Below are positions 1 through 64,000 of a stretch of DNA of 64,000 nucleotides, one piece after another. Both the position numbers and the translations under genes were made by a program. The notes under the pieces were generated by a model. The model did no database searches, was not told the origin of the DNA, and saw nothing but the letters and a program-made list of their open reading frames with translations. The stretch covers positions 33,916,001 to 33,980,000 of the forward strand of contig OZ249436.1 of assembly GCA_965235115.1 (NCBI GenBank), read 5' to 3'. Every line of letters starts with the position of its first letter. Within the stretch, counting starts at the first letter, position 1. The stretch is from Laetmonice hystrix. Its lineage: Eukaryota.

Positions 1-3000
1 GACCTTAGCAAGGAATCAAAGGTCTCAAAGCAACCAACTTCTTCACCAAAGAGGACCATGGGGAAGCCCCCAGGTCAGGCGGAAACGGCTTCATCAGTAA
101 AAGAGGGCAAAACAGCAGAAGGAAAGGAGCTAACTGGTGGAGCAGGTCCAAAGGCCAAAACACCAGAAGGAAAGCCTTCATCCGCAGGTCCACAAAGAGT
201 CAAAATTTCCAAGGAAAAGACCCAGGTTGCAGAGTCTCATGTGGCAGGTTCACCCCGCAAAGAGAAGGCACAGATGGCATCACATCAAAATGTTGTGACC
301 CAGCACAAGGTGCCACCTTCACCAGTGAAAGCAGGGAAGTCGCTGCAGGAAAGGCTTACTGTAAATACTTCGCAAAAGGTTGATGATTCAAATGAGAATA
401 AATTTGGTATTACGTCACCTAAACAAACTAAGCCTCCCCAGAAAATGAAAACTGCAACTGAAACAGGTCATGATAAGAAGGCAAAGAGTTTACATCCTTC
501 ACAGGTCCGAGATGCATCACCAAGTATCCAGAAAATAGGAACTCAAGAAAAGACAGACCGAAAGGTGTCAAATTTTTCCACGCCTGGTACAAAAGGGACA
601 GCAGCTTCACAGCAGGACCCTCAGAAATCAACAAAACCTATGACTAAAGCTCAAAAAAGCTCACAAGAAACCAAAACTGCTGAAAGGAAACTAATCACCA
701 CTGAAACAAAGAGACAGGTCAGCCTTCAAGAGCCTGTGGGCAAGTTATTGGATGACGGACTGGCACCGAGATTACGGAGACGGTCGCTTCGGTCCCAGGC
801 CAGCATTGATGAGTCTAGTGAGAGCCTCCCCCAAAAAGACTTGCCCCAGGGCCGGTCGTCCCCAGGAGAGGTGGGTCAAAAGGTTTCACACACCAGACAG
901 AGCCCAGTACCTCTTGAGGTACGGACTAGCTCAGCCCTAGATCTCTGGAACATCCACCAGGAGGCGAAGCTGCATGGTCTGGATCGCAGGCGCAGCTCAA
1001 CCCCAGATGTACACAAACCTGAGCTGATGAGGTCAGCCCAGGCGAGGTACAGTGTCAAAGATAAAGACCGCCCAGAGGATATTGTCACTGAAGCAGCGCG
1101 TATCAGCGCTAAGGAGGCCATGAAAGCACAGTGGCTTCTTTCCCAGCATCAAGAGCAAGAGGAGAAAAAGACTATACCTCCAAAAGATGCTTTGGATAAT
1201 AAAGAGAACGAAAAGGGTGCTGTGAAAAATAGGAAAACAAGCACTTCAGCAGACAAAGACCAGGGTAAGGAGGTCATCATTGGTAAAACTGGCGAAAAGT
1301 TGCAGCCATCAACGAAAGGGGAGTTGAAAGGTTTGGAAGGTACCCCCAAATCACCCCCAAGCACTACCAAAGATACCAAAGCTGAGAGCAAATCTCTGAC
1401 ACAGGACATTCAGAAGGTGGACAGACTTCATGAGGATAAGAAGTCGAGAGAGCAAAAGAGAAATGAGGTGTCAATAAGGGCACCTGCAGTTGAAAAACTG
1501 CTTGATTTTGGACCTTCTCTAGATAGAAGGGCAAAAGATAAAACCCCAACACGAGATGCTCCAACTAAGTTAGTGAGTAAACAGAAGAAGAGCGAGGATT
1601 CTGCAATTCTTTCGCCAAAGGGGGAGACTCCTCCAAGCCGAGTAACCAGCAAATTTAAGGCGTCAGAACCTTCCTCATCACCCAAAACCACCAACAGAAC
1701 TAAGAAGATGGAGACGCCCCTATCCCGGACTGGTGTAGGCAGAGGCAAAGTTTCTCCTCAGGATTCCAGTCCAAAGACTGTTACCAAGGATATGAAAAGG
1801 GATCCCTCAGTGGACAGGTCAAACACTACATCACAGGAAAAAGACAAGAAGTCAGAGAAGAATGCCATAAGGGCCAAAACTATGAATAAAGCGTCACCAA
1901 AGATAACCAAGAAAGATAAAGTAACAGATGTCAAGCGAACTCCACAGGGTGTTCTGCAAAAGAAAATTGAGCCACAGAAACTGAGCACGAGAACAGAAAA
2001 GCACGAAGAGGTAAAGTCTGTGAGTAAAGAAACTCGCATGGCTAGCACTGCCAACAGGGTGTTGACAGCGTTGGTGAAGGAGCCCTCCCAGGATGGTACA
2101 AAGAAGGCCGAGGACAAAGGTGTCCGCACGGCAACAAAGGAGCAGAGGTCAAACATAGGCTCGGTGAGAGAGGTTAAGAAGAGTCCACTGAAGCCAAAGC
2201 TGATCAAGGATTCCAGCAAAGTTGGAGACAGTACGAAATTAGTTGGGCAACGATCGATGAATTCGGCAGGGTCATCTGTAAAGCAGAAAGGCATGCGGAC
2301 AACTACCAGGGTGGAGCACATACACACGTCCAGCTCTAGCACCTCACGAAGCACCACAAGAGTGGAGGAAATCAAAAGTTCCAAGAAAATCAGTTCCACT
2401 TCATTCATGCGTTACTCGAAGATGCCATTCAAAGCACTGCTAGAGCATGGGAGTGAGTACCCAACGGACCTTTCTTCATTGGGCATGTGCAGTTCGTGAA
2501 GTGAGGGATGAGCATGCTCAGTGACCGTTGACCCGGATTTGACTTATTGAGCATGCTCCGTGGCCCGTTCATGCGGTGCCTGTAACCCTAGCATGACAAG
2601 TACAGCTGACAGTGGCATGGTGTCTTCATTTCCAGGTGGTCGTTGCTACATGATCCTTGTTAATATTTATGTTTGTGGCTGTAGAGTCCGTCCACCTCCA
2701 GCTGTTGTTCAATGCATATAGAACCCCCCCCCCCCCCCCCTATAAGTGTCAATTTTACGAAGTGCTTACTGTCAACAACCCACAGTCGATTCCTCTCCTG
2801 TACACTTGCAGATGCTGATCGTCGTACTCTATGACAGAGCCACCAACAAGCACTGTTCCCCCACTTTGTTACTTTATTTTGGATCTCTCAGCACCAGTGT
2901 AGAATTTGTTTGATTTCAATTGATGATTCCACCATGCAGTGCTTTCGATGTGTAAACCAAGATGGTATGCTGTCATAGTTAAGTTTGTCAGTGTGAATAA

Positions 3001-6000
3001 ATCCAGACAAATACCCCGCTTCCCCTGTAAGGTCCCTGTCGTTGTAGATGTTTTAGTAACGCCACGCACTATGTAAACAACACTTAGAAAATCTGTTATC
3101 AGACGACCTCCTCATTACTTTAACATAACACAGAACCCATCTATATGTTACGTATGTAATTTAACAAATATACCTTCATAACCTTACGGGGAAGCAAGAA
3201 TCAACGGTCACAAGTTTAATATACTACAAATTTAATACTAACAAGCCATAGTTCTTTTTCCTATGGCTGCTAAAGCCTGAAACAATTTTAAGACTAGACT
3301 CAAGCCAAATCGCAAATATTTTGTAGTTATATGATCAAAGGTGATTCTTGAGTCGATTGTCAAAGTTGTTTTAGTGATAACACAAGAGCTTGTTTTCTAA
3401 AACTCTTCTATACTGACTGGCTGATGCGAGTCATACTTTATTCAGTGATGGGAGGGAGGGGGCTGCTGGACGGCCTTTCTTTCTAACTCGCTATTTGTAA
3501 TGCATAGGTCTAGTCGCAAGCAAAATTTTGAAGGCTGTGCATGTGGCTGATGGTTCATGCTGCTGTGAATGTCTAGTATTTAAGTTAGGTCATCTAAAAT
3601 TCGTATGTCAATTACCAAGTCTTGGTAAACAATACACATTCTTTGATACATTCCTCAATCATAGATTTGTGATGGGTAGGTTCGGTTCAAGTATAGTAGT
3701 GGCACATACATTCTGTAGCATTGTATAACACTGTAAAAATCTGTTAAGCATTTCTTGAACTGATTTATTCTCAACTGCTAAATAATGTTGTGCACTGTGT
3801 AAGATCATTTGCTATATTTCTTCAACTAAAGTCATGGCTGAACGGTATACTTACTGCACCTCCTTGTTTTCCTGTCGGATGCAATAAAAGGCTTTTTCTG
3901 GGAAAGCTCCTTTGTATTCCCCATCTAGTATCAACCAAACTACCATTCTTTATGTAGCAACCTCAGTCGTGCTGAGCTGGCCTTCTGAAATCTGTTTATG
4001 TGGAAACATGCTCTCTGTTTGCCTCTACTGTTCCAGGTTGTTAAGTCAAACTGCGCCATCACTTTAACTGAGTTGAGAGTTCTTTTAATATGTACAGGTT
4101 GTTTCAGTTGATCATTATTTGGTACTAATGTTTGTTGTTGTTTCTGTGTCAGGTGGAAGAAAACATGCTAGTAAAAAAGACTCAGGAGACGAGAGCGACA
4201 ACTCGGAAGTTGACGACAGTCCAAGTTCACCAAAATGTATGTAGACTGTTTCTTTTTGTGATAATCAAAATTAATGGTCGCTTAGATCCTGTCGCTGCCT
4301 GACAGCATTGGGTCTGTCTTACATTGTTCATCTTTATAGCCTTATAGTAAAAATAACATTGACCAGTGTGTCAGGAACCAATCAGTGACAGCGATTTCCT
4401 CAACACGTCCTACTTTCATTCAAATATCATTTATTGATTTAAAAGGAATTTGTTTCAGTATGTTACAATAGCAGTGGATGTGATTCATACAAAGCTGTTA
4501 TTCACTTGTCCTTCCACCAGATGGAGTACTGGTCATGCCTGGAAAGAAGAATGAAAGTTCTCCACAGAAGTCCAAGAGTTCTTTAAGACAAAGTCCTATA
4601 GAAGATCCTCGCAACAAGCGCAAACATCGCCGGAAAGGTAGCAAGAAACGTCGGGAGGAGGAGAAAAAGTCAGAACACGCTTGGAACGTTTCTGGAACGT
4701 CACAGTGGCAATACCCATCCGACCTCTTAGTGAGAGGAACAATTGAACTCCAACAGTTAGACAGATTTGTTTGCTCAAAGGTAATACTTTCTTTGTTTTT
4801 TTGTTAGTATGAAGGAAGTTGGAGATGTAGCAATTTGTAGATACGGTGTCAGTACAGTAACCTATTTGTCAAATATAATACACAGAAAATAAGTTTTCTT
4901 TTCTTTAACAAAGTGTGGAATATGCACTTAGTCTAGTAATTGCAGGTTAATCATCTTTCCATCAGTAGTTGAAAACTATTAAAATATATTATTATAAAAA
5001 TAAGTACAAATAGGAATACAGAAATGACTACTACAATTGGATATTTGTATTTGTTCACAGATCAGTGAGCTGAGTAAAGACTGTGGACGTCGGGACACAG
5101 TGTTTGATGTGGTTTTCAAGGGAGCCTTGAAGGAATTCTATGCCAACTTGCTCACACACACGTCTGTTGCTCTTCAGGTTTGTACTACACTTTGTACTAC
5201 ACTTGTACTACACGTTAATGAATCCTTGGACTGCGTTTGCTGTTCAAATGTTCCACATCTTGCTTACAGTTGAAAGTCATTAGGGGGGATAGGGATTATA
5301 GAAATGTGAACGTAGAAGAGTTTAACTAAAGCTGTCCCTTATAGTGTTGGTTGAGACTACATTAATGTACCTAACTCAGAGATTTGTTCCCTCGTGCAGA
5401 AACCACAGGTAGAGTTCCGGTATCGAGATCTCATGAGTACTTTTGAAGAGACGCTGAAGGCCCGTGCTCAGGAGAAGGAGTTGGATGCTGACTTCCCAGT
5501 GACCATTGGCATCAACGCCTTCCGAGGTTTCTTAGACGAGTTCAATCGCAAGAAGGAGAACAAAGAGCTTCCAAAGATCGAATTGAAGAAAGAGAAAAAG
5601 AAAAAGGAGAAAGAGTTGTTCTATGTGAGTATTAATGCATGAACCTGAACAAACGCCCTTACACAAAACTGCAAACCCTTTTTCAACGAATCAAAATATA
5701 GAAAAATTCTAGATCCTATCTTAAAGAGTGTAAGGCCTTAAAATATTCTCTTGCATCAAATAAGCACTAGAGTTATAAGTAGATCTTGGGACTTTTAGAG
5801 AGGACATTTAATGTCATATGGCCATTCTGTTGTAGGAACATCTCGGTCACAAGTTCCAGTTGGTTCAGTTCAGTATTCCCACCTACTGCGAGTACTGCTC
5901 TTCCTTCATGTGGATGGTAGAGAAAGGAAACGTTTGTCAAGGTTTGTCATCTTTATCGTAAAACTAGAAAATGTTGCCTCACATCACGCTGAAAACACAA

Positions 6001-9000
6001 TGGCCCAAACTAAGATAATGTCATCAGATCACGAGCACTTTGCTGTAGATGAGGTGGGCATTCTATGTCTCTTATAAGAAATCTCAAAACAAGGGGCAGA
6101 AAATGCGTTTTGATGTGATACTTTTTGAGGTGTACTTGATGTTATCATTGTTTCTGTTTCAGTTTGTAAATACACTGTACATAAAAAATGCTGTAATCAG
6201 TCCTTGATTCGATGCAAGGGGGTATATGGAGACTCGGTGATAGGGGTTAGTATATTCTCACCTTCTACTTTACATCTTTGACTTGTATGTGACTGTGCTG
6301 TTCCTTTTTCACCATCTTAAAGGTCAAGCCAGAGTATATATTTTATATTCTTGTAGTCAGTGTATGTTAATAAGTAGATTTGAATATTATGGTTTATATA
6401 TTACACTAGAAGACCAGAAAAGATGAGGTAAGAATTCAATGAAATGGAGTTTGGATGTTCTTCGTAGGGAGAGATATTGATATTGATATAAGTACATGTA
6501 GTTACATGACGGCCAACCCTTTGTGTTTGCAGTCGCAATCACGTTTATTTGGAGCACGGCTAGAGTCCCTGCTGGATGGGGACCAGAAAGTGCCAGTCGT
6601 GGTCGAGCGACTCATCACAGAGATTGAGCTCAATGGGATCTACACAGTGGGCTTGTATCGAAAGGCTGGGGCAGCTAACAGGGTAAAAATGCTCATCAAC
6701 GCCATCAACACAGGTTTGTACCACACCTTATGTCAGAACCCTGTAGCAAGGTGTCATCCGCTCTCAGACTTTCACTTATATCTGATACTTATGATTCTTA
6801 ACTGGTTTTCATTTTCAGGGGATAACGTCGATCTAAGTGAATATCCTGTGCACGTCTTGACGTCTGTCATGAAGTGCTTTTTCCGTGAAATGCCAACACC
6901 ACTCTTAACATACGAACTCTATGATGACTTCGTCAGGGCAGCAGGTAAATCTTGAGTTAGAAACCATAGTAGGGCTTTTGATTTCTTATATTTGTATTTG
7001 GGTGCTTGCAATCTGAAGGAAGACTAGTGATAATTTAATATGAAAACCAATTTGGCATTGATTGATATTTGATTGCCATATTCCTTCAACAAAGAATGCA
7101 AGCCAGAAAAAAATACCAGAACTAGGAATGTACTGTTAATTTGAAAACTGAAATAACTTTTTTATTTCTACTTCAGAAATCAACGATCACAAGGAAAGAA
7201 TACAGTGTCTATATTCAGTCATTGGGAAACTTCCCCAGGAAAACCTGGACCTTCTTGAACGTCTCATCTTTCACCTTGCAAAGTAAGTGTCCTTGAGTTA
7301 GTTGACTAAGCCTAATCATGTAAAGGTTGGAATTTGTCAAACGTCCTAGTAGACTGGTGGACCCTAGAATGAAATTTGTAACAGTGACGATGAACTGAAG
7401 GAAAAAATACAGGGCTTTCCCCACTATATAATAAGTACACCGGCGGCAGGGCAAACCGACAGGCGGCTTGAAATCCCAAAATAATACACCGGTGGCCTGC
7501 CAGTATACATGTACTTTTTGACCAAGCCTGTCCATAGGTGTTGTGTTGCCTTTATCCAAAACAACTTTTTTTTTTACACTTGAGCTAGCTACTGACTCAA
7601 AGATTCAGATTGGACAGACAGTTTAATTTTACCTAGACATGCTTCAGTATACAGCATTTGGAGTCATATTTTCACAAATTTCTTGGAGAAGACCTCCCAA
7701 CCCCCCTCTCAAACTCTCCAGCACGCACAGGCGAACTATTGTGCTGCATGTGGGGCACCCCCGGTGTCACTTTTCATCCTGAGGAGAACACTGAAATATC
7801 TTTTTCTTTCCACAGTGTTACCCAACATGAGACATACAACAAAATGTCAGCGAGTAGTTTAGCTATAATCTTTGCACCAAGTATTTTACGATCACCTCGG
7901 GAATTACCGGCACAACAGAGTCTTCTACATGTTCCCAAGCAATCCATGTGAGTATAAGTTTGTTTCAATGTAAGTTCAACTAGATTTCGGGGCAGCCAGG
8001 CCTCGAGAATTTGAGAGGAAGATAGGTGGAAACGTCATTTCATACTTGAAATTTGGTTGCTTTCATATGACCGACTGAAGGTTTTTTTATATCGATAAGT
8101 CCAGCATAATACATGTACTTGCATATTTTTGGTCTGTGATTTATTTTGTGATTTATTTTGTTTCAAATGTCAGGTGTTTGCAAAGCATTATTGAAGAGAA
8201 AGTACAGCATATCCGGCACACATTGGCAGACATCAAAACACTGGACACTGCCACTGCGTCAGCCACGGTCCGGCTGGACATCGTCAGGGCCAGTATGCGG
8301 GTCATCGGCAGCAAGGTACGCCAAGCAATTACTACCTCAGTTCTCCACAAAACATGTACACTTTATATACCGGGGGTACTTGGAACGTTCCAGGCAATTA
8401 GAATTGTAAAATCCTGACAGCTGTTGGCAGTAGCATAGCATACCATTATATCAGAACGTTTGTTTGTTATCTGCAGGGTGAGGACGGAGAGTTGGAAGGA
8501 GCTTTGTGTACGGCACCGATTGAGGAGGGTGAAACTCAACGAACAGAGGAAGTACACATCCTATCGGAACAGATCCGCTCATTAGAACAAGAGAAGTACG
8601 TGGCCCTCTCATTTTGCTCGCTCGGTAAAGGTTTAGGGATGTGAAAGATGAGCGTGTCAGTCTAATTTTGAAACGGTTTTTAACTTACTCCTGTGTAGGG
8701 TCATAAAATTCTCACTTCGAATGCAAGTTGAAATGTACATGTACATTAACTCAGTACAATTTAGGCTATCGGGAACTTGTCATCTCTGCATGACAGTTTA
8801 AAAGATATTAAGTGGACTGTATTGGGACAGTTAACTGATACATTTATCGTTGAGATATCTACTGTTAGTGATTTATCCTTCACGTAATCCATACAGAGAG
8901 ATGTTAACACTACGGATGCCAGCGTTGGAGTGCAGACACAGTAGTTCGGAGGAGGATATGCTCAGTACGGACGACCTCGACTCGACCGGGGATGAATTAG

Positions 9001-12000
9001 ACGACGCCGATGACAATTATGAGGAATACGCTGTCACCTTTGACCTTCCAGGTAAAGCTTCTTCTCTGTTACTCAGATAACACCGAAATGTCGAGTGGAA
9101 AATGTTAACTTGAGTATCCATGTTGTATTAGTGATCGGTTTTTTCCTGGCTTGGCGTGGGCAATGTATTGTCATTTAGATTGTGGAATGGTGACATGAGT
9201 GGAAGTTATCACAAATATTGTGGTTTACTCTCAGCCGTTGGACCGAGAGCTTCATTTCATTGTTATTATGAATGCTTAAATCGTACTCATCAACTTGATA
9301 ATAGGAAACTCTATTATTCCCCCTCCCCCTCCCCCCGCCCCCCCCCCCCCCCCCCCAATTATGCGTGCTATTTTATGATGGAGTTCAGGATTTGTACATT
9401 GATAGAGGATTCAAGAACCATTTCTTCAGCCTTTGAAGAGGTACTTAAAGTACCGGTAACCATCACACGTCAGGACTTGGAGGCATTCTTTCTAGCATTT
9501 CAGAGTCCTTTAATGCTAAATTCATAACGTTGCTTATAGACACGTCGCAACCAAGGCAGGATTGAACTACATGAGGCCATTTCCCCAGTGACCATCTCAC
9601 CATCACTGAGTGTTAATTAAACTCCACAAAGAGAAGAGTTGCGGACTCAGCGACACTGAAGAAAATGTAGATTCTCTGTACAAATTCAGGAGTTCATTAA
9701 ACGCCTTTGCATGTATATTTTATGCTGTATATTGTTTAAACATGTCAAGTTGATTTTTTCTGGCAGCAGTGATGATTGCACTAACAAAGGTTGGCTTCAC
9801 AGTTAGCTGGTGGGTTTTTTTTCTCCCCCCCCCCCCGATATACGTATGTAAACGCGCACATATATGTCTCTTTATTCCTTTAGCTAGAAGATATTAAGTA
9901 CTCACAAGTTGTGTACAATTTACAATGCTGAGCTTTTTCTTTACTTTATTCTCCGACCTTAACAAAAAAATACTGACGATGGGTTTTATAGTCTATAGTT
10001 TGTAGGCCTTCGTTTCTGCCTTAGTTTGAAGTTGTTTATAGATTTGTGAAAGGCTTGAATACAATATTGGTGACGCGCTTTCCCCTATTTGTGGCAGGTC
10101 TTCGTTTCTCTAGTACTCGCGTGCCCATTGTGGTGCGGTCTGGCCACAGGCGTGGTAGGTTCATACCGCCGCCACCAGGGGGTGGTGTCGACGTATGCCA
10201 CCAGGTGGCGTGCATTACTAATGGCATGCTCTCAGTGGATGTTGCTGGTGAGGTACCGGTACTGTTGAAGTCCCGTAGAAGCAATCCCCCCCCCCCCCCA
10301 CCGCCCTTAGAAAAACAAAAAAATATGCGTCGGTGACCCACCATCTCCAACCCCAGGGGTGCATGAAGTGTGCTGCATCAACCGGTTTGCTAACCAAGTT
10401 CGGCTATCCACAAGTCCGTCTTGTATCACTTCCAAAAATTTAATGTTTCATATGGGAATGGTTTCATAAGTCAGCTATATGGTAACGTGCTGACTACTGC
10501 AATGGGTCGATGTACTTGCCAAGACCTGCATGCCAGACTGTAGACGGAATCAGTTTGAAAAGAACATCCAAAGTATACTTTTTGAGTTCACAGATGCTTT
10601 AGAAATCGGTAAAAATAGTGTAGTCCTTGTCAATTTTGCTTATCAACTACAGACTTACGGGGCTTCAAAGCTTGGACTAGATAGATTGCCCTGTAAGAGA
10701 CCTAGAAGGGGTGGGGAAAGAATTTCCAGACATAAAATAATGTGACTTACAAATAGGTATATCTGTCATAAAATCAAAATATTGAGTATATGTACCGGGG
10801 TAAGTGGCGGTATTTGAAGAAGGATCGTGAAAGCAGAACTGAACACAGAATGTTGACATGATTACGGGTGTATCGTTGGCCAGTAGTAAAGTAGAACTTT
10901 CATGTTGTCTGGGAAGTCATCCAAAGATTTCCAGGCGGCTGACACAGGCTCAGGGAACAGAATGTACTGTAAGTGCCATGGGTTGGCAAAGTTACAGTGC
11001 CAGGGGTCGTTTACTGAGAGCAGCGGCGGCGATAGAGAGGGAGAGAAGCCTGGTTGGTTACCGCAGGTGAAAGTGCAGCTGTACAGTAGAATACCGAGCT
11101 CAATAAAATCTAAATTTGTTGGACCCACCACCTCCTCCTTTTTCCATAGCCCCCAGATCCTGGGTCCGCCGATTAATGTTTTTAAAAAAAAACGCAAAAA
11201 AAAGATGCATACGAGTTGATAAGTATACAACTGGATTTTATGGGAAGTACCGCTGCTATTGAATATAGAATACCCGTTACATTGGAGGGGAACATTTCAA
11301 TGACCGAGCCAGCCGATGTCAGCAGTGGGTAGCAATGAGATACGAGGGTTTGTTAACCGCATGAAGGAGATTGACATTTGAAAGCCTGCAATATTAAAAT
11401 GAATGCTTCACATTAAGCTACACTAATCAAACCGTTGTAATAGCGCACGTAGGGAACATATTGCGATGTGATGAATAGGTTGATTGAGTCAGTACCATCT
11501 AGTGGGTAAAACCTATAAAAACAGTGCCCATGTCAGGTGTCGTAGCAATTAGAGGTTAGACCACCAAGTCGAAAGGTGATTTAGCATCACCAATGGGTAT
11601 CAAACTTTTGTTTGGCCTTGAGGTGTAGTAACAAACGAGCTGCACCCGTCGAAACATATTTTCATCAGTTAAACTAAGTGTTTAATAGATTAGATCTGAC
11701 TTTATAATCTTGATGAATGTGGCATTTGCATCATAACTTGTCTTGCAATGCATGTGGAATCGGAAAGAATGGTATAACATTTTGATACATAGTCCAGTAT
11801 GTTATCAACAGAAAGCTAAATAGATGGATGGCTACTACTAGTAACAAATCACGGTAATCTTTTAGAGTTTAGAGAATCATTTCTGAATATAATGTATCGC
11901 TACCAGTGTGTACATGTCTCAGTTCTTTCCCATCCAAGATTGCCTTTTTCGTTTTCAATGGTGTAAGGATATTATATGTAATTTACCAATAAAAACAGTA

Positions 12001-12546
12001 GAGGGCCATTGACAAGTACTGGTATGTGGTTTGACTAGCCTGACGGAGATATTGATGTAGTAGAGATCTTCCCATGGTCGAGTCCTGATAGTGTTGTTGG
12101 TTGATACTGTGGGCTATACTGCATGTTCTGGAGAAAAAGGGCAGGTCTAATGGGATAGGTCATGTCTGCTTCTCTTCCTATTTCAGGTAAAACTTTTTGG
12201 AATTTAAGATTTCCCCTTGGTACCATTGTTATCCATACTCTTAAAACGAGATAATATTCTGTTGCAGTATTGTTCTTTATATTTTTCGTCCGGTACTGAT
12301 ATTTAAGTAGTTTATTATCGTTATTTTTCAGCTGTCAGTCCACCAAAGAATTTGAGGCACTTGAACAAAAACCGGGCCCAGATGCCAGTGCGTCGACTGC
12401 CGTCGTTAAAGCGGAACTCATCGAGTGAGACGACAGACGACGAGGCTGGACCGTCAGGGTGTGCGGGGTCTGGGGGTGCCACCGCCAGACGTCCTGTACT
12501 TACTACTCCCAAGTTAAAACAGGTCGGCGAGGAGATCATTGTATGA
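1..12546 (+). CDS. MYO9: Unconventional myosin class IX, 3' part (tail, C1 domain, RhoGAP, coiled coil); the 5' end and motor domain lie outside the window
   Basis: GT-AG exons that join in frame: <1-2452, 4153-4236, 4521-4780, 5061-5177, 5400-5624, 5836-5941, 6163-6236, 6533-6713, 6819-6944, 7177-7282, 7816-7947, 8174-8315, 8477-8595, 8897-9051, 12332-12546 (stop). They encode a C1 domain (HKFQLVQFSIPTYCEYC...CQVCKYTVHKKC), a RhoGAP with an intact arginine finger (GLYRKAG; NKMSASSLAIIFAPSIL) and the Myo9-type pre-C1 segment (ELQQLDRFVCSK...DVVFKGALKEF). Confidence 0.88.
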
Positions 12547-15500
12547 TGTCATCACTATCATCACCGCCCGGTCCGGAGGTTGGGGGGAACATGGTGACCG
12601 GCAGGCTTTATGGACATTTTAACTCTTGGGGTTTTCATGTGGAACGTCGCCAGAGAGTCTACGTGGACAGGCACAACTTGGAAGTCGAGGTGGTTGTGTG
12701 TGGACGGCAGGGCGGCAGATATCGGTGCTTCGGTTCAGGGGGGTGGGAGTGCAGGGGGGGGGGGGGGTTATGTCTCATGCTTGTGGAGCCTAGGAAACCA
12801 CCTACGTATTCCACGGCTTGCTGCGTGTAGTGGCTACAGCAAGCTAGAACATGCTTATGGTGCTGTGTCGGGTCTGGGGTATTCGGCTTAAAAGCCTTCG
12901 ACAGACCTTGCATGTGTCTGGTTAGTCCAGAAACTAAGTAAGTTACGTGAACCGTGTTGTTGAGTATGGCACTGCCATTGCGGTTTGGTAAAAAAAAACC
13001 AAGCTAGTAGAATGACTGTGTGGTACCTAAATAAAGAACTGGAGCTGGGTTGTTTGTACGGATATGTAACCAAAATTATGGCAATACATCTCACATGGTC
13101 TGGTAAGGATAGATGCCAAAAGTCCAAGTGAGTTATTGTTTTTATAGCCAAACGGATACAATTTTCAGACCGGTATTACGGGGGGGTGGGGGGAATATGT
13201 GCCGACAATAATATCACTTTGAAATGAAAAGCTGTATAAAAGGCACTTAATCGGTTGATTTCTGTCATTGTCAAAACGTTTACTGTTGCAGTATGTCGAT
13301 TTACAGTGATCTTAAATCTTAAAGTGTGATACAAGAAACTAGGTCCCCGGTAATGCGTACCTAGGCTACCTAGAAATGTTTTGAGGAAACGAGGTCTCAA
13401 ACCGATGGTTTCGCGACGTTATTTCATTGATGGCAACGCAAAACCAGATGGAGCTATTTTGGGGGCAAGCATAAACATTTCGTATTACAATGTAATTTTT
13501 TCATTAGGCCCTATGGCCCATTGTGATACGTTTGTGTATGATATTAGGATCAGTGGCTAACAACGTTCAATATAGTGCAGGATGCCCGAGTCGAACATCA
13601 CCTACGCTTCACAAACTGTTAAATGGCCCATGCATGATCATGTGAGATCCTCTATTGTAGGTTTTCTTTTTCTTGCATAATCTTAACTTGACAAAGTGTT
13701 GTCAGTGTGGCACGAGGACTGCCTCAGTCAGCGGAGGTGACAGTAACGTTACTGTTGGCACTAGAGACGGTAAACTACACGTCGCCACATCTCATTAACC
13801 GGGGCTCTTCATGGTCGAAAGACTTCCCTAAATGAACCTGCAGATAAGGTTTTCTTCTCGTTTTTCTTATCTATATATTGTGGACTTGTCTCTTAACGGT
13901 ATAGGTGTTGTAGTTGTACAGGCTCAGCAAGAAATGTGTTGATGCGGTTTAAAGGAGAGCTTGTCGGTTTTATTTTAAGGGCTATTTATAGTAAGTGTTC
14001 CGTATTTCTAAGGTCAGTTGAAAAAAAGTGAATTTTTAACTGCAGTGTTTAGGATTCTGATGTTAACCATATAGGATCGTGTCGTATTTTCTGTTTTGGT
14101 GTTTCAGTAGTAGAAGACTTGTCGAGACCTCAGACATATGCCTACGATTCGGGCATGTAGCTGTTTTATGTACACATGTATATACCAAACCTTCTGTTCG
14201 GTAGGAATCCTTAGTAACTGAAGGTTTAAACTTGCCTTCACTGAGGGACATTTTTCTGGTTCTTAAAAAAAGCTTTGTGTACTATAACCAGTCGGTCTGC
14301 ATGTGTTGTTTGATTTACCCCATTGCGCTGCATTAAGTAACCAAGGAAACTCTTAAAGGTTCACCTGGCATTTAATTGTTGGGTCCGTAACCATTCTGCT
14401 GTTTACTGTCTGGCTTACCCTGACGTGCTTTCCGTGTCGATGATGTGTCGAAAACTCCCGGTTGTTCGTGATAAAAATACATGCAAGGATATATCAGCTG
14501 AAACTGATAGCCACACGTCTGCAGGTTCTACTGAACGGGGGCGTCATGCAACCTCAGCCGTGTCTCGCTACCAACTGATAGAGGGATTTCTATTTCTATT
14601 CTTTTTGTCAGCCGTAAGGAATCACTATTAAGATGATCTATCCTGGAAAATGATTACTCTTTTTTTTAAATAATGAAACAACCCTAAAAGTTACCAGTGT
14701 TGGTATGTATGGATGGCCAGATGGAAGGGCCAGGCGTTTGTGGTGGTGAACGTAACAGTATTTTTCTCCGGCAGAGAGCGCTGGTGTCTTCCGGACGGTG
14801 GGCCCTAACTCTGTATTATTACCTGTCGGTCTGCCGCTGTAGGCAGCTCGGGAGCTTGCCCAGGGTTAGACTCGCACTGTTATCATTCACCAGTTCTGTG
14901 ATAGAAACAAAAAAAAGTGAAAGTGCAAAACGATACTTTTTCATCAACATGTTCACCGTTTCGTTAACCTCCCTTTTCTTGTTGTCTATTCCCTTATTGT
15001 AACCGCGATTTTGATCGCGTTGCGGTTCCGGTAGGGTCATAGAGGGGTTGTATCCTTTCTCTTGGAGCCGCCGCCTATTGTTTTACCGTTGTGTAACATG
15101 TGACAGTTGGACTCTGGGCTGTTGCGCCTCATGTCTACACTATAATGACATGCTTGACCTATTGGTATATTGAGGTCTACTAAAATTCAGCCGTAGGATC
15201 TATTTACGGGCGTTTGGTAAGCACAGGTCGCGTGTTCTGTTCGTTGATACGCTTACCAGTCGATGTAGATTAGGGAGCGGGTGACAGTCTCGAGACTCTA
15301 GGGTGATTTCAAGAACCTCGGTGGTTCTGCTACCAAGCCAAAGTAGACGTACATTGTCTGGCCAATTCGTATTATTTCTCAGGCCTGAAAAAGGAATTTG
15401 GTTTTAAAAGATTGTTAATGACACTATACAAGTTAGATATCGTGCTGCACATAGTTGAATATGTAGAGTCCCATGTTTAGGCGATTCCTATTTGAAAACA

Positions 15501-16710
15501 GTGTACTGGTATCTTGTGCTGTTGTGTATGGAGCGTTACCTATTAGAAACAGACGGATAACGTCAGGGTAACATACTACCATTATAGGCATCTTATGAAA
15601 AGTAATGTTGACCAAAACGTTGCTAGATCGACACTACAATGTAGTCACTCATCGTAGGTTCTGTCAGCGTGGGAAGATTTACAAGATTGTTGTGAAAAAC
15701 AAGGAATTTGTCTTCAAAATCAGCAGTCAAGCCTTAGAAACCATCCCGTACAAGTCAATTTCCCCGAATTGTTCTGGCATTATGATGATAGAGGTACATG
15801 TCTTTTTAAAAAAGAAGGGGGCATTTAAAGACCCTTGCTGATGATAGCTCAAAGAAATGTTTCAAGTTGTTCACAGTAATAGGTTCATAACGTAGCCATT
15901 TGTCGGTGGTGCAATTTCTGTAACTGTGTCCTGGAACGTGCATCTTTAAACACATGCGGTTTCAGATAATTTCGATAGACACTGCAGACAATTATCGTCG
16001 GTTTACATTTGGTGATGATACCCCACCGTAGGATACGTATATAAAAAAGAATGGTCTTTACTGCATTGTATTATTTGAGGTTACACCAAGATAATCTTCT
16101 TCATTTGTTCTATGTATTATTTCGGCTGATTTCACATGTAAACATGTGCGCTGAGCGTTCACTAATTGGTACTGGTGCCTCAAGCGGTTGCTCTTGTTTC
16201 TGTCCCGCCTCTAGTCGTACAATATCATATTTACCCTTGGATTGCCATGGTAGTCAGAGCACCTGACTTGACTGTACTTATTGGCAGTGCTGGTAGCACT
16301 GCGAAACGGCACTAGTATTGCTGCCAGTCATTTGAAATAGGCCTACACTGAAATCGAACAAAAATAGTCATTTGTTGCACCAACTGTGTATACCCGTATT
16401 ATCATGTGCCCCATGATTTAAAAAGGGTGATTCCCATAAGTTAGTTGATGTCGGTGTTCTTAAAATCTGGAGAATGAATTCATACGTCATACGGCTGTCC
16501 GTGGCAAGGCTCTTAATCTTATGCACAGGCGGTTTTTGCTGACGTCAGTATGCCATGTATTTTGAGACGTCACAGAATGATGTCCTGGTAAAGATAGTGA
16601 TTTGTGTTGTCATTATTTAGTGCGTCCTGATGAAATACATCCGTATAAAGATGATGTTATACGTTGGCTTCATTCAAGATGAATACAACCAGTCATATTA
16701 CCATAATGTA

Positions 16711-16716
16711 AATAAA
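16711..16716 (+). terminator. Candidate distal poly(A) signal of the myosin IX transcript
   Basis: AATAAA followed by GT/T-rich sequence, at the end of ~4.2 kb with no recognisable exons. A more proximal AATAAA lies at 13030-13035. Confidence 0.4.
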
Positions 16717-16759
16717 CAAGGCTCTGTTGATGGAATATACAGTGATTTACGTGTCAGTT

Positions 16760-16765
16760 TTTATT
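16760..16765 (-). terminator. Candidate poly(A) signal of the CRAL-TRIO transcript
   Basis: TTTATT on + (AATAAA on -), about 300 nt past the stop codon at 17068. Confidence 0.45.
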
Positions 16766-17067
16766 CTTTCTAACAGTTTTAGTACAACGCTTTGGCGCAG
16801 GACTGCATATTGTAGCGTTAATCTTTACAGGCCTTAATACGTTAAGTCTATAGGCATAGCCCTTTATGATATGTAAGAAAATCGTATTTGAATCCGTAGA
16901 TGCAAAGCCTGTTGATTTTGCCCGTGTACCGGGTACGTATCGAGGACCAGCCCCACCCGTCCAAGCCGAACGATTTAATCTATTCCCAGTTACCGATACT
17001 ATCGGATAGGGCTTGCGGATATATTATACCCTCTGTCGTATGAAAAAGGCTGGGTGATGTGAAAGCG

Positions 17068-20000
17068 TCAGTCGACTGCCAGTTTCCTGAAGGACCCCAC
17101 CATTCCCCAGCCACCCGCCGCGTTGTCCACAACCTTGGCGGGTCGCTTGCTCTCATCGATTCCCAGAGTGGCAGCGTTCAGTTCGAACTCGGTTTTATTC
17201 TTTATCAGCTCCTCCTTCCACGACTCTGTAGCAGGTAGAAAGAGCAAGGTTTATCGGACAGAAAGGTTTTTTTTATAATCATTACAGACGGTACGGTAGG
17301 GTCTATACAAAGTCTTGCTCTCGCCGAATTGACAGGTAACAAAATGAGGCGAACAAAAAAGTGAAATCATAAATCAAGGGCTCCTATATATTCCAGGTGT
17401 CGGTGAAGGTCAAGTTGTGACTAGATCTAACTTCATACCTTTCGTACCAGTCAGAGCATAGCCTTTGCTTGAGTTAAAAAAACTGGATCTCTGGACCTTT
17501 GAATATAGACTAACGCATAGCGAATGATTGTAATGGTAAACTTACTGGCCAAATCAGCAATCGGCCCAGCCTCACCGCCGTATTCCGTCGGTAACATTCT
17601 CTTTGGTACTTCCACATGAAGGGATTCCAGCGATGACTTGTGAAAGTGGAGCTTTAATAAAAAAAAGCAACTATGTTCTACTTCTTACGATCAAGTAGGC
17701 CCCACAGTAATCATGATTGGAAGAGCATCGCCAGCTGAATTTGAATTTCAAACAAACATTTAATCTGCACACATACCCGTCGTTTAGTCTTCTCTTTCAT
17801 GAAGTACTTGCACAATTCCATGAAACCGTTGAATATAGTTGGTGTATCATAGTAGTTGATTGCTTTGTTTCGTGTAGGATATACATCCTGAAAAATCACA
17901 CATCGTTTTGACAGATAGGCTATTATTTTCACCAGATCCTCTCCACAAGGTATTATAAATTGGTACTCAACAGCCTGAAGGTAAGATTAACGGGGAAGTA
18001 TAAAGAAATTTGTTTATGATTTGATCTGCCAGTAGGTTGACACTACCGCATCAACCGTCTGATTTAAAAATACGCCTGATCATTTCCGTAAATAAGGGGG
18101 TATGTTCGTGCTGTAAAGAAATCATATTTTACTCTTCCTAATCAGTTGAACAAAATCGTTCACGTTTGATGAAGATCTACGTTTGGGCTTCAGAGGTCAT
18201 CAACCGGTACACCTAGATCTGTACTCACCTGCCAGCACTTCATGCATTTCTGAAGGGTGTCCATGTTATAGACCAGAAGATGCGATGCACTGAACAGGCC
18301 GAAGTCGAGGACAACCACAATACCATGAACTTGAACATATTCGTCTTTCAGAATGACGTCAGATAACATGAAACCTAGCTTCATGACATCACCGTAGTAG
18401 TGTTTATTTGGGTCGTATGCTCCTATAACAGTTGAGAATTGGTAAGCTTTCTTCAGGTTTTTTGATTACTTGAGAGTTGACTTGAGAGCAAAGGTGTACT
18501 TTGAATCCTATGTTTTTTAATTTACAGGTCTACACGCAAAGGCAGCCCAATCCTCGGGATTATGCTGATCACATGTTAAAAAAACCATTTCAATTGTAGA
18601 CCAAATTCCGTAAAGTGCATAGATTACCAATTCAATATCTGGTGTGAGAGGATATAATCTTACCTGTTCGAATGAGAAGAACTTTTCTCCCGTTGTCATC
18701 TCTGCCCGGAAGTGGTACACTTTGTCTATTGATACAAATAAATTCATCTTTAAACACCTTGCAAGGTCGAAAAACCTAAGTAGATGTAGTCATGGTCCAG
18801 TAGCGTACCCAGGGAGGGTGCTTCGGGTGCTCAAGCACCCCCTCAATTTGCCCATTTTTTTGCGCTTGTTGCCCACAGCCCCTCCCAATTTGCAGCGCCT
18901 AGGACGTTGGTTATTTCCAGCACCCCCTGGCCTGGGTACGGTTTCTAGGTAGGCCTACGCCACTGTGCTCCATGTAATATGGAAGGTTGTTACCGAAGGT
19001 TGTAACATGGTAATTGTGAGGAATTATTTTCCTGTTGGTTCAATAGATCTAATCCTATTATATAAATTTACCCTCTCCTTTAAAAAAAGTAATTTTGATT
19101 GACATTCCACCTAAGGAGGTAAAACATGAAAAAAAATAGAATTCTTTATTTAAACACATAGGCCTACACCCTAAATGAACTCACATCAAATCAAGGAGTT
19201 CGCTCAAGTTTGGGGCGAGAGGATCCATCTTGTCAAACCAATCTGGTACCCCCTGCGTCTGACTACATCGAACTGTGAGAAAGTTGTCAATTTTCTCCTG
19301 GGCGCGGAGCTGGCTGAATTTGGCGCAGCGCAAGAAACGCAACAGGAAGTGGTCATCTGAAAGGGAAGTTGTTTCAGAGTGAGAAAGCCGGGCAGTTTAG
19401 AGAAAGTGTGGCAACAAGTATTTTGCACTTTTATTGTCCGTTTAGACGAGAGACGTGGCTAAAAGTACTTACACTAGTATGTTTGCCAGAACTCTACGGA
19501 ACCAAATAAACATTTTTCGGTAAAACCTTAAATCTGTCCATACTCGCACACGCAAAATGGGGGCGATTATATGGTGACGCAGAAAGCTGCTGGATATGGC
19601 TTTCAGAATTCGTCAAAATCTCGGGTCAGGCGACTAGGGCCACTGGACTGTTATGGAACTCTGTCCCATAACCATACCTATACATATTTTTATACATTGT
19701 TTTATATTTGTAGTAACATTAACGTCTACACACGGTATGCATGCGCCTCACTTCGAACATGTGTTTATTAATTAATCTAGTATGTCCGCACGGTCCGGGT
19801 AACTCTTATGTAGGTCAATCACCCTGGCCCTACTTTCTGTAATCTGGAAATTATAAATAGGGATGATGCTCAGCAGCTCGCTCTCTCGCCCTCCAGCCTC
19901 CATGGGACACACATGGTACACACACATAGATAAGTCTTTGCCATCCGTTTCTTGTACTGTATTGTTTGATATGTATTGTTTGCCATGTACGTAGGCCTAT

Positions 20001-21381
20001 GTATCAGGACGCCTACTTTGTATATGGGATGAAACTGTGAACGTAAATGAAACATGTAAGTTAGATTGAAAGCCAAGTTTGTCATCATACCGCTTTATGT
20101 AGACCGGCCCTAGTCACCTCTCGCTTCCCCGCTTTGTTCCCACCATCAGCTTAAATCCTTATTCTTAACCATATGGTTCCTGCATTCCCCCCACACAACC
20201 GTAAGCCCCCGCCCCCCCCCCCCCCCCCCCCACACACACAACCCTATAATAGCTAGGACTATATATAGACAGAAGTTTACACATATTTATAGTTTCTGCT
20301 TCCGTGGCGGTGGCCTAGTGGGCATGGATGTCGACACGCTATGCGAATGGGTGCAGTAATCTTAGGGCCTGAGTTCGATTCCTGTAGAGGACTATACAAC
20401 TTTTCTCTTTAGGGACATTGTCAAAGTAATTGGGTTACCCCTGATGCCCGTGCATTTCAAAAGAAAAATACAATCACTCGAGTTTATCGAAAGTTAAGGA
20501 CTATATATAGACAGAAGTTTACACATATTTATAGTTTCTGCTTCCCTGGTAATCACACAATCACTCGAGTTTATCGAAAGTTAAGATAGGTACCTACCCT
20601 ATATACTATAGTACGTATACAGCCACGTTTAGGTGTATATAATACCTAATGCATTACCACGCTCGTATGGCTCAATCCTATTATTCATTTACGTCGATAT
20701 ATAGGCCTACTTGACGGTGACAATTTTGATGCTCAGTCCCTTTTTTGAACTATAAAATTTGTCAGAAAGATTCCTTCACAGAAGGCCATTTGCACTAACA
20801 GTGGGGAATCCAGGGGAGGCACCTAAAAAAAATTATCCTGCTACGTTCGGCATGATTTTATTGTGATTATGGCCATTTTGGGCCCCTTTTGGTCTATGTC
20901 AATGCTGCATGGCCCAGAGTTAGGCCTGTTGCTCCTGGATGAGTGAGGAGGCCCTAATTTTGGGCCCGATGTTACTATCACGTACACAATATAGGAGGCT
21001 TTTTAAAATAAGTTTGCTGAAATCCTGGTTTCAGGGTCCGAATAATACATCTTCTTTTAAAAAAAGGTTGGGGAAAGGAGAATTTAAGGGGGGCGGGCCC
21101 CTTGCCCCCCCCCCCCCCGATCCCCCAGTGCACTAACTATATGAGCCCTTTACTCGAATACATCGCGGGAGTCAGTTATCACTAGTAGGGCCTCGAGGTC
21201 TATATCGCAACCTATTTCTTGACCTACCTGTTCGGCATTTCAAATGGGGCTGAGCCTTCACCCACTGCCGAAAGGTTTCAATGTGCGACGCTCGCTCCTT
21301 GGGGTCCTCGTTTAGCTCCTCTTTGGCTTTCTTCTGTGTCTCCTCGTCCAACGTGCACACATACGTGCCCTCTCCCGACAT
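17068..21381 (-). CDS. CRAL-TRIO (Sec14-like) lipid-binding protein of the alpha-tocopherol transfer protein/clavesin/RLBP1-like group, 318 aa, complete
   Basis: Seven in-phase exons: 21381-21228, 19356-19185, 18725-18664, 18422-18229, 17887-17777, 17651-17546, 17225-17068 (957 nt). Motifs: AKEELNED, DDHFLLRFLRCAKF, LPGRDDNGRKV, QVHGIVVVLDF, LPTEYGG and the C-terminal GSFRKLAVD*. Confidence 0.95.
18797..18965. mobile_element. Short MITE-like insertion in a CRAL-TRIO intron
   Basis: Terminal inverted repeats CAGTAGCGTA ... TACGCCACTG around a GC-rich non-coding core. Confidence 0.5.
20304..20470 (+). mobile_element. tRNA-derived SINE
   Basis: Pol III A box TGGCCTAGTGG (20311-20321), B box GTTCGATTCC (20373-20382) and an A-rich end. 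It does not form a full cloverleaf. Confidence 0.65.
20799..21130. mobile_element. MITE-like insertion
   Basis: Imperfect TIRs CAGTGGGGAATC ... GATCCCCCAGTG. TGCACTAAC occurs at both junctions. Confidence 0.55.
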
Positions 21382-22018
21382 CTTTAATCTGTTTATAAAT
21401 ACTGGTTGATGGGTTGAAAGGTGGACGTTAGAAAGTAGGTAGGCCTACTGCATTAAAGCTGTCGACAGCACCAGTCCTGTTGCACTGCAGTGTTGAGGGT
21501 CTGCCTTTCCACGTCTCGAGGCCAACATGCTGGCCAACAGAGATAACACCGGTCCGTGTCGACTACTTCTTGGAGCTCTATGGAGTGCCATTGGAATATT
21601 TATTCACCATTTGCTAGACTAAGGCATCAAATTGTTGGGAGATGCTTTCAAACCGAGTAAATATACATTTCTGCTCGAGATAGGCCTACAGGCCAAACGT
21701 TTCTTTTTTCCTGCCCCCTCCTCATTTCTTCCCTCTTCTCTCTCCAATCCTTCTTTCTTAGGCCTACCTATAACTAGAAGTAAAACAAGTGCATATACTA
21801 ACTGTAGAGTATAGCGTGGGGCAAGGCACACCCCCGAGTAAGACGCCCAAGTGGCATAATATCGCTTATAATAATTGGCGTTTTCTAACAGCTTTATGTG
21901 CGACCGGAGGACGTCACGTCCGACCAGAGCTACGTCATGCCAGTTTTCCGGCGAATACATGTAGATCAAAATGATTGTTTTTGCCCCTTTTAAATCTGAA
22001 AAAGAGAGACTATATGTT

Positions 22019-22683
22019 CATAAGCGTAGGAACCGGGGGGCAGGCGGCGTTAGCCCCCCAATATCAAAAGTGGGGGGGGGGGGGCTGAAGTGTGTTTCAG
22101 CCCCCCAACATTTGGTTGCTTTCTTGGTCGAGGCCGGTTTCATGCCGATTTTCTATGTATCACGCATAAAAATGATGAAATTTTGTTGATAGAATTGAGA
22201 GAGATTTTTGCTCCGAGATGCTCAGAGAAAAATTCTGGGGGAGGGTCCCCAGAACACCCGCCAGGGCCCGCCTATGGTGGGCATGCATTATCCCCCCCCC
22301 CCCCACCCCAACCTTCAGCCCCCACCCCCCAACCAAAAAGAGCTTCCGACGCCTATGATGTTGACCCCTTGAAAAAGATGGAAATAGATGGAAATGAAAA
22401 TGTCAGATGCGCTTGAATTAGCCGAAATTTTAAGGTCGCGGTGCAGCTTGATGAGTGGGGAAAGACACCTTCATGAGCCTTGCCTCGGTGATAGATCTAG
22501 GCCTATAGGCGTCGTAATAGTTCAGGGGCGTAGGAAGCTGGGGGCAGGGGGGCTGCTGCCCCCCCCCCCCCCCAATATTATAAAATGACCGCATATGGCT
22601 CAATGCAAAAGCATAGGCGTAAGTCATTATGACGTCACTTCTGCCCCCCCCCCCCCAATATTTTTTTCCTTCCTACACTACTG
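22019..22683. mobile_element. Two adjacent G/C-tract MITEs (about 22019-22356 and 22523-22683)
   Basis: TIR pairs CATAAGCGTAGGAA ... TTCCGACGCCTATG and CAGGGGCGTAGGAAG ... CTTCCTACACTACTG, each with internal poly-G/poly-C tracts. Confidence 0.55.
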
Positions 22684-25332
22684 TAGTTGACAACATCGCG
22701 GGCATCTACCATACAATGTCAACACCAGTCTAGAAATGAGCAAAAGACTAGGCCGACCAACATGAAATTTGAGACTTTTGAAGGCATCAGATGTTAATGG
22801 CAGGCATCTATGCTGGAACAAACCAGGATAGGATGAAATTTAAGGGTGGATGTCTTATCAAGGTCATTGGGGTCAAATATACCCTGCATCTCTATTTTTG
22901 GTCTCCTGCATTTTATGGTGAATCGTTTCGTCAATGCTTTGTCTGCCCTCTTGGAGTGACCATATGCTCGCCATCTAATGGATTATTTAATCCTTGTATG
23001 GCCAAAAAGGGCATATCGGTCAACTACATTTAGGCCTACACCCAAAATGGGGCCACCAGTTCTCTCCATCAGCATTTATTGTCTAGCTGGGTTGCAGCAA
23101 TCCACTCCATCACATCCACAAATGTAGCCTACATTGAAGTTTGTTCCTGAAGCAATTGCATCTGGCTGTTTCGCACTTTGTTTTGCACCCGCAGCATGGT
23201 CATGGTCATCACCGTTTTCAACCATCCATTTCTAAAACATAGGCCATTTGATACGGCACAAAGCTTCAAATTTCAGTTGGGGTCCTCAAACGGCACGATA
23301 GTAGGCTTTGCCTTTCAGACGATTGGATGGTGTTTGCTGCAGACACCCCTGTTTCAGTCCATTTACCATGTGTTGACCAATGGTGCCTATACTCTTGTAA
23401 TAAGAAATAACGGTGTTACTTCACAGTTAGGCATATTTGATTAACATTTATAAAACATACAGTACTTACACTTGAAAATGAAGCAATCATTAGTTATATG
23501 CAACAATTTGTTGTCTAAACATCATTTACTGCTGACAGGGAAAATGATATTAAGATTCGTCATTATCACCCTGGTTGACCTTTTTGACCTTGAAAACAAC
23601 CTTAAAGTCAAAATGTTAGAGTGGCATCCACCCTAATCTTATTCAGTAGCTAATGTAGGACAGTTCTCGAGGGGATGCTTTCCATTAACAAAAATGTTTT
23701 TTGCTACTTTGGGAAAAACTTGGTTTCAGCAGCATCGTAGGCCTAATGTGTTGTAAAGATCTCATGAATGTGTTGAAATTTGTCCCAGCGGCACTCCATA
23801 CATAGCTTCTAGGGCAGTGAAGAGATGGTTCCACCCTGATAAACTTTCATTTTCTTGACCCTGCTTCGGTGCGGTCTAAATGGGTTCAATGGCTGCCCCC
23901 TCACCCGCTGGGCTAAAGATATTGTAAACTGGTCTAAATCCGACACTCCGACAAAATGTTAATGGTGCTATATATAGTAGGCCTAGTCACTGGGCCTAGA
24001 TCTACAACATATAAATGTCTCGGGACAATTTTTTTCCGGCGGCATTCTGCATGGATTCTCCGTGACCTGGCTCTCGAATTCATGACCTATTCCTGGTTTC
24101 GGCATCAGGTAGAGGGGTAGCCCATCGCCCGTGATAACTAAAACCCCACGAATTTTGGTCGAAAATCCTAGCCATGACCTTAAGCGCTATCCCTAACCCC
24201 GGTCCCTACAACACCTCGCAAAAACATATCCCTATCCATGGCCTTAACCCGAACCCCTGCCCAAAAATTTTGTGGGGAAGTTATCATGGGGTAATGATCG
24301 AGGCCATTCCTCTAGGTGCATAGGCCTAATAGGCCTACGGTATGTACACTCTAAAAACTAAAGAGTTGCAGGGAGCTTGTAAAGAGTTGCATGTAGATCT
24401 AACTCTTTCAAACAGCCTGTACGGTGACTGCTCTTTGAGTTACATTAACTCTTTCGAAAGAGCAGAAATCTCAACCCTGTAGGCCTAAAGGGGTTATGTC
24501 GCGACTCTTTTTCAGAGCTTTTACAGCGAACTCAATGAAGGGGTTCGGGTGACACTTAAAGGGTATTTTCCTGTTCTTTCTTGGGTTCAACTTTCACCCG
24601 AAAAGGGTCATACGTTGGCCAATTAAACCAAATTGCTATACTTAATTATAATATTTACATTTAGGGCCTAGATCTATTACTAGGCCTAAAAAGTCAGGTA
24701 TTTAATTTGCGATCACTAAAAAGTCAGAATCTTCCAGTTTATTAACAGCTAAAAAGTCAGACTCTTGACATTCTTGACCGATAAAAAGTAGGCCCTGAAA
24801 GAGAAATCTTTTCAACCACTAAAAAGTCAGACTTGCAGATTTTTTACCACTCGAATTAGCGGCCTAGTATTATAACATCAAGTGTAGGTCTACCATATTA
24901 GCCGCCTTTAACTTTTTTTGTATAGGAAGGGGTGTGTGTGTGGGGGGGGGGGGGGGGGCAACTGCACTGGCGGATCCACTGCATGATTTCACTAAAGGGG
25001 GGGGGCACAGAAAAGCAATTCATGATTGTTCGCATTACTAATTACTAAAGGTGAATGCTCTTTCAGGAATGAGGGTTTTTGAGGTATAGGGGCCTAGGCC
25101 TACATAGGCCTAGGCCCCCCTATAGGCCTAGATAGGGGATAGCTCGGGGTTTCCCTAAGGTAGGCCTACACTAAAATTATGACTTCTAGGCCTAGGCCTA
25201 TGCTTTTGCCGTGTATAAGCCTAGAATCTATCATTCCTGAAGCTAAAGGGGGGCACGGTGCCTCCGCCTTTGAACTGCCCCCTGCCCCCCTCCTACTCTG
25301 ACGCGCCTGCATGATAAAAAAACGCACCCGAG

Positions 25333-25399
25333 CTGGTTCCTGATTCCCTCGCTAGGTGGCTCGACCACAGAGCCACCTAGCGAGGGAGCCGGGAACCAG
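25333..25399. repeat. 67-nt inverted repeat (30-bp arms, 7-nt loop) just upstream of the SNX24-like start codon
   Basis: CTGGTTCC-TGAT-TCCCTCGCTAGGTGGCTC gaccaca GAGCCACCTAGCGAGGGA-GCCG-GGAACCAG. Confidence 0.9.
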
Positions 25400-25470
25400 G
25401 TCAAGGAGAAGGCGGAAGCGCGTGTGGAGGAGGTGGAGCCGCGGAGTTCTAAATCACTTGAAGGTCTGAA

Positions 25471-28400
25471 ATGGTACGAGTAACTGTACCAAGTTACAGA
25501 AAAGTCGGCGGAGAACACGAACGGAGCTTTACAGTAAGGGTTTTATCATTTCAGGAATGTTTTATGATGTTTTAACCAGCAGGGCAGATTGAGAGGGTTA
25601 TTATCGCCCAGCATTTGATTAGTCCATTAGATTAATTACGGTAGGCCTACCACCGCCTACCACCGACGACAGTCCATGGATGGTCACCGTGGGTGAAAGG
25701 AGTGGTGAGAGACTCCGTCCATGTTCCAGAGCTTAGGCTATTACTAGCCTAGTAGTATTACTATAGACTGTATAGTAACGTATTGGTAAGGGTAGACCTA
25801 CGAGTTTGTCAACGCCTGTACTTTTGGTATGCAGACCTGGCAAAACTCTCGCTTGCCTTGACTCAAGTGGCTTCAGCTGGAAAACTCCCGAATATGGTTT
25901 TTTTTTGCCCCTTTCTCCTATCTCCCGACTGACCTGTGAAATCTCCCGCCTGCCCTTTCATTTGCAGAAAAAAATGTGTAACAATTTTAGCCAGGTATTT
26001 AATTCAGCGATTTGCCATTTTCGCTTACAATAGTTGCCGCTAAATATTAACCATAAAGCCTTCTATATTAGTACACCGAGGAGTGCGACACGCGTTCTGC
26101 ACCACATTGACTTGGATGGGAAGTCGGCCGTGTTGACCGACCGGACGAGGCAGGGGTTGGGTGCAAGGGCAGGCCGGTGTCGCGTACTCACATCTCTGCT
26201 GGTCTCAGAACTCCGGGAGCATGGTTTCCTTTGTTTAGATGCTGAATTGGACTAAGTGAGCACACGCGACTATTTCGACTGGCAAATAGGCCCAAGCCTC
26301 GAATTACACAACGGCATCGACGGCAATTGCCGTCGTGCCCTTTCCATTTGCCGTCATGCCCTCCTATTTTTTGCGTCATCGACGGCAGTCCAGCGCCGTG
26401 ATGCCCTTTCCCCTTTCTGTCGTGTGCCCTTCTGTGGACGCAGGCCAGATGACACCCTACTCTTTAACAATCTTAATAACCCGACTTTCTAAAAGCTTAA
26501 AACCTTAACAAAGTTAAGATATTCTGTATTCAACCTCGTTAAATTCCTCTAGCTATTCTTCAGGATCACTTTCCAAGACATTGACATATTCAGATCTAGT
26601 TGTGGATGCCTTGGTGCCCCTCCCTGGAGAAGTAAATAAACTTGCCGTGGTGCCCTTCCAAACGTGTTAAAAATGCTGTGGTGCCCTCCTTTTAACAAGG
26701 CCCTCGACAGCAATTTTTGCCGTGCCCCTTTTAACTTCTAATTCGAGGCCTGTAGGCCTATTTGTCCAAATGTCTAGATGAGACTTATTACATGTAGGCC
26801 TAACAGTTGGACAAGAACTTTGCAAATATACCCAGTTATGCAGCTAAACTCCTGGGGATCTAAGACTGCAGAGATGTGAGACCGCGACACTGGCCAAAGA
26901 CATTCTTTGCCGGCGACCCCCAGACCCCCAGGTAGGGTACCCTACTGTGGTCCCCTATAGCACTTGCGAGTATACTTGCTATAGCCTATAGTGGGAGTGC
27001 ACCGGGTGTGAACCTGCGTACCTGAGGTAAATTACTCGCAGTAAGCTGCTAAGATATCTCAGGTGGAAGGAAGGAATAGCTCTGCCGACAGAAATCTTAC
27101 CTCGGGTAGCTGTAATGTGAATGTGGGATTCGCAGAGAGCAGCCACCAGGGGGCATTACTCTAGCGCAAGGAGTATATTTGATCAAATTCTTACACCTTC
27201 ACCAAACACCTCATTTTTATTTATAGGCCCCCTATTGCATTTCTCTAAAACTAAAAGTAGAGGCCCCCAACCAACCTCACACTCCCCTCTGGATTAAATT
27301 ACCATGTGTGTCCAATAAGTCTGTTTTCATGTGACGTTATTATTTCTAATGAATTTTATGAAATTCCACTTTTTTCCAACACATGTCATGTGTAGGTTTC
27401 TCGGGAGCTCACTACCGCTATATCGTCAAGAAAGTTTCCGCTGCAAAGCGTGGGTAGTCTGAACGCTGATCTTTATCAGACCTTATCATTTCTGCCGGCG
27501 GAAGCTCTCCCAGCAACTAGGCGTGAACACGGCCTTGGCCCAAAACAATCACCTGCTTATTATACACGAGTGCGTACTATACACGATAATTTATGGTATT
27601 TAGTACCCAGGGATGTGCTCAGAAAAAATTGAGTGCTGGGCGGTAGTTTTGCACCAGCTCAAAGGTGCTAATAAAAATTCTTGCTGGGTGGCGCTTGAAT
27701 ATTTTTAGGTCTGTGCTGTGTGGCTAAAAAAATGAGTGTATTTATTTATCTTTTTTCTTGTGTTTTGTGTACATTTGTGTACATACATGAGTTTTCAATT
27801 TACCGTGAGAAAGGTTAAAAACCAGGAGTCCCCCGGTGTGAACCGGGGGACTTGGCAGGTCTGAACTTGGCCAGGGTACCAGTTGATCAAGGACTGACTG
27901 GGTTTGGGTACGAGTTAACCCAACCCCATTTTTGATTTTGAACATGTATAAGAATTGGTTTAGGGGTAAAAATTAGTTGAGGGGCACAGCAATTTTTGCC
28001 ATAGATAATCTTTTGATTTATGAGGGCACCATGGCCTATCTAATAACTTTTTAGGGGCACCATCATGGAAATAACAAAAATTCTAAATGGGCATGACAGC
28101 AAAGTGTGCCTTTTACCAACCCATCACTGAGTTTGGTTAAATTGGATACATAGTCTGGGGCATGGCACATGGAGCCCGACACTGGGTTTGATGTGAGGGA
28201 CATCAATGATCAATTTGGGTATCCAATCCTTGCCCCAAACAGGGTTGGACAAATTATTTTATGAGTCACTGGTCCAGGACCAGTAACTCAGCATATTTAC
28301 TGGTCTTGGGTCCACTGGTCCAAAACTCCATGGAGTGTTTATGGAAATGTTAAGATTGCCATTACAGGCCACAGACCTCCAGCGTACCTGGAGGATGGAG

Positions 28401-30420
28401 GTTTGTGACCTGCTACATACCTGGCACCAGGTCCTGACAGATACCACCTGTCAAGGACAGTAGGTTTAACCAAGACTGGGCAAGAGTCCGTCGGACTACC
28501 ATTGATATATTTTCACAAGTCTGAAGCAATAATAGGCAGGTCCCGGACCTGGGGCTAGTGGATTTGTCCTACCCTGCCCAAATTGAAGTCTTGTTGATCC
28601 ACATCCCACAAATAGATCACCAGGTTTCACAGTCAGTGAATTAAGAAGGAACTTTTCATTTTCTCATTGAAGGTTTTCTGTATAGAAGTGTATGACCATG
28701 GCAGGCGACGTCTTATAGAAAAGCGATACACGGAATTCGAAGATCTACACAAAAAGGTAATAACCAGGTGTTTGTGGCCTAATGAAAATTTAAATCCTAT
28801 GTGGGTGCCATTGGATCGGGTATAATTTCGTGATCAGCCATAAGGTAGCTCTAGCAAACTGGCATTCATGATCCGTGTAGAAAAGAAGGAAAAAATAGGT
28901 AAATTTCCCTCCCAGTTTCACTGACACCATTATGATAGAATTGACTTGTCTGTAAAGAGTAATGATGCCGATATTGCTAGAATTGTAAAAAAAAGTAACA
29001 GGAATTGTCAGAATGGACACGTTCGCCTGAACACGGATGGACTAAATGACTACCGGGTATTCTTTTGTTTGTTATTGCAGCTAAAAAAGCTTATATGGAC
29101 CCCAGAATTTCCTCCAAAGAAGGTTCTCAAGTGGAATCACAAGATTTTAGAACATCGGCGCCATGGGTTTGAGGTATACTTACAGGTAGGCAGCTTAAGG
29201 GGAAGGAGGACCGTAAAATTTCAGTAGTAAACTTTGACATTTTTTGAGTTTTTTCCATTTATTACCATGTTAGCATCACATAATCACCAAAAAAATGATA
29301 TGCTTCCATGCTAATTTTCGTAGTATGGGGGTTTTTAAACTGCCCCCTCCCTGAAAATATGACAAATTCTGACGCACTTCCATGTCTCGTTTCAGGCAAA
29401 AGAAATACATCAAATAATATCAAATGTATATTTTTTTTTACCTAGAAGGACTGAAATGTAACATACCTACCACACTGTACTAAAAAATATGCCGATTAAA
29501 CAATTTTTTTTCAGATTTTGTATTTTTGCCGAGGTGATTGCATATATTTTTCATCGTAAAATCCCACCTTTTTCAATAACAGGAGAAAACTGGTAGTAAA
29601 TGTTATATTTTTTTTGGCTAAAATTAAAGACAATGACCAACTCTCATCAAATCAGTAAAAAAAAATATACCATTCCAGGGTAATTTTTTTGGTAGGACCC
29701 CTTTTTTGTAGGAAATTTACCCATTTTTACCCAAAATTCGGGTTTTTTGCTCCTACAAACTAATTAGTGGTGAATGTATTTATACCGTTTTGGCCTATAA
29801 TTAAAGATAATGACCATTTTCATCAAAATAAACTAAGACATCTGTCATTTCAGGTAAACGTGTCCCTGTGACCACCTTTTATGTTGTTGAAAAGGGCCCC
29901 AAATCACCCCCCCCCCCCCCCTTTAGCTGAGTGACTTTGCCGAGTGTGTTGAGTGGAGTGAAACTTGAGTGTAAGAGAAACCGGGCCCTGGCAGATGGAG
30001 ACACTGGATTTGTGACTGCTAGTTCTTGTCTGTGCCACTGGGGCGCCACTGTAGGCCTACTATGCGCGTAAACCTGCGCAGTGGTCTGATTTGCTTCGGT
30101 GCTCCTTCCCCTTAAGTCATTTTCATATACTTTGTACAGCCAGGTCTCATTAATCCATGGTTTTTGACCCCTCACAATCCCAGAAAGAGGCCACTTAAAA
30201 TTGTATTGGAGCAAATGCAAGAAAGTATGTGGAAAATGTAATGATCCAACTCTTTTCATAGATAAAGTATTAATCTGGTTTCACTGTCATTTTATTGAGG
30301 TATGATGACATAGGTATTCAAACATTTATAGGGCTTGCTAGACCAGCACCAAGATGCACCAAGACCTCTTCTCCAGTTTCTTCAGGTGCACCCTTCTGAG
30401 TCCAGGAAATCCTCCTTTGA
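25471..30420 (+). CDS. SNX24: Sorting nexin 22/24-like PX-domain protein, exons 1-4; the terminal exon(s) were not found in the window
   Basis: Exons 25471-25533, 28673-28756, 29081-29185 and 30332-30420 give MVRVTVPSYRKVGGEHERSFT/VFCIEVYDHGRRRLIEKRYTEFEDLHKK/LKKLIWTPEFPPKKVLKWNHKILEHRRHGFEVYLQ/GLLDQHQDAPRPLLQFLQVHPSESRKSSF. This is colinear with the SNX22/24 PX domain as I recall it. Confidence 0.88.
26293..26752. mobile_element. MITE in SNX24-like intron 1
   Basis: TIRs CAAGCCTCGAATTA ... TAATTCGAGGCCTG, with internal repeated GTGCCC motifs. Confidence 0.6.
29199..30111. mobile_element. Non-autonomous TTAA-targeting DNA transposon (Kolobok-like) in SNX24-like intron 3
   Basis: TTAA on both sides (29195-98 and 30112-15). 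TIRs GGGGAAGGAGGACCG / CGGTGCTCCTTCCCC match at 14 of 15 positions. Confidence 0.75.
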
Positions 30421-31527
30421 GTAAGTATGAATAATTCTTGGTCTAGATTACCTTTTAAGCATCTGCATTTAAAGGCAATCACGCCATTTTAGATCTGACG
30501 TTGAAAAAGCTTAGATATTTGGTAGAAATGAAGATCTATATCTCTACTTTACAAAAACATGAAAAAAAATATATTGTCACCTTGGAAACCTGAGAGTGAC
30601 AGCACTGCCACCTTGTGGCCAATTTGGAAACCAGGTAGAACTAACCAAAACAACATAAATTCAGTTTTTTTTGGTATTTATTCGCAATCATAAATCACTT
30701 GACGACACCAGTTTAACAAGGAGACATGGATTAATGAAAATACACCAAAGAAATAAATGCAGGTGTTTCCAGGATACATATAATTCAACTGAAAAGTTAA
30801 TTTTCGGCAGTCAGATCGGGAAATCATGTACCAAAAAAATACGAAATTGCAGTAGCGTATCCCGGAAAGGCTGCGTTATATATGCACACAAAAAAATAGG
30901 GGTCACCGTAATTATTTTTTTTAGTAACACGCTTCGTTTAAACCCCGAGTTTGGCCAAAAACTGAATTTTTACACGTCAAATGTAGGAATTTCTATTTCT
31001 ATGCAAAGTAGACACATTAGTTATAATAAATGCTAAAATCCTTTAAAATATTCACCATTTGAAGATATGAATATGAAAAGGTACAAATATACATGTATAA
31101 CAAATTTCATGTAATATGTCTCCATCAGTGCAACTGTATACAGCAGATAAAATGTGCCCATATTTTACTCTGCTTTGATATACTACTAACCATTCTGCTT
31201 CACTCTGTACACATATTTCAGTACATAAGTAATGAAAAAACAGATCCAAGAGTTCTCCAAAGATTACTGAGACAAATCTGAGGCAACTTTGAGGTGGAAA
31301 CACTCTTCAATATATACCACAGCACTTGGCATTTCACGTCGAGTATAGGGTCTAGGCCTACTGGCCAGGCCCTCTTGCAGCACGTTCGACGAGCCGCGAC
31401 CCGATATGGCTGCCGATAAGCTCTTTTATAACTCAAGCTTATCGGCAGCCATATTGGCCTACTGAGATATTTTATACTATGATTCCATCTTTCAGTGGTT
31501 TGATGTTCTTTTCATTGTGTAGACGGC

Positions 31528-31728
31528 CTTAGATGCCAAAAATGACTCAGACCACTAGCACTTGCTTAGTCACCGAGGTCTTTTATACTCTAATCAGCAG
31601 TTTCCGTGGGGACCCGGAATAAAAGAGGTCCCTTTCACTATTCAGTATCCTTACTCTGTTTTCGCCGTGAAGATGGCCTTAGGTCCTGACATGGCGTAAC
31701 AACCACCATTACTCACTCATTCACTCCT
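31528..31728 (+). mobile_element. Non-coding 3' end of an I/Nimb-type LINE (or a SINE sharing its tail)
   Basis: Same pseudoknot, hairpin and (CACT)n tail as the coding copies at 56.2, 62.1 and 63.2 kb. Its upstream ~70 nt are shared with the copy at 34612-34810. More partial tails occur near 32260-32360, 51623-51737, 55393-55437, 58910-59046 and 59135-59171. Confidence 0.75.
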
Positions 31729-32320
31729 CCAGTATGACAGGAACTGAGCTAAGTAGTGGAGCAATATACCAGTAGTTTAGTACGGTCTGGTGTATAGACG
31801 CGTTCATAGGTAGGTTTTTTCTTAATGTCAGGCCCATAGAGTAAAAATGGTACATGACGGGGGTGGGTCAGATGACCATAGATCACTCCTTGATCGCACC
31901 TCCTAGGGACGTAGGCTAACGATGTAGGGGAGGAAATTTGTCTCGGTTGTAGTCCCATCTAGGGGCCTGTTGTAAAACCGCTTGAACGTGCTGGTTGTGC
32001 CCCACCCGGCTTAGTACTTACTGCATGATTGCAGTGATTGGTACCTGTGTCCAGTGAGCTGTGCTGGTTGAGGCGTGCCGGCAGGAGTACGCCGTTTTTT
32101 CGTTGTGGTTCATCAATACACTCGTGAATCTTGATTTTTTCACTCAATGACGCAATTCAAAAACTTCACAAACTGTGAATAAATATATATCAGTTTATAT
32201 TCTTTATTTGTTATCAAAAAGGCATTAAAACCTGATAAAAAGTGACATACTGTCCCAGCAGTTCCCGTTAGGACCCGGGATAAAATAGGCCCCTTTCAAT
32301 ATATTCTTTTTACTCTGTTT

Positions 32321-33099
32321 TCACCATGAAGGTGGCCCTTCCATTACTCGCTCACTCACTTCCTGTCCCGTATGAAGCTCCATTGTCCAGTAATGACTAG
32401 AGGAAATAGAGGCATTTGCTGTCTGTTTGTCCATCAGGTCTGGGAGGCGTGCGAACTGCTGGGGGTCGATGGCTTGAGGTGAGGGAGAAGTTAGCTGCAC
32501 CTCCCCTCTGCCCATAGGAGTGTTTAGGATCTTCTGGATGCTGGCTGGTGTTGTTGTGATGAGAGCCCTAGCGGCAGGCACCATATTGTTCAACGCAATG
32601 TCCACCATTTTGTCCTCTGAGAGGCCAATATGTGTCCCCTCTCGACGTATCCCCTTCAGGAATGCCCGGATGTCCTCCCCGTGCCTCTGTTTACGGGCAC
32701 AGAGAGCGTTCTCCAAGTCCCAGCGTTGTGTTACATTGGGTGTGAATTTCTCCTTCAAGGCGTCCTTCAGTGCCGCAAAATCATTTTTGACCTCATCAGT
32801 CAGATGCACGTACCACTCCGATGCCACATTTGGGCCAAAAAACATAGGCAGCGTGGTGGCTAATTTTGCCTGTGTTGTCCATCCTTTCCCGCTGGCATGG
32901 ATCTGGAACTGGGTCAGCCAAGCTGATACATCCATCCCTTCTCCGAAAGCCGGCAGTCGGGAACCTCCCAAGAAGCCATTCTCTCCGTTAAAGTGTTTAT
33001 GTTCTCCATGCCGGTGTCTGGCTGAGGTGTTCTCGATCTCAGATTATGAGCATGACCGAGTGATGATGATGGACGTGAAGCTTTACTCATGAATGCCAC
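32321..33099 (-). pseudogene. Ty3/gypsy-type gag (capsid) remnant
   Basis: ORFs 32914-33099 and 32321-32971 join across one frameshift: HNLRSR...LPAFGEGMDVSAWLTQF...ASEWYVHLTDEVKNDFAALKDALKEKF...RKQRHGEDIRAF (capsid/major-homology-like). A PBS-like TGGTGGTAGAACCCG lies upstream near 33203-33217. Truncated at the 3' end by a LINE tail. Confidence 0.7.
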
Positions 33100-34611
33100 C
33101 GAACTGAGTCAGCGCTGATACTTGAGATAATAAAATCTTGAGCCATGGGCGAATTTTGATACGGATGTTCCAATTGAAAATAAAAACCAGAAGTTCACAC
33201 CTCGGGTTCTACCACCACTTTCGTACCGTCCTTGTGTATTACTTTTGTATTGTCAGTTGTTGCTTGGGGAATGTTATGAAAAGAAAAGGGAATGGGGAGA
33301 GAAAGTTGATGACACAATTGTTGAGCTTAGAAAAGGAACATCCGTCTTTTAATCATTATCGTTCAGTTACATTGTCCTTGTTGCAACACCGTTGTGGCAG
33401 GGAACCGCATGCTCGTTCCAACATGGCAGCCCACACTGACTGGCCTGGCCCGCGCTCCATACACAAAGTATATCATCAAACGATAGTGACCTTCCACACA
33501 CGGTCCATTTTCCGGGAATATATAGATACAATAGATACAATACCAGTGAAACAATTTAACTGGTTTGGTGACACTCACCAACGCTTTAAAGGTATATTGT
33601 CCATGGTGCTGCCAATGTGACGGTTCAACAGATTGTCCCAGTGACCACGTGGTGGCCCCAGAGGGGGAAAACTTACTGGATTATCTTCCAGTCTATAAAT
33701 GTTGCACACATATTCAAGGCAATCCGGGTGACGTGAATTTCATGTCCAGAACAGTGATATCCGTGAATACACATATATATACATGTTTGTATACCTGAAC
33801 GGCGCAGCCATGTGGCCGGCACAGGGGTAACTTGGTCGCTACTAGAGTACAGAGAGAGAGAGAGAGATGAGGGAGAGAGCCTCCAGGCAGGGGCTTGACC
33901 TATATCCGGTCACGTGGGGGGTACACGAGATTTCTTAATTTGACCATTAAGTTACACAAATCCTAAATACTAAATAAGTGTGAGCAGTGACTATGTTTTA
34001 CCAAGATTATGCACCTGCTATATAGTTAAAATAAAATAGTTATGGATTTAAAATAAACACACTCCAACTGAACTTATGGTAATGGCTACCATGTGTGATG
34101 CTGACCGGCGCGCTCAGTGTGATAAGAGTGGCCGGTTCTAACAACTGTTTTTAATTAGGCCCTGCCATATATATATATACACATAACTGATTTTGAAAAT
34201 TCCCTACCACAGATCTGCTGTGGGTGTTGTTATTGGGGTGTTGTGTAAGTAGCTATAGGCCATCGGCCTGGAATATTGTTTTTTGGTGGATGCGGACCAA
34301 GAGGTGGATAGTCTCTTCCATGTGGTATGGTGTAGTCCTAGATATTGCCACAGTCTAGAGCTGTATTACTGCCAGGGACATTCTCCCCGCCAGGGGCAAA
34401 ATGGTGCTGGCATCGTTTGATCAGAAGAGGGTGGCCCGATCCACCAGCAGTAGGTGAGAGCGGTTGCTATGTAGGAGTGCTTTTATTCTACAAACGGACT
34501 TACTTATTCTATTAAAATCCTTGACTAGTTTAATTAATTAAATGTATAATGTAGGGGTACACCAACAGAAAGATCTTATTTTCTTTACACTAGCCCCTCT
34601 TATTATCCTTA

Positions 34612-34812
34612 TAGCCTTAGCTGCCAACAACGCATCATGCTACTAGCAGCACTAGCTTAGTCACCGAGGTCTTTTATACTCTTCTCATCAGTTCCCGTGG
34701 GGACCCGGGATAAAATAGGTCCCTTTTACTGTTCATTATTCTAACTCTGCTTTCGCAGTGAGGATGGCCTTAGATGCCAACATGGCATACAACCACCAAT
34801 ACTGACTCTCTC
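34612..34812 (+). mobile_element. Second non-coding LINE/SINE tail copy
   Basis: Colinear with 31528-31728, including GCTTAGTCACCGAGGTCTTTTATACTCT and TCCCG..GGGACC CGGGA TAAAATA GGTCCC. Confidence 0.75.
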
Positions 34813-35231
34813 CTTCACAGTTCTTTTACAATTCTTTGTTGAGAAACAAACTTTGAAAGAAAGTCACCTATAGGTAACTCATGGACTTGGACATAATGTA
34901 CGTGCACTAGCTGAATTTGATACTTTTGTCCTTGTACTGTGATTTGTCTGAGACTATAGAGCCATTATTTGTTCAGAACATATACACCAAAGGAAGGAAA
35001 CAATGTTCGGATATAATTTTACCTCGTCCAACACTCAGTGTATACGGTACTCGATGAGAAGGCAGGCGCATGTGTGGTGTGACATCAGTCAGCACAGGTT
35101 TTTTTCGTGGTGCAAGACATCGGTGTTTAGTGAGAGCATTTTTGCCGTTTTTTTCGTGGTGCTTTTATTTGTCTCGATTTTCTGTCGGTGGGGTGTTTCT
35201 CCCCTACCTTTTGGGACCTCCTTGAGCTGCC

Positions 35232-36508
35232 TTAGCATAGACTCCTTGGAGTAAACCTTCCCTGTTCCCTGCTCCTGACTGTCAGTCCGTTCATTGCCAT
35301 GAACAAGCAGTGTAATTCATCAATGAATCCCTTAGACAGTCTATCCAATTCCTCATCCAATTTTCCTCTATCTAGGATGAGCTGGCCAATTGGCGCCAGG
35401 GCTGCTGCAGTGGCCGTGACCACAGCCTTTTTTAACACTGGCAAACTCCCATCTGCCACTTTGGTTCCTGCACCCAACCCCGTAAACACCTCCGTGTCCA
35501 CTTAAGGGGCAACTAGGCCGGTCACATTTGGGATGGTGCCGTACACTTTGGTCAATCCTTCTTCTGATCTCCGCACGTACGGCTCTTTGCAGAATTCATT
35601 GAAGATCTCTGCCATTTCTGGGCAGATCGGCTTCCCTGCCCGATCTCCAGTCAGTGTTTTCTCACGTTGGGTTTTGATCAACTTCAAAAGCTGACCCGCC
35701 TTGTGTGAGTTAGGGTCAGTGAAATAATGGGGGTGTGTTACTTGTGGCAGGCGCTGTTTAATCTCATGGACAATGATCTGCAAAAACTGAAAAGACACCA
35801 AGATAATGGTGCCTGTTGTAACGGAGTTGGCTTTTCCTAATGGAGTGGAATTTGCCGCCGTCACAAATAAGACTCAGGTTGTTGTTGTTCACAAACTCCT
35901 CAATGGAGGATATCCGAGGATTCTGCATTTGCAGGGTCCGTGGCAGGGGAGATCGGCATGTACATGTTTTCCAAAACCGGCATCGGAGACGGCGACACCG
36001 GGTGGTATGGACCTGGGGAAACTGGCGTTAGCCTTGGTGGCCCCACTGGTGTTGGCCTTGGTGGTCCCACTGGTGTTGGGCCATAGACCGGTGAGGGCTC
36101 CGTCGGCGTCGGTGTCGTCGGGCCATAGATTGACGAGGGCTCCCAGTCCATCAGCATCTGGAGGACCTCCGGATAGTTGCCGAAGTCCGGAATTGGACTT
36201 CCCCCACTAGCCGGTTGAGCAGCTGAACTTGCACCCGCCCGCGGCGTCGTCTCTCCCGCCGTGGTCGTTTCCTCAGCATCCATCTTCTGGGGAGGCTTGG
36301 GTGGGGGAAAGTTCTCATCCGCCAGTGCTAACCTCAGGGCCTGCGCCTGGCTTTGGGTGATATTAAGGTGGGCTATGTCGGCTTCTGTCATAGCATTGAG
36401 GATTGACACCTCTGTGAAGTCCTCCTTCGATAGGGCATCTGTCTTTTTCCTTTTCAGGAGGTGCTTGGTTGCCAAATCCAACAAAACAAGGGGAGGTTCT
36501 TTGGCCAT
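35232..36508 (-). pseudogene. Decayed DIRS-order retrotransposon ORF1/gag-like gene with a SAM-like N terminus
   Basis: N-terminal DALSKEDFTEVSILNAMTEADIAHLNITQSQAQALR (SAM-like), a Pro-rich linker and a C-terminal GKPICPEMAEIFNE...PNVTGLVAP*VDTEVF...KVADGSL pattern typical of DIRS ORF1. It has internal stops and a 117-bp foreign segment. Confidence 0.55.
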
Positions 36509-36680
36509 TTTGGGCTGCTGAAGAAAATATCAGAGACAGTTGTGCTGACAAACAGTCTCTCCGCACGGACTGCTTGCTGAAGGGTCACTGCCCGAGCAGC
36601 TGTGTTCTTGCGCATATATAGAAGAGGGTTGATACCCCCGCTGGCTGCTCCGCCCTGGGGCGCCTCCAACCGTCTTTCCT

Positions 36681-37137
36681 TTAAAACCTCATTAAGGGGC
36701 ATAATGTCCCGACAACTTTGGGACGCGCTGTACAGCTATTGTTATCAGAATCAGGAGAGTCATCGTCTGTCGTGACTGAAGATTCATCGCCTGTAGTGAC
36801 TTGCATACAACTCTCCTTGGCTCGCAAACCAGTCATGTTCATACAAATCTTGTAATTGACTGATGATTTATGAAATAGCTGCAAGTGTTTATCTAGCCTG
36901 GTAACCTGGCTGCTACACTTTGGACACTTTTTTGTATGGTCGCTGGTCACTGGCATTCACCTTTCTCCTCAAAGATTCCGGGTCCAGATTGAAATATTTA
37001 CTATACACCTTTTCTTTTGGAAGTTTGTGGACTTGTATGAGATGGCGAGATACTGCGTGCACCATTTTCATACAGATGGGACACTCTTTTCTTACGAGTA
37101 TTTGCGTTTTGGATGGGTTAAAACACGTAAAATTCAA
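36681..37137 (-). pseudogene. Frameshifted ORF with two C2H2-like zinc fingers, probably TE-borne
   Basis: KECPICMKMVHAVSRHLIQVH and KKCPKCSSQVTRLDKHLQLFH in adjacent overlapping frames. Confidence 0.55.
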
Positions 37138-37437
37138 TTGAGGGGGCTTACTTTCTGTGAGAAAAATCTTAAAGAGGGCAGAACTACGTATGAAAAGCTC
37201 ATTGAGCTGTTTTTTAATATTTATGACACTACAATCGATTTACCGGAAGTAGGCAAAAAGGGTAATTGGAACCTGACTTTCAAAACAGTTTTTCAATGCT
37301 GAAAAAATTAAAATACATTTTTGCTTCTCAAGGCTCTCAAAAAGTCGACTGGGTAGCCAATGTTGAGGTTGTGCCACGCTCGCGCGCCATGGTCAAAGTG
37401 GGAGCGGGCTCCCAGAAGTGGTCCCCACGTGGTAAAG

Positions 37438-37520
37438 CCCGCTGACGGGGCGCTGTCAGTCTCTAGCCCGCTGAGGGGGCGCTAAAGTCTCTAGCCCACT
37501 GAGGGGCGCTACCAGTCTCC
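37438..37520. repeat. Three tandem ~28-bp GC-rich units
   Basis: Consensus AGCCC(G/A)CTGAnGGGGCGCTnnnAGTCTC, repeated three times. Confidence 0.8.
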
Positions 37521-37789
37521 TGTTTTAAGATATTTGAATTGGTTCCCTGCTTAAACCCCGTAAAACACAGGGTTGGGAACAGAGAATTTATCTAAAAACT
37601 CAGCTACGTTTTTCGTGCGCTGGTGTACATAATGAATTACCTGAGTAATACACAAGGAGTAATAAAATAAATTTAAAATATTAATAATTAGAGCGAGACA
37701 CAATAACGTATTGTGAAGACAGTCTTTAGTGTCCAGAGATGGCCTCTGCAAGCCTCCCCACACCCAACCCAAAGTATGGTATGAGTTCG

Positions 37790-38045
37790 AGAGAAGAAGG
37801 GAGGCTGAGAGCCATTGTGGTTACAGCACGGCAGAGTTCCCATGGCTGAGCACAGTAGCCTGTTTCTCCACCCCTCCAGGTTCTGCAAGCCTGGAACACC
37901 TGTCTGCCATGACGCTGTACTGGCCCGGGTAATTTACGGTCCGGAGGTTGAAGTTGAACTGAGGCGATAGCCAGTAGACCCGCTGGAGTGATTCACTGAC
38001 GTCTACATCTGGTGCTCGGCCTCTGTTAATCATGCCCACCGCTGT
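37790..38045 (-). pseudogene. DIRS/Ngaro RNase H C-terminal fragment
   Basis: AVGMINRGRA...LQRVYWLSPQFNFNLRTVNYPGQYSVMADRCSRL, the ADxxSR end of a DIRS RT-RH. Probably the continuation of the fragment at 42409-42820. Confidence 0.7.
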
Positions 38046-38149
38046 CGAGGGACACGCTGGGCGTTTCCCTGGTCCTGGTACGTAATATGAGACGAATGGT
38101 CGTCAGGTTGAAATCTGGCCTTGGCCCCAATTAAGTGGTTCGGCTGGTC

Positions 38150-38795
38150 AGTGAAGTGACGGGTGCCGCGTCTGGCGGTGTTCCTTCTGTAACCATCGGC
38201 ACGCGTCAGTGGAGTGGCCGCGGGACTTGTGATAAGGGCAGTATGGGCTGCCGTCCTCCGGGGGGGGGGGGGGGGGGGGGGTGTCTTGTTGGGTCGCGCT
38301 GCTTCCCTTCTCCTCCACTCTCCTTACCCTATAGCCTCGTCTGTCCCATTGCTGTTGGCCCTGGTGTTAATTTCCTGAGCCTCGCGCCTGGGATCTCTCG
38401 ATTCTGGCGAGTGCCGCTAAAATGTTATCATAACGGCCTAGTGGTGCTGACTCCGTTGCGGCACATGATTTCGTCTGCGGGCCTACCGTTTCCAGGCGGG
38501 AAGCCATCTCGACTGCCTCGGCGAATGTTGATGGGTTTTGTACTGCCAATAGGTTACTGAGAGACGGTTCCAAACCTCCGATAAAGACCGATGTAAGAAT
38601 TTAATCAGTGATGTCGTAGTTGCGCTGTTTGTGTCGGAGCGTTCCCGCGAAATCGAGAGCTGTCTGACCTTTTTGTTGCTTTAAGCCGAAAAGATCCCTG
38701 CGCTTTTGCCAAGTGGGCCGTTTGTCTCTAAAAATGTCAATCATATGGGACTTAAAAACCGAATAAGATGCCGTTGCCGCGGCGCACCAGTACAA
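38150..38795 (-). pseudogene. Ty3/gypsy gag C-terminal half (capsid plus CxxH-x4-H-x4-C knuckle)
   Basis: SYSVFKSHMIDIF...LKQQKGQTALDFAGTLR...LAVQNPSTFAEAVEMASRLE and YCPYHKSRGHSTDAC. Aligns by eye with the gag at 48450-49090. Contains in-frame stops. Confidence 0.85.
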
Positions 38796-39258
38796 AGAGG
38801 AAACAACACTTACTATTGCAGATTACCGTGGGCCCAGTGGGCCTGCTGCCCGGGGCTGAGGGTCAGGAACCCTTCCAGGTCCTCCAGGCCGCCCAGCCCT
38901 GGCGATGGGGAGGGTGCCCGCCACCATTGGCGGTGATCCCACCTCCTCTCCCCCCGCGGAGGGCACAGTCGCCCGGGGTCGAACGGTTGCCCGGCGTCTT
39001 CCCCTCGCTCCCCCGGAGCGCGCTGCCCGGCTGGACGCCGCCTCCCGCAGGTCCGTGATATACGCCCAGGCCTGGGGCTGGTAAGGTATCACGACCGCCG
39101 GCACGTCCCCCTACCAGGGGAACGGGACGCTTAGCATTATGTTAAAGCAGTCCCCTGCGTTGCTTTCACGGTAAGAGATCACAATCTCCTTCTTCGTGCT
39201 GTTAAAACATATTAAGGGTGTTGCCCCGGCCATAGTTGATGTGTGACTGACCAACGAG

Positions 39259-41357
39259 ATGGGGATCATACAAGTTACAGTCTTAGTTGTTTGGACACTG
39301 GTCCTAACGCCCCAGAACACTATTCAGGTTAATTTCTTAGACGGACTCAATTATGGGGTTGTGCTCCAGCCTTCAAAGTTGATCTCGACTGCTAAAGATG
39401 CTTGGATATACCAGATTTTTCATGTTGACATACCCACTGTCCATTTAGCACCTCTGACCAGCCTGCTGGATGTTTATCCAACAGCTGCACGTGCTCCGGT
39501 GCGAGCTTCACACCCGGCGACTAATGACCGTCATTTGCAGTACGACATGCTCATCATGTACTTTAACACGGTTCGACGGGGTTTGAACGAAACCTTACGC
39601 CAGGTCCGCGGTAATCTGGAAGCGGCCCTAAGCCTGCTTCCCAAAGACGAATGGTCAGCCAGACGTCACCCGCGAGCACCGTTTGAGATTGTATCAACAA
39701 TCAGCTACTATTTATTTGGCACAGGCCGCAATAATGATATCCTCAAGAACGCGAGGGCGATCGCCACCCTATCGCGCCAGCTTCACAGCTTCAGCGCGAA
39801 GCAGGATGCTAAACACGTAAATACTGTACATATGGTGAATGTCACTAACGATAGGATTGATCGTGTGGTAGAAGCTCTCTTAAATAATCACTATCGTATC
39901 AGTAACGTGACGCGTTATGTTAATCTAATGGCTCATGCTGTGAGAGACATGCAACGCAATGAAATGATTTCACGCCATTTACAGATGTTATTCTACACAT
40001 TATCAGGCAGAGTTCAGGCAATGACGCTGTCTGCTGTCTCTATGTTAACAGAATCGGTTAAATTCCTCAACGGAATTCGAGACCTAACCAGGGGCGAACT
40101 TTCATCAAACTTGGTACCGCACCACGCGCTCGAACAAGCACTAACTAACATTTCAGTTTTCCTTCTGGAGAATTATCCGTGCCATAATCTAGCGTTCACA
40201 TCAACAGCTTATTACTACGATAATGCGAACCCCGTATTTTCGAGACAGTTTGAAACCACTATTCGATATCCTATTAACTCTATCCTTTTGAATGCTATTG
40301 GCATACCGCTAGTTGGTTATCGCGACGATCACATGTTACCTGAACCGTGGGTGATACCAGACCCAATCCCCCCTGACGACTCATTTAATGCGGAAAAATT
40401 AAAAAGTGAAAAGTCAAATCTTAGAGTCTCTCTTCAAAAGCTTCAAGAGGCATGACAACAGCACGCCGTTTCATGATGACCTAGGCGTTATGGAGGCGAA
40501 TCAAGCGAACATTGCCATCAGATCATGGATACCAATTGGAATCATGCCAGCTTTTGCCATCGCCGTCATCGTGGTAATTATTTTACTACGACGACACAAG
40601 GCTTCACTACTTGCATTGGCAGCTCTGGGTACGCCGCAACGCAAGGTGGCCGAGGTTGTACTGGGCCACTCTACCCAACCACAGGCGGGACCGACCATCA
40701 TGCTTGATCTACACGCACCTCTCTACGCTACGCTCGCTTTGGTCATCTTGCTGACGGTATTGTGTGTGTTTTCGCTTGCCTATTATGTGTCCAGAGACAA
40801 ACCCGCTGCAGGCCTAGCACTACAAGTCTACACGGGCTCCGAACTTTTAACTATTCGATTGGGAATGATGAACTTTGCTGCAGAGACATTGACGTTATCT
40901 CTTTTGCCTCTGTTAACTCATTATGCTGTTAAACTACACCGCCTGTCAGCTACCATAACTTTGATGTGGGCATCTGCGCTCATCGTTCAACACCAATATG
41001 AATGTCCAGACGGAGGGCTGCACCGTTCTCTCGTTACCACGGACAGTTTCACTCCCAAGGCGCCATGCACTGGCGCTGGCTTCAGTCCACCCTACCACGG
41101 TGCTCGTTCGACTTCTCCGTTACGATCAGGGCCTTGCCACGATCATTAACACGGATACACCAGGGCACGTGGGGACATGGTATCATGTTCCGGTGGGGTT
41201 AAACCAGGAGCACTCTGTTCCCCTCTACCCCCGCTTGGCCGCCCAAGACGGCTACCACCCGCTCGACACGGCGGGGCCTTCAAAAGGTATATGCCCCTGC
41301 CACGGCACCGCAAGCGGCCCAGGCTTAGTGACATACACTTTTTTCATGAACATTTAA
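39259..41357 (+). pseudogene. env: Envelope (class I fusion, F-protein/errantivirus-Env-like) gene of a Ty3/gypsy element; internally deleted and frameshifted
   Basis: Signal peptide, LNYGVV motif, furin-type site RRHPR (39661-39675) followed by a hydrophobic fusion peptide APFEIVSTISYYLFGTG, long heptad helices with NxT/S sequons, GELSSNLV..HAL, YYY, then TM segments in ORF 40406-41149. Followed by a PPT and an LTR. Confidence 0.8.
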
Positions 41358-41732
41358 TCTTCGCTATTTAGAGACATTCGCTATGTTGGCAGTCTCAGCT
41401 TTATATGCATACTGTTTCGAAGTTTCGGTGAAGGCAGAAGGACATTAATTTGTGCACGCCTTCTTGTGAACATTTGCAACGCATCGTGGGAGATTTTACT
41501 CCACACACGAACATTTTACTCAGACTATGGCATGAAGTTACGAGTATATTTATTTCTGTTGATTAGTAATGAAGGTTCTCATATATTTAATATGTAATCT
41601 ATTTTGTCATGTATCTACGGTTTTACACAATCCGGATAGGTAGAAATATGTAAGTTTTTAATCGCCCCCTGGTATAATTTTAATATTACAAATAATTTCC
41701 TTCGTAAATTATTTGAAGGGGGACCGCGAGGG

Positions 41733-42408
41733 TGTGTTGGAGTACACCATTATTAACTTTTAACAAATACGGTTTTATACATCAGTTTTAGCTAGTCGCA
41801 CAATTTCCTATGTTAGAGTATCCAAACCAACAGCAAGCCTTAGCCAGACGTGCAGCAGGTCCAACTACCAAGTCATAAATCATTCGCCTACAGGAGGAAG
41901 GTTCAGCAGGTACAGCAGAAAAGCAATAACTCATCCACCTTACCAGCCCAAACCCCTCCATAGGTTCAGGTAGTGCAAGATTAGTCACGGACAAAGAAAA
42001 TCCCCCGAAAAGCTGGTAGATATAGACGCGCAACCTTGCAGTAGTCGTATGTGGTTTTACCTTGGGAGACGAGCAGACGTGGAGTTCTCTCGCTCAGCAC
42101 TTAGCTTTCTCATCAGCCCGCACTTGGGAGGTTTTCAGCATTCACCCTTTGCAATAGGAGATCAGTACGGGAACAAGACTTTGCAGATTCTCCGGAATTA
42201 TTGAGAAACGTTTCTGATTCGGACTTTCAGACATCACAGCTACTAGGGAAATTCAGAATGGGAGAAAGGGAGTCTAAACTTGTATCGTACGTAAATATCC
42301 ACTTGTGCTTTACTTCAACTACAGAGGAGACACTTGTACTTTACATCTACCACAAGGAGATATCTGTACTCTACACACGGACGGACTAGCCAAAGCTCTA
42401 CCCCAACA
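41733..42408 (+). mobile_element. 3' LTR of the env-bearing element
   Basis: Starts TGTGTTGG directly after the purine tract GAAGGGGGACCGCGAGGG (41715-41732) and ends CCCCAACA where DIRS RT sequence resumes. No partner 5' LTR was found. Confidence 0.65.
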
Positions 42409-42820
42409 TCGAATACCCATTTAAGCCAACAAAACCCCAAACAAAGGCCGATACACCACCATAAAAGGTCGTGCCAGAGTGGTTGCGTCATCCTGGTCTT
42501 GTGCCAGGGCCCCCATACAAGGGCCCCCATACAGACGAAGAATTTTCCTTCTTTAAAGACTTGGCCGGCCCAGTTGAGCCGGCCAGCCACCCGTTGAAGT
42601 GTCTTTTTACTGGCCGACTTGGCCGCCAGTAGGGCTTGTAAGTCCTCGGCCAGCCCTTTGATTTTGTCGGTGGGGAGTCCAAGTGTCATGGTCTGGCTGT
42701 TGATGTTAATCCCCAGGAAGGTGATTGCTCTCGCTGGGCTGATAACCTTGTTATAATTAATGCTGAAACCCAGCTTTTTGCACAGTGCATTTAGGGTTGT
42801 GATGCAGTCTTCCTTGGTGT
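42409..42820 (-). pseudogene. DIRS/Ngaro reverse transcriptase C-terminal fragment
   Basis: LGFSINYNKVISPARAITFLGININSQTMTLGLPTDKI...KKTLQRVAGRLNWAGQV...DLLWW. Confidence 0.8.
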
Positions 42821-43189
42821 GCTTACGAGAGTCTTTCTGAATTATCTAGCCTTCAATGGACATGATGGAATACATTTTTTTCAAAAAGGTATTTTATAAG
42901 TGATTGCCCAGTGACTAGTTATCACTCATAGGATGTCTTAAAAAGGTCAAATTAATTTTTTTATTCACCACTTTATATGGGAGGGTACTTCCCACCAAAA
43001 GAGATGTAAACTGACATCTGCCCTCCACACTGCCATGCTCCCGATACACGGGCATGCCACCGACTGTGGGGGAGTAGGGCTCCGGTTATTGGCACACAAA
43101 TAGAGAAACTTAACAATATAATATAAAGTGAAACATGGGGGGACTGAAATATCTGCACACAAGACCCGGGGTCACCACAATACCTTCTG

Positions 43190-43790
43190 CTTGCTTCTGA
43201 ACTTATGCAGACCAGTCTATGTGGGCAACGCTAATTTTGCTAACCTGATGTCACTCTGGGTGCTACCAGTGCTGAACCCCGCATGTGTTGGGCTGTTGAT
43301 TAATCACACACTGGAGCATTGGCAGGGAACGGATGCCAAACTTGTCACAGGTATAAAGTTCTGAGCAGCACACACTGGAGACATAGGCAGGGCTACCTGA
43401 AGTGAGTGAGGTGCCACCGCCCAATGCAACACTAGCTGTAGGTGTAGAAACGGCTGTACTGACCTGTCCTTGGTTTGTAGTCATTCGATGTTGCTGGAGC
43501 GATTTGCATCTTCCACAGGATTTTGCAGGGTGTTCCCTTGTTTCTCAGTTCATTTTAAAGCTGTTGTTCCTTTTCATACTGATCCCTTTTCGCTTTGGCG
43601 TATTCTTCCTTAAAAACGTCGTAGGTCTCAGTTACACTGTCTTTATAAGTCTCCAGATCCTCACCATTGACTTTTCGATGAGACTCCAGACCGGGCTGTG
43701 ACACTACCGCCTCGTACTCCTCATTAATTACACAAAAGTCACTAAATGCCCGCTCAAGTTCCAGCATGAGATCCTTCAATATATCTCCCT
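43190..43790 (-). pseudogene. BEL/Pao-like gag fragment
   Basis: Helical DLMLELERAFSDFCVINEEYE...VNGEDLETYKDSV segment, a Ser/Thr linker, then IKLAKLALPT*TG, the start of the Pao gag capsid domain. Confidence 0.55.
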
Positions 43791-45029
43791 TTTGTAACAG
43801 AGTCGGCTTTCCCTAATGGAGTGGAATTGCCATCGTCAAAAATAAGAACTTGACTCAGGTTGCTGTTGTTCACAAACTCCTCAATGTAGGATATCCGAGG
43901 ATTCTGTATTTGCTCTCCCGGAGTACACAAAACTATCCTACACAGCTCAGTGACGGCACGTATGCTGGTTGTATCTGGTCACTGGTAGTATGTAGGGTCT
44001 CAGCCTGCTTGTCACTATTGTTGACTGTATGTCCAATCTTAATTCACAGTCTGTGCTGTAATAGTACTTCTCGTACGTGAGTTCAGTTAGCAGGCTGAGA
44101 GCAGACTCTGGTGAGGTCCCAAAGTGTCGGGTTTATAAAGGAAAGGACCCTAATTATATGTGGGTCTCATTAGCATGCATTAAAAGTCATTAGAACCGAC
44201 ACTGGTTTTGGGCCATAAAAGTGCCACTATAGTGTCACTTAGCTGTCAGGCTGGGGAAGGTGTAATCTACAAACCAGCTGTTGTCTACACCAGGGTTTTG
44301 GGGTGTTTACATTTGTGGTTAGATACTACATATCCTAGCATGGTTGCCAGACCCTCTCTCCACCCCTCTCATTAATCATGGTAATTTGTGTTCCAGGGTC
44401 TGGCCATTAATCTTAAGGTCGGGTCACTGGGTGCTCTTTTGCGTGCAGCACATACTCAAGTACTAGACCCGACCTTTACCACTGCTTTGTATATTGTGTT
44501 GGGGCTTTAGTCGAGCACTCGTGGTAAACGTTCAACCACATCCACATATTGCAGTCTGACTCCAGGCTTGTTGTACAACTCTAGGTTTATTCCAGTTAGC
44601 GATGTGCACTGTCAGCTTTGCCTCATAACTACTCCATCTCCAGTGCTGGTACTGACTGGGCTCTACTGAGTCCAACCGGATACTCCCCTGACTGCCTATT
44701 TTCCCCTCCCTTTTATTGGGAGGCCGATTTGTTCTCACCTGTCCCTCTCCCAGCTCAACCCCGCCGTATTCACCTCCATAGGTGACCACCAGGAGGCGCG
44801 AGTCCATGAGGTCCCCCTGAGGACACGGGACTGGCAGCCTTCATTGGTCACCGCCAGGAGGGGCAAGTGCAGCGGGTCGGCTGAGGACACGTGGGGCTCT
44901 GGACCTCCTCTAGTCCACCCGATCGCTTCCGCCAGTCGCCACCAGGAGGGGCGAGCGTTCTAGCCCCAACACACCCGCGGGGTCCCCCTTAAATAATTTA
45001 CAGGGGAAATTATTTCAAACCCCCGGGTT

Positions 45030-45808
45030 TAACTAATGTATGGTAATGACCCACTACCGATGACCCTCCCAGTATTGGGCGAGGAGCTCATTGCAAGCCC
45101 TGATGACAGGAGCTATTTCGCAGATGTCTCTAACAGATTAAATATTTTGCGGAAAATGGCAACAAAGTATACTGACGAGTATGAGACGGCAATGAGAGAC
45201 GCATTGGATGCAAAAGCAAGACCAACAGACATTGATGTGGGAGACTATGTATATTTATTTGACCCTACCTGCGCCATAAATAGGGTCTCAAAGTTCAGCC
45301 CCAGATATAGGGGACCATTCCGAGTGGTCCAGAGGTGAGATGATCATATGGTTAAGCTACAATCTCTATCTTCAGGGAAGCCCCTGGACCACTACTACAA
45401 TGTCTCTAAAGTGAAAAGGGCAGACGTGCCCTGGTCCCCCATGCTGTCTGGACGTGATGGAGCCACGGCCGGGCCAGGAATACGGCAGGGGGACCCCCTA
45501 CTCCCACAACTCCAGCGCCGACGACGTCGACGGCATCGGGTCAGCAGGCGGTTTCAGTGCCCAAACCTCCGGCTCTTGCGCCCGACCAGCAGCCGGGCCT
45601 GGAGACGAAGGGTCAGCGGAATTCAAATTCCCGTGCCTGCAACAAAGAGGCATCAGAGTTTTGGACGATTGATAGGATTATCAGGAAAAGGAAACTCAAA
45701 TCAGGAGAATGGACATACTTCATTCAATGGACCGATGGAAACAAGCGGTCCTGGGTCAAGCGGCGAGATTTCCATCCAGACTTTGACCCTGATGAACTCA
45801 TATCTTAA
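45030..45808 (+). pseudogene. Integrase C-terminal GPY/F domain plus chromodomain
   Basis: LMYGNDP...DVGDYVYL...SKFSPRYRGPFRVV...YNVSKVKR, then FWTIDRIIRKRKLKSGEWTYFIQWTDGNKRSWV. One stop and a frameshift. Confidence 0.85.
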
Positions 45809-46064
45809 ATTTAGTGTTGACCGCCCATAGCATTATTCTGTCCCGTCGCCATGATTGTTCTTGATGGGTGTTGACGATTATCGATATACTGGTGTCCATA
45901 ATGTTGGAATTATTCATGAGATGGGATGGTGCTTACCTTGTAGAGCTGCTTGACGCCGCCAGCAGCCACCTAAGGTGGGATACTCCAGCCTCGGCTGCTT
46001 CGGGCCCACTGGGGAAAGATTCCTCCACCTCCACGTCTGGCGACTCAGCCGGGCTCACGACCTT

Positions 46065-48380
46065 CTTGTCCTGTGGAACTATGTCGTTTTGAATATAATT
46101 GATAAGGAGTCGACATTCCTCATCTTTCCTCTATTCTTTCACGCACGTGTCAATGGACAGATCCACTGTATCCGCCTCTTCCGATAAGCTGGGTCGATCC
46201 TTTGTCACTACTGCACACTCTTTATATTCAGGTAGGATTCGCTCAATCCCGGGGGCTCACACTCCTCATCCGCGGTGGCGAAGTTTGTACTCTTGATAAA
46301 TAATCCGCCAGGAAATGCGTTTTTCCTGGTTCATACATGATGTCGACATCAAATCCTGTCAAAAACAAAGCCCAGCGTTTCAGCCTATTAGACGGAGCTT
46401 TGTGAGCCTGTTGAAGGAGTGCTATAAGAGGTTTGTGGTCTGTGACGACCACCACTCGTGCGCCATTCAAAATGTCCTCAAAGTGGCGCAAAGCTCGAAT
46501 TACTGATAGCGCTTCCTTCTCTGAAACCGTGTAGTTCTCCTCTGCCTTTGTCACTGTACATCCCCAGAATTAAATTGGCCTATAACACTCGACAATCTTG
46601 TGACAGAGGGCCGCACCGCAGGATTTTTCGGCACTGTCTGAAAAATCGGGGTGTATCAATAACGGTGGTGATACAAGCGCTGCTTTGATCCTCTGGAAGG
46701 CTTGCTCCTCTTGATCGGTCCAATGAAACTTGACATCTTTGTATAAAAGGTTATATAACGGTTGTGCCAACTCTGCGAAGTGAGGTATGAAGGCTCTGTA
46801 ATATGAGCAGAGGCCCAGAAATGCTCGAACCATCTTGATGCCGCGTGGCCTGTGAAAATTGTCCACTTTGTCAAGTATGCGCTGCTGTGTGTGTATTCCA
46901 TCTTTTGAAATGACATATTCCAAGAATTCAATCTTCGGCTTACACCATTCACATTTTTCCGGCTTAAGCTTCAAGCCTGCCCGAGTTATGGCTTGCAGAA
47001 TTTTCTCAACACTCGACATATGTGCGGGCACGTCTGAGTCGAATGCGATCACATCGTCCATGTACGATGCACAGACAGACGGAATTAGGCCTCTCAGGGC
47101 CAGAGCCATGACTTTGGAGAACGCCCATGGGGCTCCCACGAGACCCATGGGTATTTTGCGGTATTAGACGACTCCCTGTATGGGTACCTCAAATGCAGTG
47201 TATTTCCTGGCTGATTCCTCAATGTCGCACTGATAAAATCCAGACAATAAATCTAATTTACTATATAGGCATGGCTTCTTTGAAGCGATGATCAGGAAGA
47301 GTGATCGAGCTATAGGCATAGGAAACTTATTTTTCTTTGTAATGGTGTTTAACTTGCGAAAATCTGTGCACATCCGCATCTGACCGTCATGTTTTCGCAC
47401 CACAACAAGAGGACTATGCCATACTGAATCCGATTCTTCTAAAATACTGGCGTCCAATAACTGTGACACATGGCTGTTGATCTGTGTAATCTGGCGAGGG
47501 TTATACCTATACGGAGCTGAGGTAATGGGGCGTGACCCTGGCTCCAAATCAATGTGTCCAAATCAAATCAGCGAACACGTGCCGATTTCTTGAAGGCTGG
47601 TGGCAAACGCCGCTCTATTACACTCCAACATCTCCCGAAACGCTGCTTTTTCCTCCTCTGATATTTCCGATTGCGACAAATCAACATCAATTGGCTCACC
47701 TAGCGCGCCCGTCTTCATTGCCAATAGATTTTTTTCACAGCGAGCATCACCCATGCATTCCGACAGTGGCACCACATCAACGTCCAAGAATGCCAGTACC
47801 TGCGTGGGCGTGATAGAGGAACCCGAATTAATCACTCACACAAACATTCTATCAGCAACAATGGAGTTTTTTTCCTGTAATGATTGAAGAGTCAGCTGGT
47901 GATGGCAGCACTAGGACATCAGTTCCATACGGCAAATGTTCAGATATATCGCATTCCAGCACCACTTCGGTGAAAGGTGGCAGGTGCACTGTATCCATGG
48001 TATGCACCGAGATGGAATCCCATAAACGAATTTGACCCATATCATAATCGATAGTTGCCCGGAGTGCCATTAACAAGTCTCTGCCAATTATAATGTCATA
48101 AGTTAGAGACTGTAGGCAAGTAAATTCGTGCTGCATGCACGACCCTCCAATATTAAATTGTAAGCACACGACTCTATCAACTGGAGTCCGAGAGTTATCA
48201 GCGAGAGCAACCGTCTCGTTAGGGGTATAAGAGTCAAGTATCACTTCCGGAGGTAAAGATGCGAGAGTTCCAGCTGATATATAAGTGTGACTAGCACAGG
48301 TATCAAGCGCAGCCCCTACATTTTTTTCGGCAAAACACAATTGAAGAAATGGTGGCGTATGAACACTTTTGTTAAATGAA
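46065..48380 (-). pseudogene. pol: Ty3/gypsy pol: aspartic protease, RT, RNase H and linker
   Basis: AALDTCAS...IIIGRDLL (PR); PYRY, WHSPLVVVRKHDGQMRMCTDFRKLN, KLDLLSGFYQ, MGLVGAP, YMDD (RT); NYTVSEKEALSV, TDHKPL, ADYLSR (RH); linker RKDEECRLLINYIQNDIVPQDKK, which ends abruptly near 46065. Several frameshifts and stops. Confidence 0.95.
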
Positions 48381-48399
48381 GACTTGATTGACTGGCCAT

Positions 48400-50796
48400 C
48401 CCCCTGACCCAGGGCTAGAACCTCCGTGCCCGAGGGACGGGGGCACTTGGTGCTGATTGAACCGACCTCTGTTCAGCCAGCGGCAGTTCTCCGTAGAATG
48501 ACCCCACATGTTGTGGTAGGTGCAATACTGTCTGCCGTCATCTGAGTGCTGGGGTGGGTTGGGTCGGCCTGTCGGCAGGCGGTCCCTCTACTGCTGTCGA
48601 CCTTGACCTTGACGTGGCCCGTCCCGAGCTGGCCGGGGCTGACCGTATCGGGTGTCAGCACGCGCCCTGGCAGAGTGTGTACCCTTAATGCGGGAGAGTG
48701 CTTCTAGTATCGCTCTGTATGCTTGGGGAGATTGCGTATCCAGCACCGCACACGACTTGGGTTTCTGAGACTCCACTGTCTCAAGGTGAGATGCCATCTC
48801 GAAGGCCTCAGTAAATGAAGCAGGATTCTGCACGGCTAGTAGGTGGCTAAGTGAAGGCTCCAAGCCCGTGATAAACCCAGATGTCAAAACTTGGTCTGAC
48901 ACATCATAATTTCTCTGTTTCTGTCTCAGCAGCCCAGCGAACTCTAGTGCATTCTGAGACTTTTGCTGTTTCAACGAAAAAATGTCCCTGTGCTTTTGCC
49001 AAACCGGACGCATATCACTGAAAATATCGACCATCTTTGACTTGAATGTGGCATAAGACGATCTGGCCGAGTGTTCCAGAGCTCTCATCCAATAGACTGT
49101 TTTCCGTTGCAGGTTGCTATGCTGCCTCAAGTGCCTGGTTGATGACCATGGTTCGCCATAGTTAACCTACGGACAATCACTCCAGAGAGCTGATTTTGAA
49201 CTGCTCACAAAACCTTGCAAAATAGAATATTTCGAAACTTGGACCGGCCCCCGACAACGATCATCCCTCCAAGAACGCGGTGTGACTATTTTTACATACT
49301 GCAATTTTACATACTGGGAGAACGCAGATTTTTTACATACGGGCAGAATTTTTACACATTGCGGGAGTTTTAGATGGGCAAATATTTTTTAGGGCCTATA
49401 TATTACGATAGTTTTACACATACAGGGAATTTTACATAGGGTATAGGTCTGCGGGTTGTACAGCCCTCCTCTCTGTCGGACGGGTCCCGGGAAGGTAAAA
49501 AAACCTGACATCATCCATGGATGGCCTTGATTTACTGTTTCCTGCCCCATATCTACTGTTACTTGCACATGCTCCATACCAACAGTGCTTGTTACCTGGC
49601 ATTAATGGTCAGTATCGAAATGTTGTCGACTGTTGGGTGTTTCGATGTTGCTAATATCGCTCAGGTCAAAGTTCCGACCGTTCAACTTCACACCACGATT
49701 AAAACTTATTTCTGCCTGTTACCGAGATTCTAACTTATTGTATCTTGTCACCCCCATTGTTTTATTATTCTGGCCACCCCGAACTGCTCATATTGACACG
49801 GAGAAACTCAAAATCCCAGATTTGCTCAACACCACTTTCTTCATTGTTCTCTATGGCCCAAGCGCTAGCAACGCGATGCGCTTGCACCGACTTTGGAGTT
49901 CGGAAAATGGTCTATTCGCGACCCTATCCTTTAGGCCGTGCAATGCCATAGAGAGCAGATGGTCTGCGGGCCAACCGTAAATCCAGCCGAGACTTTCGAT
50001 TTCGTCGAAGTAAACTCGAACGCACTCAGAACTCTTCCCTCTGAACTGCTGCTGTAGCCGTTGCTGTTGTTGCTGTAGTTGGTCATGCTGTTGCTGCAGC
50101 TGTTGCTGCTGCTGCTCGTGCTGCGGTGGGTCCATCATGGTCAGGCGTTTGATGGGGTGATGAGTGTGTACTAAAGGGGAGGGTGCCCGGCGCGTGGCGG
50201 TGTCCGGCGAGTCGACCCGAGATATGGGTGGGTCCCGGGGAGGAGAGGGTGACCCCCCCTGTCTGCGCACTATCCTCTGTAACGTCACTCAAGTCGAAGG
50301 CGTGACCTTCAATAACAATCTGTTTGCCCCGGAGTTCGGACTGAGTGAAATGTTGAAATGAGCAGAGGCCTCTCCACCATACACTAAAACAAATATATCT
50401 TGGGGAGCCGGCAAAATTGTCCTGTACACTAGTTTCCCTTTTCAACCATTACGCCTGGCCACGGTCACTGTGGAATATCGCTCCATATGTTGTGAGGAAA
50501 ACTTCCAGGTCCGACGTGCGCACCACAATGAATCCTAGTAGGCCCTGATAGGCGCCCGCCATCCGTACATTACCACAGTTAGCTGAAATGAAAATAGACC
50601 GGCGCTCCTGGCCAGCCTCCCGCAAAATTAGGAGATCTTCTACATCCGGTACCTCAATCAACGTTATTCTTTCATTCCTGTCGTCTGCAGTGACTGTTAT
50701 GTGCGGCCTTCTGGATGCCTCCACCGTCAACATGTTAACAATATAGGCCGGAATCGACGTACCTGTTGTTTGACGGGCTGTTAAGGCTCTCCGCAT
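48400..50796 (-). pseudogene. gag: gag of the LTR-bounded gypsy element, split by a MITE
   Basis: FRGKSSECVRVYFDEIE...LKDRVA|NWMRAL...LKQQKSQNALEFAG...NPASFTEAFEMA and the knuckle YCTYHNMWGHSTENC. A long N-terminal extension runs to 50796. Confidence 0.85.
49094..49913. mobile_element. Non-autonomous DNA transposon inserted in gag (AT target duplication; ISL2EU/PHIS-like)
   Basis: TIRs AGACTGTTTTCCG / CGGAAAATGGTCT flanked by AT. Removing it restores gag in frame (VANWMRAL). Confidence 0.7.
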
Positions 50797-53700
50797 TGAC
50801 CAATGTTGTGTAACGATAGTGGTGTTGTCCTAATTACAAAATTACCGGGCTTCGGGTTCTTCACCAATGTTGTGTTGGGGCTTTAGTCGAGCACTCGTGG
50901 TAAACGTTCAACCCCATTCACATATTGCAGTCCAACTCCAGGCTTGTTGTACTCCAGGTTTATTCCAGTTAGCGATGTGCACTGTCAGCTTTGCCTTATA
51001 ACTACTCCGTCTCCGGTGTGGGTACTGACTGGGCTCTACTGAGTCCAGCCGGATTCTCCGATTTGTCCTCACCTGTCCCTCTCCCAGCTCAACCCCGCCA
51101 CCCCACCTCCATAGGTGACCACCAGGAGGAGCGAGTCCGTGAGGTCCCCATGAGGACACGGACTGGCAGCCTCCGTTGGTCACTGCCAGGAAGGGCAAGC
51201 GTAGCGGGTCGGCTGAGGACACGGGGGGCTCCTCCCGAGATCCTCCAGTCCACCCGACCGCTTCCGCCATTCGCCACTAGGGGGGCGAGCGTGGCGGGTC
51301 GGTCGAGGACACGGGGGGTGTAGTCCTTCCGGTCGACCCGACTGCTTCCGCCGGTCACCACCAGGAGGGGCGAGCGTAGTGGGTCAGTCAGGGACTCGGG
51401 GGGGGGGGGGGGGGGGGCTCCGCCGGTCGACCCGACTGCCTTCCACGGCCACCGCCAGGAGGGGCAACCGTGGTAGGCCAGTTGAGGACACGGGGTATGG
51501 CTGCTCCGGCTAACCCCCACTGCTTCCTCCGGTCACTGCCAGGAGGAGCGAGTGTTGGGAGTCATCTGAGTATACGGGGTGCAACTTTGCCGTTCTAGCC
51601 CCAACACAATGCAAACAATGCGCGGGATAAAAATAGGTCTAGGTCTCTTTTGCTATTCAGTATTCTAACCCTATTTTCGCTGTGAAGATGGCCTTAGATT
51701 CCAACATGGCGTAAAACCACCATTACTCCCTCACTCCCGATACAGAGATTCACTCTCAACCGACAGTGCAGGGAAGATGCCGCACTGATATATCAACTTT
51801 CTGTTGAAAGAAATAGCTGCAGTTCTGTCGTAGACTTCCTTGATGCTGGCAGGGGCATCCAAAGCTTTATCACCGCATATAATGTGGCTCCCCAATCTGA
51901 TCTCAGGCCTACCATCTGGGCTTATGGCATCTGGCCAGCTTTGCATGGAAGTTTCGTGGAGTCCCTTTTGGGTTCTTCAGCAATTGTCGTGGGACAGGTT
52001 TGACCACGAACTAACAATAATGAAAATGAAAAGTCCAATACGTTTTAAGAGGAAAAGAATAAGTTTAATGGGGAGTAAAATTAAACAATGGTGCGCACGT
52101 GTGCGGCTTGAGCATCAGGGGATGCTGAACAAATTTTGAAGAATGGCGGACGGCGTGGCTGGACGCGTCCCCAGTTATAGAATACATGTAACCTCGGAAA
52201 ACCAGAATAATTGTACCGAACCATACAACATACAACGATCAGCACGAGCTGTTGGATTAATCGAGAAGGACTTACCGCTTGGAGTTTGTGGATACTCAGG
52301 CTTGATAAAGTTCTTTGTGATGACACACGTGGTGTGTCGGAGGCCGCTGGCGTAGCAAGCCAGAGCCGTAGAGAAATATATTTGATGTGTGTTGATTGCC
52401 GAGTTTGAGGTAAGAGAGAGAGCGAGTATTAGACTCACTTAGATTATATACTGATCCACAACCCTCCAAGACGGCAGACGCGTGTCGGCCTCCGATTGGC
52501 TCATCCCCATCTTCCAGGAAGATGGAGATCCAAATTTGGGATGGAAGACGACGCTCCCTCGTTACGCGAGGCGCTAATTAATAACTCATCAACAGGTATA
52601 GAAGGTACCAAAAGCTTCCAAGTCGAATAACTGCTTGGATAAAATATATAGGATAAAATGACTAATCTAGAAATATGCTCTGCACAAAGAGCTACACTTT
52701 GATAATAAATATGTTGTTTGTTTTCCTTTAGTTTAAAAGTTACAGAAAAGTGGCAATTATGCACTTAAATAAAACCTGAGAGACTTATAAATAACATGTG
52801 AACATTTAAGAAATGACAGAGACTCCACAGAGTACTCTGGGTATCGTCTACTGGAAAATGTAAACGGTTTTTGAGGACGTTGTAATCCACTGATAGACTA
52901 TACGTCTGCATGGTTGGCCATTGTTTGATATGGCTGGATAAACGTTAATACCTGGAAATAGCTTATGAAAATAGTTCCTACAGATTCTCTAAGAACATTA
53001 ACTCTGTTTACAGTATTTGTAGAGTTCTGAAACGTATATTTGTATGATAAAACTGTGACACGCATAACTAATTAGGTTCGCTTAAGGGAAAGAAAGATGG
53101 CTGCCGTAATTACTGGTGTACGGATATATATAGCACATCTTGATAGTGCAGGAGTAGCCCTACTCTGAGATAGGGGTACGACATCTCCCCCCGGTGCGGG
53201 TGAGATTGGAGTATCCAATCGTTAAAATAATAATAGGTATATAACACACGCACACGTCACACGACATATCTTAAATAATTACAATAACAGTTCATAAAAC
53301 AGGTTAAAAGGTTTCGCATGGTAACATTTGTGTAGTTGTAGTCCATCGGAGTCCTAAATGAACAAATTCAAATGGTATTTTGCCATGCATTAGAAAGTGG
53401 CACTAGGCAAGCGTGTTGGCAGTTAAAAAGCACATGGACAGTTTATGTGAGTCTTTGCCAATTTGATGTCAAAAGAAAGTTTGTTGATCATCTTAAATGC
53501 CTATTGAATCGGTTTAATGTTTCATGAAGAGTTTGTGATAACATACCGTAGCCACATGTCAAATATGTGTATAATTATATATGTGCAGCTGGAAAAAGCT
53601 AAAGATGCTGCACGGACAGTTTATGCAGCACATTAGTGCAATTGTGGAATAAAAGATAGCACTGAACTTGTAACCACACGGAAAGTTTATGTGGATTCCT

Positions 53701-55705
53701 GACAACATGAAATACCATGTCAGGAAAAGCAGCTTGAGACTGTCTTGTATCTAGAAGACGTAGCGCACTGGTTCGAAGAAGGATGAGGCATTGTCCATAG
53801 TCAAGCGTAAAGTGTTGGGACGAGTATGAAGCGTTGTCCTCGTTGACCTTTCTGGTAGGCAGGGCAGGGCTGTATAGAAATGCTAAACAATGCCATGTAC
53901 CATTGCGAAAAGTATAATTTAAGGAAGAACATTTGCAAACCTGTCGAAACGCATTATGTTAGTTACAAGTATATGTAGAGGTATTCCTGTGAGGGTGGTA
54001 CTGGACCTAGTGCAGGGTCTTTGACACACATAGAAACAGGATTTGGAGTGGTGTACAACGAGAAGGGCATGAAAAGTATTTTTTCAGATCATGCAACTGA
54101 AAAGCTTGTCAGAAGAAAAGTGGGAGTTTTTCAGGTAAGTTTATGTCTTAGTTGTTGAGCGTGTTATTTGACCATCTGACCAGTTAATATGGAGTTGGGT
54201 ATAGTGTTAGCAAAACTGCGTAGTTTAAACAAAAAAAACATCAGTGAGGACCTGATGATTTGTCAGGGTTACTGCTGACAAAGTTGAAAAATGAGTTGAA
54301 CATTGTTGCAGACATAAAGGAAGACTGTTCTTCTCCCTGGCGAATGCTTTTCCCTGTGCAATAATGTGTTAGCCATGGTTTAACGTTAAACCTCCTCTTT
54401 TGTTGCGATGCCAGATATACGGCAAGAGATTTCCCAATGATGGGTAAAAGTGACCGTTTGTACCTTGACAGAGAAGGTGTTGGTCGGTTCCGTGGTAAAG
54501 GCGCAGTGATCTGGTCACGTGGCGAACTGAGTGCGGAGGCAGATATCATGCGTATAGCGTGGGCACGGTGCAGTGCTGAACGAGAGATAGGGCCGGAGTG
54601 TCCTGACACGGTTTGTGTCGCCTGACACGACAAGTTTGTCGCCCTGTCTTGAAGTTTACCTGGAATGGCCAATTAATTGAAACGTATGCGACCCTTTTCT
54701 GTAGGTAGCTTGCATACGGCCATCAGGTTGAAATAAAATATAATTGGGCCTCTGGACGACACTCATTGCTTGCGCATGATGTGTAGAAAGGAAGGTAGAT
54801 ATGAGCACAAAATGATAAGACCGTACGCATTGTGGTCAACACGGTGGCTGCTTCAGACTAGATGTGTTTGGAGTTGGAAGAGTCCGGACCTCTCACCGCC
54901 ACGCGAAAAGACAGGGAGCGGACCATAATAACGCCGGCCAAAGCGGGGTCCGCTGAATGTCTAGACACATGGATAGTACAAAAACATCCGAGAGAAGCAC
55001 CGGTATAAACAATGATTATGACGGAAAAACGTGCTCGAAGCTTCCAAAATGACACATGTAAAAAAAAATTATCTTTAAAGAGGAATAGTGGCTAGCAACA
55101 CAAGGGAAATTGTAGCAATTACGATACGAAAGGTTTGGCTACGCAGTTATTGGTACCCATTGACGTAAATAGTCAGTTACATACGCCGTCAGCGTTTACT
55201 CTTTCCCGATAGGGTGACATGAGTGTTGGCGCCTCTCAACGTGTATGTTGGAGTTGGCCCTTCAATATGGTTCCTTATAAGGTTAATGCAGTTGACTAGG
55301 GGTAACTGGAGTGATGTGCTCACCCCCGAGCATAACTAATTGACTGGAGTGTGTGTGTCTGCCCCAACATGTATAATGACATGTCAGTATCTAACTGTTT
55401 TTGCCGTGAAAATGGCCTTAGATGCTGCACACTCGCTAAGTGGGTGGCACTCTTTAATAAGAGGGTAAGCCTCGCCCACAAAAATACAGAAAATACAAAC
55501 AAAATAAGCAAAATCCAGCAGGCTCTGTTGAGGTGTCCCTGACCAGTTCAAAACTCCACGTGTAGGGAAGTAGTTAATAAAAAAGTCAGTGGGGGTGTCT
55601 CAGAAGGCCATAATGCCCGTCTATGGAGTTGTATGCTCTGGGCACAAAAGAAAAACTGCTTTCTCCCCGCTGGACCAGTTCGACCGGCTCTGCTACTCCC
55701 AAGAT

Positions 55706-56337
55706 CCAAGATTCACTTTTGCTGGGTGCCCGGCCATGTTGGCATACCGGGCAATGAGCAAGTCGACAGAACTGCCAAGAGAGCGCTCGATACAGACGTT
55801 GACCCATGTCCAATCCCAGCCTCTGACCTCAGACCTGCCATCTGGGCTTACGTTAAGAACAGATGGCAGGCTGAATGGGATGAACAACCAAACAATAAAT
55901 TGTATCAGATCAGTCCCATCGTAAACCAAAGGTATCATCATGGCCTAACCCAACGGAGGCATGAAATTGTTTTTACTCGATGCAGAGTTGGTCATTCTAG
56001 ATTAACCCCTCCAGAATGTTATGGCTGTCAGTGTCCTTTGACACTGAAGCATCTTTTACTCGAATGTGGTGATTTTACTCTCATCAGAGAGGTTTTATAA
56101 GGTTTTATAATGAGACGAGTCTTAAGGATCTTTTTAGCAATATCAGACCAGGAGTGATTTTAGAGTTCTTGTCAGAGGCTGGACTTCTGACTCTTTTATA
56201 GATGTGTTTTGGTGGTGTTCCCGTTAGGACCCAGGATAAAATAGGTTCCTTTGGTTTTATGGCCTTATAACTCTGTTTTCGCCGTGAAGATGGCCCCAGA
56301 TGCCGACACGGCGCAAAACCACCACTACTCACTCACG
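55706..56337 (+). mobile_element. 5'-truncated I/Nimb-type LINE (RNase H end, CCHC knuckle, 3' UTR)
   Basis: IHFCWVPGHVGIPGNEQVDRTAK...RCRVGHSRLT..CYGCQCPLTLKHLLLEC, followed by the structured UTR and a (CACT)n tail. Confidence 0.9.
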
Positions 56338-56559
56338 GTGGGTATGGCGGGCCCTGGCCAGCGCCTCCTGCAGTCTGCCGTACCCCCGGTTCTGTCTGCC
56401 AAAATTCTGCAGGCGCGAGGGTAATAAACCACACTAATACGGAAGTTAAAAATTGCTTAAGCAGTGCGCTGTCAACATGGAAACATGTTAAGCAAGATTG
56501 GCACACTATCAAGTGATAGAAACATGTTAAGCATAATTTGCAGGCCTGCCAGGTGATGG

Positions 56560-58352
56560 TCAGCTTCGTGAAGCTTTACACTGCGATAAACCTTGGACTA
56601 ATCCAGCTTGACTAGCCAGAAACCTCTCCGTAGTGATGAGGTTGCCTGGTAAAGAGTCTGGTATGAAAACCGTTTGTTGAGGGCAAAGTCGTTAAGCGCC
56701 TGGCCATATGGTCTTGACGCGTCGTGGAGAAGCCGAACCTTGCCCGCATCATCCCTAATGATGGCCCCAAGGACTGACGTTATCGTCGGCTGCTCCTGCA
56801 TAACTTACGGCCGGTAATTAGTTCCTTCTTAATCTGCGCCTCTACCACTGGCTTGTTGCAGCCAAGCACAGATTTATGATTAGAATAGAAGGCTCCTGCC
56901 CAGGTAGTGTCTTTGTTCGTAATTCGGAAGCCATTGTGGACTCCATCAACAATAAAGTTTAAGTTATAGTCTTTGTCTCATGGATCGAGGCGCCACTTCC
57001 AGGCAAGCCGTTGTGTGCTGAGCGGCACGTCTCCTAGGCCTGGTTGATATGGCTGTAGCGACATCTCTCACCAAAAGAACACGCACCTTTCATCAGAAAC
57101 GGCAGCATGGTTCCACGGCCGCGGCTTGGCCGTTGGGCCCCTGTTCCTGTCCCGTGGTGCTAGTGATCCTTCCAGTGGCCCTGCCACCTGGCTTTCAGCG
57201 CTGGTGTTAGCGCTTCTGGGACGCCTGCATTGCCTGTTGATCCTGGCGCTTGGGCAGCAGGAGGAGCGACTCCAGGTGTCGCGCCGGGGTGCCCCAACGG
57301 TAGCCGTGTTCCCGGTACCTGGTGTCGTAGTCCAGAACCGAAGCCCAGTCGTTAGGGGACGCCAGTTCATGAACTGTGACGGTATGTGCCATATAATCCT
57401 CGAGACGGTCCCTCTGTACTTCACCTGCTGCAAGGAGATGCGACAATATTATATTGACAATATTATTGACAATATAAGTTTGCTGCTCCCCATTCGGCAG
57501 TCACTGTTTAACCTGCTCCGGGACGAAGTCTTTTTCTTGCAGAGCTTTACGCGATGTTGCCCTAATCGTCAAGACCGTCTGGGGGTCGTAGCCATCGGAG
57601 GCTGAGGCCCTAGCTACAGTATGACAGCTGTTTGTCATGGGCGGACCCTGTCGTACTCCCGGTGCTCACGTGGTCCTCGCTCGGCTCCCTGAGCATCCTG
57701 TCCAGCATTTCGCCTGCATTCAATAAGTCCTGTGACTGCCCACCGATATCCATGGAAGGACGTGATCTCTCTTTATCATCTGCGCCGCCAACAGAAGCAT
57801 CAGGGCGTGAAGGATCTGGTTGGTTTTCAACCTGATGGACAACGGCAGTAGCTTGAGCGAAAGCCGGGGACCCGAGCTGCCTCAGCGCCTCATGGAGCAG
57901 CCTGGCCTGACCGCCTGTGACAATGCATCGTGAGGGGTCGGGTGCGTGGTTGACTGGACGTGTACCTGTACCTCGGCCCGTGCGGCGGCGCGTGCCTGGG
58001 CGTCCCTCGGCAACAGCAATGGGTCGGTAGTAGGTGCCGGCGTGTTTGCCCCGGAACTTTGGACGTTTTGAAAGGTAGAGTTTACTTGGGCTGTGGTGTC
58101 CGCCTGGGTGGCGTTCACGAGTTGAGACACAAGATGGCACATGGTCTCCATTTTCTCTGCGACCTGGTCCATGCGTTTTGTCACTCTGCCGACCTCTGTC
58201 CGTAGCGCTATAATATTCGTGGCATTTTCTTTTACCGTCGGCTTCTTTTTTGGGCGGTCCTCTATTTCTTCTGTGGTTAGCTCAAGGTCTGACATGGCGA
58301 TAGTAGTTATAACTACTGGCGAGGAGAACTTGTGCCAGTGAGCGGTCAGCAC
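56560..58352 (-). mobile_element. DIRS/Ngaro-type element remnant (gag plus RT N terminus)
   Basis: gag pieces (MSHLLAAGEV...YMAHTVTVHELA...WASVLDYDTRYR...RWGT) followed by RT (GVHNGFRI..., LGAI...GKVRLLHDASRP..QALND...LVKLD). Confidence 0.8.
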
Positions 58353-58529
58353 TGACCGGTGAGCAGTGAGCGGTGACGTCGTGCGGGTGAGGAGTGTGTG
58401 AAAAGCAGTCCGACTTCGTGCAGGTTAGGAGTGGAAGTGGCGGGGAGGTATGAGAGAGGTGAAAGGAAAGTGCAAAAAGGAAGTGACGTGGAGGTCAAGG
58501 TGGGGTGAAGGTAGCCACTGCGTGTTCAA

Positions 58530-58909
58530 TTACAGGCCAATCCGAGATTACCCACAATGTCTGGTCGGAGAAGGGGTCGTTAAGGGTAGACCCCACCAGC
58601 CTGGAGATGTCATGTATCAAACGCAAGGTGCCATCAGGCTTTGGCACCGCAGCCAGGCTTGGCAGAATGCAGGGTCTGTCCTCCACAATAACATTACGAC
58701 CATTGTCTATCTCCATAAGGATCTGGCACTCCACCTCTTCCCTACTCCTAAGGGCTGACCTGTGGTTACCGTGAAAGGCTCCAGCATCTGCAGTGTGCGT
58801 GTTGGTGACCTTGAAACCGTTCTTGACACCTTCCAAATTAAAGTATTTATCCTCTTCCTCGCGGAGATAATGCTCCCAAGCTTCCAGGTGGAGGGTGCCG
58901 TCCGCACTG
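58530..58909 (-). pseudogene. DIRS/Ngaro RT N-terminal fragment (another copy)
   Basis: LHLEAWEHYL...EGVKNGFKV...NHRSA...VECQILMEIDNG...AAVPKPDGTLRLIHDISR...LND. Confidence 0.8.
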
Positions 58910-59249
58910 TGTTGCTGTGATATTCCCGTTGGGGCCCGGGACAAAATAGGTCCCTTTGATTTTATGGTCTTTCTACTCCGTTTTCACCGTGAAGATGGCC
59001 CCAGATGCTGACACGGCGTAAAACCACCACTACTTACTCACTCACTCCGTCCACACTGGGGACGCAGTCACGTGTCTCTTTTAAACATTGTTAATTAATA
59101 AACACCCAAAAACCACTATTACTCACTTACTCCTGAGATGCTGATATGGTGTAAAACCACCATTACTCACTGGTTACGCCTGATGCATTCAGATGTAATT
59201 GAATTAATCAAGGCATTTTGAAATAACAGGTTCTAGAATTTTGTTATCA

Positions 59250-60118
59250 ACTGGTGCCACAAAGTGTCTTGAAGTTGGATGTTTTCTGCTGTAGTACCTT
59301 CTTCCGACCCGCACTAGTACTTAGAGATGTAACAGCTTGATGGACCTGTTGAACGATTCCACATAACCGGTGTTGTGGGCATAGATAAACAATTCCGACT
59401 TTCTGTAGACGTTGAGGGACTTTATAAATTTCAGAAGCAAAGATGCAGAAACTCACTACCTTTGAATGCTCATAGTTGGGATCTTTCATACATCAGGATT
59501 CCGGATGGCAGTGGTCATGGTTATTTTGATAATGCCGAACAATATTATCAAGCATTTCCTTCAAGGTCTGAGCATTCTGGTCACAGTTTCTAATGCACCA
59601 GTTATTAACAGTGTTTTGATAGCACTCCCTTTGTCAAACAGCTGATTGTGCCATGTTTTTCCTTCATTTTTCCTTGCGCCTGAGCTGATCTTCGTATATT
59701 TCGTAGGGATTTTGGAGGTTTAATGACAAACATCCAGTTGGTTGACAGTGGGTGACCTTTCCTCTTTGACAAACTTGCTGACAGGGATTACTGTCATGAA
59801 CGTGGATGTTGATTCCACACTGGATATCATCAAAATGCTTATATACATATCCTTCAATAAGTTCATGTGGCTGTGTTATTGGATCCCTTGATCGAGCAAT
59901 ATGACCACTTCACAAACGTTTCTGTGTTTGTTCCCCAAGGCAGATCGCATCTGTGTCCTTTGAGTTCTTTCTTGTCCTATGACGGGCGTCTGTAAGGATG
60001 TCTATGCCCGACATTATGGCCTCAGTACTGGCTATTTCCTCCTCTGTAGCTCGTTTCTTTGATTCATCGGTCAGGTCTTGGATAATCGGGATGTACAGCT
60101 TCTGAATCTGATTTTGAT
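59250..60118 (-). pseudogene. Decayed DDE transposase (Kolobok/Mutator-related type)
   Basis: IDILTDARH..RKNSKDTDAICLGEQT...IHVHD...NQLD..H...GKTWHNQLFDK...CIRNC...NIVRHYQNNHDHC...DPNYE...YVESFN, read across several frameshifts. The superfamily assignment is from memory and tentative. Confidence 0.65.
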
Positions 60119-62600
60119 GCAAGTCACGCAGCTTGTGCTGGGGGAGCTCCATTGTCTGGGAAATGATTCCCAGGAAGGTAATGCGCTGCGAAGGACCCTC
60201 CATTTTTGAATAGTTGATTGCGAAACCCAGGCGGCGAAGTAAGGCGATTAAAGTGTTGACACACTCGAGGCACTCTTGGTAAGAACGTCCGACACACAGA
60301 AAATCATCTAAGTATGCTATCACACCTTTTCGTTTCATTATACCTCGGACAGCCTGGGAGAGTTCATTAAATATTCCCAGGGCCAGGCGCGACCCGAAGG
60401 GCAGAGGCGTGTCTACCAAATACTGCTTCTGGCCCGGGGTGAACTCCCACGAAAGTCCAAGTAGATGATGGTCTGTAGAATGTGTTTTGACTGAGCGGTA
60501 GGCGTTCTTTAGATCCACTTTGGCGAAATAACATCCCGGGGATATCATCTCGATCGCATCCTGGAGGCTTTGATACTTAAACGGGGAGTGATCAGCGAAA
60601 TCATTTACTGCCGAGCCTACCGGCCGGCTACAGTCATGTATTAGGCATACCCGGCCCGAGTCTTGTTTAGGTATGGCACCCAACGCTGATACAATGGATG
60701 GAGGGGTGCTTACCTTGATGTAGCGACCGTTAGCCACTTCCTCCATTATCTTGTCTTGCACTGTCTGGCGGTTTTTAGTGCCCGTTGCTGACTTGTAGTT
60801 ATTCAGCTTCACACGAGGTCCAGAGTGTACAGCCTACTGGGGGTTTCTGGCTGCTCTTGGGGACCAGAAGCCTCATCTCTAGCTGAGACGCCTGGGATCC
60901 CCACACAAAACCGTGCTGGGCCTGGAGCTCACGGTATTGGGTGTCAAAACGGAGGATGCTCCACCACTCAAACCGGCCTGCAAGGTCGTATACCATGGCA
61001 GGGTATGTGAGGTAGTACTCCACGTCTCTGCGGCGTAAATCTCCGACCTCCAGCAGGTGAGCTAGAAGGCGCATGTTGGCACCGCTCCACTCGTCCCAGG
61101 TAATATTTGGATGACCGATGTTCCTGGCTCTGACAGAAAGGCTGCCATCAGCACCTTCCGTCAGCACCATACGGTCCCGGCGGCGGCGTTGCAAACGATT
61201 TTTGACGTCCGCCTGAGGGAAGGCCATGATGGAGACCGCTTTCTTTTTCGTCGCCTTCATGGTCAGGAACATCCGTGGGTCATGCGACAGCCCCACCGTG
61301 TGAGAGCGGCGCGTGGTTTGCCTTCTCGTTTCTCCGCGGGGCACTGCCAGGCTCTCATCTCTCTCGCTTGCTGACAACCCATCAAGTTCCTCACCTGCTC
61401 TGCGGAGTTGCTCGGCTTGCTTGCGGACCCGGGCGATGTCCAGCTCATCCTCCTCGTTCGTCAGGGCTCATTTTCTCATTTTCTCGGATTCCTTGTCCTG
61501 TCTGCAAGCACTCGCTAACTTGAACACAGATCACCCAGTGATCGTCCAAATCTTGTCCAAGTTGGCAGTTCTTGCCAGTGCAAACTTTGATATTCACTTT
61601 TGTTGGGTGCCTGGTCATGTTGGCATCCTGGGCAATGAGCAAGCTGACAGAACTGCCAAGAGGGCTCTTGAAACAGACGTCGAATTGTGTCCAATCCCAG
61701 CCTCTGACCTCAGACCTACCATCTGGGCTTACGTTAAGAACAGATGGCAGGCCGAATGGGATGAACAACCAAACAATAAGTTGTATCAGATCAGTCCCAT
61801 CGTAAACCAAAGGTATCATCATGGCCTAACCCAACGGAGGCATGAAATTGTTTTTACTCGATGCAGAGTTGGTCATTCTAGATTAACCCATGTGTTTTTA
61901 TTGAAGGGGGAGCCACCTCCAGAAAGTTATGGCTGTCAGTGTCCTTTGACACTGAAGCATCTTTTACTCGAATGTGGTGATTTTACTCTCATCAGACAAA
62001 GGTTTTATAATGAGACGAGTCTTAAGGATCTTTTTAACAATATCAGACCAGGAGTGATTTTAGAGTTCTTGTCAGAGGCTGGACTTCTGACCCTTTTCTA
62101 GATGTGTTTTGGTGGTGTTCCCGTTGGGACCCGGGATAAAATAGGTTCCTTTGGTTTTATGGTCTTATAACTCTGTTTTCGCCGTGAAGATGGCCGCAGA
62201 TGCCGACACGGCGCAAAATCACCACTACTCACTCACTCACTCACTCACTCGTCAGGGCTATCGTTAGGCTGACCGGCCGTCTTATCCTTTCAGGCGCGGA
62301 GGTTGTTCTTGGTAAATTCCGCTGCGTGCTTGTTTCCACTGTCTTAGCATCAGGAGCCGGCCTTGGCCTACCGGTAGCTCGAGCCGAATGTACATCTGCC
62401 CGTGTTAAGTGGGTAAGAGCCAGCAGCTCGTCGCATCCCTCGTTCCGGAGAACTGAGGTTGTGGTTCTTGAAAGTTTGAATTCCCGTGCCCAAGAGTCGA
62501 AGTCGAAACTTGGGCCTGCCGCTGTCTCCGATGGCAGTGCCATGCTGAGAACGATGCTTTTTGAGGCTTGTTGCTTGCGCGCTGCTAACCGTCAGACTGA
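60119..62600 (-). mobile_element. DIRS/Ngaro-type element (SAM-like gag plus RT), split by a LINE and truncated at the 3' end
   Basis: gag 62543->60799 is continuous once the LINE is removed (DFDSWAREFKLSRTT...HDPRMFLT...EWSGANMRLL...WWSILRFDTQYRELQA). The RT in 60812->60119 has LGAIPK, IHDCSRP, AKVDLKNAYRSV, LPFG, YLDDF and ITFLGI. Confidence 0.9.
61469..62248 (+). mobile_element. 5'-truncated I/Nimb-type LINE with a perfect 11-bp TSD
   Basis: RNase H (IFSDSLSCLQAL...WVPGHVGILGNEQADRTAK) to the stop at 62101, then the UTR and a (CACT)n tail. TSD TCGTCAGGGCT at 61458-61468 and 62249-62259. Confidence 0.95.
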
Positions 62601-62851
62601 CGGGCTGCTCCAGGGGGACTGGAGAAGTAAGTTCCGGGTCCCCTGCAGCGATGATTGACACATGTCTGTCCTCATTTAAACATGATTAAATGGTATTTAA
62701 TCCCCCTAGTGATCCAGAAGCTCAGTCAGGAGGGCTTGGTTACAGACTGCACCGGGTTGTGTGGGGTTCATCAGACTTCTAGCATAATCAAGCCTGTTTG
62801 TGATCAGGAGTTTTCCTGCATCGTCATCGCATACATACTTCAAAACCCCAT

Positions 62852-63333
62852 GATGAACAATGGGATGAACAACCAAACAATAAATTGTATCAGATCAGTC
62901 CCAAACCAAAGGTATCATCATGGCCTAACCCAACGGAGGCATGCAATTGTTTTTACTCGATGCAGAGTTGGTCATTCTAGATTAACCCATGTGTTTTTAT
63001 TGAAGGGGGAGCAACCTCCAGAATGTTATGGCTGTCAATGTCCTTTGACACTGAAGCATCTTTTACTAGAATGATTTTACTCTCATCAGACAAAGGTTTT
63101 ATAATGAGACGAGTCTTAAGGATCTTTTTAGCAATATCAGACCAGGAGTGATTTTAGAGTTCTTGTCAGAGGCTGGACTTCTGACTCTTTTATAGATGTG
63201 TTTTGGTGGTGTTCCCGTTAGGACCCAGGATAAAATAGGTTCCTTTGGTTTTGTGGTCTTATAACTCTGTTTTCGCCGTGAAGATGGCCCCGGATGCCGA
63301 CACGGCGCAAAACCACCACTACTCCCTCACTCA
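62852..63333 (+). mobile_element. 5'-truncated I/Nimb-type LINE
   Basis: Near-identical to the 3' part of the 61469-62248 copy. Flanked by ACTTCAAAAC(C/T)CCA, a TSD with one mismatch. Confidence 0.9.
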
Positions 63334-63837
63334 CTTCAAAACTCCAGCTGGTTTTCTGTTTCCAGAAATTTTCCACTTCTCAAAACGAGCACGCACAGCA
63401 GCAGCATGATTGCAGGGGTATGTCTTTCGCTGAGCCATTTCTCCAGGGATAAGGTTGCCACTGAGCCAAGTAGAAGTGTTCATTCTTTGCTGACTTGGTA
63501 ATATCTGGAGGTTTCATGCCCAGTGTACTACCGATCTACCCTTCCATATTATCTACAGTGTAATTGAACCCCACTGAGGGTGTCCATGTGTGATCAAAGA
63601 GCAACAAGCCGACGAAAAAAGTCCGTCCAAACTTAATTACAAATAGGTGTTGCTCCTTAGTTTTGTACTTTCAGTGTTCATCTGTGAACTAAGACCAGAC
63701 AACAGACGGGTCCAAATTATTATCAAAGTCTTTTTCGTTGTCCCAACAATGCAGGGAAGATGCCGCACTGATATAGCAACTTTCTCTTGAAAGAAATAGC
63801 TGCAGAGATTCACTGTCAACCGACAGTGCAGGAAAGA

Positions 63838-64000
63838 AGCTTTATCACCATGTAAAATGTTCTCCCCAATCTGATCTCAGGCCTACCATTTGGGCTTATA
63901 TTAAAAACAAATGGCAGGCCGAAACAACCAAACAACAAGTTATATCAGATCAGTCCTGCTGTGAACCAATGTTCACAACTCCCTGGCCCAACCTAGGTAT
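63838..64000 (+). mobile_element. Diverged fragment of the same LINE family
   Basis: SDLRPTIWAYIKNKWQAE..QPNNKLYQISP. Confidence 0.7.

Follow-up and report, generated by a model that had tools for sequence, protein, structure and literature searches.

In its last two exons, a class IX myosin (Myo9) gene of Laetmonice hystrix encodes a short element that we take, with a probability of roughly 0.8, to be a capping-protein-interaction (CPI) motif, predicted to bind actin capping protein (CP), lying in the unstructured C-terminal tail of the protein and inherited from before the origin of animals. It is likewise very probable from these comparisons that ancestral Myo9 coupled a barbed-end-directed motor, a RhoGAP domain and a CP-binding CPI motif. 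By the strict pattern the element is no textbook member of the family; it is probably a conserved and functional motif of the CPI type. With it, class IX myosin joins the proteins that are likely to bind capping protein.

The host gene

The window analysed here is a stretch of 64,000 nucleotides of L. hystrix DNA, and all positions refer to it. In this window, 14 exons from 4153 to 12546 form one open frame with GT-AG borders, and addition of a large first exon gave a 15-exon model which is open for 1492 codons. Its parts upstream of the element are as follows.

1..5624, forward strand: upstream tail exons (15-exon model)
5836..6221, forward strand: two C1-domain exons (Pfam PF00130; tblastn)
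6533..7947, forward strand: four RhoGAP exons (Pfam PF00620, E 3.4e-18 and 6.2e-7)
8174..8595, forward strand: two helical or coiled-coil exons following the GAP (tblastn; long helices modelled in homologue P0198)

The window exons were collinear with a scorpion Myo9 down to the motif in tblastn searches. The C1 region showed 67% identity by tblastn, and its first exon matched half of the PF00130 domain (E 7.5e-5, with a score below the gathering cut-off). The order of C1 domain, RhoGAP domain and coiled-coil tail, collinear with Myo9, is that of a class IX myosin, an identity which rests on the tail because the motor is encoded before the start of the window; RA, motor and IQ regions are present in homologues of full length. 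The closest Myo9 proteins compared were those of Owenia (closest overall), Haliotis and Octopus, an affinity that points to a spiralian. A fragment of a CARMIL or CD2AP gene was rejected as the source of the motif, since the window exons are collinear with Myo9; a CSI motif after the CPI, and PH and LRR regions, by which a CARMIL is recognised, were not found, the upstream exons coding for C1 and RhoGAP. A reading on the reverse strand was also rejected, as nothing motif-like was present there.

Some further observations were made on this gene and its surroundings. A single exon at 1-2452 (forward strand), which runs off the window edge and is therefore at least 2452 bases long, encodes at least 817 residues rich in Lys, Ser, Thr and Glu in frame with the Myo9 tail, an unusually long low-complexity insertion. 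The 105-base RhoGAP intron at 6714-6818 (forward strand) is free of stops in frame, so that both of its exons can be read as one frame. Exons of a CRAL-TRIO domain gene at about 17450-21450 (reverse strand; weak PF00650 match at 18193-18465) are convergent with Myo9, and exons of a small PX-domain, sorting-nexin-like gene lie at about 28640-29224 (forward strand; Pfam PF00787). Long frames at about 32300-33050, 42300-49200 and 57600-61500, mostly on the reverse strand, resemble, by eye, gag and reverse-transcriptase parts of retrotransposons. Adjoining retroelement pieces, two overlapping long frames of 402 and 248 codons at 39247-41146 (forward strand) look envelope-like by eye, being hydrophobic near the N terminus and having a membrane-like segment at the C-terminal end.

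An element probably split between two exons

Judged from homologous proteins, in which a front part runs directly into the core, the conserved element is about 35 residues long and crosses an exon junction, and is thus longer than first noted. The features of this region are as follows.

8897..9051, forward strand: exon coding for the acidic stretch found ahead of the motif in Myo9 tails (tblastn; splice model; conservation)
9018..9051, forward strand: front part of the element, the final 11 codons of that exon, acidic with a Tyr and then Phe-Asp-x-Pro (profile; conservation)
9052..12331, forward strand: putative phase-1 intron splitting the element (GT at 9052, AG at 12330-12331, frame kept)
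12332..12546, forward strand: coding portion of the terminal exon (stop codon 12544-12546; tblastn; acceptor scan)
12352..12402, forward strand: CPI-like motif core, 17 codons (translation; CD2AP CPI matches in the PDB; conservation)
12529..12543, forward strand: acidic-hydrophobic C-terminal pentapeptide ending in Val (C termini of Myo9 proteins compared)
13030..13035, forward strand: candidate polyadenylation hexamer past the stop (pattern match only)

We infer that the terminal exon is spliced to the exons of the Myo9 tail, as had been proposed at the outset: the junction is in frame with GT-AG borders, and homologues run through it. In the Myo9 of a centipede, an abalone and an amphioxus and in two further Myo9 proteins the front part continues straight into the core, the junction-spanning homologues being P0014, P0126, P0139, P0141 and P0198. 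Eleven acceptor candidates lie in 9052-12400, of which that at 12332 gave the longest continuation in phase (70 aa), and the terminal exon matched the scorpion Myo9 tail with 57% identity over 30 residues (tblastn, E 0.001). When all six frames of the 64 kb window were searched with a profile of homologues, described below, two frames came up, that of the terminal exon at E 7.5e-7 and that of the exon before it at E 1.5e-5, and no third frame rose above the inclusion threshold; the front part alone scored 20 bits. Millipede and snail Myo9 gene models (P0024 and P0169) end just past the front part, which is expected with an intron at the same place. The last exon is probably missing from these two public gene models.

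It is scarcely probable that Myo9 transcripts omit this exon always or for the most part, the gene having a shorter end in 9500-9700 or the terminal frame being a product of chance. Within the putative intron there are ten further acceptor candidates and, at 9616 and 9696, ATTAAA hexamers, and one Lineus isoform is without the motif, but the five junction-spanning proteins, the collinear match to the scorpion tail and a C terminus like that of other Myo9 proteins all argue for joining.

As predicted, the terminal frame (stop to stop, 12307-12546) closes with the pentapeptide EEIIV. Such an acidic-hydrophobic C terminus was common to most Myo9 proteins compared, including the insect proteins and vertebrate Myo9a, in which the CPI-like element is missing. 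It may be a PDZ ligand; among the literature matches listed for a PDZ ligand at the end of Myo9, there was no mention of Myo9a. A word-based search with the terminal exon gave 46 candidates, none at E<=10, and a search of the ESM Atlas gave no usable match.

Comparison with the CPI consensus

Translation of 12352-12405 on the forward strand agrees with the 18-residue peptide quoted in the original prediction, and among 40 of the 47 sequencing-run differences listed none falls within these positions. The core contains Leu1, His3, Arg8 (12373-12375), Arg14-Arg15 (12391-12396) and Pro17. CapZIP and FAM21 have Asn at the consensus Thr position, and a Phe-Asp element is found upstream of the core in both.

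The strict CPI consensus, as given in the available part of PMC5491179, is LxHxTxxRPK(x)6P. The claimed agreement with it held for Leu, His, Arg and the last Pro (4/7) and failed for Thr, Pro and Lys, which are replaced by Asn, Ala and Gln, while the claimed spacing stood in full, with Arg14, Arg15 and Pro17 aligning without gaps to CD2AP. None of 37 Myo9 tails matched the strict consensus, and the window peptide fails it as well. The relaxed core pattern of ELM (LIG_ActinCP_CPI_1, printed in PMC11321040) was passed by three of the 37 tails (Capsaspora, Oscarella and Mesorhabditis) and by the protein P0206; the window peptide fails here too, with Gln where Lys, Arg or His is required. The invariant central Arg, seven residues past Leu, is present as Arg8, and so is the late basic pair followed by Pro which is a trait of CD2AP and RavB. 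A CSI consensus was not found on reading the translation of the terminal exon.

Resemblance to capping-protein ligands

When 40 window residues were compared by phmmer with 177,635 PDB sequences, three matches were obtained at E<=10. The best two were CPI peptides of CD2AP (E 0.021 and 0.046), aligned without gaps, and the third was unrelated (E 1.3). A phmmer search of the PDB with the whole of P0198 matched RhoGAPs and no CPI peptide.

We also built a profile from 13 homologous Myo9 stretches, leaving out the window sequence. Since its members were chosen for the pattern Leu-x-His/Tyr-x4-Arg, the profile is biased towards CPI. Against the PDB it found 11 sequences at E<=10, namely ten known CPI carriers (three of CD2AP, one of these a CD2AP-twinfilin chimera, one of CKIP-1 and six of CARMIL1) and chain C of 9BLI. 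This entry was deposited by PMC12865202, the available portion of which describes a RavB peptide that binds the CP stalk through three arginines and has decapping activity; judging by its motif, chain C is probably that peptide. Chain C is without the consensus Thr and has Arg-Ala-Gln as in the window, so the three departures of the window from the consensus do not exclude binding.

Pfam CARMIL_C or CAP-ZIP_m was matched by seven of the 13 homologue stretches (best E 3.4e-5 and 0.0022, the scores shown being below the gathering cut-offs), and the CAP-ZIP_m matches reach over the front part of the element. The terminal frame of the window, searched unspliced, had no Pfam match. The joined window element scored 52.9 bits on the homologue profile, on which most members score 54-73 bits. 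A resemblance of this kind can fail, since a candidate motif in yeast Inp51 seemingly did not bind CP, as far as the accessible text of PMC10651396 tells.

Conservation of the element

The motif has been kept from Capsaspora to amphioxus, so the first of the three refutations foreseen in the original prediction, want of conservation in orthologues, did not come about; nor did the second, an exon apart from Myo9, and these were the two that were run. In 19 chosen homologues, four of them with an eroded motif, the central Arg was aligned in all 19, Leu1 in 17, the last Pro in 16 and His3 in 15; in the front part, Pro was kept in 18, Asp in 14 and Phe in 11. In Myo9, conservation is also good at Lys6, at Pro12 and across the front part, and the consensus positions Thr5, Pro9 and Lys10 are variable, with Asn at the Thr position in three of the 19 and Gln10 in none.

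Mean identity of these homologues to the window was 0.50 in the core, 0.40 in the front part and 0.39 in the GAP end and coiled coil, falling to 0.06 on the 3' side of the core. The tail had been described as disordered, and 71% of the residues in the exon 3' of the motif are indeed disorder-promoting. In the model of P0198, a homologue from which the unstructured setting of the window protein is read, pLDDT is below 50 over 237-290 and secondary structure is absent from 245 onward. With core identity high against its flanks and the tail modelled as unstructured, the comparison indicates that selection maintains the motif as an island.

A loose pattern, drawn up once the sequences had been seen, matched 26 of 294 proteins, each time at the motif site, with no other occurrence in 411,021 residues. 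It turned up in 13 of 74,000 shuffled tails and, when the terminal exon was shuffled, in 26 of 200,000 cases. A chance match was rejected on the strength of the PDB matches, the shuffles and the six-frame profile search.

Selection of this kind could also be acting on a Myo9 linear motif for another partner, one that is CPI-like in looks only. Examples would be an intramolecular contact (with motor, GAP or acidic stretch), a site for nuclear import or for a kinase, or a basic patch for membrane binding, and they would suit a basic motif that is preceded by an acidic stretch, fails the strict and relaxed patterns in the window, and is variable at Thr5, Pro9 and Lys10 but well conserved at Lys6, at Pro12 and in the front part. 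We consider such a partner quite unlikely, since the best-kept features, Leu1, His3, Arg8, the late basic pair and the last Pro, are the hallmarks of CPI, all PDB matches of the profile are CP ligands, and the canonical Arg-Pro-Lys or Arg-Pro-Arg is seen in the homologues that are most distant.

Distribution of the motif

The CPI-type motif was present at the same tail position in Capsaspora owczarzaki and the sponge Oscarella pearsei; in the nematodes Caenorhabditis elegans (HUM-7, with Tyr for His3), Mesorhabditis and Gongylonema (His replaced); in the molluscs Haliotis and Plakobranchus; in the deuterostomes Strongylocentrotus purpuratus and Branchiostoma floridae; and, among arthropods, in Centruroides, three mites and the centipede Strigamia. 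It was eroded in ticks, the crinoid Antedon and Owenia, and missing from one Lineus isoform, the lobster Homarus, every named insect, a hagfish, both lamprey proteins and fish Myo9b, in a sample outside which lie full tails of cnidarians, choanoflagellates, tunicates and human. From this distribution the motif has apparently been lost several times, and the Capsaspora and sponge copies suggest that it predates the origin of animals.

Most of the Myo9 sequences compared do not have the motif. A score of at least 20 bits on the profile was reached by five of the 120 best matches in an arthropod-rich set, the named ones all being arthropods. Of 147 new representatives, 77 that have no coiled-coil anchor and 22 whose tails are short were excluded; 11 of the 48 long-tailed proteins reached this score, but this count is circular since the 11 are profile members. 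Sequences outside the profile that scored were the window (52.9 bits), Panonychus (37.4), Gongylonema (35.1), two scorpion-type proteins (24.8 and 22.7) and P0206 (13.6).

Two observations lie to the side of this survey. P0206 is a divergent C1-RhoGAP protein of 509 aa with a near-canonical LxHxTxxRPK at the same tail position. Cobra and frog Myo9a (P0211 and P0152) have a Leu-x-His-x4-Arg stretch further downstream, scoring 2 bits, which is a candidate remnant; the stretch was absent from two other Myo9a-like tails.

Repeated losses elsewhere, as seemingly in ticks and the crinoid, raise the question of whether an ancestral Myo9 motif binds CP and the Laetmonice copy is weakened or heading for loss. 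Its three consensus substitutions, a Gln10 seen in none of the 19 homologues and the eroded motif of Owenia, the closest Myo9 overall, would agree with this. On the other hand, the window scores 52.9 bits, near the 54-73 of most members although it stands outside the profile, is spaced as in CD2AP, retains all three arginines, and has its Arg-Ala-Gln in common with chain C of 9BLI; a weakened copy therefore appears very unlikely to us.

Relation to known systems

The element shares with the CPI motifs of CD2AP/CIN85, CKIP-1, CapZIP and FAM21 the Leu-x-His, the central Arg, the late basic pair with Pro and the CD2AP spacing, as well as an unstructured setting and island-like conservation. It differs from the CD2AP type in its host, a motor with a RhoGAP domain and not an adaptor, and in the substituted Thr, Pro and Lys. 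The RavB motif of Legionella (PMC12865202, available portion; 9BLI) is also non-consensus, Leu-x6-Arg-x6-Arg-Arg-Leu-Pro. It attaches to the stalk of CP, has decapping activity and agrees with the window in Arg-Ala-Gln, but it is a bacterial mimic with a spacer one residue longer.

Control of CP together with a GAP is already known from two systems in the accessible literature. In Dictyostelium CARMIL-GAP (available text of PMC9270954) a Rho-family GAP and a CPI motif reside in one chain and are both functional; unlike Myo9, it is a motorless CARMIL scaffold (PH, LRR and dimerisation domain) with an inserted GAP, whereas Myo9 has its own motor and a C1 domain and is missing the CSI motif. In the SH3BP1-JACOP-CD2AP-CapZ system (available text of PMC3514035) a Rho-family GAP and capping protein again form a module of dual activity, but they are linked in trans via CD2AP, while in Myo9 the link would be built in.

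Vertebrate MYO9A and MYO9B and C. elegans HUM-7 have an orthologous C1-RhoGAP-coiled-coil tail and, according to the available part of bioRxiv 10.1101/325274, a barbed-end-directed motor. In the vertebrate MYO9A/MYO9B tails examined the element was missing, with at most the cobra and frog Myo9a remnant, and in HUM-7 it is present with Tyr for His. C. elegans hum-7 has known morphogenesis phenotypes.

The original prediction knew of no described link between class IX myosins and CPI, and we found none in the literature searched, outside which lie most subscription journals, supplements and the ELM instance list. The lists of CPI proteins in the portions of literature covered name no myosin. The terms 'myo9', 'CPI' and 'capping' did not occur together in the texts as far as they were available, and the capping-protein papers that touch on Myo9 make no link there. 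The word 'capping' was not found in the available part of the HUM-7 preprint (bioRxiv 10.1101/325274). Other literature in scope, likewise available in part, was bioRxiv 10.1101/2020.02.06.936211, PMC10881157, PMC10651396, PMC8728146 and bioRxiv 10.1101/2025.06.17.660173. HUM-7 may already be listed in interactome tables, such as those of worm capping protein.

Proposed mechanism

By binding to the stalk of CP, CPI motifs weaken capping and free CP from V-1 (available parts of PMC13004031 and PMC9270954), and Myo9 moves to barbed ends, its GAP lowering Rho activity (bioRxiv 10.1101/325274, available part). On our model, the element of about 35 residues would wrap around the CP stalk, and its three arginines would contact acidic CP-beta residues in the way known from the complexes of RavB and CD2AP. 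Myo9 would walk to barbed ends, lower Rho activity there through its GAP, and either bring CP along or free it from V-1/myotrophin in a moderately active form. One Myo9 molecule may in this way both damp Rho-driven elongation and tune capping.

Binding of CP is better supported than uncapping. If CP is bound, our judgement leans towards recruitment of CP or exchange with V-1 as the outcome; net uncapping appears doubtful, and it is unlikely that CP mainly serves to anchor Myo9.

For the family as a whole, we are somewhat inclined to believe that the holozoan ancestral Myo9 was a motorised CP regulator, which carried CP to barbed ends and turned Rho off there, and that the motif was lost independently in insects and vertebrates, its job perhaps passing to adaptors of the SH3BP1-CD2AP-CapZ type. 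The losses in these best-studied animals would then explain why the motif went unnoticed, and a myosin would bind capping protein directly. CPI proteins decide the site of CP action, and the literature, so far as it was available, names adaptors, scaffolds and twinfilin among them. Borne by a barbed-end-directed motor that also has a RhoGAP domain, a CPI motif would mean active delivery of CP, with Rho shut-off and end capping tied together in one chain. The Capsaspora and sponge copies would date this arrangement before animals, and its repeated loss may serve as a natural comparison.

Follow-up and report, generated by a model that had tools for sequence, protein, structure and literature searches.

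Intron 4 of a gene that we take to be SNX22/24-like is filled with fragments of transposable elements (TEs) that lie almost all antisense to the gene, except for the copies of one LINE family, every one of which lies in sense. The DNA analysed here (the window) is a 64,000-nucleotide stretch of contig OZ249436.1 from Laetmonice hystrix. We give about even chances to the explanation that this intron and its sister islands are gene-linked, one-strand source loci resembling piRNA clusters, which would be driven by host promoters and colonised in sense by the LINE, which would yield no antisense piRNA against itself. The layout suggests a piRNA source because an intact gene surrounds the 34-kb intron, the non-LINE insertions are antisense, the LINE is sense, and such islands recur.

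The host gene and the contents of intron 4

The host gene is intact and lies on the + strand in six exons. Their joint reading frame of 165 aa contains no internal stop, and 84 of 170 alignment columns are identical to the PX protein P0001. Coding exon 1 (25471..25533) is followed by two exons carrying the PX domain, both found by tblastn with P0001: exon 2 (28673..28756), with AG/GT ends, and exon 3 (29081..29185), which matches PF00787 (E 1.5e-5). Exon 4 (30332..30420) again has AG/GT ends, in a phase that fits exon 5. Exons 5 and 6 (L001:475-557 and L001:1258-1331, both +) lie in the downstream DNA, starting 475 bp and 1,258 bp past the window end. Intron 4 begins directly behind exon 4, occupies 30421..64000 of the window and ends 474 bp past it (30,421-64,474); its 34,054 bp compare with 324-3,139 bp for the other introns. 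The original prediction had placed the TE block antisense to an upstream SNX24-like transcription and proposed read-through of the host gene as its driver. The orientation was right, but the block sits within intron 4 rather than beyond the gene, so 3' read-through does not apply.

Tiling by tblastn found 14,006 bp of TE coding sequence in 30,421-64,474 and none (0 bp) in about 430 kb of the same contig, comprising window positions 1-30,420, the 200 kb downstream and 20 evenly spaced 10-kb controls. Matches overlapping the LINE were excluded from the tiling, an open reading frame with a LINE tail (L023:5163-5816) having given false 'Polinton' matches. TE coding remnants begin at about 31.4 kb, and 87% of 31.4-64 kb could be assigned, which makes the block a dense field of TE fragments well above background. 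The predicted jump in TE density at about 31.5 kb therefore holds for coding remnants and is limited to them, because the DNA upstream of 31.4 kb is itself densely filled with non-coding high-copy repeats, judged by summed depth. At least five junctions in the block are bridged by DNA contigs of one sample, among the matches listed, and the remaining relatives of several TE pieces are only 80-90% identical.

Among non-LINE insertions with a readable direction, 12 of 13 are antisense to the host gene (p=0.003); for three of these directions the basis is solely an open reading frame, a visually recognised motif or a DNA-level match. A one-strand cluster would have its TEs antisense to the putative transcript. 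The non-LINE insertions show this, whereas the LINE family has no antisense copy (0/12). By length, about 20.4 kb of the block is antisense and about 8.1 kb sense; by insertion count roughly half is sense, because the 12 LINE pieces are all on the + strand. Gypsy gag/pol, DIRS-type gag/RT and DDE (Mutator-like) remnants occupy the minus strand, as predicted. The predicted minus-strand BEL/Pao element did not survive: no Pfam-supported BEL/Pao piece was found in the block, and the candidate at 51,954-55,383, which the tiling lists under a provisional BEL label derived from a self-match, represents the 3' portion of a gypsy family whose parent pol has gypsy-type PR-RT-RH-IN matches and no BEL-specific family. 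Matches to relatives bear out two of the named plus-strand exceptions, the inverted integrase tail and the env remnant together with its 3' LTR. LINE fragments had been listed as further exceptions, but they form a single, strongly enriched family.

Order of the elements and their trimming

The first element of the block is the 3' end of an older-subfamily LINE with a TCAC tail (31421..31730, +; best other copy 82%). Behind a second LINE tail (32240..32358, +) follows gypsy 1 (32360..34213, -), a complete 5' LTR with truncated gag whose break lies within 60 bp of a LINE tail, and then a probable integrase scrap (34214..34613, -), recognised from a motif read by eye and without a Pfam match. 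An older-subfamily LINE tail (34614..34818, +) separates it from a DIRS-type gag remnant (34819..36711, -), which has patchy matches of 73-90% to several relatives, and from a Cys/His-rich ORF remnant (36712..37353, -), which has two partial relatives on contig C8 and takes its direction from the open frame alone.

The next DIRS-type element is split by an env-bearing gypsy into a left half with RT/RNase H (37842..38041, -; 64% to P0006) and a right half with RT (42456..42850, -). The intruder consists of a gag piece (38042..38784, -), inverted relative to its own env as gag and env match their parents on opposite strands, and of an env-like ORF remnant, a polypurine tract and a 3' LTR (38778..42455, +); the 5' LTR and most of pol are gone, and the env label rests on position and on a furin-like motif read by eye, with no Pfam match. 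It is the only env-bearing element in the block and was inserted in sense to the host gene. A second env-bearing gypsy, 4.4 kb outside the island at C1:67.06 Mb, is also sense-oriented.

A coding remnant with neither Pfam nor library match (43000..43960, -) is possibly the piece originally called BEL/Pao. Gypsy 2 (44496..51608, -) keeps both LTRs (92% alike), its primer-binding site and its polypurine tract; its integrase core is deleted, an inverted integrase tail lies within it (45034..46062, +), and a multi-copy repeat is nested in its gag (49094..49913, -; direction from a DNA match beside an exonuclease ORF at another locus). Two LINE pieces, a tail and a degenerate RNase H region (51612..51950, +), precede gypsy 3 (51954..55383, -), a complete 3' LTR and 3' internal part with a break adjoining a LINE tail. 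After a short LINE tail (55384..55430, +) comes a LINE 3' end with RNase H and tail (55700..56336, +), around which a target-site duplication was looked for and not found.

Two nested DIRS-type elements, presumably Ngaro-like, occupy 56337..58900 (-), the inner one retaining its terminal repeat but having lost about 2 kb from its 3' coding region. A LINE tail with a 12-bp target-site duplication with one mismatch (58900..59047, +) and a LINE tail scrap (59100..59175, +) stand before a Mutator-like transposase remnant (59193..63721, -), in whose parent element PF20700 (DDE) is matched. Both ends of this remnant are missing, each beside a LINE piece, and it is interrupted twice, by a DIRS-type piece and by a LINE. 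The former, gag plus the front half of RT (60114..62706, -), stands in place of 421 bp of Mutator and contains in its gag the youngest LINE copy (61469..62249, +; 98% to the best other copy; 11-bp target-site duplication); the latter is a LINE 3' end (62850..63335, +) with a 14-bp duplication. A degenerate, tail-less LINE piece (63743..64000, on to about 64,095, +) is the last element.

The big elements arrived by normal DNA-level insertion, followed by deletion and inversion, and the LINE inserted into resident elements with 11-14 bp duplications. A LINE copy is found no more than 60 bp from 5 of the 13 breakpoints in the block, where chance would predict 4%. The trapped elements may have been trimmed by deletions between LINE copies that share a strand. 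Alternatively, the reverse transcriptase of the LINE could itself write in the antisense pieces, twin priming on a second RNA leaving an antisense fragment next to a sense LINE tail, as in a repeat-spacer archive. Human L1 offers a precedent, since antisense chimeras made by twin priming are described in the excerpted account (PMC13174262); this LINE too has 5' inversions, and one locus (L107) has short unrelated spacers between LINE tails without duplications. We nevertheless consider this origin very improbable: the large pieces in the window still possess complete LTRs, primer-binding sites, polypurine tracts or terminal repeats, as DNA insertions do, three window LINE copies have target-site duplications directly flanking themselves, and tandem duplication accounts for most of the tight tail arrays seen at C30, C2:16.85 Mb and C5:26.1 Mb. 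LINE-mediated RNA capture of this kind was rejected, as distant duplications enclosing a captured piece were in no excess over a mirror control (2 versus 2 of 9 young island copies; 5 versus 4 of 22 in domains).

The LINE family and its sister islands

All 12 copies in intron 4 belong to one LINE family, which we assign to the I group. It encodes ORF1 and an ORF2 with endonuclease, RT and RNase H (1,230 aa in L066), and has a short-repeat TCAC tail and 11-14 bp target-site duplications. The Drosophila I-element has the same RNase H architecture. LINE density in the block is about 90 times the genome mean, at which about 0.13 copies would be expected, and the other 231 kb around the block contain none. 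A LINE with a fixed target site was considered and dismissed, as about 20 duplications have in common no more than 1-3 bases of tail-like microhomology. Among young copies, 11 of 14 isolated ones retain their duplication, compared with 14 of 45 located in islands or TE domains.

Nine other loci repeat the layout, with 93 of 96 LINE copies pointing one way and the neighbouring TEs almost always the other; these counts are inflated by duplicated units and leave out the C30 array. Other loci show the opposite polarity too: at seven loci chosen from LINE matches, TEs within 3 kb of a LINE copy were opposite in 23 of 23 cases (here the C30 tandem array was included, with one DDE match), further stretches gave 5 of 6, and loci picked by non-LINE elements gave 3/3 (of 24) and 2/2 (of 15). 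The trapped elements come from unrelated classes, namely gypsy, copia, DIRS-type, Mutator, Polinton-type polB and other LINEs. Generic bias was gauged from DIRS-picked loci because the evenly spaced controls held no TE coding remnant. These nests were mixed (11 same, 5 opposite, counting the query element), large TE domains were weakly polarised (11 opposite, 7 same), and neither control DNA nor the nests selected through other elements came near the polarity of intron 4. Around 20 older-subfamily LINE copies, 2 TEs were opposite and 5 the same, 3 of these being one tail-carrying Helitron family.

The nearest Pfam-recognised host exon runs in the direction of the LINE at 6 of 6 islands and beside 4 of 4 isolated copies, exons having been sought among stop-to-stop frames above 62-122 aa (L028 only at the longer cut-off), with many loci lacking a host call. 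A weak NEIL1-like match at C30 faces against the LINE array. GC skew agreed with the orientation of the LINE for 15 of 20 young, isolated copies but for only 11 of 20 older ones, the latter unmasked.

These observations bear on an explanation without any piRNA role, in which the intron is a neutral sink formed by nesting and local heterochromatin and both polarities arise because selection acts on the host transcript. Elements of the LTR, DIRS and DNA types would bring in poly(A) and splice signals when in sense, and an antisense LINE would carry tandem GTGAGT, which is how its tail reads backwards. GTGAGT is the splice-donor consensus. The antisense strand of the LINE is indeed richer in GTRAGT (8 versus 2) and AATAAA (3 versus 1), beyond the islands, too, the LINE runs in the direction of host exons, and across eight masked islands donor motifs are rarer in sense (44 versus 88, with 30 of the 88 from one locus). 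However, counts of AATAAA (79 sense, 67 antisense) showed no avoidance of poly(A) signals on the sense strand, acceptor-like motifs are commoner in sense (45 versus 15), and an env-bearing LTR element is tolerated in sense. Alone, a neutral sink would also leave unexplained why TE coding sequence accumulates in the intron when the 430 kb of flanking and control DNA have none, and why DIRS-picked nests are of mixed polarity. We hold it possible, if rather doubtful.

Another explanation would have the LINE found and drive the islands, antisense-LINE piRNAs slicing host pre-mRNA at the sense tails and setting off phased piRNAs into the antisense TEs downstream. LINE pieces are the outermost recognised elements at both ends of the block, tails recur every few kb in most islands, and the pattern must be long-lived because identities among the copies span about 80% to 98%. 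Yet the 17-kb stretch at 34.8-51.6 kb is antisense without a LINE copy, 18 of 20 copies on contig C1 are isolated without a TE island around them, and TE remnants reach past the LINE span at some islands, which leaves a founding role for the LINE decidedly improbable.

Relation to known piRNA loci

Slug piRNA clusters are, in the excerpted accounts, mostly one-stranded over opposite-strand TE fragments (Arion vulgaris, PMC11615739; Deroceras laeve, PMC12506671). Like intron 4 they combine dense one-strand TE fragments with tens of loci per genome in a non-insect animal; their piRNAs have been shown, whereas intron 4 is a candidate source, and the excerpts mention neither the intronic position nor the counter-oriented LINE family seen here. 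The piC-DoGs of mouse, human and hamster likewise carry fields of antisense TEs aligned with the promoter of a host gene, but as excerpted they lie behind the poly(A) site and hold LINE-1 in antisense, while the block lies inside a coding intron with exons 5 and 6 beyond it (a position established for intron 4 itself) and holds its LINE in sense (PMC11615739). In the annelid Capitella teleta, piRNA loci span less than 20 kb; some lie in introns and some are one-stranded, as in the case of intron 4, although the excerpt mentions no analysis of TE polarity (PMC8915122).

The original prediction had likened the block to Drosophila flamenco. As partially summarised, flamenco and flam-like clusters share its nested, truncated, strand-biased remnants, but flamenco spans hundreds of kb rather than 34 kb and selectively holds antisense env-bearing gypsy elements (PMC10643416). 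Here TE classes are mixed and env with its LTR is sense, so what stands of that prediction is a layout fitting a one-strand source read in the host direction, without flamenco-like content or 3' read-through.

If intron 4 and its sister islands are such host-driven sources, plus-strand transcription would run through the intron in germ cells, and the intact host gene suggests a long one-strand precursor that would be processed into piRNAs, which in a one-strand cluster are PIWI-bound RNAs of 24-32 nt with 1U. Selection would retain the antisense TE pieces, and the LINE would escape by its sense orientation, which may arise at insertion or through purging of antisense copies. A genome search for the piRNA pathway gene Maelstrom gave no match, its control query also matching nowhere. 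In the trap model, a TE can enter a piRNA cluster in either orientation, and silencing follows as soon as one copy has landed there in antisense. A family found only in sense would have a simple way round the trap and could serve as a DNA-only marker for piRNA loci and their transcription direction; the islands should then yield antisense piRNAs to many TE classes and only sense reads for the LINE. One-strand antisense clusters are already known from slugs; of a counter-oriented LINE family in such loci we found no literature report.

Human L1, the Drosophila I-element and this LINE are all EN-RT LINEs using target-primed reverse transcription. By the excerpted accounts, L1 in genes is biased against sense (PMC5717806) and de novo I-elements lack strand bias (PMC10018349), whereas this LINE runs in the gene's direction at all 10 host genes with good support. 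An unlikely but bolder possibility is that an active LINE inserts along the local direction of transcription and targets one-strand sources of piRNAs, and for that reason would never be trapped in antisense. Its same-strand tails would act as recombination hinges, possibly also as slicing triggers, trimming and renewing the TE archive, so that an element immune to the host trap would help to build it.

Host intron 4 and its transposon remnants

The stretch (G000:C1:33,916,001-33,980,000, in an animal genome of 627 Mb) carries two plus-strand genes, one bearing a RhoGAP domain and the other a PX domain. The PX gene, which we take to be SNX22/24-like, has six coding exons (165 codons, no internal stops), is identical to the PX protein P0001 in 84 of 170 columns, and has introns of 3,139, 324, 1,146, 34,054 and 700 bp. 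The entire TE block (~31.4-64 kb) lies within the fourth of these. Outside the block, intron 3 holds an element of 917 bp whose 31-bp ends are inverted (29194-30116); a contig skips it in all three runs, so that it is probably heterozygous. Minus-strand exon-like stretches between the two genes (17000-18500), read by eye, may represent a further small gene.

We searched with a TE protein library composed of Pfam-labelled frames from fetched loci, unlabelled frames picked by eye and 141 database proteins. We found 14,006 bp of TE coding sequence in intron 4, compared with none in the first 30 kb of the window, the 200 kb downstream or 20 evenly spaced 10-kb controls, which agrees, as far as coding remnants are concerned, with the original observation that TE density rises abruptly at about 31.5 kb. 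DNA contigs from one sample covered all 30 bins between 29.0 and 48.9 kb and 29-30 of the 30 between 48 and 64 kb; they also spanned several of the block's junctions. Genome searches identified parents for most of the pieces: three antisense gypsy families; an env-bearing gypsy in sense, now without its 5' LTR and the greater part of pol and with one piece of its gag inverted; DIRS-type elements; and a Mutator-like transposase. We presume the DIRS and Ngaro labels from motifs and the arrangement of repeats; the database matches are unnamed reverse transcriptases. Because the remnants still include complete LTRs, primer-binding sites and polypurine tracts, the block elements were ordinary insertions, cut down at a later stage. 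Two separate antisense remnants (35812-35932 and 43788-43913) have a 125-bp piece in common, 87% alike.

With the LINE excluded, 12 of 13 insertions of readable direction are antisense (p=0.003), and the claim that unrelated TE classes lie mostly on the minus strand, with env and its LTR as an exception, holds. By analogy, the block may resemble a one-strand piRNA cluster in its working, and we regard it as a candidate member. Published accounts describe TE-enriched piRNA clusters in molluscs (PMC6128900), unidirectional clusters in slugs (PMC12506671) and a possible intronic position for annelid piRNA loci (PMC8915122). The proposed similarity to flamenco, which silences env-bearing gypsy, fails on the env-gypsy feature described in PMC10643416, as the env-bearing gypsy is sense here. 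Mammalian piC-DoGs differ in being sited downstream of a gene, whereas the block lies inside intron 4. A piRNA-free TE sink, its polarity shaped by two selective filters, is possible if rather doubtful: it would account for the polarity, but accounts less well for the TE concentration, and the fact that AATAAA is not depleted on the sense strand speaks against it.

A sense-oriented LINE family

The LINE has an ORF2 with endonuclease, reverse transcriptase and RNase H, ends in a TCAC tail, and is present in the genome as intact, near-identical copies. All 12 copies in the block are on the plus strand, none was found in the other 231 kb examined, and 0.13 would be expected in the block from ~2,500 genome copies (first-look candidates). 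The LINE fragments had been set down as mere exceptions; their plus orientation was read correctly, but the same-strand enrichment of one family, 12 of 12, was missed. Identity to the best other copy ranges from ~80% to 98%. Three copies have 11-14 bp duplications within antisense DIRS or Mutator sequence, and thus arrived after their hosts. No fixed target motif was found at the examined insertion sites. This polarity differs from that of human L1, biased against sense (PMC5717806), and of the fly I-element, which has no orientation bias (PMC10018349); our full-text literature search, with few subscription papers within reach, returned no account of sense enrichment of a LINE family at such loci.

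A model in which the LINE triggers islands (loci grouping same-strand copies) is unlikely, for although it fits the ends of the block, it does not fit a 17-kb antisense stretch without LINE. RNA capture by the LINE through twin priming, a mechanism described in PMC13174262, is very improbable, having failed the distant-duplication test.

A proposed mechanism

Position, polarity, nesting order and recurrence are established by the analysis; we infer transcription and piRNA steps, in which the host promoter would drive plus-strand RNA across intron 4. The antisense TE pieces would be retained as a source of silencing piRNAs, by analogy with the slug clusters and mammalian piC-DoGs described in PMC11615739. 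The sense polarity of the LINE could reflect sense-directed insertion, or purging of antisense copies, proposed because the tail read backwards is a tandem GTGAGT; by either route, these loci would yield no antisense piRNA against the LINE.

Same-strand LINE copies probably promoted deletions. Of 13 breakpoints that we chose from parent alignments, five lie within 60 bp of a LINE copy, where chance would give 4%. Among young copies, the duplication survives around 11 of 14 that are isolated and around 14 of 45 located in islands or domains. A deletion running into a LINE copy that was formerly longer would leave an identical pattern, which makes the hinge role a probable one at most.

Recurrence at other loci

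We fetched sites where LINE hits group locally before looking at what else they contained. Within nine of these loci, 93 of 96 LINE copies share a strand, a count inflated by duplicated units and leaving out the tandem array on contig C30. TEs lying 3 kb or less from a LINE copy run opposite to it in 23/23 cases (seven loci), as they do in 5/6 cases from seven further stretches. At loci picked by non-LINE elements, the LINE was present in 3/24 and 2/15, opposite each time. Among 40 loci scanned, the closest recognisable host exon has the LINE's direction at 6/6 islands and 4/4 isolated copies; on C30, one weak host-gene match runs against the LINE.

Islands are a minority class rather than a trait shared by every TE nest, since large TE domains are mixed (11 opposite, 7 same), TEs at 20 loci of the older subfamily ran against the LINE in 2 cases and with it in 5, all but two of the 20 young copies on C1 stand alone, GC skew follows the LINE at 15/20 young-copy and 11/20 older-subfamily loci, and nests picked by DIRS hits are of mixed polarity.

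Several further arrangements were observed. At G000:C3:1149313-1152488 (L107), four same-strand LINE ends alternate, repeat-spacer-like, with unrelated spacers of 171-280 bp, one of them an antisense Mutator piece; target-site duplications around the four ends were not found. An old LINE tail lies behind the helicase ORF of a Helitron family at loci L158, L160 and L163 (about 3000-5050), and tandem minisatellites with 50-300 bp units derive from the tail at L147:980-2800, C7:34.185 Mb, C3:14.93 Mb and C2:38.43 Mb. At L022-L023 (C1:67.057-67.071 Mb), Polinton-type polB pieces are present in two antisense copies, one containing a LINE tail and the other showing the empty site. At L021:2899-5748 a zinc-knuckle gag directly precedes a Baculo_F-like env ORF without an intervening pol, and SprT-bearing repeats lie on both sides. 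At L089, units of about 2.1-2.5 kb are repeated in tandem and include a His-Me endonuclease-like frame.

Follow-up and report, generated by a model that had tools for sequence, protein, structure and literature searches.

A probable Ty3/gypsy remnant with a broken F-type env gene in Laetmonice hystrix, and a predicted second membrane protein in the Env tail of its family

Introduction

A shortened envelope (env) reading frame in the genome of Laetmonice hystrix, with membrane segments encoded downstream of it in a different frame, raises the question of what kind of gene it was, what it has lost and what the part beyond its membrane anchor encodes. The frame lies in a 64,000-nucleotide stretch of contig OZ249436.1, here called the window, and all coordinates are those of the window. 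Class I fusogens enter the endoplasmic reticulum (ER), form trimers, are cleaved at an RxxR site and drive fusion by refolding of their helices.

Such an env lineage is unsurprising in this setting because F-type env has already been published in annelid and mollusc Ty3/gypsy elements. The main text of Chary and Hayashi (eLife 2026; PMC13524379) reports 1512 env-carrying Ty3/gypsy elements across animals, with F-type env in annelids and molluscs, and describes "ancient errantiviruses" whose F-type ENV has a furin site, a fusion peptide and an RSV-F-like fold. Of the first 15 Annelida rows in its Supplementary file 1, 14 carry ENV_F. The ectodomains between signal peptide and membrane helix were analysed in that study, which gives the transmission mechanism as unknown for most elements. 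The main text mentions no second helix or tail for F-type ENV and does not use the word "cytoplasmic"; its figures may bear on this point. New here is a conserved tail, predicted to be a second small membrane protein cut from Env.

Results

The shortened frame corresponds to the front of an F-type class I env

The open reading frame at 39259-40455 on the plus strand spans 398 codons and encodes four N-glycosylation sequons and a single cysteine, in agreement with an earlier reading made from the letters alone (the sequence-only reading), which had noted several sequons in an almost cysteine-free ectodomain. The signal peptide proposed in that reading can be called no more than signal-like, since the N-terminus is modestly hydrophobic, with a best 19-residue value of 1.65 on a hydropathy scale, which is not a trained signal-peptide predictor. 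The RRHPR cleavage site at 39661 and the fusion peptide ending in LFGTG (motif at 39712-39726) were both confirmed; the stretch aligned with the RxKR and LFG motifs of the family and with the solved fusion protein 9W4D. The heptad helices also stood, as a single long helix at residues 189-277 of the predicted structure. The frame itself encodes no membrane segment. The downstream transmembrane segment that had been noted is in fact two segments, at 40529 and 40721, but these lie in an overlapping frame. The parts of the gene are as follows.

39259-40455, plus strand: env front part, comprising a signal-like N-terminus, F2, cleavage site, fusion peptide, long helix and membrane-proximal piece; the stop precedes the membrane anchor (123 relatives)
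39661-39726, plus strand: basic RxxR cleavage motif, then predicted fusion peptide (family and 9W4D alignment)
39823-40089, plus strand: long F1 helix (heptad region), model residues 189-277 (predicted structure)
40246-40248, plus strand: deletion junction, with about 186 codons and eight conserved F1 cysteines lost; three letters fit both sides (contigs, P0126 alignment)
40403-41149, plus strand: env in a second frame, with the anchor at 40529-40585, basic residues and a signal-like segment from 40589, a second helix at 40721-40777 and the start of the tail domain (P0126 residues 586-787)
40974-41162, plus strand: end of the env tail domain in a third frame (P0134 residues 724-794, E 5e-7; P0126 residues 796-837, E 0.001)

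A full HMMER scan with the env frame returned 123 relatives at E<=0.001, most of them 780-930 amino acids long, and their matches mostly ended at query residues 322-345. Searching proteins by word index retrieved nothing for the frame and, with the family profile, P0001 alone. No Pfam family matched the window env pieces, the frame itself being without PF12259 (Baculo_F); this family was matched by 7 of the 20 relatives scanned, five of which exceeded the cut-off. Atlas features placed the protein in a Baculo_F cluster at 0.96, a score of low recognition value.

The fold was assessed at the level of the family as well as of the window copy. A profile of 71 relatives matched two solved fusion proteins in the PDB, 9W4D (E 4e-19) and 9W4C (E 7e-18). 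The predicted structure of P0126, an intact relative (pLDDT 77), matched the F proteins of RSV, hMPV and NDV at E 1e-7 to 3e-6; the best nine VIA rows were all F proteins, with NDV F at Z 8.4 and rmsd 5.1 over 285. These matches support the class I fold that had been proposed. An F-like fold with long heptad helices was thus found in the intact relative and weakly in the window stump, for which RSV F ranked first at a Foldseek E of 0.02. In the wide structure search the stump returned mostly generic helical bundles, which led the list.

No env relatives were found in the viral contigs searched, and no close relatives in the metagenome contigs searched. A tree of 77 ectodomain halves joined the window copy with P0126 (support 99) inside a nine-row group (98), the rows being without host labels; the sole relative cluster with a host label came from Mytilus. 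By homology and predicted fold, 39259-40455 encodes the front part of an F-type class I fusion protein, and the window almost certainly holds the remnant of such a gene.

The window copy has lost the cysteine-rich half of its ectodomain

Four pieces of the window follow the order of P0126 (886 amino acids), the nearest full-length relative. Env residues 1-329 match P0126 residues 1-344 (38% identity, E 5e-68), 40246-40452 matches residues 534-602, 40403-41146 matches residues 586-787 (31%, E 2e-24), and the last piece corresponds to residues 796-837. The alignment skips between the first two pieces, indicating that about 186 codons are missing at 40246. The eight F1 cysteines lost there are kept in 69 to 71 of the 71 aligned relatives; the window env also lacks the F2 pair of cysteines, which 69 of 70-71 relatives retain.

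The junction was also seen in assembled contigs, which carry the window stretch in four runs from at most one sample, possibly the window's own source. Contigs with a word depth of about 1000-1100 match the window up to 40248 and then continue into 335 unlike letters, while further contigs enter the window at 40246 after 219 unlike letters. Three letters at 40246-40248 are compatible with both flanks, an overlap that suits either microhomology repair or a cryptic splice junction. As judged from the P0126 alignment and the deep contigs, the jump at 40246, which the sequence-only reading had interpreted as deletion of the Cys-rich half, is a real deletion.

The env frame additionally shifts twice, near 40450 and near 41000. 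Because the membrane part is cut off by these two frameshifts, the window copy is dead; the Cys-rich F1 domains and the in-frame membrane anchor that are present in relatives are absent here through deletion and frameshift. The deep env contigs are 96-97% alike to the window and have a depth of about 1000, compared with 22-33 for the locus-specific contig; depth is not copy number, and the contrast suggests a multicopy env family. By these alignments the window env is a broken gene of the F-type family and no working fusogen. It could yield at most a secreted stump incapable of folding as a fusogen.

The locus resembles a rearranged 3' end of a Ty3/gypsy element

The following features surround the env pieces.

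38042-38784, minus strand: inverted piece of gag, interrupted by stops and containing a Cys/His knuckle (protein 66% identical to the neighbouring gag)
38785-39258, no strand assigned: GC-rich stretch separating the gag piece from env; it runs colinear with env in further contigs of low depth and matches neither pol nor any Pfam family
41715-41732, plus strand: polypurine-tract-like run (PPT); 41690-41740 is 88% identical over 51 nucleotides to the junction of a neighbouring Ty3/gypsy element
41733-42408, plus strand: single 3' long terminal repeat (LTR) with inverted ends, 675 nucleotides, starting at 41733-41735 (depth peak, flank changes)

The PPT and LTR that the sequence-only reading had placed downstream of env were thus both located, with only one LTR: no second copy was found within the 64,000-nucleotide window, so that the 5' LTR promoter is absent from it. 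Contig depth was highest over the LTR, and other flanks appeared before 41731. Env lies upstream of the PPT and 3' LTR, as in an element of this type, but the full arrangement, in which two LTRs enclose gag, pol and env in the same orientation, is not seen at the locus, which has one LTR and an inverted gag. No pol was found upstream of env, nor any continuation there of a DIRS-type flank. The deep gag contigs depart from the window at 38042, and the loose end at 38784 reads on as gag. A minus-strand frame that extends from 39232 into gag might have been the natural start of that gene. This reading was rejected, because the frame matched neither the sister element nor Pfam and the loose end at 38784 reads as gag.

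A second Ty3/gypsy element occupies 44492-51610 on the minus strand, with two LTRs, a primer site, gag, protease, reverse transcriptase (RT) and RNase H; its gag, protease and RT match retrotransposon families. An integrase end and a chromodomain-like piece (45033-45808) are inverted beside its PPT, and no integrase core was seen in 44492-51610. With 66% gag identity and a common PPT junction, it is by sequence likeness a sister family of the env element. Each of the two elements carries an inversion with a deletion. Each also has a short A/T-rich inverted repeat directly before the PPT (41690-41715 and 44990-45015), possibly a conserved signal.

Several other features were recorded in the window. 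A DIRS-type RT/RNase H fragment (42409-42845, minus strand) abuts the LTR end and resembles a DIRS piece near 60165-60266. A run of minus-strand frames at 35505-37300, without a convincing Pfam match, is probably an unclassified repeat; 35812-35932 recurs at 43788-43913 with 87% identity. A lone gag-like frame of another element lies at 32321-33043 on the minus strand (Retrotrans_gag, E 0.01), and exons of a host myosin-IX-like RhoGAP gene occupy 1-6950 on the plus strand; a search with myosin-IX exon sequence yielded two hits, both distant.

Gene order was examined in 42 loci of distant env relatives, which were 20-34% identical to the window env where they matched. A gag or pol match was present in 15 of these, always on the env strand (12 upstream and three downstream, two of the latter being contigs with identical ends), and gag or pol antisense to env was found in none of these 15 informative relatives. 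All five pol frames scanned had the order protease, RT, RNase H, integrase, and L009 also carried a chromodomain. In L009, L014, L017, L019 and L021, gag and pol share one frame with a single stop codon between them, which suggests read-through. Gene content and order indicate that the relatives are ordinary gag-pol-env Ty3/gypsy elements, bearing out the retrovirus-like lineage proposed earlier.

Since all 15 informative relatives keep these genes on one strand, the inverted gag is read as damage and the locus as a remnant. A linked Ty3/gypsy-type pol is present in relatives and in the neighbouring sister element, but none is linked to the window env. The assignment of the window copy to Ty3/gypsy, also made in the sequence-only reading, is therefore likely and indirect: it draws on the gag piece, on the PPT/LTR junction shared with the neighbour and on how genes are ordered in the relatives.

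The Env tail of relatives contains a second membrane module

Two hydrophobic segments were present in 60 of the 65 relatives with a long C-terminus. In 69 aligned tail rows, from which two near-duplicates had been dropped, the first helix was followed by two columns with lysine or arginine in 88% and 79%, then eight hydrophobic columns and a polar stretch. Alanine, valine, threonine or isoleucine occupied position -3 in 57 of 66 rows and a small residue position -1 in 59 of 66, and a Pro/Thr-rich linker came next. At the family level the segment behind the anchor thus has the basic n-region, hydrophobic h-region and small -3 and -1 residues of a signal peptide.

The same pattern was scored by an alignment-free signal-peptide rule, written by us after the pattern had been seen and distinct from a trained predictor. 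The rule was passed by 45 of 58 relatives after the first helix and by 2 of 58 after the second helix, which served as the control. Among separate loci, scored where two helices lay 40-110 residues apart, the corresponding counts were 16 of 19 and 0 of 19; two rows identical to earlier proteins had been dropped from this set, it still contains two duplicate pairs (14 of 17 when each pair is counted once), and many of its loci come from one subclade. The window copy keeps the hydrophobic segment behind its anchor but has lysine at -3 and so fails the rule there.

Basic clusters follow both helices. By the positive-inside rule the chain must therefore cross the membrane between the two helices. 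Beyond the second helix, residues 726-836 of the P0126 model form a strand-rich domain with pLDDT mostly 67-93. This tail domain had no PDB sequence match at E<=10, fold searches having covered the whole P0126 model only; no Pfam family was common to two of 18 members, and Atlas scores were below 0.8.

Collectively, the conserved signal-peptide-like segment and the peptidase-type site behind the anchor lead us to predict that Env is a two-protein precursor. From the pattern of these columns, we consider it quite probable that signal peptidase cleaves the predicted internal signal in the Env tail.

Alternative explanations

The same element and fusogen could also carry an uncut tail, in which case Env would stay a single polypeptide that passes the membrane two or three times and ends in a long folded tail. 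AlphaFold draws the anchor and signal-like segment of P0126 as one continuous helix (613-661), the hydrophobic core is only about eight residues long, 13 of 58 relatives and 3 of 19 in the separate loci fail the signal-peptide rule, and the window copy has its lysine at -3. Set against this is the persistence of small residues at -1 and of A, V, T or I at -3 in a family whose mean column identity is 18%; this is the signal-peptidase pattern, with no other evident reason, and the control position almost never passes the rule. We regard an uncut tail as unlikely, and favor the two-protein precursor.

Two further explanations concern the window copy itself, and both appear very improbable. Truncated vertebrate retrovirus env genes can act as host decoys or restriction factors, and a signal-like start without an anchor would give a secreted product from the shortened frame, whose 398 codons are open while the adjoining gag piece has stops. 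A host-kept decoy or restriction factor is nevertheless hardly credible, because the frame would stay open by chance with a probability of 0.22-0.31 at its 2.8-3.6% divergence from the deep contigs and because the folding core has been deleted; the F2 cysteines and the 5' LTR promoter are missing as well. Similarly, the head-to-head gag and env might represent the family's own ambisense layout, given that one contig spans 38952-39284 without differences and that the neighbouring element also has an inverted piece beside its PPT. That contig, however, has a depth of 22-33, compared with 650-1200 for the gag and env contigs, and stops short of the gag boundary. Together with the departure of deep gag contigs at 38042, the gag reading at the 38784 end and the lack of antisense gag or pol in the 15 informative relatives, this leaves an ambisense family scarcely plausible.

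The locus is best read as a rearranged 3' remnant of a gag-pol-env element because of the inverted gag, the likeness of gag and PPT to those of the neighbour and the gene order of relatives. With confidence just short of that given to the cleavage, we conclude that a likely Ty3/gypsy element has left a dead and rearranged 3' remnant here, with an F-type class I env predicted to encode a two-protein precursor. The fold, deletion and lineage given for env in the sequence-only reading all stand; the frameshifts, the inverted gag and the second membrane module had been missed.

Comparison with known systems

The family shares with the published elements (PMC13524379, main text) its Ty3/gypsy type, gag-pol-env order, furin site, fusion peptide and RSV-F-like fold, whereas the window copy differs in being broken and lacking pol. 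That text describes a chromodomain clade of cnidarian, mollusc and annelid elements, and L009 and, weakly, the neighbouring element likewise carry a chromodomain.

Over the ectodomain, cleavage motif included, the family profile is homologous to baculovirus F and insect errantivirus Env (PF12259). Baculovirus F has one anchor and is about 530-660 amino acids long, whereas the family proteins reach about 780-930 with two helices and a tail domain. The F proteins of RSV, hMPV and NDV are the best solved-structure fold matches of the intact relative, at 7-13% identity; pneumovirus and paramyxovirus F, both from RNA viruses, have a single anchor followed by a short tail. The glycoprotein precursors of alphaviruses, flaviviruses and bunyaviruses, which are class II RNA-virus systems, are cut by signal peptidase. 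The family tail would work alike, with an anchor, an internal signal peptide and a second membrane protein, and no homology is claimed.

In the BFVD search of predicted structures, the P0126 model matched first the glycoprotein of Hubei myriapoda virus 8, a chu-like virus (E 5e-28), and then A0A145VUZ2 of abalone herpesvirus, an uncharacterised protein of 801 amino acids (E 3e-25 over 863 columns); both outranked baculovirus F. These two matches have 14-16% identity, TM-scores of 0.35-0.37 and high rmsd. Class I fusogens are reported in aquatic herpesviruses and Aliusviridae by Viro3D (PMC12583693), whose main text does not mention "haliotid" or "malacoherpes", and in eel herpesvirus in the text of PMC13030845. 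In the literature searched, which excluded most subscription papers, no env of this kind is described as having an internal signal or a second helix, and no link between herpesviruses and retroelement env is described.

Discussion

We propose the following model for intact copies. An N-terminal signal would direct Env into the ER, where the protein would trimerise, and a furin-like protease would cut at the RxxR site, freeing the fusion peptide. The long helices would then refold and the particle fuse with its target cell, as with paramyxovirus F. Behind the anchor, the short hydrophobic segment would re-enter the membrane as an internal signal peptide, and signal peptidase would cut at the small-x-Ala site to release a second protein. 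This would consist of a short lumenal part rich in Pro and Thr, a single membrane helix and, on the cytosolic side, a folded domain of about 110 residues. After cleavage F would have hardly any cytosolic tail, so that the connection between it and the Gag capsid in budding would most likely be made by the second protein. This putative role as an envelope-capsid adaptor is the most likely one, and we hold it with less confidence than the cleavage itself.

We lean slightly toward a broader reading: a widespread invertebrate family in which one env gene yields a tailless F-type fusogen and a small membrane protein that is released by signal peptidase, has a conserved cytosolic domain and acts as the envelope-capsid adaptor, with abalone herpesvirus perhaps carrying a protein of the same lineage.

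Taken alone, the window env adds one more dead copy to a kind of element already published, and is of little consequence. If the tail prediction holds, the Env of these retroelements would resemble RNA-virus glycoprotein precursors in its construction and would include a second structural protein that has been overlooked and that persists in a family whose mean column identity is about 18%. The abalone herpesvirus match offers a first hint of gene exchange between retroelements and DNA viruses that infect molluscs; shared descent, if real, would tie the entry protein of mollusc herpesviruses to invertebrate env retroelements. The two-protein model bears on how env-bearing Ty3/gypsy elements outside insects may couple Env to their capsids.
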